The notes beneath the pieces were generated by a model. That model searched no databases. It worked only from the letters and a program-made list of their open reading frames with translations, and was not told the DNA's origin. This document shows positions 1 through 64,000 of a DNA stretch of 64,000 nt, one piece after another. The position numbers and the translations under genes are program-made. This stretch comes from Sphyrna mokarran (taxonomy: Eukaryota), in contig JAGIQG010000009.1 in the NCBI GenBank assembly GCA_024679065.1, forward strand, positions 107,446,001 to 107,510,000, given 5' to 3'. Within the stretch, counting starts at the first letter, position 1. Each line of letters starts with the position of its first letter.

Positions 1-454
1 AGATATTTTTAGCATGGAATAAACTTGTATTCAATAAATATTGAATTTTCTTTCAAACAAGTCACGGCAGAATTGTCTCCGCACTCTTTGCCGGATCCAC
101 GTCGCTGTTTCATCAAAGAAGGAAACTCCGTTCACGGGGTTGGGGATGGTAGGGGGTGGAGGTCGTTACCTGCACGCCAATCCCCAAGCTCCGCCCCATA
201 CAGAAAGCAGAGGGATTGGATGTACACTTAAATCTCCAACCCGGCATATCAAAATGGCAATTTATGTGTCATTTAGTTTTTTAGCAAGATATACCTGTAC
301 AGTAAGTACAGAGTCTTCAAACTGTTCAACCTCTCAATATGTTTGTGTGGTAAAACACGCGGGTGAAGATTGTTTTTGGAGGATTTTTGTAGGAGTGGGG
401 TGGATGGGATGTCGAGGCTACAGAAACAGCAACGTATAGCTGTCTGCAATAATA

Positions 455-742
455 TTTAACGTTAACTTAGAAGTGTCACAAGTAGACTTTCATTAATACT
501 GCAATGAAGTTACTGTGAAAATCCTGCAGTCGTCACACTCCTGCGCCTATTCGGGTACACCGAGGAAGGATTTAGCATGGCCAATGTACCTATCCAGCAT
601 ATCTTTTCAAGTGTGGGAGGAAACCGGGAGAAACGCACACACGCATCAATAGAACATGCAGCTTCCGCACCTCCAAGGCTAGAATCGAACCTGCGTCTCT
701 GGCACTGTGAGACAGCAGTGCAGTCACGTCGCCACCGTGCCT
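455..742 (-). mobile_element. tRNA-derived shark SINE (HE1-like head, variant tail)
   Basis: Head GGCACGGTGGC...CACTGCTGTCTCACAGTGCCAGAGAC...GGTTCGATTC with Pol III A/B boxes. Related copies: ~15740-16005(+), 24455-24745(+), 25533-25805(+), 30045-30315(-), 40941-41210(+), 49881-50180(+), 62950-63220(-), 63790-64000(-). Confidence 0.8.
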
Positions 743-1386
743 CCCATACCCAGTAGCTGTCTATCGAATTTGGCTGTCCGTTGTATGAATAAGCACGAAA
801 ATTATTGGCCTCCCGGCTTCTTTTGCAACATTTTTGTTCTTCATAACAATAGATGACAGAATAACATTATCAACTTGATCAGCCAACCATACAAATTTTA
901 TTTAGATAAAAGACTTCGTTTAATGGAAAATAGCTAAGCCAACATCACCAACCCTAAACGGAACACGGACATACTCAACTACCTTCTTATCCGCAACAAC
1001 AACATGTCTGGAGGAAATCTATTCCTCAATATCTCCAGGGCAAGGTACAATAATTAGAGGATTCGTTCATTGGAAAGTGATTACGATGACAGATGCCAAA
1101 TAGTGAAGACTGTACAAAAAAAGCAACTCATCACGATTCATTACTGGTCGCGATGATTAAAATCAAAATAAAGAGTGAAAGAATAAAAATAAATCACGTG
1201 TTTATGAACTTTTGAGAATAAAATAACAGCAATATGTTGCAAAAATGCGACTCTTTGATTTACAGGAAGGGAGTACTGCACCTTGCATTTTGTACCAAAG
1301 ATCATGTTCATCGAAATCTCAACCCTGAACTCACTATTGATGTACCATTTTTCAGTCCTTTCTTTGCCGATTCCATGCCTGAGGCA

Positions 1387-1629
1387 TCATTGGCGTGCCG
1401 GGGCCCGAACCACCCCGTACACTACCGGTTCTTCCATCTGGTTTCGAGGTCTCACTGGCGCCTGATTCTTGTTCTTATCACGACTTTGCCTCACTACCGC
1501 GTACACAACCTCGTCTTCTCGTTGAGGCGGGGGTTCCACCTCATGATTGTTCGTGCGATTCCTCGGTCGCTGTGTTTTGGGTTTGGCGATGCGCAGGTCA
1601 GCATAAATAACATTGTTCGACGTGTCTCC
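1387..1629 (-). CDS. Gene A terminal cytoplasmic exon with three ITIMs
   Basis: VIYADL, VVYAVV and VVYGVV fit (I/V/L/S)xYxx(L/V); long polypyrimidine tract ending in a GAG acceptor; AATAAA on the minus strand at 897-902. Confidence 0.85.
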   Translation of the reverse strand, partial: GDTSNNVIYADLRIAKPKTQRPRNRTNNHEVEPPPQREDEVVYAVVRQSRDKNKNQAPVRPRNQMEEPVVYGVVRAPARQ

Positions 1630-4600
1630 CTCAAATGAAACAAAATTTAAGAAGAAAGAAACGGAAATGTTAACACTGCAGTTGTTCAGCATAATAGTGC
1701 CATTACTGACCTAATGTAAAAACGCAGGAAGATGTGTTGCGAAGTTGTGCTTAGAGGTTAGAAGTGCAATCACATAGAGTGGCAAGAAAAATAAAATGTA
1801 AAGGGCAAACAACAGGGTTACCAAGGCAACAGACTTTCAGGCATTTGGATCTTTTTGAACTCAGCCAATCAATTTGAATTAGGCAATTAGAAAGCAACAA
1901 CCTATTAAATTTAAATCTGATGATTTTGGCAATTTCGGACCTATCCCTTTGTGAGGGATATTGATGTGACTTCACGGGTATAAAAGAAAAGAGCAGCGGG
2001 ACAGAAGGCAGCGATCAACTGCCGCCTGCCACAGCTCAAAGCTCTCAACTCAACGCCTCATGTAGATAGTAAAGGTACCAAAGAAGATAGAAGAATAGAC
2101 AGAGAAGGCCCAGAATTTTCCAAAAGACAGAAAAGCTGGTTGCAATTTAGAGAATGACTAAAACTCTATTTTGATGATTGAGAATTGTTTTTGATGGAAC
2201 ATCATCCATTAGCATCATGTTTTATTCGGATTGTATCATTTAGCTATCCTGGTCACTGTATTTCTGATAATAAATTATTACTTGTTAATTTTAGAGACAG
2301 TGTCAGAGAGTTATTTTGATTTACCTAGTGGAGGTTGCTGAAGAGCAAGTCACACCATTTCACATTGAGTTTTTACTGATTATAGAACATACTCCTTTTT
2401 GAGTAGTTAGGTGTTAATCTCAGATCGGGATAAACCTTTGCTTTATAACAGATGTCTTTTGCTTCCGCTGTTCTCCTGACAGAGCAGGAATTCAGAAATA
2501 GCTGAAATCTGAGCAATTAATATTGAAGCGAAATTCCTTCAAGTTTTCAACTTGCAGTTAAATCGTTTAGTTGTTTTGTTGGTATTCTAACGAGGCAGAC
2601 AATGGTATTATCCTCAGTCTATTAATACAAAAATACAGCAAATGTTTCGTAAATCCTGGTACAAATTCCGTCATGTCAGATGGTGGATTTTAAATTTGAT
2701 AAAAATAATTATGGAATTAAGAATACATTCAGACGACCATGAAATCATTGTCAATTGCCTGAAAAATCTTTCTCGCTCACTCATGCCTTTTAGGGAAGAA
2801 AACCTGCCATCCTTATCCGGTCTTGTCTACATGTGACTACAGAGCCACAGTAGTGTGGTTCACACTCAACTGCCCTCAGCAAGCCACCCAGTTGTTCAAG
2901 AAGGCAGCGCACCACTAGTGATGGGCAAGCGAAGTCCATGTCCCACGAGTGAATCAAAAAAATGCTAGTGACAGAGACTGAGAATGTTTTGGAATTTTTT
3001 AGTCCATCAGTTGGTTAGCTGTGAACGGATTTCTATTGGTTACAAGTGTTGTTAAAAGTACATTGAAATCTTTGACTGTTCTTTATATATCCTAATCTCT
3101 ATTAAATGAGGCCATATATAACCACTCAGAATTTTTTTGTTAGTCAATGAGATGTTAGGGTTACTTTTATTGAAATAGAGTTTGTTGTTTCAAAACAGGA
3201 CATGCTAGCAGTGCTCCTGTCCTGCAGTATCACGCCTGGTTGGAAAATGATTGTTAGAGCTAATATTTGTTCCTGGCACCCATTGGAATCCAGCTATACA
3301 TTTCAGCTGGGTCTGGAGATTTATCCACTTACAAGGACTTTAAACAGCTTACTATGTTCTCCCTTACTACATTTACCTGATCAAACACCTTAGCTTTGTC
3401 TCCCTAATAAATTTGTCTGCTTTGTTCCTCTAAGGAAAACAGATCGAAAGTATGCTTCAAGATACTTGTCCGTGTCACGTACTTCCAGGCGTACTTTAAC
3501 TTTTTGATCTCTAATTGGCCTTTCCTTCGTTATTCATTTATTCTTTGTGAATAGATAAAATATATTGGGATTTTCCTAGATTATACTTGCCAATGTATTG
3601 CCAGTTCCTTGTTTCCCTAATAGGCATAGAAATCATAGAATCGCTACAGTGCATAAGGAGGCCATTCGACCCATTGAATCTGTACCGAAAAACAATCCCA
3701 CCCAGGACCTATCCCCACCACCCTACACATTTATCTCACTAATCTCTCTAACCTTGTCATCGCTTGACAAAAAGCATGGACCAAGTTAGCATGGTCAATC
3801 AACCTAACCCGCACATCTTTGCAGTATGGGAGGAAACCAGAGCACACAGCGGAAATTCACGCAGACACGGGTGGGGTTGGGGGGGTGGTGGTGGGTGCCG
3901 GAGGAAGATGCAGATAGCAAACTTTAAGTGACCCAAGCCAGGAATTGATCGCAGGCCTCTGGAGCTGTGAGGCAGCAGTGCTAACTATGGTGTCACAGTG
4001 TCACTCCAAGAGTGAGAAAACGCAATCCCCCACTATCAGAAATTTTGCAATCGGGTATCCCGCATTTGGGGTCATCGAATAATAATTGTGTCCAATTGTG
4101 GTCACCATAATTTACAAGAACAGAAATGATATTTGGAAGGAGATTTACTGGAATGGTTCCAGTGTTGAAAGGTTTTAGTTACAAGGTTAGATTGGAGAAT
4201 TTGGGGTCGTTCTCTTTGAAGCAATTATAACTGAAGCGTACACGAGTTGCCAGATTTAAATAAGGAGGAAATTAAAGGTTATTATTGTCAACTGAAGTTG
4301 CAAGGAATATTTAAGGTTTTAAGCAGGAGAGCAGGGAGAGGATGTGAAGCAGAACTTCCTTATTCAGCAACTGACGATGACCTGGAATTCACAACCTCTA
4401 AGGGAGATGGAGAGAAGTGAAAGCAAAACTGCTGAAAGATTTCAAAAGGAAATGGGAGAGGAACATGAAGGGAATAAACTTACAGGGTTTAAGTAGGCGA
4501 ATGGGAATGATTGGATGCCACTACAGAGAATAGGCATGGACTCTATGGGACTAATGGCTGCCTCCTTGCAGTATTGACTCTATACCTCCAAGATTACGCT

Positions 4601-7600
4601 TAAGAATACTTGCCTGATGGCGTCAGCACACCCGAAGCTCAATGGGATAACTGGTCTTGGGTGAACCATCTGCTTGATCATGGATTCACGCCATCAGGGT
4701 ATATGCATGGTGTTATGGAGATATGGCATGGTGGGATTTTGGTCGGTGCAGACTCAATGGCCGAATAGCTATGCTGAGATTTCATCCCTGACCTCCATTC
4801 GAAAGCAAAAGTCTATTAAAAATCTACATGCTTCTATAATTGTAATATGGTATATCTTCTTACCTGTGCTTCATTTCGAGTTGTTGGTGTTCGATCTGCA
4901 AAACGTTTGAGATAAACATGTTACATTTATGTGGCGAAGAAGGCACATGGAATGAATAAGTCAGTTTTTTTCCAATGAATCAAGGAATCATTCAATAATG
5001 ATACGAAGCCAAAATAAAGTTCTACAGTCAGACCTGAATCCATAACTTTCATTGCGCAAGCGCATGTACCATAATGTGAGCTTTGGGCTAACTTGTGTAC
5101 AATGCTGGAGTCCTGGAAATTTTACAATACACAGGCAACGTTTATTACTCTGGGAATACGAGTCCATATGTCAGTGTGCAATTTAAATACAATAAATAAA
5201 TAAATATTTAATTGAAACTTGCCTCAATAACAATAACCGTGAAACCATCGACTGCGGCAAAAAACGCCCTCATTTTTTTTGATAATGTTGCTTAGGAATC
5301 GTTCTTAGTTAATGTGGTCTTCATGACACCAGGCCCATAGCAATTTATTTGACTCTGAACTGCCACCTGAAATGGCTCATTACACTATTCAGATGTACCA
5401 AACCACTGCTGGAAAGTTAATAAACTGCAGACATTCACCACCGCCTTCGCAAGGACAGTTAGGATGGGCGACATGCTAGCCTTAACAGCGACAGCCACAT
5501 CCCGTGAAAGTCAATATACATAAAGAAAATAAAACATACTTGCAAGTGCATCCTGATGTTAAATATAAAGTGGTCAGTTATAACTTAATTCTTAGCTCTA
5601 AAGACATTATAGTGCTTTACAGTGCCTATCATGTTGCAAACTGGAAATAAATAAACTAGGATAAGGAATAAGGTATTCGGCCCTTCGAGCCCATTCCATA
5701 ATTCAATATGATCATGGCTGACCTTCTATCTCAATATTACTGCTTCCTTCCTACATTTCTTCATTTTCAGCTACATCCATGTGAACCGGAGCACTGATAG
5801 AGCTCTCATCAGTCTATGCCCAAGCACAGAGGATAGTTGTCAACTCATTAATTTCTGCTGATTTTGAGGGTTATCCTCAAGGTTAGCACTGCCGTCAGCT
5901 GCTGTAATGTTCAGCGATGACTGACTGCCCTCTCTCGGAAATTCCTCAATGCTATCCACATTAGAAGGTTGTGTGCTCAGGCCCCACTCTACAACTTTCA
6001 ACACAAAGTTTGATACTGCAGAAGAAGCCCTCCAGTGTCGAAAGTGTTGTAATTTGGGATGTGAGGTGAATTCAAATCGAGGATGACCTTTCCCCCCCAA
6101 GATCTTTTAATATGAATATAAACGACTAATGGTGGTAACGATCCGAGGAGTTACCACCATCACAGCCCCACCATCAAACTCACCCCCACTCCCATTCAAT
6201 CCCGTCGCCAATATTGATCACTGAAGCAAAAGCCCACGACAAAATTATCTGATTATTATCACATTCTTGTATTTGGCAGACTGCCTTGTCGACCTCCCCA
6301 CAGTACATTGTGCAATATGTAGTTCTTGGGGCTGAAGGGACGAAGGGATCTGGGGGAGGACGAGATCTGGATATTAATTTTCATGGTCAGTCTTGATCAA
6401 AATGAACGGCAGAGCAGGTTCAGCGGGCCGACTGGCCCACTTCTGCTTCCATTTTATTATTATGAAACTATTTCATTAATTGTAAGTTGCTCATCAGTTC
6501 GGGAAATGCTATTCATGGTCACATGCCATTCGGCCCAAAACGATGCAAGCTCTTTTATCCTTTGTGAAAAATGTGCAGTCGATGCTTAGTAGCACTCAGG
6601 CATCTTCACCAGAGGCTGCTTTTAAAACCCAAACATACCCGACCACTATTCGCCAGGATAAGACATATATGAATTACCTTGACCCTTGCTGCGGCTCAAG
6701 AAGATAAGAATTGCGATTAGGAGAAGCACCAATGTAATCGCCACCAACGTTGAAGGCAAAGTGATCAATTTGTGCGTTGAAGCTTCTTCCTTGTTCTCGG
6801 CCCGACCTGTGGAATATGGAAGGATTATTAATAATAACATCCTAGTTAGCTTTTCAATGAACTGAGCCACACGTTTGGCTCATTGTAAAGTCATGTTTTA
6901 AAAGGTAAATCATATGTTTTAAGAGTTTAGTTCCCTTTTCGATTACAATGATTTGTTTTATCATTGTCACATGTTTTGGGGCACAGTTAGAAGTATTTTT
7001 TGCATGCCATAGGCACAACATACTGTTCATAGGGTGCATAGTTGAAAGGAAAGAGAGTGCAGTGTATAGTGTTACAGTCATAGGTAGTGCGTAAAGAAAG
7101 ATCAGATGCTTCACTGTGTTCTGTCGAGTTACACAAGATTATATGAATAAATCTACCTGTAAGCACGTATGAGATGTCGGATCTACAATGTTATACCAAC
7201 ACGAAGCTCGCCCTAATTCAATTAAATTTGGATAGCTGAGTATGCCCCTTGGCAAAGAAGCTGTGATATACAATATAAATTCATCCACATGTAATGATTG
7301 CCCGATATAACGATGGATGAATAGATATGTGTGCATGCATATTTGCGTCCCAACTTCAAGTCAAGGTTGTATTACTTGTCGTAATCGGTTTGAAATGGAA
7401 CAGGGAATTCACATAAACTTTGACCAGTCTGGACTATCCGAATAGACATATCCACTGGTTAAAACTTAACTATGCTACTAACAATGTCCTCAGAATTTCC
7501 AGTAGGATTTTCAAATATGATTTCCCTTTCATGAATCCATATGGTCTAATCGCTTTTATATTCTCCAGCAGTTCTGCTATTTCATCCTTCATAATAGACT

Positions 7601-10600
7601 CTAGCATTTCCCTGTTCCTTGCCTTAAGCTAACGTGGTTATTTTCTCCCTCGCTCATTTTTTAAATAACAAGGTTGCATGACGGACCTTCCAATCTGTCA
7701 GGACTGTCCAGAATTTGCAGAATTTTGGTGATAACAACCAACACATACATTATTCCCATCACCAGGAACTTTGTTATCCTAGCATGTAGATTATCAGGCC
7801 CTAGGATTTTTTTGATTTTCTGCCCATTAATTGCTCTAATACTATTATTTCTATTATTGCTAATTCCCTCAAAGTCCTCTTTTGCACTACAATCTAGATT
7901 CCTTAGTAGTTCTTGAAGTTTATTTGTGTCTTCCCCCAAGGAGACAAGAACAATGTACATATTTCATTGCTCTGCTGTTTCCTTGTCCTCTATTATAAGT
8001 TCAACTCTTTCTGACTCTAAGAGACCTACATTTATCTCCATTATTCTCTTTCCTTTTATACGTTTACAGAAGCTTGAGCGACCACTTTTATGCTATCTGT
8101 AGGTTAACTTTCATACTCCATCCCCTTTAATCAAACTTTCGACTTCTTTGCTGAATATTGATTTTTTTTCTAATCTTCCAGCTTGCTATTTTTTCTAGCA
8201 AAGTTACAGGACTTCCGTTTGGATCTAGTATTATCCTTAGCGGTGGCATGTTTTGGCGACTTTCCTTGTTTTGTTTTTACACTGGAAAGCGGTATGTAAT
8301 GGCTGCAATGCATATCTTATTTCCTTAAGTATTAGCCATTGCCTCTCCCCCATCATGTTTTTAATGAAGTTCTCCGATAGCCAACTCATAGGAACAAATA
8401 GTAATAACAGAATCCCTACATGCCGAAGGAAGCCATTCGGCCCATCGAGTTTGCACAGATCAAGATTACACCCCCAGACCTGATCTGCGTAGCTCCACTT
8501 ATTTAGTCTGCTAGTCTCCGTGAAACTGAGAATCAAATTAGCATGGCCAATAAATCTAACCCGCACATCTTTCCATCTTAATGAAGAATTCTGTCATGTT
8601 AGAGAAGCTGTTCTCTAAATGACCACGCCCAAGAAAATGATTAATTAATCCATTGTCACTGTATAGGTACATATCTATTAATATACAATTCCTCGTTGCT
8701 TCCTGATTGAACATACTTGTTAAAAAAAACTCATACATACTCCAGGAATTCATATGCCACAGTATTTTTGCTAATTTGCTTTGCCCAATCAATGTGTAGA
8801 ATATTTCACATTCGCCCATGTGGTGTAGGCTTCCATCTCATTGCCCTGCTTTAATTCCCTTCAACAGTGTGGCCTGCTGAACCATCTCGGATTATAGAAT
8901 CCTACAGAAGGAGGCTATTCGGACAATCCAATCAGCACTGACCATAATCACATCCAGGCCCTCTCCTCATAACCATGCACATCCAGGCCCTCTCCTCATA
9001 ACCATGCATTTGCCCTAATTAATCTCCCTGACGCTAAAAGGACACTTATCTTGCAAGACAGGACTATGGCAGGAAGCCGAAGTTCCTAGAACAAACATGT
9101 GCAGTCATGGGGAGAATGTGCAAACTCCACACAGACAATGACCCAAGTCAGGAATCGCACCCGGGTCCCTGGCACTGTGAGGCAGCAGTGCGATCCACTA
9201 TGCCACTGTCTTGGTTCTTTAAATTGTCTTTTTAACAATTTTATGCATTTTCTGTATCCATATCTCACTGACGTAGAGAATGGGGTTCAGAAACTTATCA
9301 GCCATGATCAAATGGCGGTGTAGTTTCGACGGGTAGAATGGTCTAATTCTGCTCCTATACCTTACGGTAATATGTCCCTCTATCTCAGATGCTGCAGGGC
9401 TGCAATGGTCAACATCGAAGGGAGATAGCAAATCATGGAGGGATTTGAATACAAAAATAAAGATTTCAAAATCCTCATCAAGGGACATCAACCAAATTTA
9501 GCAAGAATAGAATGAATGGTGAATGCGGTTGTGACCAAATTAAATTAGGAACCGAAATCCATAGGTAACAAATACACGGACGAGGATTTCCGCAGCACGG
9601 AGGCTAAGGTAGAGTTAGGACGTCGGATATAAATCAGATAGGTACGCGCAATCTTCATGATGGTACAAAAAGATGGTCAGGAACCAAATAGGACGTCCAA
9701 CAAGGCACTCAAGTTCGGAAATGCCTAATCAGTTTGAAAGAATTAGCCCCAATTGAGACAGTGGACGTGAAGGTAAGTTTGTGATGGGGACAGAAAATGA
9801 TGGCATCAATCTTCCCAATGTTCCATTGCTGAAAATATCTAGTGATCCAACTGCAGCAATTAGAAGCAACTCAGTTGAATAATACAATGTGCGATGATAT
9901 GCTGCTCCCCCCAGCATACCATCCGGATGGAGAGACGGCTGGTTCGATGCCGAGGATCCCAACAGCCAAAATGCACTGCGGGGCTCTTTAACCAGGGCTG
10001 AATGGGCTACTCATTCATTATTGTACCCAATACATCCAATTGCATTGGTCCTGAGCTCCATCAGTCTCGACAACGCCAGGAACGCGTGAATCGCAGCTAC
10101 CTGAGTTGCAGATATGCACCCAAACCCCAGTGTCTTCAGAGAAAGTAATTCTAGGGTGTTGGTCCAAAAGGGTTTGGTGGTGCGCGGGACAGGAGGCACT
10201 GTGGGGTGAGGGGGTGAGGATAGGGACGGTGTTGTGTAGGGTGAATTTCAGAGAGGGAGTGGACAGGAAGTAGATGGGCGCAATTTCAATCTGAGAGGCC
10301 ATCCCAGTATATACCTTTAGTCCATTTCAGGATAAAAACCGGACTTTCAGTTCCCGCCGTTCTGCCCACTCCAAAAGCATTTTGTCCAGAAACAAAAATC
10401 AGACAGTTTCTCATGCAATTTGAACATTAACCCTTGCCCCAGGCTAATATAGAAACAACGTTAAAATAAATTCTTTAATGTAGTACAAGTTAAACAAATG
10501 ATTAATATAGAATTGGATAAATGCTCTTTAATCTTCATGGGTTTAAAATTAACATGTTCCTCATGAGTATTTTCTCAGAATTACAGAGAGGATATTGAAG

Positions 10601-13600
10601 GAATTATTAATTTGATCTGTTATTGAAATGAATAAATGTAAAGAAAGGCATCAGATAGGAACGTACCTTTAACAGTTACCCGTGTGGCCCTTCTACTTTC
10701 TTTGCCAATTTGTGTCAATTCCACTTCACAATAATATATTCCGGAATCATTCCGATTTGCCTCCATGACTGTAATATGGCCGCCGTTTGAAGATTGTCCT
10801 TATATCAGCAAAACTCGGCCTACAAATCCTTCAGATGTGTTCGTAATCAAACTCTTTTCACAACCTGATGCTTGCTTGTACCAGTGGAATGCAAAATCTG
10901 ATGTCATGTTTGACGCAGTAAATGTACAGGAGATTTGAAATTCCTCTCCTTCTATTACTTCGATTGTCTCTGGGCTTTGAGTTACGTTGACATCGGCAAT
11001 AGCAGCAGCTGTAATACAGAAACTCCAGTTATACTTGTTAGACAATGCTGCTCCTGTCCTCAAACTACTGTCCTGTCACCTTGCCAAGAATTCATCTGGG
11101 CTAATGGCAAATTCAAACAAAGAACTCACATCCCTAGAACTTCAGCAGGAAGATGACCGTTGAATTTTCTGCCATGAACCATTTTGTTGCTTTATTTCTA
11201 GCGACTAGGGGAATTTCACAGTTGTTTCATTGCAGTGTTAATGTAGTTGTGAGTGATAAATAAATAAAATTTAATAAGCTGCTGGGAGTAAATGATCCAT
11301 CTCCAGCTTGTGCCTGATGTTCATGAAATCGGAGATTTTGCTTCAAGTTACATAACAAAAAGTTGTTGAAAGCATTGAATATAGAATAACATGTGGGACC
11401 TTAATGAAATTCCACAATCTACCGAAGCCAACTCATAGGAACGATTGAAATCATAGAATCGCTACATTGCAGATGGAAGCCATTTGGCTCATCAAATTTT
11501 CATCGGCCACAATTGCACCCAGCCGCTGTCTGCGTAGCTCCACTTATTTAGCCTGCCAGTCCCTCTGAAACTGAGAGTCAATTTAACAAGGCCAATCAAT
11601 CTAATCAACACATCTTTGCATTTTAATAAAGAATTGTGTTACTCACGCTGTTCCCTAAATGACCACGCACAAGAAAATGATAAATTCACCCCATTGTCAC
11701 CTATAATTACAAATCTATGATGACACGTTTCCTCATTGCTTCCCATACTGGTTAAAAAAAACCGTACTCCAGGAATTCATATGCTACAGTACAGTTGCTA
11801 ATTTGCTTTGCCCAATCAATGTGTAGATTATTTTACATTCATCATGTGGTATAGGCTTCCATCACATTGCCCTTCTCTAATTGCCCTTCAACAGCGTGGC
11901 CTGCTGAACCATTTAGAATCAGAGAATCCTGATTAGTGGCCATTCGGACCACTAATCTTCACTGATCATAATGCCACCCAGGCTGCCTCCCCATAAACCA
12001 TGCATTTGCTCCAACTAGACTCCCTGACACCAAAAGGAAATTTACCATGGCTAATCCATCTAATCTGCATGAGAGGACAATTCCAGTAAACCGGAGCACT
12101 CGGAGGAAAGCCGTGCAGGCAGGGAGAATGAGCAAACTCCACACAGATAGTGAATCAAGCCGGGAATTGAGCCCAGGTCCCTGGCGCTGTGAGGCAGCAG
12201 TGCTCACCACTGTGCCACCATCGTGTTCCTTTAAACTTATCTTTTTAACAATTTTATACATTTTCTGTACCTGTATCTCATGGATTTAGATAATGAAGTT
12301 TAGAAACCTATCAGCCGTGATAAAATGGCCGAATGGTCTAATTCTGCTCCGACACCTTACGGTAATGTGGCCCTCTACATCAGGTGCTGCAGGGCCGCAA
12401 TGGTCAACATCGATAGGGGGGTAGTAAACCATAGAGGAATTTGGATACAAGAATGAAGGTCTCAAAATCCTCATCCAGGGCCGTCAATCAAATTTAGCAA
12501 AAATAGAATGATAAATGCGGTTTTATCATTAATAATAAAGGCGAATGCGGTTGTGAGCAAGTTAAGTTAAAAAACGAAATATGTAGATAACAAATGCATA
12601 GAGAAGGATTTCGCAGCATGTGCAAAAATAGTGTTAGGGCGTGGGATATAAGTCAAATGGATACGCATAATCTTCAAGATGATACGAAAAGATGGTCAGA
12701 AACCAAAAATGAGATCCAACAAGGCACCTAAGTTGTGAAGTGTCTGATTCACTTTGAGCGAATCACCACCCCTCCCCCCGCCCCCCACCACAACTGAGAC
12801 AGTGGACATGAAGGTGAGTTCGTGACGGGGACAGAAAACGATGGCATCAACTTTTCATCGAAAATGTCTGGTCACCCAATTCCACTAATTACAACCAACT
12901 CAGTTGAATAATATAATGTGCGATGTCAGGCTGCTCCCAACCGCACATCACCTGGATGGAAAAACGACTGGTTCCACACTGACCATCCCAACAGCCATAA
13001 TGCACTGCGAGGCTCTTTAGTCAGGGCTGAGTGGGCTACCCATTCATCATTACATCCAATTGCATTGGCCCTGAGCTCTATCAGTCTCGACAACGCCAGG
13101 AACGCGTGAATCGCAGCTACTTTAGATAGGCACGCAAATACCAGTGTCTTCGGAGAACTAATTCTAGGGTCTTGGTCCAAAAGGTTTTGGTGGCGGTCGG
13201 CACTGTGGGGTGTGGGAGGAGGGTGTGGGGTGTGGTGGGGGATACTGTGTAGAGTGAATTTCAGAGGGGGAGCGGGTAGTAAGAAGATGGGCGCAATTTC
13301 AATCTGGAAGGCCGCCCCAATATATACGTTTAGCCTATTTCAGCGTAAAAACCGAACTTTCGGTTCCCGTCCTTCTGCCCACGCCAAACGCATTAAGTCC
13401 AGAAACAAAAATCAGACAGTCTCATATGCAGTTTGCACATTTAACTCTATTCCCTAGGCTAATATAGAAATAACTTTAAAATATATGTTTTAATTGAGTA
13501 CAAGTTAAACAAGTAATTAATATAGAATTCGATGAATGAACATTAATTTCCATGGATTCAAAATGAATACGTTCCTCATGACGATTAACTCAGAATTACA

Positions 13601-16600
13601 GAGTGGATATCGTAGGAATAATTAGTTTGATCGGTTATTGAAAAGCATAAATGTAAAGAAAGGCAGATAAATAGGAATGCACCTTTAACAGTTACCCGTG
13701 TGCCCATTCCTGTTCCTCTGCCAGAACGCATCGTATCCAGTTCACAATAATATATCCCGGAATCATTCCGATTTGCCTCCATGACTGTAATTTGGCTCTT
13801 GTGTAAAGTTCCTTCATGTTTCAGCAAAACTCGGCCTAAAAATTCTTCAGATGTGTTCGTAATCGAACTGTTTTCACGACCTAATGTTTGCTTGTACCAG
13901 CTGAATCCAAAGATTTCTGGCTCGTTAGACGCAGTAAATGTACAGAAGATTTGAAATTCCCCTCCTTCTACTAATGCGATAAACTCTGGGCTTTGAGTTA
14001 CGTTGACGTCGGCAATAGCAGCAGCTGTAATGCAGAGATTCCAGTTATACTTGTTAGACAAACCTGCTCCTCTCCTCAAACTACTGTAGAACATAGAACA
14101 TAGAACATAGAACATAGAACAATACAGCACAGAACAGGCCCTTCGGCCTTCGATGTTGTGCCGACCAAAATAAAAAGCAATGCCCCTCCAAACTAAACCA
14201 TTCCCTTCTCTTCCATATACTTATCAATTAACCTCTTAAACGCCACCAAACTTGGCGCATCTACAACAGCTGCAGGCAGGGCATTCCACTCCCTAATCAC
14301 TCTTTGAGTAAAGAACCTACCTCTGATATCCGTCCTATAACTCATACCCCTTAATTTAAAGCTGTGTCCCCTCGTGCTAGCTTTCTCCATCCTAGGAAAA
14401 AGGCTATCACTGTCCACCCTATCTAAACCTCTAATCATCTTATATGCTTCAATAAGATCCCCTCTTAGCCGCCTCCTTTCTAACGAAAACAACCTCAAAT
14501 CCTTCAACCTCTCTTCATAGGACCTGCCCTCCATACCAGGCAACATCCTGGTAAACCTCCTCTGTACCCTCTCCAATGCCTCCACATCTTTCTTATAATG
14601 TGGCGACCAGAACTGCACACAATACTCCAAGTGCGGCCGCACTAGAGTTTTGTACAGCTGCAACATGATGCTGCGGCTCCTAAATTCAATCCCCCTACCA
14701 ATAAAAGCTAAGACTCCATATGCCTTCTTAACAACTTTATCCACTTGACTGCCTACTTTCAGGGATCTATTGACACATACACCAAGATCCTTCTGTTCCT
14801 CAACACTATTAAGAGCCCTACCATTAGCCCTATACTCTACACATTTATTGTTCCTGCCAAAGTGCATTACCTCACAATGTCCTGGCACCTTGCCAATAAT
14901 TCATCTGCGGCTAATGGCAAATTCAAACAAAGAATCCCCACTCACATCCCTTGACCTTCAATACAAGATGACCGTTGAATTTTCTACTACGAATTACTCT
15001 GAAGTGAAGAGTTCTTTCTTCCCCTACAGCCTTTAAGCCTGAGCAATTTCGTGAGATCCACATCACATCCAAATTCGCATCTGAGCATGCGCATGCTGGA
15101 TATTGTCATCTCCTTAATGCCTATCGAGTCAGTCTGAGATTGTTAAAAGCTAATTCAAGTACAATACTGCGATTTCTGGAATTCTGACATAAAAGCACAA
15201 ATGCTGAATAAACTCAGCAGATCTGGCAGCATCTCTGGAGAGGGAAACAAGAGGTATCGTTGCGAGTCCAACGACGCCTCCTACAATGGACTAAAAACGC
15301 TCACTGTGTCGATTACCACAGATGCGGCCAGACCTGCTCAGTTTATCCAGAGTTTTCTGTTTTTATATGTGTTATAGGCCAGTGTTCAAGGTCGTGTTCG
15401 CAGAGATCTCCCGGCACTTCTCTAGTCATTTCATGAGTAGTGGTGGTGAACATGTTAGGAACAGCACCAGGCAACACTAAATGTCAGGTGCCAACCTGGT
15501 GTCGATACAGCACATGTAAGCTAAACGATAGAAACAGCATGTTATGAATATTGATCTATCCAAAACTAACGTTCTCATCCAACCTCCGCAGAGTGGCCGC
15601 AACCGGTAGTGAATGTTTGTGAGTGATTAAATAATTAACAGGAGAATGAGGTTCTATAAACCTCCCCCATCCTCAATACGGGAATCCGACGCTTGAGTAC
15701 AAAGGAATGAGCGGAACATTTGCAACCACTTTTAATCGGGCAGTACCGCAGGATAGGGTTAGCACTGTTGCTGCTTCACAACGCTAGGGACTCGGGTTGG
15801 ATTCCCGACGCGGGTCATTGTCTATGTGGAGTCTGCACATCCTCCCCACATCTGCTTGGGTTTCCACAGGTACTCCGGTTTTCTCCCACATCTGAAAGAC
15901 GTGCTAGCTAGATGCATTGACCTGAACAGGCGCTGGACTGTGAGAACTAGAGGAATTTCAGAGTAACTTCATTGTAGTATTAATGTACTTGTGTCTAAAA
16001 AAATAAGGATCTGTTGAGAGTGGATGATCCATCCCGGCTTGTTGCTGACGTTCACAAAATCGGAGATTTTGCTACAAATTACTCGATTCACTTCACGTAA
16101 CAAGAAGTTGCCGAAATCCCAGAATACAGCACAAGATGTGAGATCTGATCACATTCATAGTGCACAACTATTGATTTGTGTCCAGTACTGATTATACTAC
16201 AAGAACACAGGAATCGTCAACAGGCGTAGGCTACTCGACGTTTCGAACCTTCCCCATCATTCAATCATACATAGGCTAATCTAAGGATGGATTGAACAGC
16301 ACGTTATTGTCTGTCCATCGTAGCCCGTGACTCACTCAGTGATCAATAGTATGTCAACGTGAGCCTAGAACATAATCAATGACACATACTCTGGAGGATA
16401 GAATTTCACAGATTAGAGCTCGTCTGAGAAAAGATAATGTTATCCTTGCTCAGAATCGTAGATTCAGAGGAGGCTATTCAGCCCATCGAGTCGACACTGA
16501 CTCTCCTGCAGAACATTTTATCCTAGCCCTCTTTCCTGTTAGACCTCCGTAACTCCCCACATTTCCCATGGCTAATCCATCCTTAAAAGAAAAGGGCATC

Positions 16601-16893
16601 AGACGCTTGGTAATTCCAGTACATTTTTCCCCCACCCTGGCTTGGACATATAGACCGATTGTACTGCTTAGAAACCCTGGAACACCTTCCTAAAACACAG
16701 TGTGTGTTCTTACATCAAAAAGAACTGTAGCAGCTTACGTTAACAGTTCACCAACAACTTCTCAAGGACAATTGGTCGACAATAAATGTTGTCCATTTCG
16801 GTGAAGCCCACTTCCCATTAACAAATGTAACAAGAAATGCAAGTAAGTTCAAGACTTACCAGAAATTAGCAGTACACCCGTAACTGGGTACAT
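1387..16893 (-). CDS. Gene A: NKp30/NCR3-like single V(J)-domain receptor, inhibitory type (3 ITIMs); join(16860-16893,13683-14024,6678-6806,4864-4895,1387-1629), ~259 aa
   Basis: GT-AG exons with compatible phases (1,1,1,0) total 780 nt in one open frame: MYPVTGVLLISAAAIA|DVNVTQSP...YYCELDTMRSGRGTGMGTRVTVK-GRAENKEEASTHKLITLPSTLVAITLVLLLIAILIFLSRSKGQ-DRTPTTRNEAQ-GDTSNNVIYADL...VVYAVV...VVYGVVRAPARQ*. The model requires skipping the stop-containing V exon at 10667-11008. Confidence 0.75.
1735..2450 (+). mobile_element. Solo LTR (TG...CA, 4-bp TSD GATG)
   Basis: TGTTGC...TATAACA termini, GATG at 1731-1734 and 2451-2454, internal TATAAAA (~1979) and AATAAA (~2268). Confidence 0.7.
2592..2962 (+). 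mobile_element. Ancient SINE, probably SacSINE1/Deu-domain type
   Basis: Core CCTTTTAGGGAAG.AAACCTGCCATCCTTA.CCGGTCT.G.CTACATGTGACT.CAGA.CCACAG recurs at ~27902-28306(+), 18425-18735(-), 43890-44225(-), 56140-56458(-) and 61806-62240(+); family name is from recall. Confidence 0.55.
3625..4000 (-). mobile_element. HE1-like SINE with CR1-type (ATTCTATG) tail
   Basis: tRNA head plus a GGCCTCCTT..CACTGTAG.GATTCTATGATT tail. Related copies: ~8890-9208, 11915-12222, 17780-18245, 23610-23860, 28990-29338, 37940-38250, 43383-43700, 48674-48925, 51925-52218, 55670-55932 (all -); 21305-21590, 32350-32650, 45795-46092, 60676-60965 (all +). Confidence 0.8.
4007..4700 (-). pseudogene. Rearranged U1 pseudogene paralog (pieces 4007-4077, 4621-4698; inverted 5' end 4606-4620)
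   Basis: Same U1 sequence as 29340-29499, split by an inverted CR1 fragment. Confidence 0.75.
4864..4895 (-). CDS. Gene A 32-nt cytoplasmic exon (DRTPTTRNEAQ)
   Basis: TTTTGCAG acceptor, CAG|GTAAGA donor; conserved at 32736-32767; supplies the phase 1-to-0 bridge the model needs. Confidence 0.78.
6678..6806 (-). CDS. Gene A stalk/uncharged transmembrane exon
   Basis: CCACAG acceptor, CAAG|GTAATT donor, 129 nt, phase 1-1; LITLPSTLVAITLVLLLIAILIFL has no charged residue. Confidence 0.85.
9420..9860 (-). mobile_element. Degraded L2-clade LINE 3' fragment (paralogs ~12420-12900, ~38440-38870, ~52420-52830)
   Basis: DFEIFIFVFKSLH resembles the L2 RT C-terminal motif (DFKILLLVFKSLHG). Confidence 0.55.
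10667..11008 (-). pseudogene. Duplicated V exon in gene A with in-frame stop
   Basis: 342 nt with intact splice sites, but TAA at 10800-10802 (GRVLLI*GQSSNGGHITV) and a degenerate G strand (GKESRRATRVTVK). Confidence 0.88.
13683..14024 (-). CDS. Gene A Ig V-set exon with germline-joined J-like G strand (NKp30-like)
   Basis: 342 nt, TTACAG acceptor, AAAG|GTGCAT donor; canonical Cys, WYKQ, DSGIYYC and GTGMGTRVTV motifs. Confidence 0.9.
14088..14877 (-). mobile_element. Young 5'-truncated CR1-clade LINE (RT C-terminus plus (TTCTATG)n tail)
   Basis: Uninterrupted ORF ...LYKTLVRPHLEYCVQFWSPHYKKDVEALERVQRRFTRM...; absent at the three paralogous sites; flanked by TGT/TGT. Confidence 0.93.
15188..15366. 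mobile_element. Degenerate hairpin (MITE-like, probably Penelope-derived); paralogs ~40400-40580 and ~54250-54425
   Basis: ATAAAAGCACAAATGCTGAATAAACTCAGCAGATCTGGCAGCATCT is imperfectly inverted to AGATGCGGCCAGACCTGCTCAGTTTATCCAGAGTTTTCTGTTTTTAT. Confidence 0.6.
16860..16893 (-). CDS. Gene A leader exon (MYPVTGVLLIS)
   Basis: ATG at 16893, phase-1 donor G|GTAAGT, upstream acceptor CATTCACAG at 16907; paralogs at 42450 and 54743. Confidence 0.85.
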
Positions 16894-19319
16894 CTTTCAA
16901 TTTTGCCTGTGAATGCAATAGGGAAGACAAGAGTTGAAACGACAATTTTTATTTGCATTCAGTTTTGCAGCTACAATTAAACGTTCTTTACATGTGACAA
17001 TGTATGCCTTTGCTCAACGCTTTATCTCCAATTTGGTCATTCATTTGTTTACAAATTTAGTGTTACGTTTATGGAGACGAAATTTTGCGACGTACCTATA
17101 CTGGTCTGCCTTAGATTAGAGACAAACCTGCACAATCACAGGTAGGAAATGATGACACGCCAGAAGGGGCCCAATCAAACACGAGCTGAATGGGCCGAAT
17201 GGTTTGTTTTCTAAACATAATTTAGACAAGAATCTACCATTCCTAGGATATGCATTATAGGTAGGACAATGAAAAGAGAACGCACACAACTTTATACCAC
17301 ATATGTTTTTCATGATATTGTAAGACTGTCGAGCTGAAAGCTCAGCAATATACGGATTGACCGTTTTTAGCCTACACTGAGTTAAGAATGAGAGATGATG
17401 TCCTTGAACGTATTCGATCGGAGGGAGCATGACAGGCCGCAAAATGACAAGATGCTTTTACTTCTGGAAAAATCTTGTGGTAAACGACGCAGTTTTAAGA
17501 TAAGGTGATGCTTGAGGCAGAGAAAATGAGCATTGCACCTCCCTCCATACCCCGCCCAGAGTGATCTTAGTATATGAAATTGCCAAAAAACAATGGAGGC
17601 TGGATCGTTGAATTCAATCAAATGAGAGTTAGGGGGTTTTAGATAGATAAGCGAGTCAGAGGCTTTCGGGGAAGGGCGGCAATGTGGAGTTGAGACTCCT
17701 ATCAAGGTTGGGCACGAACTTATTGAATTGTGCAGCAGTTTCGAATGGCTGAATAGTGCATTTTTGCTCCTGGATCTTATCATAGAATCCCTACAGAGCA
17801 GAAGGAGGCCTATTCAGCATACACTGCTTCTCCTTCCAAGAAACTCTCATAGAATCATAGAAACCCTACAGTGCCCAAAGAAATAATTTGGCCCAACAAG
17901 TCTGCACCGACCACAATCCCACTCAGGTTCTATCCCCTTATCCCTAGATGTTTACCCACTAATCCCTCTAATATATGCATCCCAGGACACCAAGGTGCAG
18001 TTTGTACGTAGCTAATCAACTTAATCAGCACATCTTTGAACTCCTTGCCCGCCGTGTCCTCATACCTCGACACATTTACCATAGCTAATTCACCTAACCT
18101 GTACATCTTTGCGGGAGGAACTTGGAGAATCCAGAGGAAACCTACTCAAAAGCACGCACGTTCCACTCAGACAATCACCCAAGGCCGGAATTGAGACCGG
18201 ATTCCTAGCGCTGTGAGGCAGTAGGCAAAAGATTGGGCCACTGTGCCATTATGCTTAACTGGACGAACATTTCATATCGAACGGTGTTTTCAACATCCAG
18301 ATATAGTGTCAAAATAGCAGAAATTGTTCTCCTTGTTATTCTTCTGATAATTTTCTTAAAATTCCTTATATTCATCTGAAAGGGCAGAAACGTCCTCGAT
18401 TCAGTCGTATATCTGAAAAAGGACACTTTTTTTTTGCTGTGGACATCACTGGCTGGGCCAGCATTTATTGTCTTTCTCTAACTGTCCTAAATTTCAGGGG
18501 ACATTTAAGATCAACAACGTTGCTGTGAGTCTAAAATGTAGGCCGGACCGGGGAAGGATGGCAGATTTCCTTCCCAAAAGGACATTAGTGAGCCAGAACG
18601 TGCTTTGACGACAATCGATAATGGTTTCACGATTAACGTCAGAGTTTTAATTCCAGATTAGTGAATTCAAGTTTCACCCCTGGCGTGGGGGCTTCTGAAC
18701 CCAGGCCCACAGATAACGTCCTGAGTTACGAGTCGAGTTCGCCTATCCCCGACACACGAAACTTCCTTAGAATATTTGTTGCCTTGAATTTTGTGACCAA
18801 GTGGGACTTCAACCCATTTAGCGTCCCATTCAGCAGTGAGAGGTTTTGAAACCATAACTTGTGGCGAATATTCAATTCTAGCGAGTTCAATAGGCCCGAC
18901 TATCCGCCACGTGGTACAGAAGTGGACTTATGTAATTCCATGTATTCTGTGTCCCAGATTTTTGTTTATTTCCTTTATTGTAGGTTCGAGACCAAGGGCG
19001 CATTAGAGAGGCTTCGTGAGATGGTCTTGGCACCCGGAACTCTTGTAAGATATGTTATAACGGGGATCTAAAGGAGAGTCACATGCTGGAAAGACAAAGA
19101 CCAAGGCAACAACAACTGTGTCCTCATGCTGAGTTGGGGGCGAAGTGTGGTGCAAATTAGAGACAAGGAAATGATGATGGCCACGTAGAGCTGAAGGAAC
19201 ATTTTTGGGTTATGGGCAGACTTAAAAAAAGGGCGCCGAATTTCTGATTCGAGTTATTGGTGAACCGAGGTGCAGTAAAAGTCAATACAGAGCGGAATCC
19301 GAAAAGTCAAAGCTGCTGC

Positions 19320-19326
<7 letters not shown>

Positions 19327-19362
<36 letters not shown>

Positions 19363-19380
19363 TGTGTGTGTGTGTGTGTG
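19327..19380. repeat. (TG)n microsatellite
   Basis: Seen directly in the sequence. Confidence 0.97.
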
Positions 19381-20154
19381 CCCATATTAATTTATGGGGT
19401 ATGGGTGATTCTGACAAGACCACCATTTCTTACCCACTCCTAATAGCCTTTTAAAGGGTGATAGGATTAGTTTGCTCATATTTGCATGAGTATTTAGCGT
19501 TGACTTGTAACAGAAATTAACAGTCATAAAATGAAAGCACGAACAGTAGAAATATACCAATTAAGGAAGAATTAAGGCTTCGTGTGAAGGTGACTAATAA
19601 TGGCTAATGCTCAGAATAGGAGGCACACAGACTCGATAAGTTAACTGTATTTTCCTCTCTCCACAGATGATGCCAGACCCGCTGAGTTTTTTTCGGCACT
19701 TTCTGTTTTTATTTTATATTTTTAGCATCCGTAGTATTTTAATTTTAATGTTCCGGGAATTTAGTAACAGCTTATATTCAATAAATTAAGTAGAACAATT
19801 TAAAATGTAACGCTTTCAGTTGTGATGACCATAAATCTGTCTCCCTATTCTCGTTAAAATCCATCTACATTACCAATGTCGGTTGGGGAATTAAATCCAC
19901 CATATTTGGCCTTCCTTATCTCCATGTTAGTCGAAACCCTTCGAATTTTGTTTGACTCTTAAGTTCCCTTTGAGATGGCCTCGTGAGCCTCTCACTCCAG
20001 TGGAAATTACGAATGAGCAACAAATGCTGGCCTTACCTTCTACTTCTCTCTATTTTAAAAATCGAAGTTAACGATGAGAACAGTAAAAAGAGATGCAGTT
20101 ACATTCTGAACATGACTTCCGTTTTACTCAGGAACAGAACGATAAAACACTTAC

Positions 20155-20253
20155 TTTAACTTGATGGAGAAGTTTACAATTGACTTCTGCAATTAATTTT
20201 CGCCTATATTGTAAAAAAGTTGTTTGTAGAACAAATACAGGAAGCATGACGTC
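20155..20253 (-). promoter_or_regulatory. Putative promoter and non-coding first exon of gene A (ETS GGAAG plus CRE-like TGACGTC; donor at 20154)
   Basis: The leader exon has an acceptor 13 nt before the ATG, so an upstream exon must exist. The GTAAGT donor and the GGAAG(C/T)ATGACGTCT motif are conserved in all three genes. Confidence 0.45.
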
Positions 20254-23042
20254 TTACAGCAATTAACGAAGCGTGTCAGCATTTTCTTGAAGAACAAGAA
20301 AGCAGGATTAGGAACTGAAACTCACAGCAAGTGCAGACAACACGGCCTAATAATTCCATAGGGAATATCACTGAACAGATTAGAATAGGATCCGGGTCCC
20401 CTAGAGCGATTAAAATCATTCCAAGCAATAAGTGACATTGACACCGGTTAGGTACATTGGCCATGCTAAATCCTCCATCAGTGTACCCAAACAGCTTCTA
20501 GAGAGTGGCGATTTTCACAGTAAATTCATTGTTGATTTAGTCCATATAATCATTTGTTTCATTCATGTTGTTGCTAGATACATACGTATCGATGCACTTG
20601 ACTATTTAAACACAGTGAAAATATAGATTGCCACTCCTTTTGTCATTTCAGTCTCCAAGTATTTGTCAGTATGTTGTTGCAAGTTTCATTGCTTTGATAG
20701 TTCAAGAGTTGACTGAATCCTCGTGGAATGGTCGAAGTAGCCAGATCTGAGATCAGAAACTGCCGTTACCATGAGAAACAGAGATAGTGAGGATCCTTGT
20801 TTGTATTTTATGAAAAGCTGTGCTGTGATAGTTTATAAAAATGGATAACCTTAAAGCCTCGCCCTCTGCAAGGATACGAATGAGGAGCAGGAGTAGGCCA
20901 TTCGGCCGCCTTGAGCCTGCTCCATCACTGCATAAAATCATGGTTTATCTGCTTGTAGTCTCAGCTCCACATTCCACCCACCAGCGTTAACGCTTGTCTG
21001 CTTTGTTAGCATCGACCTAAATTAGACTTAAGATTATCCATTAACTCTACATTCACTGCTCTCAAGGTAAAGAGTTGTGGAGACTGACGAGCCTCTGAGA
21101 GAATACAAAATCTTCTCCTCCCCACCTGGAATGTGAGACTACTTATTTTTAACCTCTAACGTCTAATTCTGGTCTCTCCCACAAGCAAAATCATCCTTTC
21201 AGTCTCCATTCGGTCAAATCCCCGCATGATCTTACGTCTTTTAATAGGGGCACATTGAAATTGCCACATTTTTTTCTAAATTCGAACTGTCACAGAACTG
21301 ATGCAATGTTTAGTGACAGGGAAGCGGGTTCAACTCCAGCCTCGGGTCACCTTCGGTGACAAACTTACACGTTCTTTTCTGCACGGGTTTCCTAGAGTGC
21401 TCCGGCTCCTTCTCACAGTCCAAAGATGTGTGGATTAGGTTCATTGGCCATGCTAAATTGCCCCTTCATGTTAGGAAATTAGCAGGGCAAATGCTTGGTG
21501 CTGGCGGAATAGAACCTTGATGCGATTGTTATCGTTGCAGGCTCGATGGGCCAAATGGTCTCCTTCTGCACAGCAGAGAATCTATGATTCTACGAATTGA
21601 ATTCTATTATCCCACACTTACGTTCCACAGTACTTCTTCTGCTTGCTATAAAACAATAGATTTAGACACGCGGAAGTCCCGTTCACTCAACCTCACCTGT
21701 CCACAAATAGTGCAGAATCTGAAAAGGTTTATTTTGTAAATACATGGGACTTTTCATCAATTCCACGAAGAATAATTAATTCCCATAAAAGGAAGTCTTT
21801 GTCTGCAATGTAGTTTTAATACTGCACGTAGAAAATCTTCACTGAATAGATCTAGTGTAATTTCCTATTGCTTCAACAATTTGCCTAAATACTGAGTTCA
21901 CTTTGATGAACGGTGCTTACAGGGCTAAATGCAGTGCTGGTTGCATATTGGAGTTATAGACCGAAGCGTAGTTTGCTAAATTAGGATTATCTTCAACGTA
22001 ATTGAATACGGCAATACACAATTTCGTTTTGTGTTCACAGAGGTCTAATTTCCCTTGCCCTGCACAGAGAGAAGACTCATAATGTGCATTTACGTCAGCA
22101 GGCAAAATGAAGAAGTTTAATTACACCTCCCAAACAGAGAGGGCAGCCGAAAAGGCAGCTGCACAATGGACTACATTCTGTACAATTGAACTGGCAAAGA
22201 CAGCCTTTGTATGAGAACTACTTTAAGGTTCACAAGACTCATCATAAGGTGTGGTGGGCTGCATGAATGAAGGCTCACAAAGTCATAGGTCTAGTCTGGT
22301 TAAAAACACGAATCTAACTCAAGGAATAATATCAGCACAATGAACTTATATTCATACCAGCTGCTTGTACAACATGGCAACATTAGAGTGGTGTATGATT
22401 AGTTTGCTTTGAGTTGACTGTTCTTCTGTATGTTTAATCAAATAAAAAATGCACTGATAATAATAGAAGGCTGCTAATGTACTTTTTTAAAGTCTTTATG
22501 GACGACACTGACATAGAAAGGAGCCGATTGTTCATATTTATTACTAAACCTAATCCGGAAATGATCATTCTTTATTTACATTATAATCCAGGTTTAAAAT
22601 TCAAAAGGGTTTTAAGATGTCAGTCGAGATCATTGAGGTTTGGCACAGTTAAGATGTTTCACTACAGGTATGATTAACATGACCCACTAAGGAACTTCTT
22701 TAAAAACAAAGTTTATTTCAGAATATAGATATATACATAGAGGAAAATAAGCAATTACAATTAAAAATAAGAAAAATAAACCATGATATCCTATAAATCT
22801 TAACAGCTACGAATACTGTTTCAGCACAGCATTCTTACAAACACGCTCCCCCAGTTGAATGTTAGCACAAAAGATGCATATGCTCACGTGATACTGGATC
22901 CTGTGTCTCAAGCAACATTAAAAGATGTCACTACAGACTTCACGGTGCCAATTGCAAAATAAATAAAAAAGAGCAGGCTTGTTTTCAAACTGCAGAGAAC
23001 ATGATTAAAAGTTCAATTCTTAAAGACATAGCACCATGTATG

Positions 23043-23250
23043 TTCCATCAGAATGTTGTGATGTAGAGATGCCGGCGTTGGACTGGGGTAGTAAGAACTC
23101 AGTAAGAATTTAGCAACACCAATTTTAAATCCAACCGATTTACTTGATAGTAAATTTGCGAGCTTTCAACACTCGTGTGCCTTCGTCAGGCATTTAAATC
23201 CAATCGGTTGGATTTAAAATTGGTGTTGCTAAATTCCATCAGAATGTTGT
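23043..23250. mobile_element. Small palindromic insertion with a perfect 34-bp inverted repeat and 17-bp flanking direct repeats
   Basis: IR at 23107-23140 and 23202-23235; TTCCATCAGAATGTTGT at 23043 and 23234; empty site in the paralog (~47845). Confidence 0.75.
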
Positions 23251-24819
23251 CAGATATGACCAACCTCTGTGTAACTGCCTGTGTAAGCCACTTTTGTTTT
23301 ATGTAAGCTGTTTAGATTAACTTGAATGGAGAACTATAAATTCACAGGTGATGGACAGATTCCAGGAAACATCGGACAGGCGGACTGACCGAACGACAGA
23401 TATTTGAATTATTGAATAAATGTCCTGGCATCATTTCCAATATATGTCGAGGAAAAATGAATTAAGCATAAACCTTCAGACAAACATTGCGAATTTTATG
23501 AATTACGAGTTAGAATTTTACATATAGTCCAATTAGAATCAATTTCATGTTGTTTAGTTTTGATCTAAGCTACAGTTTGTTTCTGTGCGCATATGCGTTA
23601 GGAAATCTTTAGAATCATAGAAACCCTCTAGTATTCGCCCCATCTGCAACGACTCTCTGAAACAGCAATCACCAAGATTCACTTCCCATAAACCCAAGTA
23701 TTTACCAAGCCACCTAATTTCCATATCTATGTAAACTGAGGGCCAATTTAGCATGACCAATCAGCCTGACCTCCGCATTTTTGGACTGTTGCAGGATAGC
23801 GTGCAAACTCCACACTGTTACCCAAATCCGGATGACCATTGTCCCACCGTACCATCATGTTAGCATACCTTTGATAACTCAAAATGACAAGGGGTAGGGA
23901 GAGACAAACACAACTATTACAAGTTAATGATCGCGTATCGAATCGCTAGAATCGGAATTTGAACTACGGAGCTGCATACATTGTATATTTTACAGCGATA
24001 TTTGCATTGAATGATAATGAAGGAGAAAACACAATAAATGTTCGCTTATAATGTGATAGATCTTCCGCTTGTGCCTTCACGTGGTTTGCTGTTCCTTATA
24101 CGTTTGACATTATCTGATTCTTGTCATCTTTTCCCGTCTTCCCTGGGGGAAAAATACGACATGGTGTAAGAGCGTTAACACTATCGATGTCAGTTTTGTT
24201 TTTTTCGGAAATTAGGAGGTAAAATTACTTAACTTTGGATATATAAAATCTGCAATCACAGTGCCATCTAATGGACTTTCTACAATAAATCAGAATACAA
24301 TGTTTTATTAGTAAACCACTTAAATATAAAAGGAGTGGGGGGAGAGGGGCGGCAGGAGAGATAATAAATGGCACATGATCAATCCCCGAACACAAGTGAC
24401 TTTGGGACACACTGTACATGCTTCTCCCCGTTTGCATTTAACAACCAGAGCCTTGAGCAGCACGGTGGCATCGTGGTTAGCACTGCTACCTCAGATAAGC
24501 AGGGATCCGAGTTAGATTCTTGGCTTGGATCACTGTCCGTATGGAGCTTTCACATCCTCTGCATGTCAGCGTGACTTTCCTCTGGATGTTCCAGTTTCCT
24601 TCTACAGTCCGAAAGACATGCTGGTTAGGGGCTTCGGCCACGCTAAATTCTCGCTCAGTGTACCCCGACCAGACACTGTAGTGTGGCGAATAGGGGCTTC
24701 AATGTCGTGCTGGATCCACTTGTGACGCCCATAAAATAAAATAAATCACTCCTGCTGCCACTTTATAATCAACTACAAATATAATTTGATCACAATGTCA
24801 ATCGGTTTAGTTTAACTTT

Positions 24820-25005
24820 TTACCTTGGGATGCCTGCCAGCCGTGCTAGCTTCTTCATGCTCTGAGTGAGAAGCTTAGGAGAACCTGGAAACTCGCAGCA
24901 ATATACAAGATATATCGTTATCATGATTAACACTGCAAAGCCTCACTCCCAACACAATCAGTTGCCTTTGCAGCGAACGTCCGGTGCCGTCGTGCTGCTC
25001 CCGGC
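24820..25005 (-). pseudogene. Orphan frameshifted copy of the activating TM exon
   Basis: Paralog of 50262-50455 (GREQHDGTGRSLQRQLIVLGVRL...) with an 8-nt deletion just after the TM Arg; it has no leader or V exon of its own. Confidence 0.8.
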
Positions 25006-25109
25006 CTGCAGAGAACAATAGCAATCCTTTTTACTCATTTCACACATTCAGCTTATCGAAGTAGTCACAAATTGTATTACCAATTTCTTGTGTACTGGTG
25101 CACCGCAGG

Positions 25110-25300
25110 TTGTTCATAGCCTATTGCATCCAAAGTTGGATGCCTCGGAAAAGCAGCCAGCATAATTAAGGACCTCAGACACCCGGAACATATTTTCCTC
25201 CACCTTCTTCCGTTGGAAGAAAGATTTTTAAAAGTCTAAGATAACGTACAGCAGAGTCAAGAACAGCTTCTTCCATGTTGCCATTGGAATTTTGAACGGA
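25110..25300 (+). mobile_element. Rex1/Babar LINE 3' fragment (paralog ~50570-50745)
   Basis: CLGKAASIIKD..HP...HLLPLE...NSFF..AI..LN pattern of the Rex RT C-terminus. Confidence 0.55.
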
Positions 25301-26687
25301 AGCAAAAAATGCTGGAAAATCTCAGGTCAACGTTTTGATACTGGATATCCATTCATCAGAGCTGAAAGGAGAGCAATGAAAATCACACGAAATCTATACT
25401 GTGAGGATAGGGGGAGGGGGCTGTAGGTGGACAAAGCAAGTGTAAATAATGATGACAAAGGCTGAGAAAGGTGCTAAAAGTGTCCATTAGGAGATTGGAT
25501 TGTGTAAATGGCAGAATAAGATTAAAGAGACAGCAGGGTGGTACAGTAGTTGGCACTGCTGCCTCAGAGTGCCAGTGACCTGGGTTCGATTCCTGGCTTG
25601 GTTCACTGTTTGTGTGGAGTTTCCGCGTTGTCCCCGTGCTTGCGTGGGTTTCCTCCCGGTGCTCCGGTTTCCTCCCACAGTCTGAAAGACGTGCTTGTTA
25701 GGATGCGTTGATCCGAACGGGTGCCGGAATGTGGCGACTAAGGAAATTCCTCAGTAACTTCGTTGCAATATTAATGCAAGCCTTACTTGTGACTAATGAA
25801 TAAACCTTAGCTTTATGATATAAATACTCGCTCTCTGCGTTGTGGTTAATAAGCAACATTTTTTTCACTCATCACAGAGCTTTCCAAGTTTGCAACAAAA
25901 GTTTACAGTGCCTGCTGTCTATTGGGAAGCAGAAGTAATGGTGGGAGAACAGACCGAATATTGGCCTGCATCTGAATCGAACCTGTGTCTCTGGCGCTGT
26001 GAGACAGCAGTGCAGCCACACCGCCACCATACCTCCCACATGGAGTAGTTGTCTATTGAACTTGGTTGTCCGTTGTATGAATAAACATGAAGGTTATTGG
26101 CCTCATCGCTCCTTTAGGAACATTTTTATTCTTCGCAGCATTAGATGAAAGAATAACATTATCAACCATATCAGCTAATCATACAAATTTTATTTAGAGA
26201 AAAGACTTCGTTTAAAGGAAAATAGCGAAGCCTACATGAGCAACCATAAACGAAACACGGACATACTCAACCACCTTCTTATCCGCGACAGCAACACGTC
26301 TGGAGAAAAGTCTGTTCCTCAATATCTCCGGGACGGCTTGCGATAGTTAAGAGGATTCATTCACTGGAAATTGAGTATGATGATTACGATAGCAGATGCC
26401 AATTAGTGAAGACCATATAAAAAAAAACTCATTACAATTCGTTGTCGATTCCAATCATTTAAATCAAAATAAAAGTAAAAGAATAAAAATAATCCGCGTG
26501 TTCAAGAACTTTGGGAATAAAAATAACAGCAATACATTGCAGAAATGCGGTTCTCTTTAGTATATAGTAAGGTCTACTGCATCTTTCATTTTGTACCAAA
26601 GATCATGTTCATCGAAATCTCAACCCTGTACTCACTATTGATGCACCATTTTTCTATCCTTTCTCTGCCAATTCCATCCCTGAGACA

Positions 26688-26939
26688 TCATTGGCGTATC
26701 ATTGGGGCCCGAACTACCCCGTACACTACCGGTTCTTCCATCTGGTTTCGAGGTCTCACTGGCGTCTGATTCTTGTTCTTCTTATCACGACTTTGCCTGA
26801 CTACCGCGTACACAACCTCGCCTTCTCCTCGTTGAGGCGGGGGACCCGCGACATGATTGTTCGCGCGATTCTCCGGTCGCTGTGTTTTGGGTTTGGCGAT
26901 GTGCAGGTCAGCATAAATGACATTGTTCGACGTGTCTCC
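26688..26939 (-). CDS. Gene B terminal exon with three ITIMs
   Basis: VIYADL, VVYAVV and VVYGVV; indels relative to gene A preserve the frame; minus-strand AATAAA at 26189-26194. Confidence 0.85.
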   Translation of the reverse strand, partial: GDTSNNVIYADLHIAKPKTQRPENRANNHVAGPPPQRGEGEVVYAVVRQSRDKKNKNQTPVRPRNQMEEPVVYGVVRAPMIRQ

Positions 26940-29900
26940 CTCCAATGAAACAAAATTTAAAAAGAAAGAAACGGAAATGTTAACATTGCAGCTGCTTAGC
27001 ATAATAATGCGATTCCTGACCTAATGTAAAACTGCACGAAGGTATGTTGCGTAGTTGTGCTTAGAAGTTAGTGTGGCAAAAAAAAAAATGAACATGTGTA
27101 TGGAAAGGCCAAACAGGGTTACCAAGGCAACAGACTTTCAGGCGTTTGAATCTTTTTGAACTCGGCCAATCAATTTGAATCAGGCAATTAGAAACCAACA
27201 ACCTATTAAATTTAAGCCTGATGATTTTGGCAAGTTAGGACCAATCCCATTGAGAGGAATATTGATGTGTCATCACAAGGATAAAAGAAGACAGCAGACG
27301 GGCAAAAGACAGAGGTCAACTGCCGCCTGCTCCAATTCATAGCTCTTAGCTCAATTCTTCGTGTAGATAGTAAAGGTACCAAAGAAGAGAGAAGAATAGA
27401 CAGAGAAGGCCCAGAATTTTCCAAAATACACAAAAGGCGGTTCTAATTGAGAAGGCGACTAAAACTCTATTTCTGTTAATGATTGGAAATTGTATTTGAT
27501 GGAACAACATCCCATTAGAACTGTGTTTTATTCGGTTTGTTCATTATTTAGCTAACTTGTTCCGTGTTATTTGGATAATAAATTGTTACTTGCTAACTTT
27601 AGAGTGTAAGGGAGTTTTCTTGATTTAACTACTAGAGGTCGCTGAAGACCAGGTCACACCACTTTAGATTGACGTTGTACAGATTCAAAACATACTTCTC
27701 TTTGAGTGGTTAGGTGTTAATCCTCGGATCGAGGATAAACTTCTGCTTTATAATAAATACCTTTGCATCCATTGTTCTCCTGCGAAAGGCAGAACAGGAA
27801 TTCAGAAATAGCTTGTAATCTCAGCAATTAATATTGAAGTGAAATTCCTTTAAGTTTTCAACTTGCAGTTAAACCAGTTAGGTTTTTTGTTACTATTCTA
27901 ACGAGGCAGACAATGGTATTATCCTCAGATTATTAATACAAAACTACAGCTAATGTTTTGTAAATCCTGGTACAAATACCGTCATGGTAGATGGTGAATT
28001 TTGAATTCAATAAAAATATAACGGAATTAAGAATCTACAGATGACAATAAAATCATTATCAAATGTCCGAAGAAGCTATCTGGTTCATTCATGCCTTTTA
28101 GGGAAAGAAATCTGCCATCCTTACCCGGTCTGGTCTACATGTGTCTGCAGAGCCACAGTAATGTGGTTGACACTCAGCTCCCCTCAGCAAGCCACCCCAT
28201 TGTTCAAAAGGACAGCTCACCACCAGCTTCTCAACGGGAGTTTGAGGAGTGGGCAATAAATGCTGGCTGGCAAGAGAAGTCTATGACCCACGAATGAATT
28301 AAAAAATACCAGTAAGACAGGCCGAGAACGTTTTGGAATTTTTAGACCTTCACTTGGTTAGCCGTGAACGGATTTCTATTGGTTACAAGTGGTTTTAAAA
28401 GTACGTAGAAACCTCTGACAATTCTTTACTGATCCCAACCTCTCTTAAATGAGGCAATACATAACCTCTCAGAATTTTTTTGAGTTATCTGTCAGTGAGG
28501 TTAGGATTAGTTTTCTTGAAATAGGGTTAGCTCTTTCAAAAGAGAAGGGCATGCTAGCAGTGCTCATGTCCTGCAGCATCGCCCCTGCAGCGATTGGAGG
28601 TTGCGAAATGATTGTTAGAGCTGATATTCATCCCAACACCCATTAGAATCCAGATATACCTTTCCCCTAGGTCTGGAGATTCATCCACTTACAAGGACTT
28701 TAAGCAGGTTAGTATTTTCTCCCTTATTACATTTATCTTATCAAATATTTTAACTTTGTCTCTCTAATTACTTTGTCTGCTTTGTTCCTCTGAGGAAAAC
28801 AGGTGGAAAGTATTCACTAAGAGGCTTGTCCGCGTCACGTGCTTCTTTGGTGTATTTTAACTTTTTGATCTCTAATTCACCTTAATCGTTTCTTCATTGT
28901 CCATTTGTTCTTTGTGAATAGATGGAACATATTTCTAGATTTTCTAAATTATACTTGCCAATGTTTTCCCGGTTCCTTGTTTCCATAATGTTCATAGAAA
29001 TAATAGAATTCCTAAATGCAGAAGGAGGCCATTCGGCCCATCGAGTCTGTACCAACAAAAATCCCACCGAGGTCCTATCCCCATCACCCCACACATTTAT
29101 CCCACTAATCTCTCTAGACTTGGCTTCCCTTGACACTAAGGCTCAATTTAGCACGGACAATCAACATAACCCGCACATCTTTGAAATGTCGCAGGAAACC
29201 TGATCACACAGGGGAAACTCACGCAGACACGGAGGGGAAGGTGCAGATTGCACACCTTCAGTGACCCAAGCCAGGAATTAAACCCAGGCCCCTGGAGCTG
29301 TGATGCAGCCGTGCTAAACAACCGTGTCACAGTGCCGCCCCAAGAGCGTGCAAACGCAATCCCCACTACCAGAAATTTTGCAGTCGGGCATCCCGCATTT
29401 GGGGGCATCGCAGGCATCAGCACAACCGAAGTGCAATGGGCTAACTCGTCCTGGGCGAACCACTTGCTTGATCGTCGTTTCACCCCGTCAAGTAGGTATT
29501 TCATAATCATAGAGCTCAGAGTCAATAATGTAAGGAGACAGACATTAGGCCCATCGAGTCCATGCCTACTGTCTGTAGTGGCATCCAACCATTCCCAATC
29601 GTCCATTTAAACCCTGTAGGTTTATTCCCTTCGTGTTCCCATCTCATTTCCTTCTGAAATCCTTTAGCAGCTTTGCTGATATTTCCTTCCATCTACCTTA
29701 GAGATTGCGAGTTTCAGGTCATCATCACTCGCTGCATAAGGCAGTTCTGCATCATATCCCCTCTCCACTCTGCTGCTCGAAACCTTAAACATTCCTTGCA
29801 ACTTCAGTTGACAGGAACAGCCTTTATTTTCCTCCTTATCGAAACCTGGCAACTCATGTACACCTCTACCAAATAGTCCTCTTCGATCACAATTGACCGA

Positions 29901-32900
29901 AGGAGAACAACCCCAAATTTCCAGCCTAAACTTATAACTAAAACCGTTCAACCTTGGAATCATTCCGATAAATCTTCATCCCGCATTTCGAAATATCATT
30001 TCCGTTCTTGTAAACTATGATGACCAGAATTAGACACAATTACTACTTATTTATTTAGTATGACAGGTAGGCTTATATTAACACTACAATGAAGGTCCTC
30101 TGAGAATCCTCTCGTCGCCACACTCCTATGCTTGTTCGGATACACTGATGGAGAATTAAGCATGGCCAATGCACTTAACCAGTACATTTTTGGGACCGTG
30201 GAAGGAAACCCATGCAGACATAGGGAGAATATGCAAACACTGCACAAAGAGTAACCCAAGTTGGAAATTGAACCCGATGCTGTGAGGCAGCAGTGGTAGC
30301 CATTGTTTTACCATACTCATGCATAATCAGAATGCTATAAAACTTGACTTCCCTGTTTTCATATTCAGTGAAGCGACACAGGAAGGCAAAAGTCCGATTG
30401 CCTTATCAGTTTCCACTCAACTTTAACTACTTATACACGTAAACCTGCAATTCTCGTTTTTTATATTTAAAAATATTACACTTTCCATGCTCCTGTTTGA
30501 TTTGCACCGTTCTGGTTTATTGACATCTGAAATTTGCTTTTTTTTTGCTTCGTGTTGCTCTGCATGCAATGTGGTATATCAATTCAAATTAACTCCCTGT
30601 ATTCAACGTAAGTATTTGCAATACTCAATATTTTGTATGCCGTAACAACTGCCCAAGCAACATTTTACACTCCAATCAAACACCTTTAACCTATGTTCTT
30701 AAGAAATAGGAGCCGGAGTAGGCCATTCGTCCTCTCGAGACTGATGCACCATTCAATTAGATCATGATTGATCTACTTCAGTACAATTTTCCCGCACTAT
30801 CCCCACAGCCCTTCGTTGTTTCCAATATACAATCTCTAACCACACCTGCTGTGCACATACTGAATGATTGAGCCTCACATTATTCTGGGATAGAGAACTG
30901 CAAAGGTGCAGCACACTCAGAAGGGAGAAATTCCATCTCGTTTTAGCTGGGCATGCCTTTCTCCTTACTGTATGCCCCCTGAAATTGAACGATTTAGCTG
31001 TAGGCCTCTATTCAAATTTCTAACTGTAGAGCATGAACTCACACTTGCATCACATTCAATTCTATCTGCCCTGTATCCACAATCCACCAGTCCAATTATG
31101 TTCTCTTGAAATCTAACAACAATCTCCTTCCTGCTCATGATACCTTTTGTGCTGCAATTTTACCATCATCATCAGTTCATTTAAAATGAAGGTATCAAAT
31201 AACGATCAGAGTAATATGTGATTGCTGATTGAATATATTTGTTAATTTTGCTAAATAGAATACTCACAGGTGTGGCGATGCAGTGCCTTTAAGAAATGTA
31301 TTTCAATCATGTTTCTAGTAGCCAATGTTCTTTATTTCTGCTCGGGGAGATTAATAGACATTATGCTAATTTTAATCTGGACAAATGTAGTGTTTTGTGG
31401 TTTAGTGGTCCCTTGATTTGAGATTGATCGACAGTTTATATTAATTAGGAAAAGGAATGTTTCAGGAAAAAGTGCCATTTCAAATTTGTTTGAGTTGCTG
31501 CTAGAAAGAAGGCAATGTCTCTATCTCTGTCTCTCTCCAGGTGTTTGCTGAAAGTTCCAGGACTGAAAGCCTCAGAGATTTAATCCAACATTTAAAGGAC
31601 CAATTCACAGTCGGTATAAGAAGCTTGAAGTCCACTGATTTTATACCAAGTCTAGAGAAATGTTTATGTAGGTGGGATGATGTTTGACTTGAAACAATAT
31701 TGGTAGCTACTTGTAAAGATTCGTATTGTGTTGTGTTTAATTCGTACAATTGGTAAACCCTATTCCAAATCTTTTCATTATATTTTAACTGTGTAATTAA
31801 ACAAACTTTATTTGATAAAAGCTTCCTAGTGTGTCACTTGAATCACACCTCGGCAGAAATAAAGGGCACTGGTTGCAGACAACGCGGTCTCAATAAAATG
31901 CTACTAGGAAGGTGATTGAAATACATTTCTTAAAGGCACAGCATCATCACACTTGTGAGCATTTCATTTAGCAAAAATAGCACATGTATTCAATCTGTAA
32001 TCACATATTCCTCTGATTGCTATTTGATACCATTGTTTTCAACAAATTGATGACGAGGTAAAATTGCAGAACAAGAGGTGTCATGAGCAGGAAGGAGCTT
32101 GTTCTTAATATCTTATGCTCACCCCATGCCAAAATCAAAAGTAAAATTTAGGATCTGGGCTAACTTTATAAAATACTTCACAGTTTTTTGCCTGAGTCCT
32201 GATGTAAGAAAGAGACGTCATTCTGGGCAATATGGAGAGGACCTTACATTTTTCAGAATTAATGTTGTCTTAAAGTAGACTTATAATTCAGATGATTGGG
32301 CAATGGAGCTGTTAATCTGCTGTTTTGATGCAATACTTTCATGTATCAGCGGCATAGTGGCATGCACTGCTACCTCACAGTGCCAGGGGCACAAGTACGA
32401 TTGATGGCGTGGGTCACTGCCTGTGTGGCGTTTGCAAATTCTCCCCATGTCTGCACAGGTTTCCTCTGGGTGCTTCGGTTTCCTCCCACATTCCTAAGAT
32501 GTGCGGGTTAGGTGGATTGGCTATGCTAAATGTCAGGGGGAGTAGCCATGGCAAATGCATAGTGCTATGGGGAAACGGCGTATGTGGGATTGTGGTCGGT
32601 GCAGACTCAATGGGCCAAATAGCCTCCTTCTGTGCTATAGATTTCTATGCTGAGATTTCAACCCTCCATTCTAAAGCAAAAGTCTATTAAAAATTTAAAT
32701 CCTTATATAATTGTAATGTTGGACATTTGTCTTACCTGCGCATCATTTCGAGTTGTTGGTCTTCTATCTGTAAAACGTTTGAGATAAACATATCACTTTT
32801 ATGCGGCGAAGAAGGCAAGTGGAATGAAAAAAAATCAGTTCTTTTCCCGATGAATCAAGTAATCGCTCAATAATGATAGGAAGCCAAAATAAAGTTCTAC

Positions 32901-35900
32901 AGTCAGACCTGAATCCATACCTTTCACTGTGTAAGTGCATGTGAACTTTGGGCTAACTTGAGCACAATGCTGGAGTCCTGGAAATTTTACTAGTCTAGCA
33001 ATCCACAGACAGAGTTTATTACTCTGAGAATTTGAGTCCACATGTCAGTGTGGAATTTAAATTCAATTAATAAATAAATACTTAATTGAAAGCTTGTCTC
33101 AATAATGATAACCGTGAAATGATCGAATATGACAGAAAAACTCATCTGGTTTGATAATGTCTCTTAGGAATCGTTCTTAGTTAAAGTGGTCTTTTCACAC
33201 CAGACCCAGAGAAATGTATTTGACTCTACTGCCACCTGAAATGGTTCTCTACGCTATTCAGATGTTCCTAACCGCTGCCGGAAAGTTAATGAACTGCAGT
33301 CATTCACCACCGCCTTCACAAGGACAGTTAGGATGGGCGACATGCTGGCCTTAACAGCGACAGCCACATCCCGTGAAAGGAGATAACATAAAGGAGATAA
33401 AATATAATTGCAAGTGCATCCTGATGTTAAACATAACGCAATCAGTTACAATTTACTTCTTAGCTCTAAAGACATTATCGTGCTTTACAGTGCATGCCAT
33501 GCTAAAACTCGAAACAATTAAACTAGGAGTAGAAATAGGCCATTCCGCCCTTCGATCCTATTCCACAATTCAATATGACCATGGCTGGTCATCTACCTTA
33601 ATATTCCTGCTTCCTTCCTACACTTCTTTATCTTAGCTTCATGCATGTGAACCGGAGCACTGGTTGAGCTCTCATAAGTCGGTGCCCAAGCATACAGGAT
33701 AGTTGTCAACTCATTAATTGATGCCAATTTTGAAGATTGTCCTCAAAGTTAGCACTGCCGTCAGCTGCTGTAATATTCAGCGATGACTGACTGTCCTCTC
33801 TCGAAAATTTCTCAATGCTATCTGCCTTAGAAGTTGCGTGTTCACACCCCACTCCACAACTTCCAACACAAAATCTGACACTGCAAAATCTGATACTGCA
33901 TGTCCAGTATCGGACATGCTGAATTTGGGATGTGAGGTGAATTCAAGTCTAGGATGACTCTTTTTCCCCAAGATCTCTTAATATGAATATAAACGATCAC
34001 TGCCAACGGGCAGAGGAGTTACCACCATCGCTCCCCCACCATCAAACTCATCTCCCACTCCCATTCAATCCCACAGCCAATATTGATCACTGAGACAAAA
34101 GCCCATGGCCAAATTATCTGATTATTATCACATTCATGCATTTAAAGCCTGTCTTGTCGATCTCCCCACAGTACATTGTGCAAGATATAGATCTTGTGGC
34201 TAAAGGGACCAAGGGATATGGGGGGAGAGCGGGATCAGGATATTAATTTTGATGATCAGCCTTGATCAAAATGAATGGCAGAGCAGGTTCAGAAGGCCGA
34301 ATGGCCCACTTCTGCTTCCATTTTACTATTATGAAACTATTTCATTAGTTGTAAATCTCTCATCAATTCCAGAAATGCTCTACATGTGATCGTGTCGCCG
34401 ATATGGTCACAGGTCATTCGGCCCAAAAAGATGCAAGCTCTCTTTTTCTTTTGCTATTGCCGTTGCTTCATAGCACTCGCGCATCTCCATTCAAGGATGC
34501 TTTTAAACCCTAAATATAGCTGATCACTACTCACCACGATTGGACATGTATGAATTACTTTGACACTTGTTGCGGCTCAAGAAGATAAGAATTGCGATCA
34601 GGAGAAGCAGTATAGTGACCACCAACGCTGAAGACAAAGTGATCAATTTGTGCGTTGAAATTTCTTCCTTGCTCTCGACCTGACCTGGGGAATATGAAAG
34701 GACTATTAATAATAACATCCAGTTAGCTTTTCAATGAACTGAGCCACATATTTGGCTCATTGTAAAGTCACTTTTTAAAAAGTAAATTGTATGTTTTAAG
34801 TGTTTAGTTCCCCTTTCGATAACAATGTATTTGTTTAATTTGATTTGTCGTTGTCACATGTTTTGGGACACAGTGAAAAGTGTTGTTTCTTGCATGCCAC
34901 ATACCGTTCAGAGGGTGCACAGAGGAGAAGGAAAGGAGAGAGTCAGAGATAGTGCTACTGTCATAGCTAGGGTGTAGAGAAAGATCAGGTGCCCCTTTGT
35001 GTTCTGCCGAGTTATATAAAATTATATGAATGAATTTACCTATGAGCGTGTGTAGATGCAAGATGTAGATGTTATACCAACACAAAGCTCATCTTAATTC
35101 AATTAACTTTGCATATGCCTCTTAGCGAAGAAGCTGTGATACAGAATTTAAATTCATGCACTACAGTGGTTGCCCCACCTAACTTTAGATGAATAGATAT
35201 CTGTGCATTCATGTTTGCGTTTCAACACCAAGACAAAGTTTTACTATTTGTCGTAATCGGTTTGAAGTGGAACAGGAATTCACATAAACTTTGACCAGTC
35301 TGGACAGGAACAATGCTAAAAAAACGCATTTCTCTCATCTTGACTCGTGCCAATGAAGGAAACGAAGAAAATAGGATCAGTAAGAGTTGGCCATTCACTG
35401 CGGTGAGCCTGCCCTGCTATGAAGCAAAATAATGGCTGATTTTGTATCTCAATGCCTTATTCCAGTGCTCTCCCCATAGCCCTCACATCCTTACAGTCTT
35501 GAAATCTATCACCTTCCTAACTTTTCTCTATCTCCACTCACCTTCTGTTGTAAAGGGTTCCATGGATTTATCACTGTCTCAGCGAAGATACTTGTACTCA
35601 TCTCAGTCCTAAATGACCTATCCCAAATTATGAGGCTGAGATCTTGGTAGCCAGAAGAATTACCAAATTACCAGCCAGTCTGTCCAGCCATGACAAAATA
35701 TTGTGCACTTCAATGATAGTCCCTCTCACTCTTCTCAATTTCAGTCAATACGAACGCAGTTGACCAAATCTTTCCTCATACGACAATCTTGTCAACTCAA
35801 CAATCAGTCTGACGACTTTCACTGCATTCTCCCTAACGCAATTATATTGCTTCTTAAATAAGGACACACAAACTGCACACAATACTGCAAGTGTGGACTC

Positions 35901-38900
35901 ATTGAGGTAATGTAAAGTGGCAATACGACATCCTTGATCCTATCCTCAAAGCCTTTTGCAATGAAGGCCAACATGCCATTTGGCTTCCTAACCCGTTGCT
36001 GTACCTGCATGCTTGCTTTCAGTGAGTGGTGTAGTAGTCACCCAAGTCTCTTCGTGCATCAACGTTTGCCAATCTCTCATCTTTTAAATAATATTCTGTC
36101 ACTCTGTTTCTTCTTCTGAAATGAACAACTTCACATTTTCGCACGTAATAGTGCATTGGCCATACGTTTTCCAATTCACACAACTTGATTAATTCACCAC
36201 AAAGCCTCCTGAACATTCTCGTCACTACTCAACTTCCCACTACCCTTCTCTTCATCAACAAGTTATTGAAAAAAATGCATCCATTCCATTGATACATTGT
36301 GAATAGTTAGGGCCCATGTGTTGCTTCTATGAGACTAGCTACTGCCTGCTACTTCGAAAAAGACCCATTTATTCCTATTTTCTGTTTCCTTTCTGCTGAC
36401 AAATTGTCAACAATCCCGTTCCCCCCCAATCCAATATGTTTCAATTTTGTACACTGATACTCCTTGTGGGAATTTACTGGAAACCTTCAGAAAGTCCAAA
36501 TAGAATCATCCACTGGTTAAAACTTACCTATTCTACTAGTAATGTCCTCAGAATTTTTAGCTGAATTTTAAAATATAATTTCCTTTTCATAAATCCATAT
36601 TGACTTTGTCTAACCCCTTTTATATTCTCCAGCAGTTCTGTTATCTCCAGCATTTTCCCTGCTTCTTACCTTAAAGTAGCGTGTCTATTTTCTCCCACGC
36701 TCATTTTTTAAATAACAATGATACATGTAAGACTCTTCAATCTGCCAGGACCGTCCAGAATCTGCAGAATTTTGGTGATGACAACAAACACATGCATCAT
36801 TTCCATAGCCAGCACCTTTGTTATCCTAGCATGTAGATTATCTGGTTCTAAAGTTTTTTTTTGGTTTTCTGCCCTTTAATTGGTCTAACACTAATTTTCT
36901 GTTATTGCCATTTCCCTTAAATTCCTCCTTCTCACTACAATCTAGATGCTTCAGCATTTCTAGAAGTTTATTGTGTCTTCCCCCAGGAGATAAGAAAAAT
37001 GTACTTATTTGACTGCTCTGCTGTTTTTTTGTTCTCTACTATAAGTTCTACTCTTTCTGACTGTAAGGGACCTACATTTGTCTTCATTATTCTTCTTCAT
37101 TTTATATGCTTGCAGAAGTTTGAGTGACCACTTTTATGCTGTTTGTAGGTTTACTTTCATATTTTATTCCTCCTTAATCAAACTTGTGGACTTCTTTGCT
37201 GAATATTGATTTTTTTTCCTAATCCTCCAGCTTGCTACTTTTACTAGCAGAATTACAGGACTGCTGCTTGGATCTAACATTATCCTTAGCGGTGGCATAT
37301 TTTGGCCACTTTCCTTGTTTTCTTTTTACACCAGAAAGAAATATACAATGGGCGCAATGGATACCTTATTTCCTTAAGCATTAGCCAATGCCTAGCCACC
37401 ATCATGTTTTTAATGAAATTCCATAATCTATGGTAGCCAATTCATAGGAACGATAGAAATCATAGAATCCCTACAGTGCAGAAGGAAGCCATTCAGCCCA
37501 TTGAGTTTGCATAGGCCACAATTACACGCAGCCCCTATCCGTGTAGCTCCACTTATTTAGCCTGCCAGTCCTTCTGAAAGTGAAAGTCAGTTTAGCATGA
37601 CCAATGAAGCTAACCTGCACAATTTTCCATCTTAATGAAGAATTCTGTTATGTTACCGATACTGTTCTCTAAATGACCATACAAAAGAAAATGATTAATT
37701 AATCCATTGTCACTGTATAATTATAAATCTATGATAACAGGTTTCTTCGCTGCTTCCTAGTTGGACATACTGGTTAAAAAATACTCGTACGCACTCCAGG
37801 AATTCATAAGCCAAATTATTGTTATAATTTGCTTTGCCCAATCAATGCATTGATTATTTTACATTCATCCATGTGGTGTAGGCTTCCATCTCATTGCGCT
37901 TCTCTAATTGCCCTTCAATAGTGTAGCTTGCTGAATCATCTAGAATCATAGAATCCTACAGAAGGAGGCCATTCGGGCCATCCCGTCTGCACCGACCATA
38001 ATGCAACCCAGGCCCTCTCCCTTTAACCCATGCATTTGCCCTAGCTAGGCTCCCTGAGGCTAACGGGACATTTCCCACGGTCAATCCACCTAACTGGCAT
38101 GGGAGGACTATCGCAGGAAACCAAAGCACTCAAAGGAAACTCATGCAGACACTGAGAGAATGTGCAAACTCCACACAGACAGTGACCTAAGTTCGGAATC
38201 GAATCCGTGTCTCTGCGCTGAGAGGCAGCAGTGCCAATCACTATGTCACAGTCCTTTTAACAATTTTATACATTTTCTGTCCGCATATCGCATGGAATTA
38301 GAGAATGGAGTTCAGAAATCAATCAGCCATGATCAAATGGCAGCACAGATTCGAATGGTCAAATCCGCTCCTATGCCTTATGATAATGTGGCCGTCTACC
38401 TCAGATGTTGTAGGACCGCAATGGTCAACGTCGACAGTGAGGCCGAAAACCATGAAGGAACTTGAATACAAGAATGAAGCTTTCAAAATCCTCATCAAAG
38501 ACGGTCAATCAAATTTAATAACAATAGAATGAATGGTGAATGCGATTGTGACCAAATTAAGTTAGGAAACGAAATCTATTGGTAATGAATGCATAGCCGA
38601 AGATTTTCGCAGCACGGAGCCGAAGGTCGAATTAGAGCGTGAGATATAAGGCATGAGATATAATCTTCATAATAGTACGAAAGGATGGTCAGGAAACGAA
38701 TATGAGGTACAACAAGGCACACAAGTTGGGAAATGTCTGACTCAGTTTGAGAGAATTATCCCCAATTGAGAAAGTGGACCTGAAAGTGAGTTTGTGATGA
38801 AGACAGAAAGCGATGGCATCAACCTTTCAAATGTTCCATTGTCGAAAATATCTTGTCATCCAATTCCAGTAATTAGAAACAATTCGTTTGCATATATAAG

Positions 38901-41900
38901 GGGCGATGACATGCTGTTCGCACCCCACACACCACCTGGATGGAAAGATGACTGGCTTCACGGCGAACAACCCAACAGCCATAATGCATTGAAGGGCTCT
39001 TTAGTCAGGGCTGAGTATGCTACCCGTTCATCATTGTACCGGATACATTCAATTGCATTGGCCCTGAGCTCCATCAGTCCCGACAACGCCAGAAAGGCGT
39101 GAATCGCAGCTACCTTGATTTCAGATAGGCACCCAAACCCCAGTGCCTTCGGAGAAAGTAATTCCAAGGTCTTGGCCCAAAAGGGTTTGGTGGTGCTCGG
39201 GACAGGAGGTGCGTTGTGGGTTGTGGGGGGAGGGGGTGAGTGTGGGGATGTTGTTGAGTAGGTTGAATTTCAGAGGACGAGCGGGTAGGAAGTATATGGG
39301 TGCAATTGCAATCTGGAGGTCATCCCAGTATTTACCTTTAGTCCATTTCAGGATAAAAACCGGACTTTCGCTTCCTGCTCTTCCGCCCACGCCAAAAGCA
39401 CTTTGTCCAGAAACAAAGGTCAGGCAGTCTCACATGCAATTTGCACATTTAACTCTATACCCCATACTAATATAGAAACAACTTCAAAATAAATGTTTTA
39501 ATGAAGTGCAAGTTAAACAAATAATTAATATAAAACTGGATAAATGAGCGTTAATCTTCCTGGGTTCAAAATGAACATGTTCCTCATGACTATTATCTCA
39601 GAATTACAGTGTGGATATTGTGGGAATAATTAGTTTGATCGGTTATTGAAAAGAATAAATGTAAAGAAAGGCAGATGATAGCATATAGGAACGTACCTTT
39701 AACAATTACCCGTGTGCCCCTTCCAGTTTCTTTGCCAATTAAGAACAAAACGACTTCACAATAATACATCCCGGAATCATTCCGATTTGCCTCCATGACT
39801 GTAATTTGGCTGACTTTTAAAGATAGTTCAACTTTCTCCAAAATTCGGCCTTCAGATTTGTTCGAAACCAAATTCTCTTTTCGACCTGATACCTCCTTGT
39901 ACCAATGGAATGCAAAAACTGATGTCTTATTTGACTCAATAAATGTACAGGATATTTGAAATTTCCCTCCTTCTGTTGCTTCGATAATCTCTGGGCTTTG
40001 AATTACTTTGACGTCGGCAATAGCAGCAGCTGTAAAACAGAAATTCCAGTTATACTTGTTAGACAAACCTGCTCCTCTCCTCAAACAACTGTCTTGGCAC
40101 CTTGTCAATAATTCATTTGCGGCTCATAGCAAATTCAAACAACGAATCCCCACTTACATCCCTTGACCTTCAACAGGAAGATGAACATTGAATTTTCTAC
40201 CATGAATCATTTTAGTGTGAACAATTCTTTCTTCCCCTGCAACCTTTAAGCCTAAGCAATTTCATGGGATCAATATCACATCCAAATTCGCGTCTGAGTA
40301 TGTACATACTAGATATTGTCCATCTCTTTGATGTCTATTGAATCAGCCTGAGACTGTTAAAGGCTAATACAAGTACAGTACTGCGATTTCTGGAAATCTG
40401 ACATAAAAGCACAAATGCTGAATAAACTCAGCCGATCTGGCAGCATCTTTGGATAGGGAAGCAGGAGATAACGTTACAACTCCAACGACGCCTCCTACAA
40501 TGGACTAGAAACGCCAACTGTGTCGATTACCACAGATGCGGCCAAAACTTCTCATTTTATCCAGAGTTTTCTGTTTTTATTTGTGTTACAGGCCAATGTT
40601 AAAGGCCCTGTTCACAGATATCTTCCGCCACTTCTCTAGTCATTTGAAGTGGTGTTGAAGATGTTAGGAACAGCACCAGCAACACTGAACGTCAGGTGCC
40701 AAGCTGGTGTCGATACAGCATATGCAAGCTAAACGATAGAACAGCGTGTTATGAATACTGATCTATCCAAAACTAACGGATCACATACAGCCCCTGCAGA
40801 GTTGCCCCAACTACTCGTGAATGGTTGTGGGTTATTAAATTATTAATAGGAGGAGGAAGAGGTCCCCCATCCTCAATAACGGGGAATTTGGCGCATCAGT
40901 GCGAAAGAAAGGACAGAAGCTTTTGTAACCATCTTTAATCGGGCAGCACGGTAGGACAGGGTTAGCATTGCTGTTTCACAGCGCTAGGACCCCCGGGTTG
41001 GATCCCTGGTTTGGGACACTCTCTGTCTGGTGTCTGCACATTCTCCCCGCATCTGCGTGGGCTTCTCCGGGGGCTCTGGTTTTCTCCCGTGGTCTGAAAG
41101 GCTTGTTAGAATTATTGACCTGAACAGTTGCCGGACAGTGCCGACTAGTGGAATTTCACAGTAACTTCATTGCAGTGTTAATGTACATGTGACTAACAAA
41201 TAAATAAACTTCAATGAGCTGTTGAGAGCGGATGATCCATCCCGGCTTGTTTCTCACGTTCACGAAATCAGAGATTTTGCTTCAAATTACTCGATTCACT
41301 TCACATAACAAGAAGTTGATGAAAGCCTGCGTATGGCACAAGATGTGGGACCTAATCACATTCAGACAGCATTTCTGTTGGTTTGTGTTCCAGAACTGAT
41401 CATTCTACAAGAACACGGGAACCGTGAGCGGGAGTAGGCCGCTCGACTTCTTTAACCTTCTCCATCATTCAATAATATCATGGCTAATCTAAGTGTGAAC
41501 AGCACGTTACTGTCTGTCCATCGTATCCCGTGACTCACTCGGTGATCAACAGTGTGTCAAAATGAGCCTCAAACACGACAATGACACATATTCTGGACGG
41601 TAGAATTTCTCAGATAAAAGTGGTGGTGCGAGGACAGCTCTCGGATGTTGATTCATGGGTTGCCTGGTACTTCATGTCGTAAATGAGTGCTTTATCTGGA
41701 CCATCTGAAGGGCACCATGACAGCTCAGTGACTATCGCTGTAGCTGTGCAGACACTTGGAATTGGGCCGGTGTCTGCGGGAGTTTGCGCGTTCTCCCCGT
41801 GGTTGCGTGGGTTTTCTCCGGGCGCTCCGGTTTCCTCCCACATCCCAAAAATTCGCTCTTAAGCTGATTGAAAAACAAATTGTCCCTATATTGAGATTCT

Positions 41901-42483
41901 TCCATATTAGAAATAACCTAAAATTAAAATAGGAAATGGAATTGTCACTATAAAGTTATGACGGCGGCGCGGGCTCGTTGGGCCGAAGGGCCTGTTTCCC
42001 GTGCTGTGTTGCTCTTTGAAAAGGCCCCTTGAGAGAAAATAATGTTCCCCTAACTCAGAATCGTAGAATCCCAATAGTGCAGAGAAGACTATTTGGCCAT
42101 CCAGTCTACACGGACTGTCTGCAGAGCATTTTACCCTGTTCTCCGCCCCATTCCTGTAAACCCTCACATTTCCCTTGACTAATTCATTCTTAAAAGAAAA
42201 GAGCATCAGGCGCCCGGTAAATGCCCTTTATTTCCCCACCTTTGTTTGAACACATACACCCATTGTGCTGCTTTGAAACCCTGGAACACCTTTCTAGCAA
42301 CACACTGGGCATTCCTATACTACAAAGAACCGCAGCAGCTTAAGACACCAGTCCACCAACATCTTCTCAAGGACAATTGGTATACAATAAATGATGGCCC
42401 TTTTGGTGAAGGGCCATTAACAAGAAATGTAACTAAGTTTAAGACTTACCAGAAATTAGCAGTATACCTATAACTGGACACAT
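26688..42483 (-). CDS. Gene B: NKp30/NCR3-like V(J)-domain receptor, inhibitory type (3 ITIMs); join(42450-42483,39697-40029,34535-34684,32736-32767,26688-26939), ~266 aa
   Basis: Exons total 801 nt in one open frame, all GT-AG: MCPVIGILLISAAAIA|DVKVIQSP...YYCEVVLFLIGKETGRGTRVIVK-GQVESKEE...LIAILIFLSRNKCQSNSYMSNR-DRRPTTRNDAQ-GDTSNNVIYADL...VVYAVV...VVYGVVRAPMIRQ*. Confidence 0.82.
27045..27755 (+). mobile_element. Solo LTR, paralog of 1735-2450
   Basis: Collinear similarity at the same intronic position in gene B; TSD decayed. Confidence 0.65.
29340..29499 (-). pseudogene. U1 snRNA pseudogene (near full length)
   Basis: The reverse complement ATACCTACTTGACGGGG...GATCA...CCATTGCACTTCGG.TGTGCTGA...CCCCAAATGCGGGA...CGACTGCAAAATTTCTGGTAGTGGGGATTGCGTT is collinear with vertebrate U1; the 5' splice-site-pairing end is mutated. 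Confidence 0.88.
29510..30045 (-). mobile_element. Degraded CR1 3' fragment (inverted copy at 4078-4600)
   Basis: Residual RT C-terminus (MIPRLNGFSYKFRLE) and a CR1-type 3' UTR. Confidence 0.65.
31116..32103. repeat. ~190-bp inverted duplication (31116-31309 vs 31913-32103) overlapping an LTR-like element
   Basis: For example AGTGCCTTTAAGAAATGTATTTCAATCA vs TGATTGAAATACATTTCTTAAAGGCACA, and CTCCTTCCTGCTCATGA vs TCATGAGCAGGAAGGAG. Confidence 0.8.
32736..32767 (-). CDS. Gene B 32-nt cytoplasmic exon (DRRPTTRNDAQ)
   Basis: TTTTACAG acceptor and CAG|GTAAGA donor; paralog of 4864-4895. Confidence 0.78.
34535..34684 (-). CDS. Gene B stalk/uncharged TM exon
   Basis: CCCCAG acceptor and G|GTGAGT donor (weaker alternative A|GTAATT at 34559); hydrophobic LITLSSALVVTILLLLIAILIFL. 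Confidence 0.83.
35360..37440 (-). mobile_element. Old degraded CR1-type LINE (partial paralogs ~7440-8380 and ~51120-51440)
   Basis: Broken ORFs such as NGMLAFIAKGFE...PHLQYCVQF and KCEVVHF are typical of CR1 RT. Confidence 0.75.
39697..40029 (-). CDS. Gene B Ig V-set (VJ) exon
   Basis: 333 nt (9-nt in-frame deletion relative to paralogs); open frame and canonical V motifs. Confidence 0.9.
42450..42483 (-). CDS. Gene B leader exon (MCPVIGILLIS)
   Basis: 34 coding nt, G|GTAAGT donor, paralogous to 16860-16893. Confidence 0.85.
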
Positions 42484-44735
42484 CTTTCAATTTTGCCTGT
42501 GAATACAATAAGAAAGACAGGAGTTGCAACGACAATTTTTATTTGCATTCAGTTTTGCAGCTACAATTAAACGTTTTTTTTATACATGACAATGCATGCC
42601 TTTGCTCAACGCTTTATCTCCAATTTGGTCGTTCATTTGTTTAGAAATTTAATTTTGTATTTATGGAGGAGAAATTTTGCGACGTTCCCGTTTTCGTCTG
42701 CCTTAGATTAGAGCAAAAGCTGCACAAACACAGGCAGGAAATGGAGACACACCAGGAGGGGTACAATCAAACACGAGCAAGATGGACCCAATGGTTCGCT
42801 TTCTAATCATAACTTGTACATATTTAGATAAGAATCTGCCATTTCTCGGATTTCCATTACATTTAGGATGATGAAAAGAGAACGCAAACTTAACTTTATG
42901 ACAGATATGTTTTTCATTATCAGATTGTCTACCTGAGAGCTCAGTAGTATGAGGATGAATAGTTTGAACCTAGACTTAGTGAAGAATGAGAGGCGATGTT
43001 TTTGAACGTGTACGATAGGAGGCAGCATTTATTGGCCACAAAACGGGAGGATGTTTTCGCTTCCCGGAGAAACTTGTAGAAAACGCCACCGTATTGGGAT
43101 AAGGTGATGTTTGAGACGGAGATAATGAACATCGCATTTCCCTCCACACCCCGTCCAAAGTATCCTTAGTGTATGAATTTCGCTTGTCAAAAACACAGTG
43201 GAGGCTGAGTCGTTGAATTCAATTAAGGTAGAGTTAGGAGGTTGTAGATAGATTAGGGAGTCAAGGGCTGTGGGGGAAGGGCGGCAATGTGGAATTGCGA
43301 TCCCTAAAAAAAATTGTACACCATCTTACTGAATGTAAGCAGGTTGAAAAGGCTGAATAGTGCATTTTTGCTCTTGGATTTTATCATAGAATCCCTACAG
43401 AGGAGAAGGAGGCCCATTCAACACACTCTGATTCTCTCACAGAGCATCCTACCAAGGGACTCTCCACCGTCCTTTCTCCGTAACTCCACGCATTTCCCTT
43501 GGCTAATCCGCCTAAACTGCATATCTTTGGATTGTGGGAGGAATCCGGAGCACCCAAAGGAAACTTGTTCAGAGACACGCCCACTTCACTCAGTCACCCA
43601 AAGCAGGATTTGAACCCTGGTTCCTAGCGCTGTGAGGCAGAATTGAACCTAGGTTCCTAGCGCTGTGAAGCGGCAGTGCAAACCACTGTGCTAACTGTGT
43701 TCTTATGCTTAGTTAACTATACGAACATTTCATAAAGAACGATGTTTTCAACGTCCAAATCTAGAGTCTGAACAACAGAAATTCTTCCCCTTGTTATTCT
43801 TCCAATAACTTTCTTAGAAGTCCTTGCATTCACCTGAAAGGGCAGAAACGACCTCGATTTAGACACATAGCTAAAAAGAGGGACTCTTCTTGATGTGGAC
43901 ATCGCTGGCTAGGCCAGCATTTATTAGCTTTCCCTAACTATCCTCAATTTCAGGGGACGTTTGAGAATGAAGCGCATTGCTGTTGAGTCTGGAGTGACAT
44001 GTCGGCCGGACCGGGTAAGGATGGCAGATTTCCTTTCCTAAAGGGCAATAGTGACCTACATGGGTTTTAGCAACAATCGATTATGGTTTCACGATCAACA
44101 TTGGAGCTTGAATTCCAAATTAGTGAATTCAAGTTTCACCACCTAGCGTGGGGGGATCTGAACTTGGGTACAGATATCGTCCTCAGTTACGAGTGGAGTG
44201 ACAATTACCATTACGCCACTGCCTCCGCTATCCCCGACACACGCTCCTGCTTTTGAGTATTTGTCTTGAATTTTGTAATCTATTTTATACTTTTAGCACC
44301 TGCAGTATTTTGCTTTAATTTTAATGCTCTGGTAACGTAATAACAGTTTATATTCAATAAATTAATTCGAACAATCCGGAATCTAATGGTTTTTACAGTG
44401 ATGATGACCATGAATCTGTCATCGTATTGTCGTTAAAATCTATCTAGTTTACTAATGTCCGTTAGGGAAGGAAATCAACATTTTTACACATTCTTATCTA
44501 CATGTTGGTCGAAACCCTTCGAGTTTTGCTTAGCTCTTAAGTTCCCTTTGAGACGGCCTCGTGAGTCTCTCACTCCAACGGAAATTATCGACGGGCAACA
44601 AATGTCTGCCTTACCTTCCATTTCTCTCTATCTAAAACGCGAAGTTAACGATAAGAACAGTAAAAACAAACATACAGTTAAATTTTGAACATGATTTTGC
44701 TTTACTAAGAAGCAGAACGATAAAAATCTACTTAC

Positions 44736-44834
44736 TTTAATTAGGAAGAGAAATGTGCAGCCAACTTCTGCAATTATTTTTCGCCTGTACTGTAAAAGAA
44801 TTATTTATAGAAAAAATACGGGAAGCATGACGTC
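44736..44834 (-). promoter_or_regulatory. Putative promoter and first exon of gene B
   Basis: Paralog of 20155-20253 with the same donor and ETS/CRE motif. Confidence 0.45.
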
Positions 44835-47800
44835 TTACAACAATTAAGGAGGCGTATCAGCATTTTCTTGAAGGACAAGAAAAGAGAATTGGGAACTGAA
44901 ATTCACGCAAGTGCAGACAGCAATGAGCTATTAACTCCTTATGGAGTATCACTGAACAGAATAGCATGGGATCCGGATTCCATGGAACGATTAAGATTAT
45001 TTCAAGCAATAAATGACACTGACATTGTAGCGGTACATTGGCTATGCTAAATTCTCCAGCAGTATACTCGAACATTGTTGATTTTAACGATAATTTGTTA
45101 AAGTTATGTTGTGGCTAGATACACATGTATCGATCTACTTGACTATGTAAGTACAGTAACGACATAGAATGCCACTCTTATTGACATTTCAGTCTCCAAG
45201 TACATGACAATATACTGTTGCAAGTTTCATTGCTTTGATAGTTGAAGAGGTGACTGAATCCTTGCGGAACGGTCAAAGTAGCCAAATACTGAATTAGAAA
45301 CTACAGTTACCATAAGAAACTGAGATAGTAAAGATTCTTGTTTGTGTTTTATGAAAAACTGTGCTGAAATGGTTTATAAAAATGAGGAGCAGGAGTAAGC
45401 TATTCGGCCCCTTTCAGCTCGCTATATCATTGTATAGAATCATGGCTAATCTGCCTATAGCCTCAGCTCCACATTCCATCTACTACCGTTAACACTGACT
45501 GCTTTGTTAGCATCGATACTGAATTAGGCTTAAGATTAACTCTACCTCCACTGCTTTCCAAAGAAAAGTGTTCCAAAGACTGACGAGCTTCTGAGAGAAT
45601 ACAAAATTTTTTCTTCTCCACCTGGAATGCGAGACCATTTATTTTTAAACTCTATCTCCAATCCTGGTCTCTCCCAGAAGCAAAACCATCCTTTCAGCCT
45701 GAGTTCGGTCAAGTCCCTTCATGCTCTTAATTGTTTCAATAGGGGGACGTTAATATTGCCACATAGCCTTCTGAATTCGAACTTTTACAGAACTGACGCA
45801 GTGGTTAGTAACAGGGACGTGGGTTCAGTTCCAGCCTCGGGTCACCATCGGTGGCGACTTTATACGTTCCACTCCTGTCTGCATCGGGGTTTTCCGGTGC
45901 TCCGATTTCTTCCTACAGTCCAGAGATGTGCGAGTTAGGTGGATTAGCCATGCTAAATTGCTCCTTCATGTCAGGGGATAAGCAAGTCAAATGCTTGGTG
46001 TTAGCGGGATAGGGCCTGGGTGGGATAGTTATCGCCGCAGGCTCGATGGTCGAATGGCCTCCTCTGCACAGCAGAGAATCTATGATTCTATGAATAGCGT
46101 TCTATTATCCCACGCTCACGCTCCACAGCACTTTCTTCTGCTTTCGATAGAAGATTAGATTTAGACATACGGAAAGTCCCCTTCACTCGAACTCAACTGT
46201 CCATAAATACTGCAGAATCTCAAAACAATTATTTTGCAAATATATAAGAATTTTTATCGGGAATTCAATGCAGAGTAATTCCCATTAAAAAAGACAGTCT
46301 TTGTCTGTAATGTAGTTGTAATAGTGCACGCAGAAAAGCTTCACTCAACAGATCTGGTGCCATTTCCTACTGCTTCAACAAGTTGCTTAAAGGAAAATTG
46401 AATTAAATCGTGAGGACAAAATGAATCACCATTTTGTGTTGTCGGTCATGTGTTTTCTAATAAGTCATTGCCTCATAAAAACGTGCAGAAAGATAGCACA
46501 GAAGTCGAGTGAAGTGGGTGGAGATTGCAATTCAAACGTACTTGGTTTATTCAGATAGCATTAATAAAAGTGGATGAAAACAATTGTATATCTTCCTGCG
46601 TCTTTCCCGACCATTACGACCAAATGTCATCACCACCAACGACGTCTGCATATCTTATATTGCATGTTTGAGAAAAAGAAGCAGCAATACTGGGTTCACT
46701 TTGATGATTGGTGCTTTCAGGGCAAAATGCAGTGCTGGATGCATGTTGGAATTCTAGGCCGAAGCGTAGATTGCTAAATTAGGATTATCTTCAAAGTAAT
46801 TGAATGCGGCAACATACAATCGTGTTTCCTGCTCACTGAGGTCCCTTTTCCCCGCATGGAGACAAGATTCATAGTGTGCATTCACTTCAGCAGCCAAAAT
46901 GAAGAAGTTTAGTTACACCTCCCAAACAGAGAGGGCAGCCGAGAAGACAGCTATTTAATGGGCTACACTCAGTAGAATTGAACTGGAAAAGACAGACTTT
47001 TTATAACAGCTACTTCAAGGTTCACAAGACCCATCATAAGATGTGATGGACAGCATGAATGAAGGTTCACGAAGTCACAGGTCTGGTATATTTTTAAAAA
47101 ATGAATCTTACTCAAGAAATAATATCAGCACAATGATCTGATATTTATACCAGCTGCTCATACAACATGGCAACATTAGATTTGTGTATGATTAGTTTGC
47201 TTTACGTTTACTTTTTTTTGCGTACTACATCAGCAGACATGCACTGATAATAATAGAGTGCTACTAATGTACTTTAAGTCTTCATGGATAAGGCTGACAT
47301 AGAAATGATTTAATAGTAGATGTTTATTAGTAGATCTAATCTGGAAATGATCATCACTCACTTATGTTACAATCCAGATTAGAAACTAAATTTTAAGAAG
47401 TCAGCCGAGATCATTGAAGCTTGGCACAGGAAAGATATTTTACTCCAGATTTGATTAACGTGACCCACTAGGGAGTTTTTTTTATCAAAGTTTATTTAAC
47501 AATATGGTTAACATATGGAAGGAAAATTAGCAATTAAAATTACAAATCAAAAAAACCATGATATTGTATAAACATTAACAGCTACGAAAATTGTTCCAAT
47601 ACAACATTCTTACAAAAATACACACGCGGTGTAGGTTTAGCACAGAAAATGCATATGCTCATGTGATGCTGGATCTTGCATCTTTCACAACAATAGAAGG
47701 TTGCACTACAGACTTCACAGTGCCTGAAGCTTTGTTGTGGATTATGGATTGTGGATTTGCAAAATAAAAACTACAGGCTTGCTTTCAAACTGCAGAGAAC

Positions 47801-47997
47801 ATGATTAAAAACATACTTCTTAAAGGCACAGCAGTATGACATGTACCATCGGACTGTTGTCAGATATGGCTAACTCTTATGTGGCTGCAGGTCCACCAAA
47901 ACAGTAACCCACTTTTATTTTATGTAAGGTCTCCTGATTAACTTGAATGGAGAACTGTAAATTCACCAGTGAAAGACAGATTCCAGGAAAATATAGG

Positions 47998-48230
47998 GCA
48001 TAGATAGATAGGCAGTCGGACAGATTGGCAGGCAGACAGATAGATGGACAGACAGGCAGAGAAACAAATAGATAGATAGATGGATAGATCAATGAATTGA
48101 GAGATAGACAGGCTGGCAGGCAGACAGACTGACAGACAGACGGATGGATGGATAGATAGATAGATAGATAGGTAGATAGATAGATAGATAGATAGATAGA
48201 AACGCAGACAGATAGATAAATAGATAGATG
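47998..48230. repeat. Compound (GATA/GACA/GATG)n microsatellite
   Basis: Seen directly; much shorter in the paralog at ~23350-23400. Confidence 0.95.
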
Positions 48231-50261
48231 ATTGGCTTATTGAATAAACATTCTGGCACTGTTTCCGATGTATGGTGAAGAAAAAATGAATTAACCATAA
48301 TCCACAACAAAGCTTCAGACAAACATCACAAAGCCTGTCTAAGATAATAAAAGTTACCAATAGTGACGTGCAAACATCCTTACTTTATCGAATAGAAGAA
48401 AAGGTTCATCTGAACTATGTGTTTTATTTTAAAGTCCACAGTTCCTACATTGCCAGATTGAATTCATTCAGGTTTCATTCTTTGATTGTAATGAAAGAGT
48501 CTGTGACAATAATCGGTCATTTCCCTTTAAACGGATCTACTTTAAAAAGATATATGTGGCAATATTCGTTACAATTAGAATTTTACATATGGTCCAGTTA
48601 CAATCAGTTTTATATTGTTTAGTTTTGATTTAAGCTAGATTTTTTCTCTGGTGCATATGCGTTACCAGATCTTTAGAATCATAGAAACCCTCCAGCATTC
48701 TGCCCATCTGCATCGACTCTCTGAAAGAGCATCTCACCATGGCCCAATCCCCATAAACCTGAGTATTTGCCAATCCATCCACGTAACATCCACATCTATG
48801 CACACTGCGTGGTAATTTAGCATGACCAATCAACCTAACCTCTACATTTTTGGACTGTGGGGCGATAGCGTGCAAACTCCAGACTGTCACCCAAATTCGG
48901 ATGGCCAGCGTGCCACCGTGCTACCATGTCAGCATGTCTTTGATAAGTCAAAATGACAAGAGGTAGGGAGTGACAAGCTCAATTATTACGAGGTGATGAT
49001 CCCGTATCGAATCGCATCATGAAACATGGTGGCAATACATAAAAGGTTAGCTACAAAATACCATTTGCGTCAAAGGTGTTGTCAAATCTCATTGTTGGTT
49101 AATGATAGAAGGGCCCCTGTTGTTCATAGCCTAAGTCGAATCTCATGTAAGTTTCCTTCACTTGCAGGGTGAGCGTGCAAAGTGGAGTAAATTCAATGAT
49201 CAACAGCAAAGTTAACAACAAATACTTAGAGAAAAGGACAAGAAAAGTCGAAAATAAATTCATGTTTCATTCTCTGCGATGACGAGTCATGCTTTGTTAA
49301 GTTAGAATTCTCCTTGCTTTTCCCAGTAAACTGAATAATCATCAAATAAGCATCCCCCCTTCCTGTATTGCAGGCTAACATCGGAATTTGAACTATAGAG
49401 CTGCATACGTTATATATTTCATAGCACATATTTACATTTAATGATAATGAAGGAGAAAATATAACAATTGTTCGCTAATAATGAGTGTTAGATCGTACAC
49501 TTATGCTTTTATGTGTTTTTTGTTCTTATATGATTGACATTATCTGACTCTTGTCATCTTTTCCTGTCTTCGATGGGGGAAAAATACGACATGGTGTAAG
49601 AGCGTTTACAAGTATCAATGTCAATTTTTTTTCTCTGCAATTAGGAGATAAAATTACTTAAAGTGGAACCTGGGACATATGAAATTGTCAATGACTGCGC
49701 CATCTAATGGACTTTGTACAATAACGCAGAATACAATGTTTTATTAGTAAACCATTTAAAGATATAAAGGGTTGGGGGGGGGCAGCGGGAGAGCTAATGA
49801 AGGGCATATGATCGTACCCGAACACACGTGATATTGGCATACATGCTTCTTTCCGTTTGCATTTAACACCTAGAGCCTTGGGCAGCATAGTGGCCCAGTA
49901 GTTAGCACTGCTACCTCACACAGCCAGGGACCCGAGTTTGATTCCTGGCTCGGGTCACTGTCTGTATGGAGCTTTCACGTGCTCCCCGTGTCTGCGTGGG
50001 CTTCCTCTGGGTGTTCCAGTTTCCTGTGACAGAATGAAAGACGTGCTGGTCTGGGGCATTGGCCATGCTAAATTTTCCCAGAATGTACCCGACCAGGCAC
50101 TGGAGAATGGCGACCTATGGATTTTCACAGTGACTTCAGTGTAATGGTGATCCTACTTGAGGCGCTAATAACTAAACTAAAAAAAAAACACTTCTGCAGT
50201 CACTTTATAATCAACTGCAAATACAATTTGTCCAAAATGTCAATCGGTTTAGTTTAACTTT

Positions 50262-50455
50262 TTACCATGAGATGCTGCCAGCTGTGGTACCTTCTTCACG
50301 CTCTGCAGCGAGAAGCTTCGGAGAACCTCGAAACTCGCAGCAATATACGAGAGATATCGTTATTATGATTAACGCAGCAAACACTGCAAGCCTCACTCCC
50401 ATCGCAATCAGCTGCCTTTGCAGCGAATATCTCGTGTTATCCGGTTGCTCCCATC
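50262..50455 (-). CDS. Gene C stalk/TM(Arg)/short tail exon
   Basis: TTCTCTACAG acceptor, phase 1 matching the V donor, hydrophobic helix with one Arg, TAA at 50262-50264, minus-strand AATAAA at 49740-49745. Confidence 0.8.
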
Positions 50456-53400
50456 CTGTAGAGAACGAACAGTCAAATACAGTAATTGCTTTAATCTATT
50501 CACTCGGTCAACTTATCGAAATAGTTAGGATTTTTTTCCCAATTTCTTGTGTACTAGTGCCCCGCAGGTTGTTCATTGCGTATTGTATCCAAAGTTGGAT
50601 GCCTTGGAAAAGCAGCCAGCATAATTAAGGACCCCAGACACTCCGAACATATTCTCTTCCATCTTCTACCGTTGGAAGAAAGATTTTAAAAACACCACCT
50701 GTAGCAGAGTCAAAAATTCCCTGTTGCTATTGGACTTTTGATCGGAAACAGAAAATGCTGGAAAGTTTCAGCAGGCCCTTTGTTTTGATTCTGGTTATTC
50801 ATTCAACAGAGCTGAAAGGAGAGCAATGAAAATCAGACGTATACTATAAGTTGGGGGGAAGTGGGCTTTAGTTGGACAACGGAAATGTAAATGATGATGC
50901 CGAAGGAAGAGAAAGGTACTAAAAGTGTCCGTTAAGGGGATTGGAATGTGTGAATAGCAGAAAAGAATTGAAGAGATCTCCCAGTCTGCGTTTGGTGCCT
51001 TTGATGTACTTTCTGAGCTAGTCGACATTGGAGGGACCAAACAATGACTGGGTGACGGCTTTGTAGAACATTTTTGGATCATCTGCAAGCAGGACCCAGA
51101 CCTTCTTGTCGCTTTGAGTCTTAGCTTTTATCACATGTTTTTATATGATTGCAGAAGCTTTGAGTGATCATTTTTGCTATCTGCAGGTTTACTTTCATAC
51201 TCTATTCCCCCTTAATCAAACTTTTGGACTTCTTTGCTAAATATTGAAATTTTCCTAATCCCCTAGATTGCTACTTTTCCTAGCAAAATTATAGGAGTCC
51301 TGTTTAGATCTAATATTATCCTGAGTGGTGGCATATTTGGGCCACTTTTCTTGTTTTGTTTTTGCACCAGAAAGAGATATATAATGGCTGCAATGCATAT
51401 CTTATTTTCTTAAGTATTAGCTACTGCCCAGCTACCATCATAGGAACGATAGAAACCATAGAATCCATGTAGCGCAGAAGGAACCCATTGGACCAATTCA
51501 GTTTGCACAAATCACAATTACATCAGCCCCTATCTGCGTAGCCCCTCTTATTTAGCATGGTAGTCTCCCTGAAACTGAAAGTCAATTTAGCATGGCCAAT
51601 CAACCAAGCCCACACATCTTTCCATCTTAATGAAGAATTCTGTCATGTTACTGACACTGTTCCCTAAATGATTACGCACAAGAAAGTGATTAACTAACCC
51701 ATTGTCAGTGTATAAGTATAAATCTATGATGAAATGTTTCCTCGTTGCTTCATAGTTGAACATATTGGTTAACAAAAAAACACGCACATATATATCACAA
51801 TATTGTTGTTAATTTGCTTTGCCCAATCAATGGGTAGAGTATTTTACATTCATCCATGTGGTGTAGGCTTCTATCTCATTACCTTTCTCTAAACGCCCTT
51901 CTACAGTGTAGCCTGCTTAGCCATCTAGAATTATAGAATCCTTCAGATTGAGGTTATTCGGCCCATCCAGTCTGCACTGACCATAATCCCATCCAGACCC
52001 TCTCCTCATAAATTTACCCTAGCTAGTCGCTCTGATGCTAAAGGGAAATTTACCACGGCTTATCCATCTAATCTGTTTGGGACGACTATGACAGGAAACC
52101 GGAGCACTCGGGGGAAACCCGTGCTGACACGGGGAGAATGTGCAAACACCACACAGTCAGTGACCCAAGCTGAGAATCGAACTTAGCTGTGGCGAACAGT
52201 GCTAATTACTGTGCCATCGTCTCTTTAGACATGTCTTTCTTGCATTTTTGTACAATTTATGTATCTCTACCTAATGGACTTATAGAATGGAGTTCAGGAG
52301 CCAATCAGCATTGATGAGACTCGATGGGTCGAATGGCTTATTTCTGCTCCTAGATCTTATGGTAATGTGGCCCTCTATCTCAGATGCTGCAGGGCTGCAA
52401 TGATCAACATCGATACGAAGGCAGTAAACCATGGAGGAATTTGAAATCTCATCAAGAGCCATCAATTAAATTTAGGAAGAATACAAATGAACGGTGAATG
52501 GGTTGTGAGCAAGTTAAGTTAGGAAACGAAATGTATAGGTAACGAATGCATGGACGAAGATTTTCGCAGCACGGAGCCTAAGGTAGAGTTAGGGTGTGGG
52601 ACATAAAGCAGATAGACGTGCACAATCTTCCTGATCGTACGAAAGGATGGTCAGAATCAAATATGGGGTCGAATGAAATACCAAGTTGGGAAATGTCTGA
52701 CTCAGTTTGAGAGAATTACTCGCAATTGAGACAGTGGACATGAAGGTGAGTTTGTGATGGGGACAGAAAACGATGGCATCAACCTTCCCAATGTTTGTTG
52801 CCGAAAATGTCTGGTCTCCCAATTTCAGTAATTAGAAACAATTCGCTTGAATAATACACGGGGCGATGACATGCTTCTTCCAGCCCACGCATCACCTGGC
52901 TGGAATGACGATTATCTCCATGCCAACCATCCCAACAGCCCATAACGCACTGCAGGGGCTGTCAGCCAGGGCTACGCTTTCATCATCGTACCCAATGCAT
53001 CCAATTGTATTGGCCCTGAGCTACATCAATCTCGAGAAAGCCAGGAAGGCGTGAATCACAGCTACCTGGTCTGCAGGTAGGCACACAAACCCCAGTGCCT
53101 TCGGAGAAAGAAATTCCAGAGTCTCGGTCCAAATAGGTTTGGTAGTATTGCGGACAGGGAGTACTGTGGGAAGAGAGCACGATTTGGGGGATATGGGGGC
53201 GAGGGGTACGTTAATTTCAGAGAAGGAACAGGCAGGAAGGAGTTGGGCTCAATATTCAATTTAGGTGGCAGGCCCTGTATTCGCGTTTAGTCAATTTCAG
53301 GGTTAAAAAAGACTTTTGGTTCCACATTTTTGCCCACGCCAAACGCATTATGTCCAGATACAAAAATCAGACAGTCTCACATTTAACACTATGCCCCAGG

Positions 53401-54776
53401 CTAATATAGAAATAACTTTGAATTATATGCTTTAATGGTGTACAAGTTAAACAAATAATTAATATAGAAATGGATAAATGAGCGTTAATCTTGATGGATT
53501 CAAAATGAACACTTTCCTCGTGACTTCTTTCTCAGAACTATATAGTGAATATTTTAGGAATAATTAGTTTGATCTGTTATTGAAAAGAAAAAGTTTAAAG
53601 AAAGGCAGATGGTAGCATATAGAAACGTACCTTTAACAGTTACCCGTGTGCCCCTTCCAGTTCCTTTGCCAATTAAGAACAAAACGACTTCACAATAATA
53701 CATCCCGGAATCATTCCGATTTGCCTCCATGATTGTAATTTGGCTGTATTTTAAAGATGGTTCACGTTTCTCCAAAACTCGGCCTACAAATCTTTCAGAT
53801 TTGTTCAAAAACAAATTCTCTTTCCGACCTGATACCTCCTTGTACCAGTAGAATACAAAAACTGATATCTTGTTTGACGCAGTAAATGTACAGGAGATTT
53901 GAAATTTCCCTCCTTCTGTTGCTTCGATAATCTCTGGGCTTTGAATTACTTTGACGTCGGCAATAGCAGCAGCTGTAATACAGAAATTCCAGTTATACTT
54001 GTTAGACAAACCTGCTCCTCTCCTCAAACTATTGTCCTGGCACCTTGCCAATAATTCATCTGCAAATTCATTCAAAGAATCCCTACGACCATCCCTTGAT
54101 CTTCAGTAGGAAGATGACCACTGAATTTTCAATTTGAACCATTTTGGTGTGAACAATTCCTTCTTCCCCTGCAGCCTTTAACCCCGAGCAATTTTCTGAG
54201 ACTGTTAAAAGGCAATACAAGTACAATACTGCGATTTCTGGAAATCCGACATTAAAACACAAATGCTGAATAAAAATCCGGCAGCGTCTCTGGAGAGGGA
54301 AACAGGAGTTAACGTTACCAGGAGTCCAACGACGTCTCCGACAATGGACTGGAAACGATAGATGTATCGATAACCACAGATGTGGCTAGATCTGCTCACT
54401 TTAGCCAGAGTCTTCTGTTTTTATTTGTGTTAACAGCCAATGTTAAACTCCTCCGGGCACTTCTCTAATCGTTTCATAAGAAGTGGTATTGCACACGTTA
54501 CGAGCAGCACCAGGCAACACTAAGTATCAAGTGACGACCTGGTGTCGATACAAACATGCAAACTAAACGATAAAAGCAACATGTTATCAATACTGATCTA
54601 TCCAAAACTAACAGATCACATCTAACCTCTGCACAGTTGCCCCAACAACTTCTCAAGGACAATTAGTATGTTGTCCTTTTTGGTGAAGTCCACTTCCCAT
54701 TAATAAATGTAACAAGAAATACAACTAAGTTTCAAGACTTACCAGAAATTAGCAATATACTCATAACTGGATACAT
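50262..54776 (-). CDS. NCR3: Gene C: NKp30/NCR3-like activating-type receptor (TM arginine, short tail without ITIM); join(54743-54776,53631-53972,50262-50455), ~189 aa
   Basis: 570 nt open frame: MYPVMSILLISAAAIA|DVKVIQSP...YYCEVVLFLIGKGTGRGTRVTVK-GWEQPDNTRYSLQRQLIAMGVRLAVFAALIIITISLVYCCEFRGSPKLLAAEREEGTTAGSISW*. The single VJ domain, short stalk, N-terminal TM Arg and short tail match mammalian NKp30 architecture. The symbol denotes family, not proven orthology. Confidence 0.78.
50740..51115 (+). mobile_element. Penelope-like element fragment (GIY-YIG remnant)
   Basis: 51021-51113 translates as VDIGGTKQ*LGDGFVEHFWIICKQDPDLLVA, similar to the YIGETKRRLGDRFAEHL region of PLE endonucleases; partial paralog ~25300-25530. 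Confidence 0.6.
53631..53972 (-). CDS. Gene C Ig V-set (VJ) exon
   Basis: 342 nt, open frame, DSGMYYC...GKGTGRGTRVTV. Confidence 0.9.
54743..54776 (-). CDS. Gene C leader exon (MYPVMSILLIS)
   Basis: 34 coding nt, G|GTAAGT donor, paralogous to the other leaders. Confidence 0.85.
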
Positions 54777-57700
54777 GTTTCAATTTTGCCTGTGAATATA
54801 ATAAGGGAAACAGGGTTATAACGACAATTTATATTTGCATTCATTTTTGCAGCTATAATTGCAAGTTCCTTACACATGACAATGCACGCTTTTGCTCAAC
54901 CCTTTATCTCCAATTTGGTCGTTCATTTATTTACAAATTTAGTTTTGCATTTATGGAGGAGAAAGTTTGTGACGTTCCCGTTCTCGTCCGCCTTAGATTA
55001 GAGCAACATCTGTACAAACCTAGGCAGGAAATGGAGACATTCCAGGATGGGCACAATCAAACATGAGTTGGATGGGTCCAACGGTTCGTTTCCGAATCAT
55101 AATTTGTACATACTTAGACGAGAATCTGCCACTTCTAGAGTTTTCATCACAATTGAAAATAGAACTCACATTTAATTTTATATAACATATATTTTTCATG
55201 GTATTGATTAACAGGTTGACGACCTGAAAACTCAGTAGTATAAGGATGGACAGTTTGAGCCTTTACTTAATGGAAAATGAGAACTGATCTTCTTAACGCA
55301 TACGATCATAAGGCAGCATAATACGCCACAAAACGAAAAGATGTTTTCACTTCTGAAAGAAACTAGTACTAAAGGACACAGTTTCAGGATAAGGTGATGT
55401 TTGAGAAGGAAATAATGAGCATCGCATCCCCTTCCACACCCCGAGCAAAATGTTTTTAGTATATGAAATTCTCTTGCTAAAATATAGTGAGGGCTGAGTC
55501 GTTGAATTCAATCAAGACCGAGTTAGAGACATTTGGATAGATAATCGAGTCAAAGGCTATGGGGAGAGGGCGGCAATATGGAGTTGAGACCCTTTCAAGA
55601 TTCGACATGATCTTATTGAATGGTGGAGCAGTTTCGAATAGCTGAATAGTATATTTTTGCTCCTGAATCTTATCATGGAATCCCTGCAGAGGAGAAGGAA
55701 GCCCAATCAGCATACACCGATTCTCTCACAAGGTATTCAAATAAGGAACTCTCCTTCGCCCTATCCCATAACAACACACATTTACCAGGGCACATCTTTG
55801 CACTGTCGCAGGAACCCGGAGCACTCAGAGGAAACTGACATGCACGCTCCACTCAGACAGTCACCCAAGGCTGGAATTGAACCCGGCTTCCTAGCGCTGT
55901 GAGGCAGCAGTGCAAATCACTGTGCCACTGTGCTAAAAGCGTTATTGTGCTTAGTTAACTGCTCGAACATTTCACACACAACGGTGTTTTCAACATCCAA
56001 ATCTAGAGTCAGGACTGCAGAAATTGTTCCCTTTGTTACTCTTCCCATAACGTTCTTAGAATTCTTTACATTCACCTGAAAGAACAGAAACGTCCTCGAT
56101 TTAGCCGCATATATAAAAAAGACACTTTTCTGAGGTGAACATCGCTGCTTGAGCCAGCATTTACTGCCCTTCCCTAGCTTCCCTCAATTTCAGGGGACAC
56201 TTGAGAGTCAACTACATTGTTTTGGGTCTGGAGTGACTTATAGGCCAGCCCGCGTAAGGATGACGGATTCCCTTCCCTAAAGGACATTAGTGAGCCAGAC
56301 GGATTTTGCCGACAATCGATAATGGTTTCACGAAAACATTTGAGTTTGAAATCCAGATTAGTGAATTCAAGTTTCACCATCTAGCGATCTGAACCCGGGC
56401 ACACAGATATCGTCCTGAGTTACGAGTCAAATGTCAATAGCACTACACCACTGCCTCCCCTACCCCCGCCATGCGTTCCTACCTGAGAGTATTTTGTGAC
56501 CAAGTGGGACTTCAACCCATCAACTTCTGATTAAACGGCGAGACCTTTCGAAATCGTAACTTGTGGCGAATTGCGATTCCAGTAACTTCAGTAGGCCCGA
56601 CTATTCGGCATGTGCTACATAAGTGGACTTATGTAATTCTGTGTGTTCCTGTCCCAGATTGACGTTTATTTCCTTCTTGTAGTTTCAAGTCCAAGGGTGC
56701 ATTAGAGAGGCTTGGTGAGATGCACTTGGAACCCGGAACTCTTGTAAGACATGTTTTAACAGAAGTCTAAAAGAGACTCACCAACGCTGGAAAGGCGGAA
56801 GTGTTTCAGACGGGGAATTTGAAGACAGACAAAAGCAACAGCAACTGTGTTCTCATGCTGGGTGGGGGGCGAAGTGTGGTGAAAATTAGAGACAAAGAAT
56901 TGATGAAATGACCACTTAGAGCTAAAGGATGACTCTTGGGTTAAGGGCAGACTTAGAAATAGGGTGACGAATTTCTGATTCGAGTTATTGGTGAGCCAAG
57001 GTGCAGTTAAATTCAACACATAACGGAACCCGAACTGTCTCTATCAAAACTCTCTCTGTTTGTGTGTATGTCGTGTATACGTATATTCATTTTGGGATGT
57101 GGGTGACTCCGGAAAGACCACCATTTCTTACCCACTCCTAAGTGCCTTTGGAAGGGTGGTTGGACGAATCTACTCGTATACGGATAAGAATTTAGCGTTA
57201 GCTTATAACAGAAATTAACAGTGTATAAAGTGAAAGCACGAACAGTAGAAACACATCAAATAAGGAAGTGGCTTAGTATAAAGACTAGAGGAGCATTTCG
57301 GAGAAAGCGGCTAATGCTCTGAAGAGGAGGCTCACTGACTCGATAAGTTAACTGTATTTTTCTTTCTCCACAGATGATGGCAGACTCGCTGAGTTTTTTT
57401 TTCTGCACTTCTTATTTCTATTTTATATTTTTAGCACCCGCAGCACTTTGCTTCAATTTTAATGTTCTGGAGGCATAGTTACAGCTTAAATTCATAAACT
57501 AATTCAAACAATCCGGAATATAATGTTTTTTTCAGTGATGATGACCATGAATCTATTGTCGTATTGTCGTTAAAATCCATTTACTTTACTAATGTCCATT
57601 AGGGAAAGAAATCCACCATCTTTACTCGTTCATATCTACATGTTGGTAGAAACCCTTCGAGTTTTGCTCGACTCTTAAGTTCCCTTTAAGATGGCCTCGT

Positions 57701-57861
57701 GAGTCTCCCACGCCAATGGAAATTTGGGTAACAAATGTGAGCCTTACTTTCCATTTCTCTCTATTTAAAATCGAAGTTATCGAACAGTAAAAAGGTATGC
57801 AGTTAAATTGTGAACATGACTTCTGCTTTACTAAGAAACAGGACGATAAAAATCTACTTAC

Positions 57862-57959
57862 GTTAACTTGACAGAGAAATTTACTGTCGACTTCTGCAAT
57901 TATCTTTCACATGTACTATTTAAAAAAGTTTCTGGAACAAATACGGGAAGTATGACGTC
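57862..57959 (-). promoter_or_regulatory. Putative promoter and first exon of gene C
   Basis: Paralog of 20155-20253 with the same donor and ETS/CRE motif. Confidence 0.45.
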
Positions 57960-59636
57960 TCACAGCAATTAACGAGGCGCGTCAGTATTTTCTAGAAGAA
58001 CAAGAAAGAGAGATTAGGAACTGAAATTCATGGCAATTGCAGACAACATGGCCTAATAACTCCATATGGAGTATCTCTGAATAGAGTAGAATAGGATCCA
58101 GATCCCCTAGAGCGATTATGATTATTCCAAGGAATAAATGACACTGACACTGCTTAGGTGCATTAACCATGAGAAATTCTCCATCAGTATATCCGAACAG
58201 GTTCAGGAGGGTGGCGATTGAGCGATTTTCACAGTAACTTCATTGCTGATTTTGTCGATATGATCATTGTTTAATTCAAGTTGTGGCTAGATGCATATAC
58301 ATACTTAACTATTTAAGTATAGTAACAATATCGAATGCCACTCTTATTGACATTTCAGTCTCCAAGTATTTGTCAATATACTGCTGCAAGTTTCATTGCT
58401 TTGAAAGTTCAAGAGATGACTGAATCCTCGCGGAATGGCCAAAGTAACCAGATGCGGAATTAGAAACTGCAGTTACCATGAGAAAAAAGAGATTTTAAAA
58501 ATTCTTGTTTGTGTTTTATGAAAAGCTATGCTTATATAGTTTATAAAAATAGGTAAAACCTCGCCCTCTACAAGCATACGAATGAGGAGCAGGAGTAGGC
58601 CATTCGGCCCCTTTGAGCCTGCTTTATCATTGAATAAAAGCATGGCTTATTTGCCTGTAGCCTCAGCTCCACATCCCAAGTGCCACAATTAGCATTTGTC
58701 TGTTTTGTTAGCATCGACCTAAATTAGGCTTATGATTGTCCATTAATTCTACCTCCAAGGAAAAGTGTTCTAAAGACTAAAGAACCTCTGAGAGAATACA
58801 AAATCTTCTCCTCCCTCACCTGGAATGCGAGACCATTTATTTTAAAAATCTATATCTTCATCCTGGTGTCTCCCACAAGCAAAACCGGTTCGAGGGAGAG
58901 CTGGGCTGAAGTATCATTCAAATGTGAGTCAACAAGAAGAATCATGAAATAGCGCCGGCCACTGTAATATCAGAAAACATGTTTTCTGTGGGATTAATCA
59001 GCAATAGCAAGGAATAGCTCATCAATGTGGCCACATAGCTTTCAGTTTCGTACAACAGCGCCATCGCGTGGAGAATTTTAGAGCTGCCCGAAATATTGCA
59101 ATAGGTGCCAAAATCATTGTATATGCAATTGGTACATGAGACTCAAGTCAGACCGAGATGGAATTTTTTGAGGCTTTGGCTGACAAGGTGGAGGCTTGAT
59201 GAATTTTAACTTTTAGATGCCTTCTGAGGTATTGCGAGATCTGGAAACTTCCAAAGTTAAGGCTACCACGCTGGTCACCAGAAGCATACGTCACGACAGC
59301 AACGAGATATTAAAGGGAAGACCAGGTACGAGCTGCTGCCATAGTTCTGGACAAGTCTAGAATACAACTTACCGTCAGTAAGTATTGAGTTTTCACTGTA
59401 TCGGAGACTGCATGAGATCTCTACCCTAAGATGCTAGCAGTTAAAACTGGTTCAGATAGCAACCAGCAAGGACATATCAAAGTACCCCTACTCACTGGCC
59501 TAGAAAATTTACAGCAGATAATACTTTCTGGGTTTCCTGAGACACGCAGTGTTGGTGCATCTGAATGAGCGACTTTGGCGAGATCAGAGATCAAATATCC
59601 AGATTCTTTCTTCAGAAAAAATGTTGTTTATTATGA

Positions 59637-59937
59637 TCCATTCTTTCGTTTATATTTTCATCCATTCGTCCATCCAGCTATTCATCCCTCTTTTCGTCCA
59701 ACCGTCTGTCTTCCTGTCCGTCCATCCGTCCATCCCTCTGTTCGGCCATCCATCTGTCCCTCCATCCAATCATTCATCCACCCATCTATCCATCCGTCCG
59801 TCCATCAGTCCATTAATTTATTCATCTACTCATCTATTCGTCCTTTCATTCATCCATCTATCCATACATCCATTCATCCACCCGTTTGTCCATCCAGCCA
59901 CTCGCCTATCCATCCATCTATCCATCTGTCCATCCAT
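59637..59937. repeat. Degenerate (TCCA)n microsatellite
   Basis: Seen directly; generates spurious ORFs. Confidence 0.93.
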
Positions 59938-62900
59938 GTATTTGTTAAGTTTAGGCTGCAGTCCAATATGGAGATGGACTTACAGAGGAAGAGTTTCAGT
60001 TCCGGTAGTTAAGACACTGTTTTTCGAATTTAAAGTAGGTCTTGCTATTCTTTGCTTATAGTCTTTTAGCTGCCTTTGCTGACAATATTAAATCTTGTTT
60101 TCGAGGTCAACATTAACGTCTAGGCAACGGAAACGATAAAATTTCAGTTCCGCAGTGTTAACAACGGAAATTACACGGATTATAGTAGAATTTCCATTTT
60201 CAGTTCTGTAATGCTTAACCCCTATCCCGGAGCAATTAAGTTTGACAATTTCATCTATCTCATCAAAACATCTTGTCCTTTCACTCGGGAGGATTACATG
60301 CTTATTGCCAATTAACGCAAGTACATGGGTGTGCCTGAAGAGGGAGCAAGCGGAGCATTTGGATCCTTCATGGCCTAACATGCTCCGTGGCACTAACGGG
60401 TCTGTTAACCATATTATTTCAGCTTTCATTTATGATTTAATTTTTGTTTTATGCTATATTCCTTTAAGGGACATTCACTTTAATTTGTCCCTCAGTTTAT
60501 TTGATTCAGTTTATTTAGTTATTTGGTTTACTTCAAAATAATAAACCGCTTATGTCAAAAATCTCATTTTCATCTGACCTTAGCAAGTTCCCTAAAAGAG
60601 GTAGCATTAATTTTACTTTCTGTTTGTTTTTTTCCATATTGCGATGCACTACTGGAGTTTCCGATTAATTTCAACGCACAATGGTTAGCACTGCTGCCTC
60701 ATAATGCCAGGAACACGGTTTCGAGTCCTGGCCTCGGGTTACTGTGTGGAGTTTGCACATTCTCCTCGTGTTTGCATGGGATTCCTCTGGGTGTTGTGCT
60801 TTCCTCTTACAATCCAATGACGTGCTCATTAAGTGGATTGGCCATGTGTTAAGTGGACTAGCTAGGGTAAGTGCATGGGGTTGTGCGGATCGGACTTGGG
60901 TGGGATTTTGGCTGATGCAGATTCGATGGGCCGTATGGCCTCCTTCTGCACCACTGGGCTCTATGACCCAAATGTAGATGCTAATTTCCAGCATTATGTA
61001 TGGCATGGAGGATGGTAGGCTCAAAAATCATCATATTGCTTCAACCACTGAATGATTTCCATGCTTGTTGTCCAAAGCGAACCTGTTGCTCCTTTTACAC
61101 TGGTCTTCCCCAAACCTTTATCTCCCACATGAAACTACTTTTCTCTATAGAGCAATTTGATGAGTATTCCACATTAACACTGCAAGATTTAATTGCTAAT
61201 GCATTCGGTTTGACATGGTTGATCATTCTTGTTTTGCACGGTTGCCTTGGCTACAGAATTCCCTCTAAATTAACTGTTGGGGCATGTTTTATAGAATATT
61301 TCTCAGTATAGCAGACATGGAGTGATAAGTAAAAATTATGTTTATTTCATTCTTTGTAGGTTTTAGTCAATAAAGTGATTGCAGATTCATTGATGGATTT
61401 TTACTTCACAGTCATCTATCCAAAGTAAGTATGATAAGTATTGTTGATGTCTCGGTAGAAATCAAACTACTTCCTTCCCTATATCTAGGTCATCACTTGC
61501 CGACAGCTTTCCACATTCCACTAGAAATTTGTTTAGCCCAATTATGCCTACTTGCTTATCCAGTAACTGCTTCCTGCAACAACATGGGCTCATTACTCTA
61601 AAGGATATTTCGCAGCTTTATGAGTTAAATATGTCAGCGTGTTGTCGTGATAAACTGTTAGTTTTAACTACCCGATTTTAGTTGCTCCCGTGATAATGTT
61701 TTAACAACAGAAAATAGTCATTCTTCCGTGTCTGATTTGCCTTGCAGGTGTCTAACTCGTGGACATTTGTTTTTGCCTTTGGGTACTTGTTCCCCTTTTC
61801 GATTACAATGGTGTAGTATTATTGCCCCTGGACAAGTAATCCAGAGACCCAGTGAAATTTTCTGAGGACCCGAGTTGGAATCCTTCCAAGGCATATGGTG
61901 ATATTTGAATTGAATAAAAATCTCCAATTCAAAGTCCAATGATGATCGTGAAATCATTATTTATTGTTGGAAAAACCCAACTGGTACACTAAAGTCTTTT
62001 GGGGAAGGAAATCTGCCGTCCTTTCCCGTCTCAGTAAGAAGCTTCACAACAAAGTCCAACAGGTTTATTTGGTATCATGGTCGTTCAGAGTGCTGCTCTA
62101 TCATCATGTGAGTGGCTTATGTGATCTGGCCTACATGCGACTACAGCCCACAGTAATATGGTTGACATTAAATGCCCTCAGGGATGGGCAATAAATGCTG
62201 GCTCCACCGACGACGCTCATATCCTATAAACGAAAGAATTTTTTTAAAAAAATGCAGGAAATGGAGAGAAGGGTTCTCGACTATTTTCAAATATAAACCT
62301 CTCTTGGTGATGTGAGTACAACTTAAGGAGAGCATTTTTACGTTTTTGCTTTTGAATTTTCTATCCCTTGTTAAAGAAATCAAAAACGCTTGCATTGTAA
62401 CACATATTTTTCTTCTGCATAAAGATGAGTGATACAACCAGGCATGTATTGATAGTTTTGCTTCGGGTACACAATATGAACTTTGTTGCAACACTGGGCA
62501 ATAATTCAATCAAAATTTTGAGCATCGTCTTCATCCGAAATTTCACCTTTTTGGGGCCGCGGCAATGGCACAGGTGGAACGATCCCTTTAGAGGCGACCC
62601 CTGGTTTGCTTACACGGTGTTCACCGGCTTTTCGGTCAATCCTGTGATCTAAGCTTAAAAGTTCTGCAGCTCACTGTCCCTGCAGTTGCCGCTAGAGTCC
62701 TCCCTGGAGATATCCAACAGCGGCTGATGATGCCCCAACCTCTTAGGGTACCTTCCATGTCGTTGTTGAACCCGAGATAGGAAGATGTCAAATCTAAACA
62801 ACTCCTCATTGACGCTCACCAGAAGCTTAAGTAGACGAAAAGAGGAGGTTATTGGAGAAGGCAAAGAAACGAGAATAGATCTTGGACTTAATGTATAAAA

Positions 62901-63309
62901 ACAGGCAAGAAAGGTTCTCGAAAGAAATATTTGATCGAAGTAAAAAAATATTTATTATTAGGTTCATTAACACTGCAATGAAGTTGCTGTGAAAAATTCA
63001 CTAGGCACCACACTCCAGCGCCTGTTCAGGTACACTGAGCGAGAATTGAGCATGGCCAATGCACCTAAACAGCATCTGTTTTGGATTGTGGGAGGAAGAC
63101 AGAGTGCCCAGAGGAAACCCACACACAAACATGGGGAGAACGTGCAGACTCCATACAGCCAGTGGCTGAAGCCCGAAATAGAACTTGGATCCCTGCCGCT
63201 GGAAGCAGCATTCTCCACAAATCTTGCTCGTCCAGAGAACGCAGGCTGAGGTGATTTACCATGGCCTTGAAACAGTTTGAATACATTTTGAGAAAATGCT
63301 TCATCAGCA

Positions 63310-64000
63310 GAGAACCTTCTAGCAGGAAATGAACTTGTATTCAATAAATATTAAATTTTCCTTCAAACAAATCATAGCAGGATTGTCTCTGCACACTTTA
63401 CCAGATCCACGTCGCAGTTACGATGTGTTTTCGTCAAAGAAGGAAACTCCGTTTACGGGGATGGGGATAGTAGGGGATGGAGGAGATGGAGGTTGTTACC
63501 TACCCGCCAATCCCCAAGCTCAGTGTCATACAGAGAACAGATAGATTGAATTTACACCTAAATGTCTAGTCTGGCATCTCAAAATGGCAATTTATGCGTC
63601 ATTTAGTTTTTTGGCAAGATATACCTGTGAAGTAAATGCAGGGTCTTCAAATTGTTCAACCTCTCAGTATGCTTGTGTGGTAAAACACGCGGGTGAAGAT
63701 TGTTTCTGGAGGATTTTTGTAGTAGTGGGGTGCGTGGGATGTGGAAGCAGCAGAGACAGCAACATCTAGCTTTCTGCAATAATGCTAAATGTTTACTTAG
63801 TCATGTCACAAGAAGACTTACATTAATACTGCAATGAAGTTACTGTGAAGAATCCCCCAGCCGTCACACTCCTGCTCCTGTTCGGGTATACTGAGGGAGA
63901 ATTTAGCACGGCCAATGCAACGCGTCTTTAGAACTGTGGGAGGAAAGCGGGGAAAACACATGCAGGTACGAAGAGAAAGTGCAGACTCCGCACATCCCAG
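63310..64000. repeat. Paralog of window positions 1-680 (3' flank of an inhibitory-type gene)
   Basis: AACTTGTATTCAATAAATATT...TGTGTGGTAAAACACGCGGGTGAAGATTGTTT and the following SINE are collinear with 1-680. Confidence 0.9.

Follow-up and report, generated by a model that had tools for sequence, protein, structure and literature searches.

The question raised by this locus is whether it holds an array in which activating and inhibitory receptor genes were duplicated as pairs and have since undergone birth and death. In a sequence search, the closest matches to the window (the whole 64-kb stretch of DNA that we analyzed) were from carcharhiniform sharks. Its minus strand carries three single-V-domain receptor genes, and the order given by the first-pass annotation was borne out: C (activating type), B (inhibitory type), an orphan activating transmembrane (TM) exon, and A (inhibitory type; Table 1). 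Searching the window by tblastn with its own exons recovered four V exons, two ITIM exons, and two activating TM exons; no others turned up in the window. Two ~25-kb units (682-25530 and 25974-50976) are colinear at 15-20% divergence, each comprising an inhibitory gene, a spacer, and an activating TM. As a whole, the cassette-array observation is real, and the paired-array reading made of it at first pass is supported. Judging from sequence likeness, we consider it probable that these genes belong to a shark NCR3 (NKp30) family cluster and, as part of the same best explanation, that this cluster is a paired-receptor array in which a cassette was duplicated in tandem and decayed, and a V exon was copied between neighbors.

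Table 1. Features of the receptor array, in minus-strand order (window positions)
Feature	Position	Strand	Remarks
3' flank of predicted off-window inhibitory gene	63317..64000	-	80.5% identical to 7-677; 16.1% divergence, like A vs B
C promoter and probable non-coding exon 1	57417..58886	-	conserved donor ~57862, which suggests the exon-1 role
C leader, coding part (ATG to phase-1 donor)	54743..54776	-	Mustelus RefSeq model P0001 has a homologous N-terminus
C V exon, single VJ-type Ig V domain	53631..53972	-	Pfam V-set E 1e-13
C activating-type TM/tail exon	50262..50455	-	Arg near outer TM end, short tail, no ITIM
Activating-to-inhibitory spacer, unit 2	44830..50260	-	aligns to 20250-24820
Block homologous to C promoter, ahead of B	44279-45687		
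B leader, coding part	42450..42483	-	
B V exon	39697..40029	-	94% nt identical to C V; 3-codon deletion
B uncharged TM exon	34559..34684	-	
B cytoplasmic mini-exon, 32 nt	32736..32767	-	matches P0001
B terminal exon, three ITIMs	26688..26939	-	poly(A) signal at 26194
Deletion junction	25530..25974	.	B 3' flank, 444-bp insert with SINE-like repeat, then activating V-TM intron
Orphan activating TM exon	24820..25005	-	frameshifted; no promoter, leader, or V; two-frame tblastn match to C TM exon
Activating-to-inhibitory spacer, unit 1	20250..24820	-	aligns to 44830-50260
Block homologous to C promoter, ahead of A	19710-21190		
A leader, coding part	16860..16893	-	
A V1 exon, open frame	13683..14024	-	Pfam V-set E 1.8e-11
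V1-TM intron joined to leader-V intron remnant ahead of V2	11400..11430	.	~4 bp microhomology
A V2 pseudo-exon	10667..11008	-	in-frame stop; both G-strand GxG glycines lost; splice sites intact
A uncharged TM exon	6678..6806	-	
A mini-exon, 32 nt	4864..4895	-	
A terminal exon, three ITIMs	1387..1629	-	poly(A) signal at 902
A 3' flank	7..677	-	homologous to far window end

The best matches, 2 of 157 candidates, were from Mustelus (63%) and an S. canicula NCR3-like protein (53%). Among the 150 matches listed, 14 single-domain matches reached at least 50 bits, 13 from elasmobranchs and 1 from reedfish; 8 of these were named NCR3 or NCR3-like, 5 uncharacterized, and 1 IgSF11-like. Against the PDB, a family profile found human NKp30 as its best single-domain match (81.8 bits), a partly circular result because the profile holds NCR3-named proteins; with a single V sequence, NKp30 was not first, scoring 32 bits, under some TCR and antibody domains. 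The AF2 model of the C V domain had a mean pLDDT of 88.3. Foldseek, which did not discriminate V-set folds, placed NKp30 at rank 5 without separating it from nanobodies and PD-1, and the V model was 25-29% identical to NKp30 chains. In each of C, B, and V1, an unsplit VJ-type exon encodes a single V-set domain whose J-like strand carries the GxG; V2 has lost these glycines. Moreover, C carries, as Arg, the charged TM residue expected of activating NCR3/NKp30 members, through which adaptor binding is predicted. Three of the six Pfam queries (the ITIM exon, the activating TM exon, and a LINE-like ORF) returned no match.

A shark NCR3/NKp30 family is reportedly the subject of work by Kinlein et al. 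in 2021. Our genes resemble that family in the unsplit VJ-type V exon, the TM exon, and the multigene cluster, and ITIM-tailed relatives make up 8 of the 18 proteins aligned. However, C has Arg where the five other activating-type proteins aligned have Lys, and its V domain lies in an inhibitory-type clade, distant from nurse shark and ray activating V domains. Activating and inhibitory genes here alternate strictly in tandem, with pseudogenized copies, whereas the white shark has a cluster of five NCR3 loci in MHC class III on chromosome 19, on mixed strands (PMC10751288). No marker genes of MHC class III (AIF1-DDAH2 interval) were found in the 64-kb window. In the white shark, the homologue XP_041068169.1 is on a contig of 115,848,844 bp, a possible match, on size alone, to MHC chromosome 19, the list for which ends at 115,613,256. 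We rejected rearranging TCR or Ig V segments, in which V is separate from J and has a recombination signal after it, as an identity on the J-like strand and splice donor inside each V exon. CD28-family proteins share the IgV-TM-tail layout and the GxG in the G strand, but the members of that family other than PD-1 (CD28H, CD28HL1-3, CD28X) carry PPP or EIP as a CDR3-region motif (PMC11599192). Neither motif occurs in the CDR3 region here and no CD28-family protein was among the named matches listed, so this identity was also rejected.

Gene C encodes 189 aa with a transmembrane Arg. Its TM exon is homologous to TM segments of nurse shark NCR3 (QTT61904.1), S. torazame, and rays, and the Arg aligns with Lys of the nurse shark NCR3 and ray proteins. 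These homologues came via V-domain matches; as a query in its own right, the TM exon retrieved 0 of 49 candidates at E<=1. An ATG-bearing hydrophobic element (~56855/19128) was rejected as the leader, having a stop in C and the wrong phase in A and being deleted in B; the true leaders are at 54776 (C), 42483 (B), and 16893 (A). A homologous promoter block does precede the inhibitory genes, as noted at first pass, but it is not specific to them: activating C has it too, diverging 15.8% from that of B and 18.2% from that of A. Gene B encodes 258 aa with three ITIMs. Three residues are missing from its V domain at a conserved strand motif, and B may be impaired by their loss.

Gene A yields a product of 259 aa with three ITIMs, provided that the stop-containing V2 exon is skipped, and it is functional only under that condition. 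In an alignment of 21 rows that leaves out V2, every row has the G-strand GxG glycines, and a working two-V receptor is unlikely given the stop and the loss of both glycines. The first-pass annotation was right that A is an inhibitory gene but incomplete in that A holds a second V exon, interrupted by an in-frame stop. That account contained no mention of this dead exon, of the family name NCR3/NKp30, or of B/C V-exon conversion. A LINE-like insertion lies 63 bp from the V1 acceptor. We lean slightly toward reading gene A as the 5' half of one inhibitory gene fused to the 3' half of another, with a further cassette deleted; the alternative is an old internal duplication of the V exon. In line with fusion, the introns of V1 and V2 are 18.9% apart, no closer than either is to B (18.3% and 17.2%), V2 is preceded by a leader-V intron remnant, and units 1 and 2 diverge by 18.0% in the 5' half and 15.9% in the 3' half (p 2e-4). 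Still, the confidence intervals overlap, the 3' half contains more exon sequence, and the intron tree joins B to A2 weakly, with support of just 74/71.

Birth and death, as proposed at first pass, can be seen within the window. Relative to the C unit, ~13 kb is absent at 25530-25974, a deletion that removed the promoter, leader, and V exon of a second activating gene. The joining of B 3' flank to an activating V-TM intron is as expected of an alternating array that has lost one activating gene. This could also be explained by an array that is largely decaying, with only C (or C and B) functional; the cassette would then have been left behind by unequal crossover where repeats abound, and the genes would hardly be paired in function. 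The orphan TM, the dead V2 with intact splice sites, the insertion near the V1 acceptor, and the three-residue deletion in B would all suit such decay, as would V nonsynonymous divergence near that of introns. Yet all exons of B, C, and A (V2 aside) keep open frames and GT-AG sites despite 15-20% flanking divergence, ITIM exon dN/dS is 0.66, and poly(A) signals are conserved, so we regard general decay as unlikely.

Our preferred model also includes copying of the V exon, for which B and C provide the evidence. Their V domains are 87% identical in amino acids, and they differ in carrying an Arg TM (C) versus three ITIMs (B); B and C are thus linked genes with similar ectodomains and opposite signaling modules, as read from sequence. 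C-B differences number 20/333 (6%) in the V exon vs. 443/2092 (~21%) in the intron (p 7e-13), and informative sites for C+B against the alternatives split 21:1:0 within the exon but 32:30:31 within the intron. The exon tree joins C and B at 100/99. AU tests reject placing the inhibitory V domains of the window in one clade (p 0.001), and they also reject uniting the six activating-type V domains, taken together, as a clade (p 0.0002). Nonsynonymous divergence is 16-23% in V domains vs. 7% in the ITIM exon (p<=0.003). Such exon-limited similarity is the trace that gene conversion between receptors of opposite type would leave.

Likeness could instead reflect purifying selection acting on both exons, or their convergence toward a single ligand, with no sequence transfer. 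Consistent with this, 18 of the 21 C+B informative sites are nonsynonymous and 3 synonymous, and synonymous support for transfer is weak: C-B divergence at 4/73 synonymous sites is not significantly under the pooled A-B exon values (p 0.078). Because C-A1 is likewise low (7/75), C-B does not stand out on synonymous sites alone. In the run-permutation test, B-A2 too exceeded every one of the 2000 shuffles, and p was 0.015 for C-A2. However, C-B similarity halts at the 3' edge of the V exon, only 1 informative site conflicts with the 21 shared, and the shared residues are derived, 4 of the 9 common to C+B against A1+A2 being absent from all 12 outgroups. Set against the 20% intron divergence, moreover, 4/73 is low (p 4e-4). 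We therefore consider selection or convergence alone very unlikely, and homogenization in B/C appears confined to the ligand-binding exon, subject to the synonymous-site and permutation caveats.

The first-pass proposal that the pair is the duplicated unit was upheld because both colinear units take in an inhibitory gene, a spacer, and an activating TM. Homology covers 22084/24849 bases of unit 1 and 19515/25003 of unit 2, running without a break from the activating TM exon via the spacer (claimed as homologous, and found to be 78.4% identical over 4431 columns) and promoter across the entire inhibitory gene and on into the 3' flank of that gene. Were the genes duplicated singly and the alternation due to chance, one might expect what the window does offer, a single complete activating gene and an inhibitory-to-activating spacer (58886-63317) present in full just once. 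That reading is highly improbable, as in both units homology spans the gene boundary, and an inhibitory 3' flank also sits upstream of C. The latter is the match between window ends noticed earlier, which we confirmed for 7-677 and 63317-64000 at 80.5% identity (692 columns). Within this one window, positions 7-470 match nothing except 63317-63800, and the match lies past A's poly(A) signal, so we take it as true 3' flank, more than a shared SINE-like repeat. From its position, another ITIM exon is predicted at ~64.7-64.95 kb, beyond the window, and continuation of the array past 64000 is strongly predicted. A haplotig or assembly artifact, already held unlikely, is ruled out by the 15-22% divergence in 20 of the 20 blocks measured.

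Under the favored model, an [activating + inhibitory] cassette of ~38 kb would have been duplicated in tandem, its copies later losing parts through deletion and stop codons, and a V-exon tract of ~400 bp would have been copied between adjacent activating and inhibitory genes by gene conversion or double crossover. Going by what is established for such receptors, C would signal through its TM Arg via an ITAM adaptor (FcR-gamma or CD3-zeta), and A and B would recruit SHP-type phosphatases via their three ITIMs. B and C would share a ligand, or have ligands that are nearly identical, but respond with opposite outputs; in this way C would counter a ligand or mimic engaging B. By analogy, a B7-H6-like protein is a candidate ligand.

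Each element of this model has precedent, as shark NCR3 clusters and mammalian homogenization are already known. In the part of the literature that our search covered, we found no description of a pair cassette with V-exon conversion in sharks. The KIR cluster likewise sets activating and inhibitory Ig-superfamily receptors head to tail and includes hybrid genes and deletions. Two or three C2-type domains, an LRC location, and MHC class I ligands characterize KIR, whereas the shark genes have a single V-set domain, and the likeness is one of analogy only. Human NCR3 is a single gene and is not known to have an ITIM-bearing paralogue, in contrast to the window with A and B. Like C, human NKp30 has one IgV domain and a TM Arg, which serves CD3-zeta/FcR-gamma (PMC6514059). 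In mammalian paired receptors, "merohomogenization" is described for KLRC/NKG2, Ly49, and PIR (PMC3210942), and Siglec-11/16, CD300A/C, and CEACAM appear comparable. As in the shark array, opposing signaling exons are kept, the ligand-binding exon is homogenized by conversion, and evolution is by birth and death, but the gene family and lineage are unrelated (cartilaginous fish, VJ-type V domain).

A more tentative, rather doubtful extension is that in some sharks an MHC-linked, non-rearranging NKp30 may have turned into a KIR/Ly49-like paired system. Its activating member would join an inhibitory promoter, leader, and V to an ancient activating TM exon, with recurrent V conversion and a cassette number that varies by haplotype. 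Such assembly from inhibitory 5' parts is suggested because the homology of C to B and A is confined to 58886-51139 and because activating V domains do not form one clade. If true, this system would extend paired-receptor homogenization to the oldest jawed-vertebrate lineage and would be a candidate for missing-self recognition in sharks. NK receptors are difficult to trace over vertebrates, and NKp30, activating in mammals, is the one among them that can be followed back to sharks. Unsplit VJ genes are discussed as relatives of the antigen-receptor precursor in two studies (PMC12227049, PMC10751288). With matched activating and ITIM-bearing NKp30-family genes, sharks would have arrived independently at the paired-receptor pattern of mammals, starting from an unsplit VJ gene linked to the MHC, and B and C offer a concrete pair for testing shared ligand and opposite signaling in cartilaginous fish.

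The window is a shark NCR3/NKp30-family paired-receptor array, in which cassettes are duplicated and lost and V exons are converted. It carries one activating-type gene with a transmembrane (TM) Arg (C) and two inhibitory-type genes with ITIMs (B and A), all on the minus strand. Six-frame and motif scans, together with tblastn using the window's own exons, yielded four V exons, a pair of ITIM exons and four TM exons, two of inhibitory and two of activating type, on that strand. These scans confirmed the order given in the first-pass annotation, namely the probable flank of an off-window inhibitory gene, C, B, an orphan activating TM exon and A. Self-BLAST recovered two colinear blocks, a third partial copy and a match between the window's ends, which, like the homology between spacers, had been claimed from the sequence alone. 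The core inference, that the activating-inhibitory pair is the duplicated unit, was supported, as homology runs colinearly from the activating V-TM intron through the TM exon, spacer, promoter and entire inhibitory gene into the inhibitory 3' flank. The promoter block is real, but it is common to C, B and A rather than inhibitory-specific as proposed. An assembly duplicate, an artefact named as one outcome that could undo this reading, is excluded by a divergence of 15-22% in each of the 20 measured blocks; the feature is real.

Coordinates of features in the window
Feature	Position	Detail
Unit 1 (A, spacer, orphan TM)	682-25530	homology over 22084/24849 bases
Unit 2 (B, spacer, TM exon of C)	25974-50976	homology over 19515/25003 bases
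Third, partial copy	51139-58886	
Window ends	7-677 vs 63317-64000	80.5% over 692 columns
Spacers	50260-44830 vs 24820-20250	78.4% over 4431 columns
V2 of A	11008-10667	in-frame stop
Orphan activating TM exon	near 25005	frameshifted
V exon of B	~39850	three codons missing
GAG acceptors	26940-26942 (B); 1630-1632 (A)	
Donor-like sequences	50262-50290; ~24820	activating TM exon ends
SINE-like copy	25531-25804	at deletion junction
LINE 3' fragment	14087-14874	235-codon open frame
Leader-like element	~56780-56856 (C); ~19080-19128 (A)	intron 1
Inversion in last intron	29504-30045 (B); 4080-4596 (A)	540 bp
Inverted-arm element	31114-32107 (B)	~1 kb; 209-bp arms, 84% identity

Leader exons were located by three-way alignment of C, B and A, and a 32-nt cytoplasmic mini-exon by alignment of A with B. 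The resulting model of C encodes 189 aa, comprising a leader, a V domain, the Arg-bearing TM and a short tail, and those of B (258 aa) and A (259 aa with its second V exon, V2, skipped) each carry three ITIMs, with GT-AG at every junction and no internal stops. Leader, TM, mini-exon and ITIM tail all match the RefSeq model of the Mustelus relative, so the exon calls are independently checked. Besides its stop, V2 no longer has either of the two glycines that every row of a 21-row alignment shares. Because it keeps its splice sites, the status of A hinges on splicing. The terminal ITIM exon of both inhibitory genes uses a rare GAG acceptor, for which the Mustelus model gives identical junction residues. 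The gap in the V exon of B falls at a strand motif conserved family-wide, and the donor-like sequences at the activating TM exon ends could provide alternative tails of the kind that distinguishes NKp30 isoforms in humans.

The array has also lost sequence. The flank of B ends at 25974 and is followed by 444 bp and then by activating intron sequence equivalent to 50976, leaving ~13 kb absent relative to the C unit. The missing flank follows A and recurs upstream of C; positions 7-470, beyond the poly(A) signal of A, have no other copy in the window besides that upstream flank. Together with the deletion, this indicates that the array was inhibitory-activating-inhibitory-activating-inhibitory. 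Its period is near 38 kb, and a further ITIM exon is predicted at about 64.7-64.95 kb, beyond the window end. A short tRNA-head SINE-like repeat occurs in many copies window-wide, one of them at the deletion junction.

The flanks of the two V exons of A, V1 (A1) and V2 (A2), diverge by 18.9%, no nearer each other than either is to B (V1-B 18.3%, V2-B 17.2%). Therefore, with modest support, A may have formed by fusion of one inhibitory gene with another. The LINE fragment, CR1-like by motif, has a 7-mer repeat tail and was inserted 63 bp ahead of the V1 acceptor, where it could affect splicing of A; its open frame had no Pfam matches. A leader-like ATG-hydrophobic-donor element, possibly an untranslated exon or a relic of an older leader, is broken in C and A and was lost from B through a ~920-bp deletion. 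The last intron of B is partly inverted relative to that of A and holds an inverted-arm element that may be a non-autonomous DNA transposon.

C and B differ at only 20 of 333 V-exon sites vs. 443 of 2092 in the downstream introns (p 7e-13), a drop seen in just one of the other five V pairs (C-A2, weakly, p 0.03). Informative sites split 21:1:0 in favour of C + B within the exon, against 32:30:31 across the intron (p 9e-8), B resembles A again immediately beyond the exon, and the exon and intron trees conflict. Nine residues are common to C and B against A1 and A2, four of them absent from all 12 outgroups. AU tests rejected a clade uniting the inhibitory V domains of the window (p 0.001) and another uniting six V domains of activating type (p 0.0002), with groups set by prior expectation although a smaller tree had already been seen. 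Like the array's structure, duplication and losses, this exon-limited homogenisation is a direct observation. Counting against conversion, nonsynonymous changes make up 18 of the 21 shared sites, and B-A2 is likewise flagged by a run test. Synonymous evidence on its own is weak (C-B 4/73, p 0.078 against the pooled A-B exons), and C-A1 likewise has low synonymous divergence, perhaps from older conversions. V-domain dN/dS was 1.05-2.68 in all six pairs vs. 0.66 for the ITIM exon, and pN exceeded pS significantly in both tested pairs, which were picked as highest (p about 0.015). This fits diversifying selection, contingent on the low dS.

With the V exon of C as query, two of 157 candidates matched, Mustelus asterias LOC144497825 (63%) and a Scyliorhinus canicula NCR3-like protein (53%); the Mustelus protein matched four of 1280. 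A full-library search returned 284 proteins at E<=0.001. Naming was restricted to the 14 single-stretch matches of at least 50 bits among the 150 listed; of these 14, 13 were elasmobranch and one reedfish, and eight were named NCR3 or NCR3-like, five uncharacterised and one IgSF11-like. Human NKp30 was the best single-domain PDB match to a 21-sequence profile, a partly circular result, but was not best-ranked when a single V sequence was searched against PDB. An AF2 model of the C V domain (pLDDT 88.3) matched V-set folds in general, with NKp30 at rank 5. The TM exon of C aligned with five of 18 proteins (nurse shark NCR3 QTT61904.1, one from S. torazame and three from rays), all with Lys at the position of its Arg, and eight of the 18 share a homologous ITIM-type tail. 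The two S. torazame types map to a contig of one and the same length. The window's V domains grouped with Mustelus in one tree (support 81/83), a grouping unresolved in a second, which would suggest a carcharhiniform origin.

In the titles and abstracts searched, with most subscription papers outside coverage, we found no description of alternating shark NCR3 cassettes or of V-exon conversion between them; Kinlein 2021 may already describe inhibitory shark NCR3 forms and reportedly covers eight MHC-linked nurse shark NCR3 subtypes. On MHC chromosome 19 of the white shark, the interval from AIF1 to DDAH2 holds five NCR3 loci (PMC10751288, supplement excerpt). The white shark homologue may lie on this chromosome, to judge by the length of its contig. 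Two of the loci are adjacent on the minus strand (NC_054485.1, 102.16-102.19 Mb), span 11.3 and 16.8 kb with 5.6 kb between them and, in size and spacing, resemble the activating-inhibitory geometry of C-B. Eight nurse shark NCR3 accessions are given elsewhere (PMC12227049, excerpt).

Homology of C to the inhibitory genes is confined to its partial copy, which suggests that C arose from an inhibitory 5' half joined to an old activating TM exon. ITIMs recruit SHP phosphatases. The TM Arg links NKp30 to CD3-zeta or FcR-gamma (PMC6514059, excerpt). B and C would recognise one ligand with opposite outputs. Unequal crossover would gain and lose cassettes, and conversion, which holds NKG2, Ly49 and PIR paired receptors in step (PMC3210942, excerpt), would likewise keep B and C matched.

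What the first reader, a model, noticed from the sequence alone, without database searches (positions are those of the whole stretch)
26688..54776. Paired activating/inhibitory NKp30-like receptor system with a shared ligand-binding domain
Seen: adjacent genes C and B encode nearly the same V domain (14 substitutions plus a 3-aa indel by manual count; identical FG-loop EVVLFLIGK) but opposite signalling modules. C has a TM with Arg (LIAMGVRLAVFAALIIITISLVYCC) and a short tail with no Tyr motif. B has an uncharged TM and three ITIMs. Known: mammalian NKp30 is a single-gene activating receptor whose TM Arg pairs with CD3zeta/FcRgamma, whereas paired receptors are typical of KIR, Ly49, LILR/PIR, Siglec and teleost NITR families. 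Multi-gene shark NCR3 families are known, but I cannot check whether this pairing has been described. Inference: this is a KIR/Ly49-like paired-receptor system built on the ancient VJ NKp30 scaffold in a cartilaginous fish.
Basis: partly seen in the sequence, partly recalled or inferred. Interest (0 to 1): 0.92.

Follow-up and report, generated by a model that had tools for sequence, protein, structure and literature searches.

The report
Paired shark NKp30-like receptor genes
Two neighbouring shark immune-receptor genes of the NKp30 family carry almost the same outer binding domain but opposite signalling ends, which looks like an "on/off" receptor pair of a kind well known in other receptor families.

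Summary
On the minus strand, gene C (leader 54776, V exon 53972-53631, Arg-TM terminal exon 50455-50262) and gene B (leader 42483, V exon 40029-39697, uncharged TM exon, three-ITIM tail ending at 26688) have V domains that differ by 14 of 110 residues plus a 3-residue indel. All splice sites are canonical.

New here:
- The window holds about 25-kb tandem units with a third, inhibitory gene (A).
- A frameshifted orphan copy of the Arg-TM exon lies at about 25000-24836.
- The B/C V exons are 94% identical against 80-83% in their introns (dS 0.057), which points to gene conversion.
- V domains cluster by taxon, not by tail type.

Both tail types already exist in public shark and ray NCR3-like entries. 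These include two author-named nurse shark NCR3 proteins. So this is a new, unusually tight member of a known kind, not a new principle.

No RNA run was listed, so splicing, expression, adaptor pairing, SHP recruitment and ligand sharing remain inferred. The key paper (Kinlein 2021) was not held. The scan had already noted similar paired NKp30-like clusters in other windows of this genome.

The parts
54743..54776 (-). Gene C leader exon (MYPVMSILLIS + 1 nt), donor G|gtaagt
53631..53972 (-). Gene C V exon. A single VJ-type V-set domain, phase 1 at both ends, ending in the J-like motif GRGTRVTVK
   Evidence: (Pfam V-set, E 1e-13)
50262..50455 (-). Gene C terminal exon: stalk, TM with Arg (LIAMGVRLAVFAALIIITISLVY), 28-residue tail without a Tyr motif, then the stop
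49740..49745 (-). First AATAAA after C's stop, 516 nt downstream
42450..42483 (-). Gene B leader exon (MCPVIGILLIS + 1 nt), donor G|gtaagt
39697..40029 (-). Gene B V exon
   Evidence: (V-set, E 2.4e-10)
34535..34684 (-). Gene B stalk and uncharged TM exon. It has a strong donor G|gtgagt after 34535. The donor homologous to gene A's is A|gtaatt after 34559
32736..32767 (-). Gene B 32-nt cytoplasmic micro-exon (xRRPTTRNDAQ), acceptor ttttacag, donor CAG|gtaaga. It is homologous to ERTPRTRNKAQ of the Mustelus protein P0001
26688..26939 (-). Gene B tail exon with three ITIMs (VIYADL, VVYAVV, VVYGVV) and the stop
26189..26194 (-). First AATAAA after B's stop, 493 nt downstream. It lies upstream of the orphan exon
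24836..25000 (-). Orphan copy of the Arg-TM exon. The acceptor is kept but the frame is broken (net -8 nt inside the TM, plus a 1-nt deletion and a 1-nt insertion), so it is a pseudo-exon
25531..25974 (.). SINE-like dispersed repeats filling the junction between B's 3' flank and the orphan exon's flank
16860..16893 (-). Gene A leader exon (MYPVTGVLLIS + 1 nt)
13683..14024 (-). Gene A V exon A1, intact
10667..11008 (-). Gene A second V exon A2, with an in-frame stop (pseudo-exon, unless it is skipped)
6678..6806 (-). Gene A uncharged TM exon, donor CAA G|gtaatt
4864..4895 (-). Gene A micro-exon (DRTPTTRNEAQ)
1387..1629 (-). Gene A three-ITIM tail exon (VIYADL, VVYAVV, VVYGVV)

Best explanation
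The window is part of a tandemly expanded cluster of shark NCR3 (NKp30)-family genes, all on the minus strand.

Gene C encodes a signal peptide, one VJ-type V domain, a short stalk, a transmembrane helix with an Arg at the family's conserved Lys/Arg position, and a short motif-less tail. It is the activating type. It is inferred to signal by pairing the Arg with an acidic residue in an ITAM adaptor (CD3zeta/FcRgamma or DAP12 type).

Gene B encodes nearly the same V domain on an uncharged TM and an approximately 100-residue tail with three ITIMs. It is the inhibitory type, inferred to recruit SHP-type phosphatases once phosphorylated.

The two genes are old paralogues (introns about 80% identical). 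A tract of about 0.5 kb over the V exon has been homogenised recently, most simply by gene conversion. The two receptors therefore still present almost the same binding face, and their remaining differences sit in the BC to C''/D/E part of the domain.

Shown here: the exon anatomy, family likeness, conservation of both tail modules, the identity step between exon and intron, and the discordance between the V-domain tree and tail type. Inferred: transcription and splicing, adaptor and phosphatase binding, a shared ligand (a B7H6-like protein is the obvious candidate), and the cell type.
For: Anatomy:
- All exons of C and B are open, with canonical splice sites and a nearby AATAAA.

Family:
- Pfam V-set, E 1e-13 for C and 2.4e-10 for B.
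- A profile of 19 family sequences scores human NKp30 chains at 64.6-67.3 bits. That is higher than any other chain holding one V domain among the 60 rows shown; the higher rows are chains with several Ig domains: scFv, diabody, single-chain TCR or pIgR chains.
- The nearest database proteins are shark entries named NCR3 or NCR3-like.

Tail modules:
- C's TM exon matches bamboo-shark P0160 at 17/31 residues (E 6e-10) and S. torazame P0014 at 16/25 (E 3e-8). A Lys sits opposite C's Arg in all 5 chondrichthyan sequences that align there.
- B's tail matches Heterodontus P0016 at 45/82 residues (E 2e-25) and all three ITIMs are kept.
- The orphan copy of the Arg-TM exon, at similar divergence (86% column identity), has lost its frame, while C's copy has not.

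Homogenisation:
- B versus C V exon is 312/332 nt identical (94.0%). The downstream intron is 1881/2352 (80.0%, Fisher p 1e-11) and the upstream intron 467/561 (83.2%, p 1e-6).
- Synonymous differences are 4 over 73 sites (dS 0.057; p 9e-4 against the intron) and dN/dS is 1.15, so this is not purifying selection.
- The other 5 V-exon pairs show no difference between exon and intron (p 0.08-0.70).

Tree:
- C and B are sisters at 100/99 support.
- Tail type changes at least 4 times among 21 labelled rows.
- A single clade of the 9 chondrichthyan charged-TM V domains is rejected (log-likelihood 96 lower; AU p far below 0.05) (the same result with a slightly different set).
Against: - No transcript evidence. 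The look-up of sequencing runs listed no RNA run, so read laying could not be used and the junction 53631->50455 is a prediction.
- With the single sequence, NKp30 (32 bits) does not stand out from TCR and antibody V domains.
- I made no tree with CD28-family, NITR, SIRP or TCR outgroups, because no such sequences were on hand from the tools.
- The orphan exon shows that Arg-TM exons in this cluster can be dead relics.
- B's homologous TM-exon donor has A instead of G at its last exon base.
- I named the charged-TM group for the AU test after seeing a first tree.
- The dN>dS signals between the other paralogues (p 0.013 and 0.015) do not survive correction for 6 tests.
Confidence: 0.68

Rival explanations
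1. Gene C is not a working receptor. It is an unexpressed or decaying by-product of the segmental duplications that built the cluster, and only the ITIM genes function.
For: A second copy of the Arg-TM exon (25000-24836) is clearly dead. Gene A carries a dead V exon. No RNA evidence could be obtained.
Against: C's three exons are all open with canonical splice sites and a poly(A) signal. The TM module keeps the family motif, including the charged position. Charged-TM family members exist as gene models or cDNA-derived entries in at least 8 other cartilaginous fishes.
Confidence: 0.14
2. The B/C likeness is not gene conversion. It comes either from a very recent duplication of the V exon region or from strong selection to keep the same binding surface.
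For: Exons are normally more conserved than introns. About 100 nt upstream of the V exon is also conserved among C, B and A2.
Against: A recent duplication would make the flanking introns equally alike, but they are 80-83% identical. Purifying selection would lower dN but not dS. Here dS is 0.057 against an intron difference of 20%, and dN/dS is 1.15. The other five V pairs show exon identity equal to intron identity.
Confidence: 0.1
3. The genes are VJ-type IgSF receptors but not true NKp30/NCR3 relatives. They could be a separate shark family nearer to NITR, SIRP, CD79b or pIgR-like V domains, and the 'NCR3-like' names are automatic labels.
For: Automatic names of relatives vary: 'immunoglobulin superfamily member 11-like', 'cd79b', 'polymeric immunoglobulin receptor-like', 'uncharacterized'. 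The single-sequence PDB search ranks TCR alpha and V-NAR slightly above NKp30. No outgroup tree was made.
Against: The family profile puts NKp30 first among chains with a single V domain. Author-named nurse shark NCR3 entries fall in the same search family (E 4.7e-14 for P0036; P0164). Sturgeon and bichir proteins named NCR3 are also hit and root the tree sensibly. An unchecked scan note puts AIF1, a class III MHC neighbour of NCR3 in mammals, 184 kb away.
Confidence: 0.12
4. Activating and inhibitory forms come from one complex transcription unit by alternative 3' exon use (V spliced either to TM/ITIM exons or to a downstream Arg-TM exon), not from two separate genes.
For: In the repeat unit an Arg-TM exon sits only 1.7 kb downstream of an ITIM exon (26688 against 25000).
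Against: That downstream exon is frameshifted and lies beyond two AATAAA signals. C has its own leader and V exon, with no TM or ITIM exons between its V and its Arg-TM exon.
Confidence: 0.04

Closest known systems
Shark NCR3 (NKp30) gene family. Author-named nurse shark entries QTT61904.1 and QTT61903.1; Kinlein et al. 2021, Immunogenetics 73:333 (paper not held; its content is recalled only from the abstract)
   Same: Single VJ-type V domain in one exon. It is a multigene family. One nurse shark entry has a Lys in the TM at the position of C's Arg (P0036). Another has an uncharged TM and a tail with LTYAQV (P0164).
   Different: The two nurse shark V domains are only 31% identical to each other, so they are divergent subtypes, not a pair. 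The window's C and B are 87% identical in V and lie next to each other. The window has Arg where the 5 aligned cartilaginous-fish sequences have Lys.
Mammalian NKp30 (NCR3)
   Same: V-set domain with a J-like G-x-G-T motif. It is the best single-V PDB match of the family profile. It has a TM Arg and a short tail, as in gene C. The pairing of that Arg with CD3zeta appears in the introduction passage of PMC12272517 seen.
   Different: In mammals it is a single-copy, activating-only gene (stated from general knowledge). It has no ITIM-bearing paralogue with the same V domain. Sequence identity to the shark V domains is low (32 bits with the single sequence).
Paired activating/inhibitory receptor families (KIR, Ly49, LILR/PIR, SIRP, Siglec, CEACAM, teleost NITR)
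   Same: Neighbouring genes with near-identical ectodomains. One has a charged TM and short tail, the other has ITIMs. There is evidence of sequence exchange between them, and of tandem expansion with dead relics. The concept as described for CEACAM comes from the abstract of PMC5112662 seen. The other families are named from general knowledge.
   Different: The scaffold is different (a single non-rearranging VJ domain of the NKp30 type) and so is the host group (a cartilaginous fish). Function is untested.
RefSeq NCR3-like or uncharacterised gene models of other elasmobranchs (Mustelus asterias LOC144497825, Scyliorhinus, Carcharodon, Heterodontus, Hemitrygon, Hypanus, Mobula, Chiloscyllium)
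   Same: Same exon modules. The Mustelus protein P0001 has the same leader, TM, micro-exon peptide and three ITIMs as B and A. P0014, P0088, P0093, P0159 and P0160 have the same charged-TM module as C.
   Different: V identity to the window's genes is 68% or lower. Same-species charged/ITIM V identities are 30-63% in the 6 comparisons made.

Membership tests
NCR3 / NKp30 family | One V-set Ig domain encoded with its J-like segment (G-x-G-T-x-V-x-V) in a single, non-rearranging exon | tested here: met
   Pfam V-set E 1e-13 (C) and 2.4e-10 (B). GRGTRVTVK (C) and GRGTRVIVK (B) end the same exon.
NCR3 / NKp30 family | V domain closer to NKp30 than to other solved V domains | tested here: inconclusive
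   With the family profile, NKp30 chains score 64.6-67.3 bits, the best single-V chains among the 60 rows shown. With the single sequence, NKp30 scores 32 bits, slightly below a TCR alpha chain (35.9) and a V-NAR (34.5).
NCR3 / NKp30 family | Nearest named relatives are NCR3 genes | tested here: met
   S. canicula, S. torazame, C. carcharias, Heterodontus, Hemitrygon, Mobula and Huso entries named NCR3-like, and two author-named nurse shark NCR3 entries. RefSeq names are automatic, and some relatives carry other names.
NCR3 / NKp30 family | Clade with tetrapod NKp30 that excludes CD28-family, NITR, SIRP, CD8, CD79 and TCR/Ig V domains | not tested
   No outgroup sequences were available from the tools. 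The trees hold family members only, rooted on sturgeon and bichir NCR3.
NCR3 / NKp30 family | TM with a basic residue and a short tail without signalling motifs | tested here: met
   Met for gene C. Not met for genes B and A, which have an uncharged TM and three ITIMs.
NCR3 / NKp30 family | Linkage to the MHC class III region | not tested
   The only pointer is an unchecked scan note of AIF1 184 kb before the window (s1-886599). Nothing in this window bears on it.
NCR3 / NKp30 family | Binds B7H6 | not testable with these tools
   Needs protein binding assays.
Paired activating/inhibitory receptors | Neighbouring genes with near-identical ligand-binding domains | tested here: met
   96/110 residues identical plus a 3-residue indel. 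The V exons lie 14 kb apart on the same strand.
Paired activating/inhibitory receptors | One partner has a charged TM and short tail, the other has ITIM(s) | tested here: met
Paired activating/inhibitory receptors | Ectodomain homogenised between partners, or history discordant with the tails | tested here: met
   Exon 94.0% against introns 80.0% and 83.2%. dS 0.057. The tree rejects a clade by tail type.
Paired activating/inhibitory receptors | Both partners expressed; opposite signalling through an ITAM adaptor and SHP phosphatases; same ligand | not testable with these tools
   No RNA run was listed. The rest needs bench work.

The most novel reading that the evidence does not exclude
The MHC-linked NCR3 family is the cartilaginous-fish counterpart of KIR/Ly49. 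It would be a rapidly expanding, gene-converting, positively selected paired NK-receptor system built on the pre-rearrangement VJ domain. Activating partners would be repeatedly re-matched to their inhibitory neighbours' binding face, twice within the galeomorph clade sampled here. That would place a full paired-receptor logic, and its arms-race dynamics, at the base of jawed vertebrates and next to the MHC.
Probability: 0.4. Interest if true: 0.6.

Novelty: new member of a known kind. Interest (0 to 1): 0.42.

Why it matters
Which receptors do the work of KIR, Ly49 or NITR in sharks is still an open question. A tight activating/inhibitory pair on the NKp30 scaffold, kept alike by gene conversion, is a concrete candidate. 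It is also testable: two ectodomains for ligand fishing (B7H6-like genes), one Arg to mutate and three tyrosines to mutate.

The window also shows how such a cluster is built. It has 25-kb tandem units, an orphaned activating exon and a dead V exon. This is useful for annotating the many mis-named gene models of this family. The finding does not change the known principle of paired receptors, and both tail types were already in public shark data.

Tried and rejected

Literature. Kinlein 2021 (by DOI, PMC8273117 and PubMed id), Flajnik 2012 (PMC3709836) and a recalled id for a 2015 review were not held. Six text searches were made:
- 'NKp30' + 'nurse shark' + 'ITIM' found 0 papers.
- 'XMIV' found only unrelated papers.
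- The search on 'NKp30', 'ITIM', 'cartilaginous' and 'paired receptors' found no paper on shark NKp30 pairs.
- The passages I read only cite the shark papers or list NKp30 among VJ domains.
So I cannot say whether the pairing is in print. Those papers' supplements were also out of reach.

Alternative use of the orphan Arg-TM exon by gene B. Rejected because that exon is frameshifted and lies past two poly(A) signals.

Origin of C or of the orphan exon. I weighed three readings:
- a deletion of B-like TM and ITIM exons to make C;
- a deletion of an activating gene's leader and V exons to leave the orphan;
- a tandem duplication whose breakpoint fell in C's intron.
The unit map and the repeats at the junction fit the last two best. 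They do not decide, so I leave it open.

Micro-exon. A first motif scan found nothing. A local tblastn with pieces of homologues found it.

P0085 (Heterodontus) has both a TM Arg and Tyr motifs, and a very long branch. I dropped it from the final tree. P0054 has only TVYAAV (ITSM-like, not a canonical ITIM), so it was left unlabelled.

Of the 24 proteins fetched, four were never put in a tree: P0011 (two V domains), P0121 and P0137 (fragments) and P0152 (no TM).

Full report
WHAT IS THERE. All genes lie on the minus strand.

Gene C:
- Leader exon 54776-54743 (MYPVMSILLIS plus one base, donor G|gtaagt).
- V exon 53972-53631 (acceptor ...attacag, donor G|gtacgt, phase 1 at both ends).
- Terminal exon 50455-50262 (acceptor ...ctctacag), which in phase reads WEQPDNTRYSLQRQLIAMGVRLAVFAALIIITISLVYCCEFRGSPKLLAAEREEGTTAGSISW and stops.
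- An AATAAA follows 516 nt later.

Gene B:
- Leader 42483-42450.
- V exon 40029-39697.
- Stalk/TM exon from 34684, with an uncharged core (LITLSSALVVTILLLLIAILIFL).
- Last exon ending at 26688 that holds VIYADL, VVYAVV and VVYGVV.

A CORRECTION TO GENE B. Homologous gene models in other sharks carry a short peptide between the TM and the first ITIM (ERTPRTRNKAQ in Mustelus P0001). A local tblastn found its counterpart in B's intron. It is a 32-nt exon at 32767-32736 with acceptor ttttacag and donor CAG|gtaaga. Gene A has one at 4895-4864. With it the tail exon starts at 26939 in phase 0 (GDTSNN...), as in the homologues.

In gene A the TM exon's donor is CAA G|gtaatt. In B the same site reads CAA A|gtaatt, and a strong G|gtgagt lies 24 nt further on. 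Either donor keeps the frame. Which one is used needs RNA.

THE WINDOW AS A WHOLE. Self-comparison shows tandem units of about 25 kb: 1-25530 matches 25974-50976 at about 80% identity, and a third, partial unit begins near 51 kb.

There are four V exons: C, B, and two in the lowest unit (gene A). A1 at 14024-13683 is intact. A2 at 11008-10667 has an in-frame stop. Gene A otherwise repeats B: leader 16893, TM exon 6806-6678, micro-exon, and a three-ITIM tail at 1629-1387.

A second copy of C's Arg-TM exon lies at about 25000-24836, only 1.7 kb downstream of B's stop. It keeps its acceptor but has a net 8-nt loss inside the TM plus two single-base indels, so it is dead. The 0.44 kb between B's 3' flank and this orphan's flank is filled with SINE-like dispersed repeats.

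C's V exon and 2.5 kb of its intron match B's (54149-51139 against 40262-37100). Homology then switches to the Arg-TM flank (50976-49374 against 25530-23945). The orphan is most simply a by-product of a duplication or deletion whose breakpoint fell between an activating gene's V exon and its TM exon. I could not decide between these.

FAMILY.
- The V exons are Pfam V-set.
- The exhaustive representative search gave 284 proteins at E<=0.001. The best single-domain hits (49-56% identity) are shark proteins.
- By name these are NCR3-like, or uncharacterised models from Scyliorhinus, Carcharodon, Heterodontus and Pristiophorus, and the author-named nurse shark NCR3 entry QTT61904.1.
- Further hits include ray, sturgeon and bichir NCR3 entries.
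- The closest protein found is Mustelus asterias LOC144497825, 63% identical to C's V domain and of the B type.
- A profile of 19 family members puts human NKp30 chains (64.6-67.3 bits) above every other chain with a single V domain among the 60 rows shown. With one sequence alone NKp30 does not stand out.
- I did not make an outgroup tree, so membership rests on these searches and on names.

BOTH TAIL MODULES ARE OLD AND CONSERVED. C's stalk and TM aligns with five other cartilaginous-fish proteins around S-L-x-x-Q-L/M-x-x-x-G/A-V/L/A-(K/R)-L-A/V/T-x-F. All five have Lys where C has Arg. BLASTP gives 17/31 identities with Chiloscyllium P0160 (E 6e-10) and 16/25 with S. torazame P0014 (E 3e-8). 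B's tail is 45/82 identical to Heterodontus P0016 and all three ITIMs are kept. Mustelus P0001 also has all three.

THE PAIR.
- B and C V exons are 312/332 nt identical (94.0%). Their downstream introns are 1881/2352 (80.0%) and their upstream introns 467/561 (83.2%). Fisher p is 1e-11 and 1e-6.
- Only 4 of the 20 exon differences are synonymous, over 73 synonymous sites (dS 0.057, dN 0.065, ratio 1.15). The synonymous rate alone is below the intron rate (p 9e-4). Low divergence at silent and replacement sites alike points to recent copying, not purifying selection.
- The other five V-exon pairs have exon identity (79-84%) equal to intron identity (78-82%).
- The near-identical tract runs from about 54060 to 53570. 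Its two ends are 99/100 and 97/100 identical. Twelve of the 14 substitutions and the indel fall between residues 30 and 80.
- Between the other paralogues dN exceeds dS (ratios 1.05-2.68). Two pairs reach p 0.013 and 0.015, which does not survive correction for six tests.

V TREE AGAINST TAIL TYPE. I built a maximum-likelihood tree of 27 V domains. These were 4 from the window and 23 stored proteins that I chose as single-V family members: 19 of the 150 listed, 2 and 2.
- C and B are sisters (100/99). They sit inside a clade with A1, A2 and the Mustelus ITIM protein.
- The S. torazame Lys-TM protein sits among Scyliorhinus ITIM proteins, and ray Lys-TM proteins sit with ray ITIM proteins.
- Tail type changes at least 4 times among 21 labelled rows (10 charged, 11 ITIM, 6 unlabelled).
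- Holding the 9 chondrichthyan charged-TM rows together costs 96 log-likelihood units and is rejected by the AU test.
- I defined that group by a trait that is not in the alignment, but only after seeing the first tree.
Because the charged-TM module is itself homologous across sharks and rays, the discordance means V exons and tails have been re-assorted or homogenised repeatedly.

HOW UNUSUAL IS THE PAIR? In six same-species charged/ITIM comparisons, V identity was 63% (S. torazame), 41% (Hypanus), 38% (Chiloscyllium), 30% twice (Heterodontus) and 31% (nurse shark). The window's pair is 87%. These partners came from a library collapsed at 50% identity and from word-based searches, so close pairs elsewhere may simply have been hidden.

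WHAT IS KNOWN. Multigene shark NCR3 families are published. That paper and the 2012 B7H6/NKp30 paper were not held. I know their abstracts only from memory: eight divergent nurse shark subtypes, MHC linkage, and expression in T-lineage and other cells.

The public nurse shark entries themselves show both tail kinds. QTT61904.1 has a Lys TM. QTT61903.1 has an uncharged TM and LTYAQV. RefSeq holds both kinds for many species.

The scan's own earlier notes (unchecked) flag similar 'paired NKp30-like' clusters in neighbouring windows and 10.6 Mb away in this genome, and AIF1 184 kb away.

My text searches found no paper that describes a shark NKp30 activating/inhibitory pair. The library lacks the key papers, so this is weak evidence of absence.

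MECHANISM AND VERDICT. The most likely reading (about 0.68) is a working paired receptor. C would couple through its TM Arg to an ITAM adaptor. B would inhibit through three ITIMs. Both would see the same or nearly the same ligand, because their V exon is kept alike by conversion.

Shown: the anatomy, family likeness, module conservation, the identity step and the tree discordance. Inferred: everything about expression and signalling.

This is a good, clean example of a known kind of system on a scaffold where the pairing may not have been spelled out. It is not a new principle.

LIMITS. There were no reads, no structure model, no genomic context of homologues, no outgroup tree, and no access to the primary papers or to any supplements.

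Noticed in passing
window 32736-32767 and 4864-4895 (minus strand): A conserved 32-nt cytoplasmic micro-exon of the ITIM-type genes (xRRPTTRNDAQ / DRTPTTRNEAQ), easy to miss in annotation. It matches ERTPRTRNKAQ in the Mustelus model.
   Followed up: yes
window 24836-25000 (minus strand): An orphan, frameshifted copy of the Arg-TM exon 1.7 kb downstream of gene B's stop. SINE-like repeats (25531-25974) sit at the junction.
   Followed up: yes
window 10667-11008 (minus strand): Gene A has a second V exon from a 2.7-kb local duplication, and it carries an in-frame stop. An unchecked scan note reports a two-V receptor 12.7 kb beyond the window's end.
   Followed up: partly
window 29340-29499 (minus strand): A U1 snRNA match (Rfam RF00003, 85.5 bits, gathering score 69.5, full length) inside gene B's long intron. 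It could be a gene copy or a pseudogene; not examined.
   Followed up: no
window 53972-54079 and the matching stretches upstream of the B and A2 V exons: The roughly 100 nt of intron just upstream of the V exon is 88-92% identical among C, B and A2. That is clearly above the rest of the leader intron (69-83%). It could be part of the conversion tract or a conserved splicing or regulatory element.
   Followed up: partly
window 472-626, 9062-9222, 12085-12240, 25531-25804, 49883-50141, 62963-63097 and others: Many copies of a dispersed element of about 150-280 bp (65-84% alike) lie throughout the cluster, several of them next to homology breakpoints.
   Followed up: partly
window 48143-48229 and 59717-59937: (GATA)n and degenerate (TCCA)n microsatellites. 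The first underlies a spurious 140-aa ORF rich in YLSI.
   Followed up: no
stored proteins P0085 (Heterodontus) and P0164 (nurse shark QTT61903.1): A divergent NCR3 subtype lineage. The Heterodontus member has both a TM Arg and Tyr motifs (LEYSTI, LTYVQS) in a long tail, so its signalling type is ambiguous.
   Followed up: no
stored proteins P0160 (Chiloscyllium, named 'cd79b'), P0007 ('immunoglobulin superfamily member 11-like') and P0011 ('polymeric immunoglobulin receptor-like'): Public automatic names for members of this family are inconsistent. P0160 is 82% identical to nurse shark NCR3 QTT61904.1.
   Followed up: no

Follow-up and report, generated by a model that had tools for sequence, protein, structure and literature searches.

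Introduction

Homogenisation restricted to the ligand-binding exons of paired receptors with opposing function, termed merohomogenization, has been described for KLRC, KLRI, KLRB, Ly49 and PIR (PMC3210942). The Discussion of that article considers a contribution of gene conversion as well as of recombination probable, and could not separate the two in those pairs. The exon-homogenising process itself is already well known. It is apparently unreported for shark NCR3-like genes, and a literature search listed no prior report of such exchange for shark or NCR3 genes. Human NKp30 is a single activating gene.

The DNA analysed here, a window of 64,000 nt from Sphyrna mokarran, contains a tandem array of NCR3/NKp30-like receptor genes. 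The V exons of two of these genes, B and C, descend from an ancestor far younger than that of the surrounding DNA, likely as the result of non-allelic exchange in the form of gene conversion. All comparisons rest on one haplotype, and outgroups were compared at the residue level.

Gene organisation and predicted signalling types

Genes B and C are arranged in tandem in the same direction, at a distance of about 14 kb. Gene A, a single paralog in the preliminary description, has two V exons, one open (A2) and one with a stop (A1), and four V copies (A1, A2, B and C) were therefore compared.

42450-42483, minus strand: gene B, leader exon
39697-40029, minus strand: gene B, V(J) exon, 333 nt, AG/GT-bounded, phase 1/1
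34559-34684, minus strand: gene B, transmembrane (TM) exon, uncharged
32736-32767, minus strand: gene B, short cytoplasmic exon
26688-26939, minus strand: gene B, tail exon with three ITIM-like motifs
54743-54776, minus strand: gene C, leader exon
53631-53972, minus strand: gene C, V(J) exon, 342 nt, AG/GT-bounded, phase 1/1
50262-50455, minus strand: gene C, exon for TM and short tail, Arg within the hydrophobic segment, without ITIM
51139-58886: gene C, promoter-leader-V-intron block, corresponding to 37100-45687 of gene B, about 79-84% identity outside the V exon
13683-14024, minus strand: gene A, V exon A2, open, comparison copy, with leader at 16860-16893
10667-11008, minus strand: gene A, V exon A1, comparison copy, in-frame TAA at codon 69
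1387-6806, minus strand: gene A, TM exon (6678-6806), cytoplasmic exon (4864-4895) and ITIM tail (1387-1629), used as synonymous-rate control
24820-25005, minus strand: frameshifted copy of an activating-type TM exon, leader-V block missing

The predicted ORF of gene B is open and encodes 258 aa. With its three ITIM-like motifs and uncharged TM segment, gene B would be of the inhibitory type, and gene C, with Arg in the TM segment and no ITIM, of the activating type. A basic TM residue for adaptor coupling is found in C only; A, like B, lacks it and carries three ITIM-like motifs. In agreement with the preliminary description, the TM, cytoplasmic and tail region is common to A and B (about 80-81% DNA identity), whereas the TM exon of gene C has no significant DNA similarity to that of gene B (best blastn E 0.33). 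It aligns with the Lys-bearing TM segments of nurse-shark NCR3 (P0036) and S. torazame P0014. The predicted signalling types predate the V-exon exchange: both TM types are present in catsharks, and an activating-V clade of C with S. torazame P0014 was rejected (AU p 3.5e-4). A single further activating member of this subfamily came to light; a search with the gene C TM exon added no activating homologue among 49 candidates, which is weak evidence. The promoter-leader-V-intron block common to B and C is an older and longer homology than the exon tract described below.

In both genes a single germline-joined VJ exon, matching Pfam V-set, is followed directly by the TM exon. Human NCR3 was the best single-domain match in a family profile search (76 bits), Foldseek placed NKp30 at ranks 1-3 with a small margin over VNAR, and NKp30 was the best match for the V fold of gene C. 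The nearest named shark proteins carry an NCR3-like annotation. None of the ten mappable human B7-H6 contact residues, taken from PMC3135353 Table II, was identical in B or C, and the genes were for this reason filed as NCR3-like and not as a B7-H6-binding NKp30 orthologue. No marker gene for MHC linkage was identified within the window.

Comparison of the V exons

Over 333 aligned nucleotides, the V exons of B and C show 20 substitutions (94.0% identity), comprising four synonymous and 16 replacement changes (NG86; pS 0.052, pN 0.063, omega about 1.2). These values reproduce the preliminary estimates of about 20 substitutions in 333 nt and about four synonymous changes, which left unmentioned an in-frame 9-nt deletion of codons 60-62 in B, near 39850. 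The codons are deleted in B only; C, A1, A2 and each of the 12 rows of the V alignment from outside the window keep them. Because the motif is present in every other row, its deletion may have cost B the ability to bind as C does. B was said to be much closer to C than to A, and its identity was indeed only 83.5% to A1 and 79.0% to A2. Eighteen of the 20 differences between B and C fall within exon nt 77-240, and identical runs of 82, 69 and 50 nt are located at the exon ends. The replacement to synonymous ratio of 16:4 equals the neutral expectation, and positive selection was not read from it. At positions equivalent to NKp30 contacts, B and C agree in nine of ten cases, no more than their overall identity of 87% predicts; an enrichment of identity at ligand-contact positions was rejected.

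Exon-limited switch of phylogenetic signal

The decisive evidence is a phylogenetic signal that switches inside the exon. Informative sites supporting BC|A1A2, A1B|A2C and A1C|A2B were distributed 21:1:0 in the V exon and 32:30:28 in the far downstream intron (1966 columns; Fisher p 8e-8), in support of the exon-limited conversion that had been proposed. The 21 B+C sites form an unbroken run (permutation p 1e-5), and 11 of them lie in the divergent middle of the exon. The ML tree of the exon joined B and C with a bootstrap of 100 and alternatives were rejected (AU p 3.5e-4), whereas the whole downstream intron gave A1+B as ML tree with no topology rejected; the introns did not group B with C. 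Neither of the two outcomes that the preliminary description had set as refuting, a V-exon dS as high as intron divergence or introns joining B and C at equal depth, was obtained. The far downstream intron alone showed a weak preference for B+C (bootstrap 63, AU not significant), and the 368 exon-adjoining intron columns, a window chosen post hoc, favoured A1+B (bootstrap 95; AU p 0.04 for B+C). A three-copy test (BC:AB:AC) gave 54:4:10 for the exon, 194:211:168 downstream, 33:62:42 for the leader-V intron and 272:296:256 upstream, so that neither flank places B closer to C than to A. B-C belongs to the more distant pairs of the downstream intron (0.212 vs 0.182 for A1-B).

The adjacent intron had been described as about 85% identical between B and C. 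This holds for 300 nt at the donor (84.7%), but not for the bulk of the intron (79-82%, depending on the aligner). Over the 61 nt before the V acceptor identity reaches 95%. Since all six V pairs are just as conserved here (0.05-0.10), as is the stretch before the A-B TM exon (0.05), these approximately 60 nt were not accepted as proof of a tract extending into the intron. The scans delimited the homogenised tract as follows.

39692-40077: gene B, outer estimate of the tract, GENECONV-like scan, global p 2e-4
39692-40007 in gene B and 53626-53950 in gene C: tract from a segment scan, p 5e-4

Informative sites within the outer estimate in B extend from 39742 to 40007; the equivalent tract in C begins at about 53626. 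The homogenised tract coincides almost exactly with the V exon. In simulations without conversion but with rate heterogeneity, the observed excess was reached in one of 80,000 runs; under strong lineage rate variation, the B-C distance came down to 20 nt in 2-4% of the no-conversion simulations. As a separate observation, one of the three penalty settings gave a weak A1-B segment at 39182-39378 of B, with a global p of 0.012.

From one haplotype, conversion and a double crossover are indistinguishable. Two crossovers near the exon ends, or successive unequal crossovers replacing the exon, would be in keeping with a direct-orientation array that bears marks of unequal exchange (the second V exon of gene A, the lost leader-V block of the second activating gene) and with the joint contribution of recombination named in PMC3210942. 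Such a course would, however, need two breakpoints within about 400 bp of an 8-kb homologous block at unchanged copy number, and a single crossover would have brought along one flank, while neither flank groups B with C. We regard crossovers in place of non-reciprocal conversion as improbable.

Synonymous divergence and derived residues

Low synonymous divergence between B and C had been taken to fit conversion. This stood in comparison with the introns, as B-C pS (4/76 sites) is below the B-C intron divergence of 0.16-0.21 (P 1e-4 to 4e-3), but not in comparison with other exon pairs of the locus (P 0.057-0.15). The other five V pairs had a mean pS of 0.111 (P 0.067). For the TM, cytoplasmic and tail exons compared between A and B it was 0.114 (P 0.057), and the 95% confidence interval of the B-C value (0.014-0.134) includes 0.11. 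All six V pairs and these A-B exons are below the intron level. Because the other exon pairs are also low, low dS is weak evidence by itself, and we rejected it as the main proof of conversion. The four B-C synonymous changes all lie within the central 36 of the 76 synonymous sites (p 0.05, regions chosen post hoc), which was not accepted as proof of a second conversion round.

The slow divergence of exonic synonymous sites relative to introns (pS about 0.11) could also speak for a history without exchange, in which A1 and A2 diversified and B and C either preserved an ancestral V under purifying selection or became alike by convergence on one ligand. Likewise, most of the grouping sites are replacement changes (only 2-3 of 21 are synonymous), and omega of the other V pairs ranges from 1.2 to 2.9. 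However, the B-C omega of about 1.2 rules out purifying selection as the source of the similarity, and the shared states are mostly derived. B and C have 17 residues in common that are found neither in A1 and A2 nor in the Mustelus outgroup, and ten of these are missing from all five catshark rows as well; other V pairs share 0-4 residues in this way. At the nine residues where B equals C and A1 equals A2, Mustelus agrees with A1/A2 six times, with B/C once and with neither twice. Where B and C agree in a residue that A1 and A2 lack, their codons are identical in 20 of 20 cases, including multi-base changes. Derived shared residues and identical codons argue against both ancestral retention and convergence. 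In the tree, a long stem (0.46-0.49, support 100/100) is common to B and C. A history without exchange is largely refuted and was considered very unlikely.

An assembly or polishing artefact, by which reads of one paralog corrected the exon of the other, could account for the identical runs at the exon ends. It is scarcely credible for exons that remain distinct at 20 substituted positions and by a 9-nt deletion, with about half of the grouping sites (11/21) in the divergent middle and flanks that are unique at about 80%. The common block of about 8 kb and the weak B+C signal of the far downstream intron might suggest that the entire leader-V-intron block was duplicated later, with B and C as the sister products. 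This is refuted by the flank comparisons, since outside the exon the block (79-84%) does not exceed the identity to the A copies and the post hoc window of 368 exon-adjoining columns favours A1+B; it is very improbable.

Otherwise private residues that are shared with B and/or C numbered 11 for A1, the inhibitory neighbour of B's lineage, three for A2 and four for A1+A2 (chi-square p 0.04). Direction of transfer is unproven, because the protein tree does not separate A1, A2 and B+C (AU p 0.23-0.38). A transfer from the inhibitory B lineage as donor to the activating gene C as recipient is suggested, and we lean moderately towards it. The exchange was previously called recent; this applies in a relative sense, in that it is younger than the duplications and has roughly 0.2-0.45 of their age. 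Since then, 20 substitutions and one deletion have accumulated.

Discussion

Gene conversion between B and C could have been permitted if their 8-kb blocks, at an identity of approximately 80%, paired out of register, either on sister chromatids or on homologues, with the better conserved V exon as the presumed pairing site. Essentially the V exon alone was probably copied, from the predicted inhibitory into the predicted activating gene. Selection would have retained the product if the activating receptor thereby gained the binding surface of the inhibitory one, following a decoy or counter-balance logic. Since then, the two copies would have diverged once more in the central part of the domain, and perhaps a second, later and patchy exchange affected the two ends of the exon. 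By analogy with paired receptors, B and C may have a common ligand and overlapping expression.

Tentatively, the binding exons of tandem activating/inhibitory pairs among shark NCR3-like genes might have been re-matched repeatedly, and independently in each lineage, by inhibitory-to-activating conversion, although we consider this somewhat doubtful. The same reading, held with equal reserve, would include successive stages, from the 8-kb promoter-leader-V block to the exon alone and then to the exon ends. If true, the NKp30 family would include pathogen-decoy paired receptors in the oldest lineage of jawed vertebrates, and the repeatedly re-matched shark receptors would chase a fast-evolving ligand other than the canonical B7-H6.

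The B/C pair adds cartilaginous fish and the NKp30 family to the mammals and frogs in which exon-limited homogenisation of paired receptors was described before. Together with the diverged controls A1 and A2, it is a concrete set for a ligand hunt. It also cautions against reading orthology of shark NCR3-like genes from their V-domain trees, which misstate it.

NCR3/NKp30 (human PDB 3NOI, 6YJP and 3PV6) resembles B and C in its single non-rearranged VJ exon and in profile and fold matches, and nurse shark NCR3 (QTT61904.1) has the basic-residue TM type of C. Further shark NCR3-like proteins compared were those of S. canicula (XP_038670994.1) and Mustelus (XP_078075389.1). Unlike NCR3/NKp30, the locus of Sphyrna mokarran is a multigene array with ITIM-tailed members, and its V domains have about 40% identity to the nurse-shark NCR3 row vs 61-69% to the Mustelus ITIM-tailed protein.

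In SIGLEC11/16, as in B/C, conversion over the binding-domain exon keeps an inhibitory/activating pair alike (as described in PMC5701461). SIGLEC5/14 is described as another such pair matched by conversion over this exon. Siglecs, which are multi-domain sialic-acid lectins, belong to a different family from the single-VJ receptors B and C. The Xenopus genes ceacam301/303 and 350/351/368 share with B/C a tract confined to the V-type exon and its splice sites, and replacement changes that accrue after homogenisation (as reported in PMC5112662). There, however, introns are poorly conserved, synonymous changes are nearly absent and the partners are oppositely oriented, whereas B and C have introns that align at about 80%, keep four synonymous changes and stand in direct tandem. 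The pairs treated in PMC3210942 have orthologues in two species and partly known ligands, whereas B/C is described from the sequence of one shark haplotype. As in B/C, according to that account, only the binding exon is homogenised, the opposite signalling halves stay distinct, and the signalling types predate the homogenisation event.

Gene array and gene models

Long tandem repeats of 74-82% identity filled the 64-kb window in self-comparison. Exon mapping placed three genes on the minus strand, the predicted inhibitory genes A and B and the predicted activating gene C, in the 5'->3' order gene C, gene B, C-type transmembrane (TM) remnant, gene A.

Features of the array (window coordinates)
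54743-54776, minus, C leader exon
53631-53972, minus, C V exon
50262-50455, minus, C TM/tail exon
42450-42483, minus, B leader exon
39697-40029, minus, B V exon
34559-34684, minus, B TM exon
32736-32767, minus, B cytoplasmic exon
26688-26939, minus, B tail exon
24820-25005, minus, C-type (activating) TM exon remnant, frameshifted, leader-V block missing
16860-16893, minus, A leader exon
13683-14024, minus, A2, V exon of gene A
10667-11008, minus, A1, V exon of gene A with in-frame stop at codon 69
6678-6806, minus, A TM exon
4864-4895, minus, A exon between TM and tail
1387-1629, minus, A tail exon

The predicted open reading frames comprise 258 aa (B), 189 aa (C) and, if A1 is skipped, 259 aa (A). 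A1 and A2 lie in tandem in the same phase, A1 being TM-proximal; a full-length A receptor requires skipping of A1, and its inclusion is predicted to yield a truncated 194-aa product. A and B each have an uncharged TM and three ITIM-like motifs, whereas the C TM contains an Arg and C lacks ITIMs; these motifs define the signalling labels of the window genes and outgroup proteins alike, and on their basis the repeat unit would be an activating-plus-inhibitory pair. Since the window ends (1-677 and 63317-64000) are 80% identical, this ~38-kb unit probably runs on beyond both sides. The ~12-kb promoter-leader-V block found upstream of the C-unit TM is absent before the remnant (junction 25530/25974). 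The leader-A2 intron holds a LINE 3' fragment, presumably of CR1/L2 type (14088-14873), ~60 nt ahead of the acceptor, with an RT-like ORF at 14196-14900 (minus). A GAG acceptor precedes the tail exon in both A and B (1630-1632 and 26940-26942), in agreement with the junction of Mustelus P0001; the last exon base at the B TM donor (34559) is A rather than G, and the A and B tail introns differ by a ~0.5-kb inversion (4080-4596 vs 29504-30045).

Affiliation with NCR3

The V exons encode a Pfam V-set domain. The closest database proteins were from sharks, Mustelus asterias (63%) and Scyliorhinus canicula 'NCR3-like' (53%), the two that passed among 17 candidates. The Mustelus match points to a carcharhiniform shark as the likely host. 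Further homologues came from two more searches, in one of which 16 of the 150 matches listed were retrieved; protein names were taken for 8 of 16 retrieved homologues and the 2 initial matches. With a profile of 20 sequences, human NCR3 was the best single-domain PDB match (76 bits). When C was modelled with AlphaFold (pLDDT 86), Foldseek placed NKp30 at ranks 1-3, with a small lead over shark VNAR. The TM segments of nurse-shark NCR3 and S. torazame P0014, each carrying a Lys, can be aligned with that of C. Because B and C keep none of the 10 mappable B7-H6 contact residues of human NKp30 (PMC3135353), the genes are termed NCR3-like with no ligand assumed. In all six V-exon pairs of A1, A2, B and C dN exceeded dS (omega 1.2-2.9), which suggests diversifying selection on the family.

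Probable exchange limited to the V exon

Over 333 nt the V exons of B and C differ at 20 positions (16 replacement changes and 4 synonymous ones), exactly as counted in the preliminary description; the five remaining V pairs share 79-84% identity. The ~85% identity given there for the adjacent intron holds for the first 300 nt by the donor (84.7%) but not for the intron bulk (79-82%). Informative sites among the four copies grouped B with C against A1 and A2 in 21 cases, A1B|A2C in 1 and A1C|A2B in 0, whereas 1966 far-intron columns gave 32:30:28 in the same order (Fisher p 8e-8). A run of 21 BC sites was never met in 100,000 permutations (maximum 18). In the exon tree B+C had bootstrap 100 and both alternatives were rejected (AU p 3.5e-4), and the whole downstream intron was star-like with no topology rejected. 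The 368 intron columns nearest the exon, a window picked post hoc, favour A1+B. In the intron 3' of V (B 39182-39596 and homologues) A1 groups with B and A2 with C, a hint that the downstream intron of A2 may derive from an activating-type block.

The three-copy test used A2, B and C, which have both flanks in common. BC:AB:AC counts were 54:4:10 in the exon, 194:211:168 downstream, 33:62:42 in the leader-V intron and 272:296:256 upstream. Tract scans were run with our own implementations instead of the original programs. The GENECONV-like scan returned B 39692-40077 (global p 2e-4), the segment scan B 39692-40007 / C 53626-53950 (p 5e-4). Both place the tract on the V exon. Upstream, the tract boundary is indistinct, since the acceptor flank is kept in all V pairs: ~60 nt 5' of the acceptor (40030-40090 and homologues) show 90-95% conservation across the four copies and contain no stop in the exon frame, likely reflecting a splice-related constraint as before the TM exon.

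Synonymous sites add less. The B-C synonymous difference proportion (pS, NG86) of 0.052 is far under intron divergence (P 1e-4 to 4e-3), and to this extent the earlier low-dS argument stands; it was overstated, since A1-A2, A1-C and A2-C also fall under the introns (P 0.002-0.009) and 4/76 against a baseline of ~0.11 gives P 0.06-0.07. Synonymous divergence of the A-B TM, cytoplasmic and tail exons is 0.114, versus 0.15-0.16 in introns. The 21 grouping sites include only 2-3 synonymous ones.

Alternative explanations

Exon-limited exchange of some kind between predicted inhibitory B and predicted activating C is regarded as highly probable, and conversion as its likely form; a double crossover would leave an identical pattern. 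In simulations without exchange (intron tree, site and lineage rate variation), the most extreme settings gave a raw B-C distance of <=20 nt in at most 4% of runs, but a grouping-site excess as large as that observed occurred in one run of 80,000. Convergence is unlikely because identical codons encode all 20 B+C-specific residues; an assembly artefact behind the match is likewise unlikely. Retention of ancestral sequence does not hold up: B and C have 17 residues in common that are found in neither A1, A2 nor Mustelus (other pairs 0-4). Five catshark rows likewise lack 10 of these, and the B+C stem is long with support 100/100 in a tree of 16 rows and in one of 14 rows from which two long branches had been dropped; the rows leave out isoform duplicates and distant matches lacking a name. 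Purifying selection, already judged a poor fit in the preliminary description, cannot account for the similarity because omega is ~1.2.

History and direction

The C promoter-leader-V-intron block (51139-58886) aligns with B 37100-45687 at ~80%, whereas the TM exons of B and C lack significant similarity at the DNA level, and catsharks possess each of the two TM types; an older, long exchange may thus have shared the block. The V exon by itself would then have been exchanged, ~0.2-0.45 of the duplication age ago (wide error), and the two copies would have drifted apart again. Exon nt 77-240 hold 18 of the 20 B-C differences, including all four synonymous ones, nt 1-76 none, and nt 241-342 two, although this part includes the FG loop, strongly variable among other V copies. 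This distribution departs from the A1-A2 pattern (Fisher p 0.007) and is compatible with two readings, selection acting on the middle part and a subsequent exchange affecting the ends (p 0.05). A 9-nt in-frame deletion in B (~39850; C bases 53785-53793), seen in no other row, is likely younger than the last exchange across that site because C retains those bases. It removes three residues just ahead of strand D that all other rows keep, and B may fold or bind differently as a result.

An origin of the C exon from the inhibitory lineage is suggested by the register of A1 with the B TM and tail, by the otherwise private residues common with B and/or C (A1 11, A2 3, A1+A2 4; p 0.04) and by C residues 35, 39 and 41, each a single base from the A1 codon; the ML tree supports neither direction (AU p 0.23-0.38). 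A clade of C and the S. torazame activating V was rejected (AU p 3.5e-4); the latter shares 63-66% identity with inhibitory Vs from S. torazame and 55% with C. This one gene hints at the same process in that lineage.

Relation to known receptor systems

Xenopus has MHC-linked NKp30-related genes of both signalling types, so the paired NCR3-like architecture may already have been described. PMC12227049 describes NCR3 as an MHC-linked VJ gene that does not rearrange and gives eight nurse-shark accessions for it, and NKp30 is mentioned in PMC10751288; the portions of the shark NCR3-like literature covered by our search yielded no report of conversion or of ITIM-bearing pairs. The probable B-C exchange adds a further example of an established process, in a shark lineage and a family for which that literature held no earlier report. 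Homogenisation of opposing receptors limited to the ligand-binding exon is documented for KLRC, Ly49, PIR and others (PMC3210942), SIGLEC11/16 (PMC5701461) and Xenopus CEACAMs (PMC5112662). In the last, intrachromosomal conversion was linked to opposite gene orientation, whereas B and C lie in direct tandem. Exchange between misaligned chromatids or homologues would suit this arrangement, and such misalignment fits the deletion and V duplication elsewhere in the array.

Follow-up and report, generated by a model that had tools for sequence, protein, structure and literature searches.

An activating-type transmembrane exon probably completes an NCR3-like gene in a putative paired-receptor cluster of Sphyrna mokarran

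The exon at 50455-50262 is a real transmembrane (TM) exon of gene C, a member of a tandem cluster of V-domain genes in Sphyrna mokarran. We consider it likely that this exon completes gene C as the activating member of an elasmobranch NCR3 (NKp30) paired-receptor cluster, which would signal through an ITAM adaptor and whose V exon would recently have undergone gene conversion with that of gene B. The core of an initial annotation of this DNA, namely that the exon belongs to gene C, is of activating type and is distinct from the inhibitory TM exons, holds, with ‘activating’ being read from the anatomy of the predicted protein.

Results

A tandem cluster of NCR3-like genes

The window, by which we mean the whole 64-kb stretch that was analyzed, is eukaryotic DNA with a G+C content of ~41%. 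A minus-strand tandem cluster of single-V-domain genes is the only cluster recognized in it. Comparison of the window with itself revealed four V exons and duplicated blocks at 74-82% identity, and three genes (C, B and A) were resolved using the closest shark proteins as guides:

54743..54776, minus strand: gene C leader coding exon (11 codons plus 1 nt, 34 nt), aligning with the N-terminus of the Mustelus asterias homolog P0003
53631..53972, minus strand: gene C V exon (342 nt), a single-exon VJ-type V domain, NCR3/NKp30-like
50262..50455, minus strand: activating-type stalk, TM and short-tail exon of gene C (194 nt, phase 1, 63 aa plus stop)
26688..42483, minus strand: gene B, inhibitory type (258 aa), with leader 42483-42450, V 40029-39697 and TM 34684-34559
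32767-32736 and 26939-26688, minus strand: gene B 3' exons, the latter a tail with three ITIM-like motifs
1387..16893, minus strand: gene A, inhibitory type (259 aa), with leader 16893-16860, V 14024-13683 and TM 6806-6678
4895-4864 and 1629-1387, minus strand: gene A 3' exons, the latter a tail with three ITIM-like motifs

The closest proteins to the gene C V domain are the inhibitory NCR3-like proteins of Mustelus asterias (XP_078075389.1, 63% identity) and Scyliorhinus canicula (XP_038670994.1, 53%), the two matches among 157 candidates. Genes A and B, the TM exons of which are uncharged, align with both proteins along TM and tail. Unlike gene C, the two proteins have an uncharged TM and a tail with tyrosine motifs, and they show no clear homology to the activating exon.

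As an acceptor sits 13 nt upstream of the gene C leader ATG, a non-coding first exon further upstream is suggested. Leader-like ATG stretches ending at a donor-like site were observed at 56782-56856 (minus strand) and 19083-19127 (minus strand), the gene C copy containing an in-frame stop. Because leader exons begin at an acceptor, these stretches may represent the non-coding first exon. The ATG at 56856 was ruled out as the gene C leader by the in-frame stop and a wrong phase; the leader at 54776 matches the homologs. A ~0.9-kb block with the putative first exon (56494-57417 in C) is absent from gene B (44262-44279), and gene B may use another promoter, be silent or be reached from the promoter of gene C. 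The two ends of the window (7-677 and 63317-64000, partly repeat) match at 80%, hinting at a further inhibitory gene upstream of gene C and a further activating gene downstream of gene A.

Gene A contains an extra V at 10667-11008 (minus strand) without a leader, with one in-frame stop and with an altered G-strand motif, which arose when V and intron were duplicated in tandem (8374-11071 corresponds to 11422-14087). The V exon of gene B (39697-40029, minus strand) carries an in-frame 9-nt deletion compared to the other three V exons. A 235-aa frame at 14193-14900 (minus strand), which we take to resemble the end of a LINE reverse transcriptase, is inserted in the leader-V intron of gene A.

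The gene C V domain is a Pfam V-set domain (E 1e-13). One exon holds both cysteines and the Gly-x-Gly-Thr strand, as in a non-rearranging V with a J-like G strand, and an exact-consensus scan found no recombination signals. A profile of 27 relatives identified NKp30 as the best single-domain match in the PDB (E 9e-25 and 91 bits, compared to 65 bits for the single-domain match ranked next), with only two four-domain diabodies ranking above it. Using the V model (pLDDT 88), NKp30 structures ranked 1-2 by Foldseek, with a less than 3-fold E-value margin over antibody and TCR domains; NKp30 was not ranked first in a single-sequence PDB search. In a 25-row tree without mammalian NKp30 and without a non-NCR3 outgroup, in which 5 of 22 branches were well supported, the gene C V domain grouped with shark NCR3-like proteins (97/95), and carriers of a charged TM fell in several V branches beside inhibitory forms. 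Gene C is probably best filed under the NCR3 family, judging by its sequence.

The activating-type exon of gene C

Joining of the three coding exons of gene C (34 + 342 + 194 = 570 nt) gives a protein of 189 aa with a single terminal stop, and all splice sites are canonical (GT at both donors, AG at both acceptors). This intact model bears out where the initial annotation had placed the exon as well as its strand, phase and content: the predicted Arg-bearing helix, the YCC and the 24-aa tail are all present in the sequence. The basic residue of the helix is encoded here:

50391..50393, minus strand: Arg codon (Arg147) within the TM helix

Six uncharged residues precede Arg147 and 18 follow it, and it lies 22 residues past the G-strand motif. 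AlphaFold2, run with a 9-sequence alignment, predicted one continuous helix at exon residues 7-42 (pLDDT 90-97 in residues 11-40) followed by a low-confidence tail. The Val-Arg codons (50391-50399, minus strand) also read as a consensus-like cryptic donor within the exon, which a Lys codon at this place would weaken.

The acceptor of the exon had been described as strong. It does contain 12 pyrimidines at the 16 positions from -20 to -5, the same count as both inhibitory TM acceptors and more than the three scored V acceptors (10-11), but it is not uniquely strong, as 8 of 126 candidate YAG acceptors have more. These candidates were taken from 53630-43000 and read in the phase of the V exon, and among them the exon ranked top for hydropathy (best 19-residue Kyte-Doolittle mean 2.56; next 1.97), being the only strongly hydrophobic in-frame candidate. 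Across the whole window, a value of at least 2.5 was reached by 5 of 1182 acceptor-phase combinations: the exon, three from both inhibitory TM exons and one on the plus strand that looks like chance. The exon had been described as missed by the ORF track. Its first in-frame ATG yields only 46 aa (the stop-to-stop frame has 77 aa), so a start-codon ORF list would skip it.

The probability that the frame of the exon stays open under neutral drift is ~0.11. Because the open frame and the poly(A) signal described below are weak alone, it is the phase, the hydropathy and the homology to other species that carry the case for the exon. A Pfam search with the exon returned no real match (a single one below threshold, E 0.49). 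A weak tblastn match at 12963-12904 was attributed to chance after alignment at the DNA level.

We also compared the exon with the inhibitory TM exons, to which it had been said to be unrelated. DNA similarity was lacking (scores of 15 and 16, reached by 56% and 40% of 300 shuffles), and protein scores were 28-29 compared to 48-80 for the six homologs described below, arguing against a common origin. Against 13 other post-V segments the exon obtained protein scores of 20-39; several inhibitory segments beat their own shuffles, as any two hydrophobic runs do. The activating and inhibitory TM exons may nevertheless share a very remote kinship.

Homologs in other elasmobranchs

A V-domain search over 1.84 billion representatives gave 284 proteins at E <= 0.001, 150 of which were listed. 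The exon was searched against 153 proteins, i.e. these 150 V relatives and three further proteins, and matched six of them with E-values from 2e-6 to 0.002 (the next was 0.016 among the matches listed):

QTT61904.1: exon homolog, nurse shark NCR3
XP_072329400.1: exon homolog, Scyliorhinus torazame
XP_072892294.1 and XP_072920818.1: exon homologs, Hemitrygon akajei
XP_059827209.1: exon homolog, Hypanus sabinus
XP_078271940.1: exon homolog, Rhinoraja longicauda

Five of the six are predicted gene models. Absence of a conserved reading frame in other sharks had been named as an observation that would speak against the exon; instead, all six homologs carry the matching segment directly after an NCR3-like V. 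Each has a basic residue at the aligned position, which is Lys in all six where gene C and its dead paralog (see below) have Arg. The pattern common to the exon and its homologs, Ser-Leu-x-x-Gln-Leu...basic-Leu-x-x-Phe, is full in most and partial in Rhinoraja. In five of six homologs the basic residue lies 21-22 residues past the G-strand motif, and 15-21 uncharged residues follow it in five of six. The S. torazame model departs from the pattern four residues after the Lys, and its helix is incomplete as annotated. A word-indexed search with the exon alone against longer proteins scored none of 49 candidates, and one with the V domain against proteins of similar length scored none of 7.

The split of sharks and rays dates back over 250 million years. 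As the same TM type follows the V domain in sharks and in rays, the activating exon type, judged from these alignments, predates this split and is an old separate exon lineage rather than a recent point mutant of the inhibitory TM. GenBank already contains this exon type within the nurse shark NCR3 entry (QTT61904.1). The worry that gene C would be taken for a truncated pseudogene if the exon were overlooked proved realistic, as a 133-aa Scyliorhinus canicula model (P0009) ends just after the V. NCR3-like proteins of Heterodontus (P0087) and Huso (P0113) have an Arg 24 and 26 residues from the V within a TM that is not clearly homologous to the exon; the Heterodontus protein also has a long tyrosine-bearing tail.

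A dead copy of the exon and the history of the locus

The window contains a second copy of the exon:

24820..25005, minus strand: frameshifted orphan copy, identical to the activating exon at 156/185 positions and lacking 8 nt immediately behind the Arg codon

This copy lies downstream of the last exon of gene B without a V of its own. In a transcript joining it to a V, the helix would be lost and translation would end after 42 further codons. Because of the location of this copy downstream of gene B, an activating-exon block precedes A as well as B. The exon and its dead paralog are 84% identical compared to 82% in the flanks, with a dN/dS of 0.68 on 59 codons, and purifying selection on the exon was not significant in this in-window pair.

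We wondered whether gene C itself might be silent or decaying, its exon having once been functional like the twin at 25 kb and being open by chance. The neutral survival probability given above, the lack of excess conservation over the flanks and the presence of other dead parts in the cluster (the extra V with a stop, the orphan exon) fit such a scenario. We nevertheless judge it unlikely, since no damage is seen in leader, V, TM or any of the four splice sites, since it is the other copy that has the gap at both decisive indels, and since the exon keeps a motif that it shares with rays.

The V-TM intron of gene C matches the introns of the inhibitory genes as far as 51139 and, from 50976 on, the flank of the dead paralog. 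The repeat unit of the cluster was probably an activating plus an inhibitory gene, and the activating gene between B and A would have lost its 5' half. Introns at ~80% identity between C and the two inhibitory genes contrast with much older TM types, and the activating and inhibitory types presumably therefore exchanged the 5' half at least once before the putative recent V conversion described below.

Tail and 3' end of gene C

Three features bear on the end of the gene:

50337..50345, minus strand: Tyr-Cys-Cys where the helix meets the cytoplasm, retained by the dead paralog and absent from all six other-species homologs
50260..50268, minus strand: weak donor-like site over the stop codon (GT at 50265-50264)
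49740..49745, minus strand: first AATAAA after the stop, also found in the flank of the dead paralog

The YCC had been proposed as a palmitoylation site, which finds no support in conservation: none of the six homologs has YCC and two have a single juxtamembrane Cys. The AATAAA is present where it had been reported, and the chance of finding one within 520 nt of a stop here is ~37%. If the exon is terminal, the gene C tail comprises 24 aa without a tyrosine or a signaling motif.

The exon may, however, not be terminal. The donor-like site over the stop could join it to a further cytoplasmic exon, in which case tail, signaling and 3' end would differ from the 189-aa model. This site is nearer to consensus in the dead copy, two ray models diverge past a common stretch beyond the helix, and human NKp30 is reported to have three tails derived from alternative exon 4 (PMC12272517). 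On the other hand, the site has neither a G at +5 nor a T at +6, sliding identity between both exon copies did not single out any conserved exon further downstream, and three homologs stop 17-38 residues past the basic residue with an intact helix. We hence regard an internal exon as improbable and favor the terminal exon of the 189-aa model.

Near-identity of the V exons of genes C and B

Genes C and B adjoin, and their predicted ectodomains are near-identical while their signaling anatomy is opposite. The identity is concentrated in one segment:

53651..54020, minus strand: putative gene-conversion tract between activating C and inhibitory B, the best identity segment (permutation p 0.0005)

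The V exons of C and B are identical at 313/333 positions (94%), compared to 79-84% in the other five V pairs, and encode the same residue in 96 of 110 codons. The downstream intron is identical at only 1704/2153 positions (79%; Fisher p 1e-12 against the V exon). Sites informative in a four-way comparison were distributed 21:1:0 in favor of C+B in the exon but 32:30:31 in the intron (p 9e-8). In each of the three flanking segments, the sites that B has in common with A outnumber those in common with C (100 vs 88, 44 vs 20 and 218 vs 181), which is reversed in the V exon (3 vs 53). The tree joined the C and B V domains with a support of 100/99 on a stem of 0.32.

Exon-limited conversion would be the simplest reading of these patterns, by which the V exon of gene C was recently made near-identical to that of gene B, in either direction. 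As the exons would have become near-identical in this way, B and C probably bind the same or overlapping ligands with opposite outputs.

Could shared selection or parallel change have produced the same similarity? Almost all uniting C-B sites (20 of 21) lie in codons with a differing amino acid, codon 95 only partly. At fourfold-degenerate sites, each of the six V pairs shows few differences (1-3 of 29-38), so that C-B is not singled out at synonymous sites. Such selection would, however, have to generate ~21 identical nucleotide states in one exon of two genes whose introns show no special kinship, and the closest outside homolog (Mustelus) mostly has A-type states. We thus give this explanation little credence and favor conversion. 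The permutation test also flagged an intronic B-A2 segment (p 0.0015). The other V pairs have dN/dS values of up to 2.7 (C-A 2.68), which suggests diversifying selection on the V exons, where low dS from older conversion could inflate the ratio. Furthermore, conservation is unusually high in the ~60 nt of intron that precede each of the four V exons (53973-54030, minus strand, and paralogs), which suggests that a splicing element lies there or that conversion tracts are shared.

Adaptor usage

As its tail has no tyrosine, gene C would need a partner to signal; the predicted protein has no signaling motif of its own. We infer that Arg147 would pair within the membrane with the aspartate pair of an ITAM dimer of the FcR-gamma/CD3-zeta type and that ligand binding would activate the cell via this adaptor. 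In mammals, partners of FcR-gamma are reported to have an Arg in the N-terminal TM segment and partners of DAP12 a more central Lys, the basic residue of the latter being at positions 7-12 of the hydrophobic run; swapping of the residue strongly reduces assembly (PMC1440944). As expected for FcR-gamma/CD3-zeta coupling, the Arg of gene C lies towards the N-terminal end of a type I TM helix and, conditional on a terminal exon, the tail is short and free of signaling motifs. Gene C lacks the central TM Lys of DAP12 partners, having an Arg with 18 uncharged residues after it. By analogy, this geometry favors an adaptor of the FcR-gamma/CD3-zeta type for gene C and its homologs.

It is less likely, yet conceivable, that the receptor is expressed and acts by another route, be it DAP12 or DAP10, charge-independent FcR-gamma binding, or no adaptor at all as a decoy. 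All six homologs have Lys, and the residue occupies position 7 when counting begins with the hydrophobic run, inside the DAP12 range of 7-12 (PMC1440944). A Lys-bearing catfish receptor is reported to bind FcR-gamma with the charge being dispensable (PMC4810170); mammalian charge rules may accordingly fail in fish, and a Lys-to-Arg change need not switch adaptors. Contrary to a DAP12 route, the 15-21 uncharged residues after the basic residue in gene C and five of six homologs place it in the outer part of the helix, and Lys-to-Arg is reported to have cut DAP12 assembly of KIR to 15% (PMC1440944). We therefore keep FcR-gamma/CD3-zeta-type pairing as the preferred proposal.

Discussion

Among known proteins, nurse shark NCR3 (QTT61904.1) resembles gene C in its leader-V-TM layout, in a TM with 56% identity over 32 residues and in a basic residue 22 residues past the G-strand motif. 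It differs by having Lys instead of Arg, and its deposited sequence stops at the helix, with neither YCC nor tail. Its V domain is 39% identical to that of gene C and falls in another branch of the tree. Kinlein et al. reportedly described eight MHC-linked shark NCR3 subtypes in 2021, and forms of both the activating and the inhibitory type may already be among them. PMC12227049 lists the records MT914154-914161 for nurse shark NCR3. A relationship between NCR3 and the pre-RAG antigen receptor has been discussed (PMC12227049, PMC10751288); in PMC10751288, NKp30 is mentioned as an MHC-linked VJ gene. We found no paper on V-exon conversion or on the Lys/Arg difference in shark NCR3, in a search that did not cover key shark NCR3 papers.

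To our knowledge, human NKp30 is a single-copy gene with no ITIM twin. Its V domain is only 26-28% identical to that of gene C. Like gene C, it has a single VJ-type V and an Arg in the outer TM half, through which it is reported to pair with CD3-zeta/FcR-gamma (PMC6514059, PMC13107469); its tail variants stem from alternative exon 4 (PMC12272517). The CEACAM pairs of Xenopus and human resemble B/C in that activating and inhibitory genes are linked and ligand-binding exons are adjusted by conversion (PMC5112662). However, they belong to a different family, and activating CEACAMs bear an ITAM-like motif of their own whereas gene C would need an adaptor.

We speculate, with more doubt than confidence, that elasmobranch NKp30 is a pathogen-driven paired-receptor system in which an old activating TM module is repeatedly re-armed with the ligand-binding parts of inhibitory neighbors, and that mammalian NKp30 is the remnant of an ancient paired family. 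A first re-arming would have occurred on the scale of promoter, leader, V and intron, where gene C remains ~80% identical to the inhibitory genes until a breakpoint near 51139-50976 is reached, and a second one would be the recent conversion of the V exon alone. The Lys of the module would have changed to a mammal-like Arg in the Sphyrna mokarran lineage, possibly retuning adaptor choice.

NCR3 is among the few natural-killer receptor genes that can be traced from sharks to humans. It is important to annotate the activating copy correctly, given that automatic models can end right behind the V. The paired-receptor conversion signature is the most interesting addition to this known family: an activating gene whose V exon tracks that of an adjacent ITIM gene is a signature of pathogen-hijacked receptors. 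B and C represent a testable pair for finding the ligand, and the Lys/Arg difference makes a natural test case for the validity of mammalian adaptor rules in sharks.
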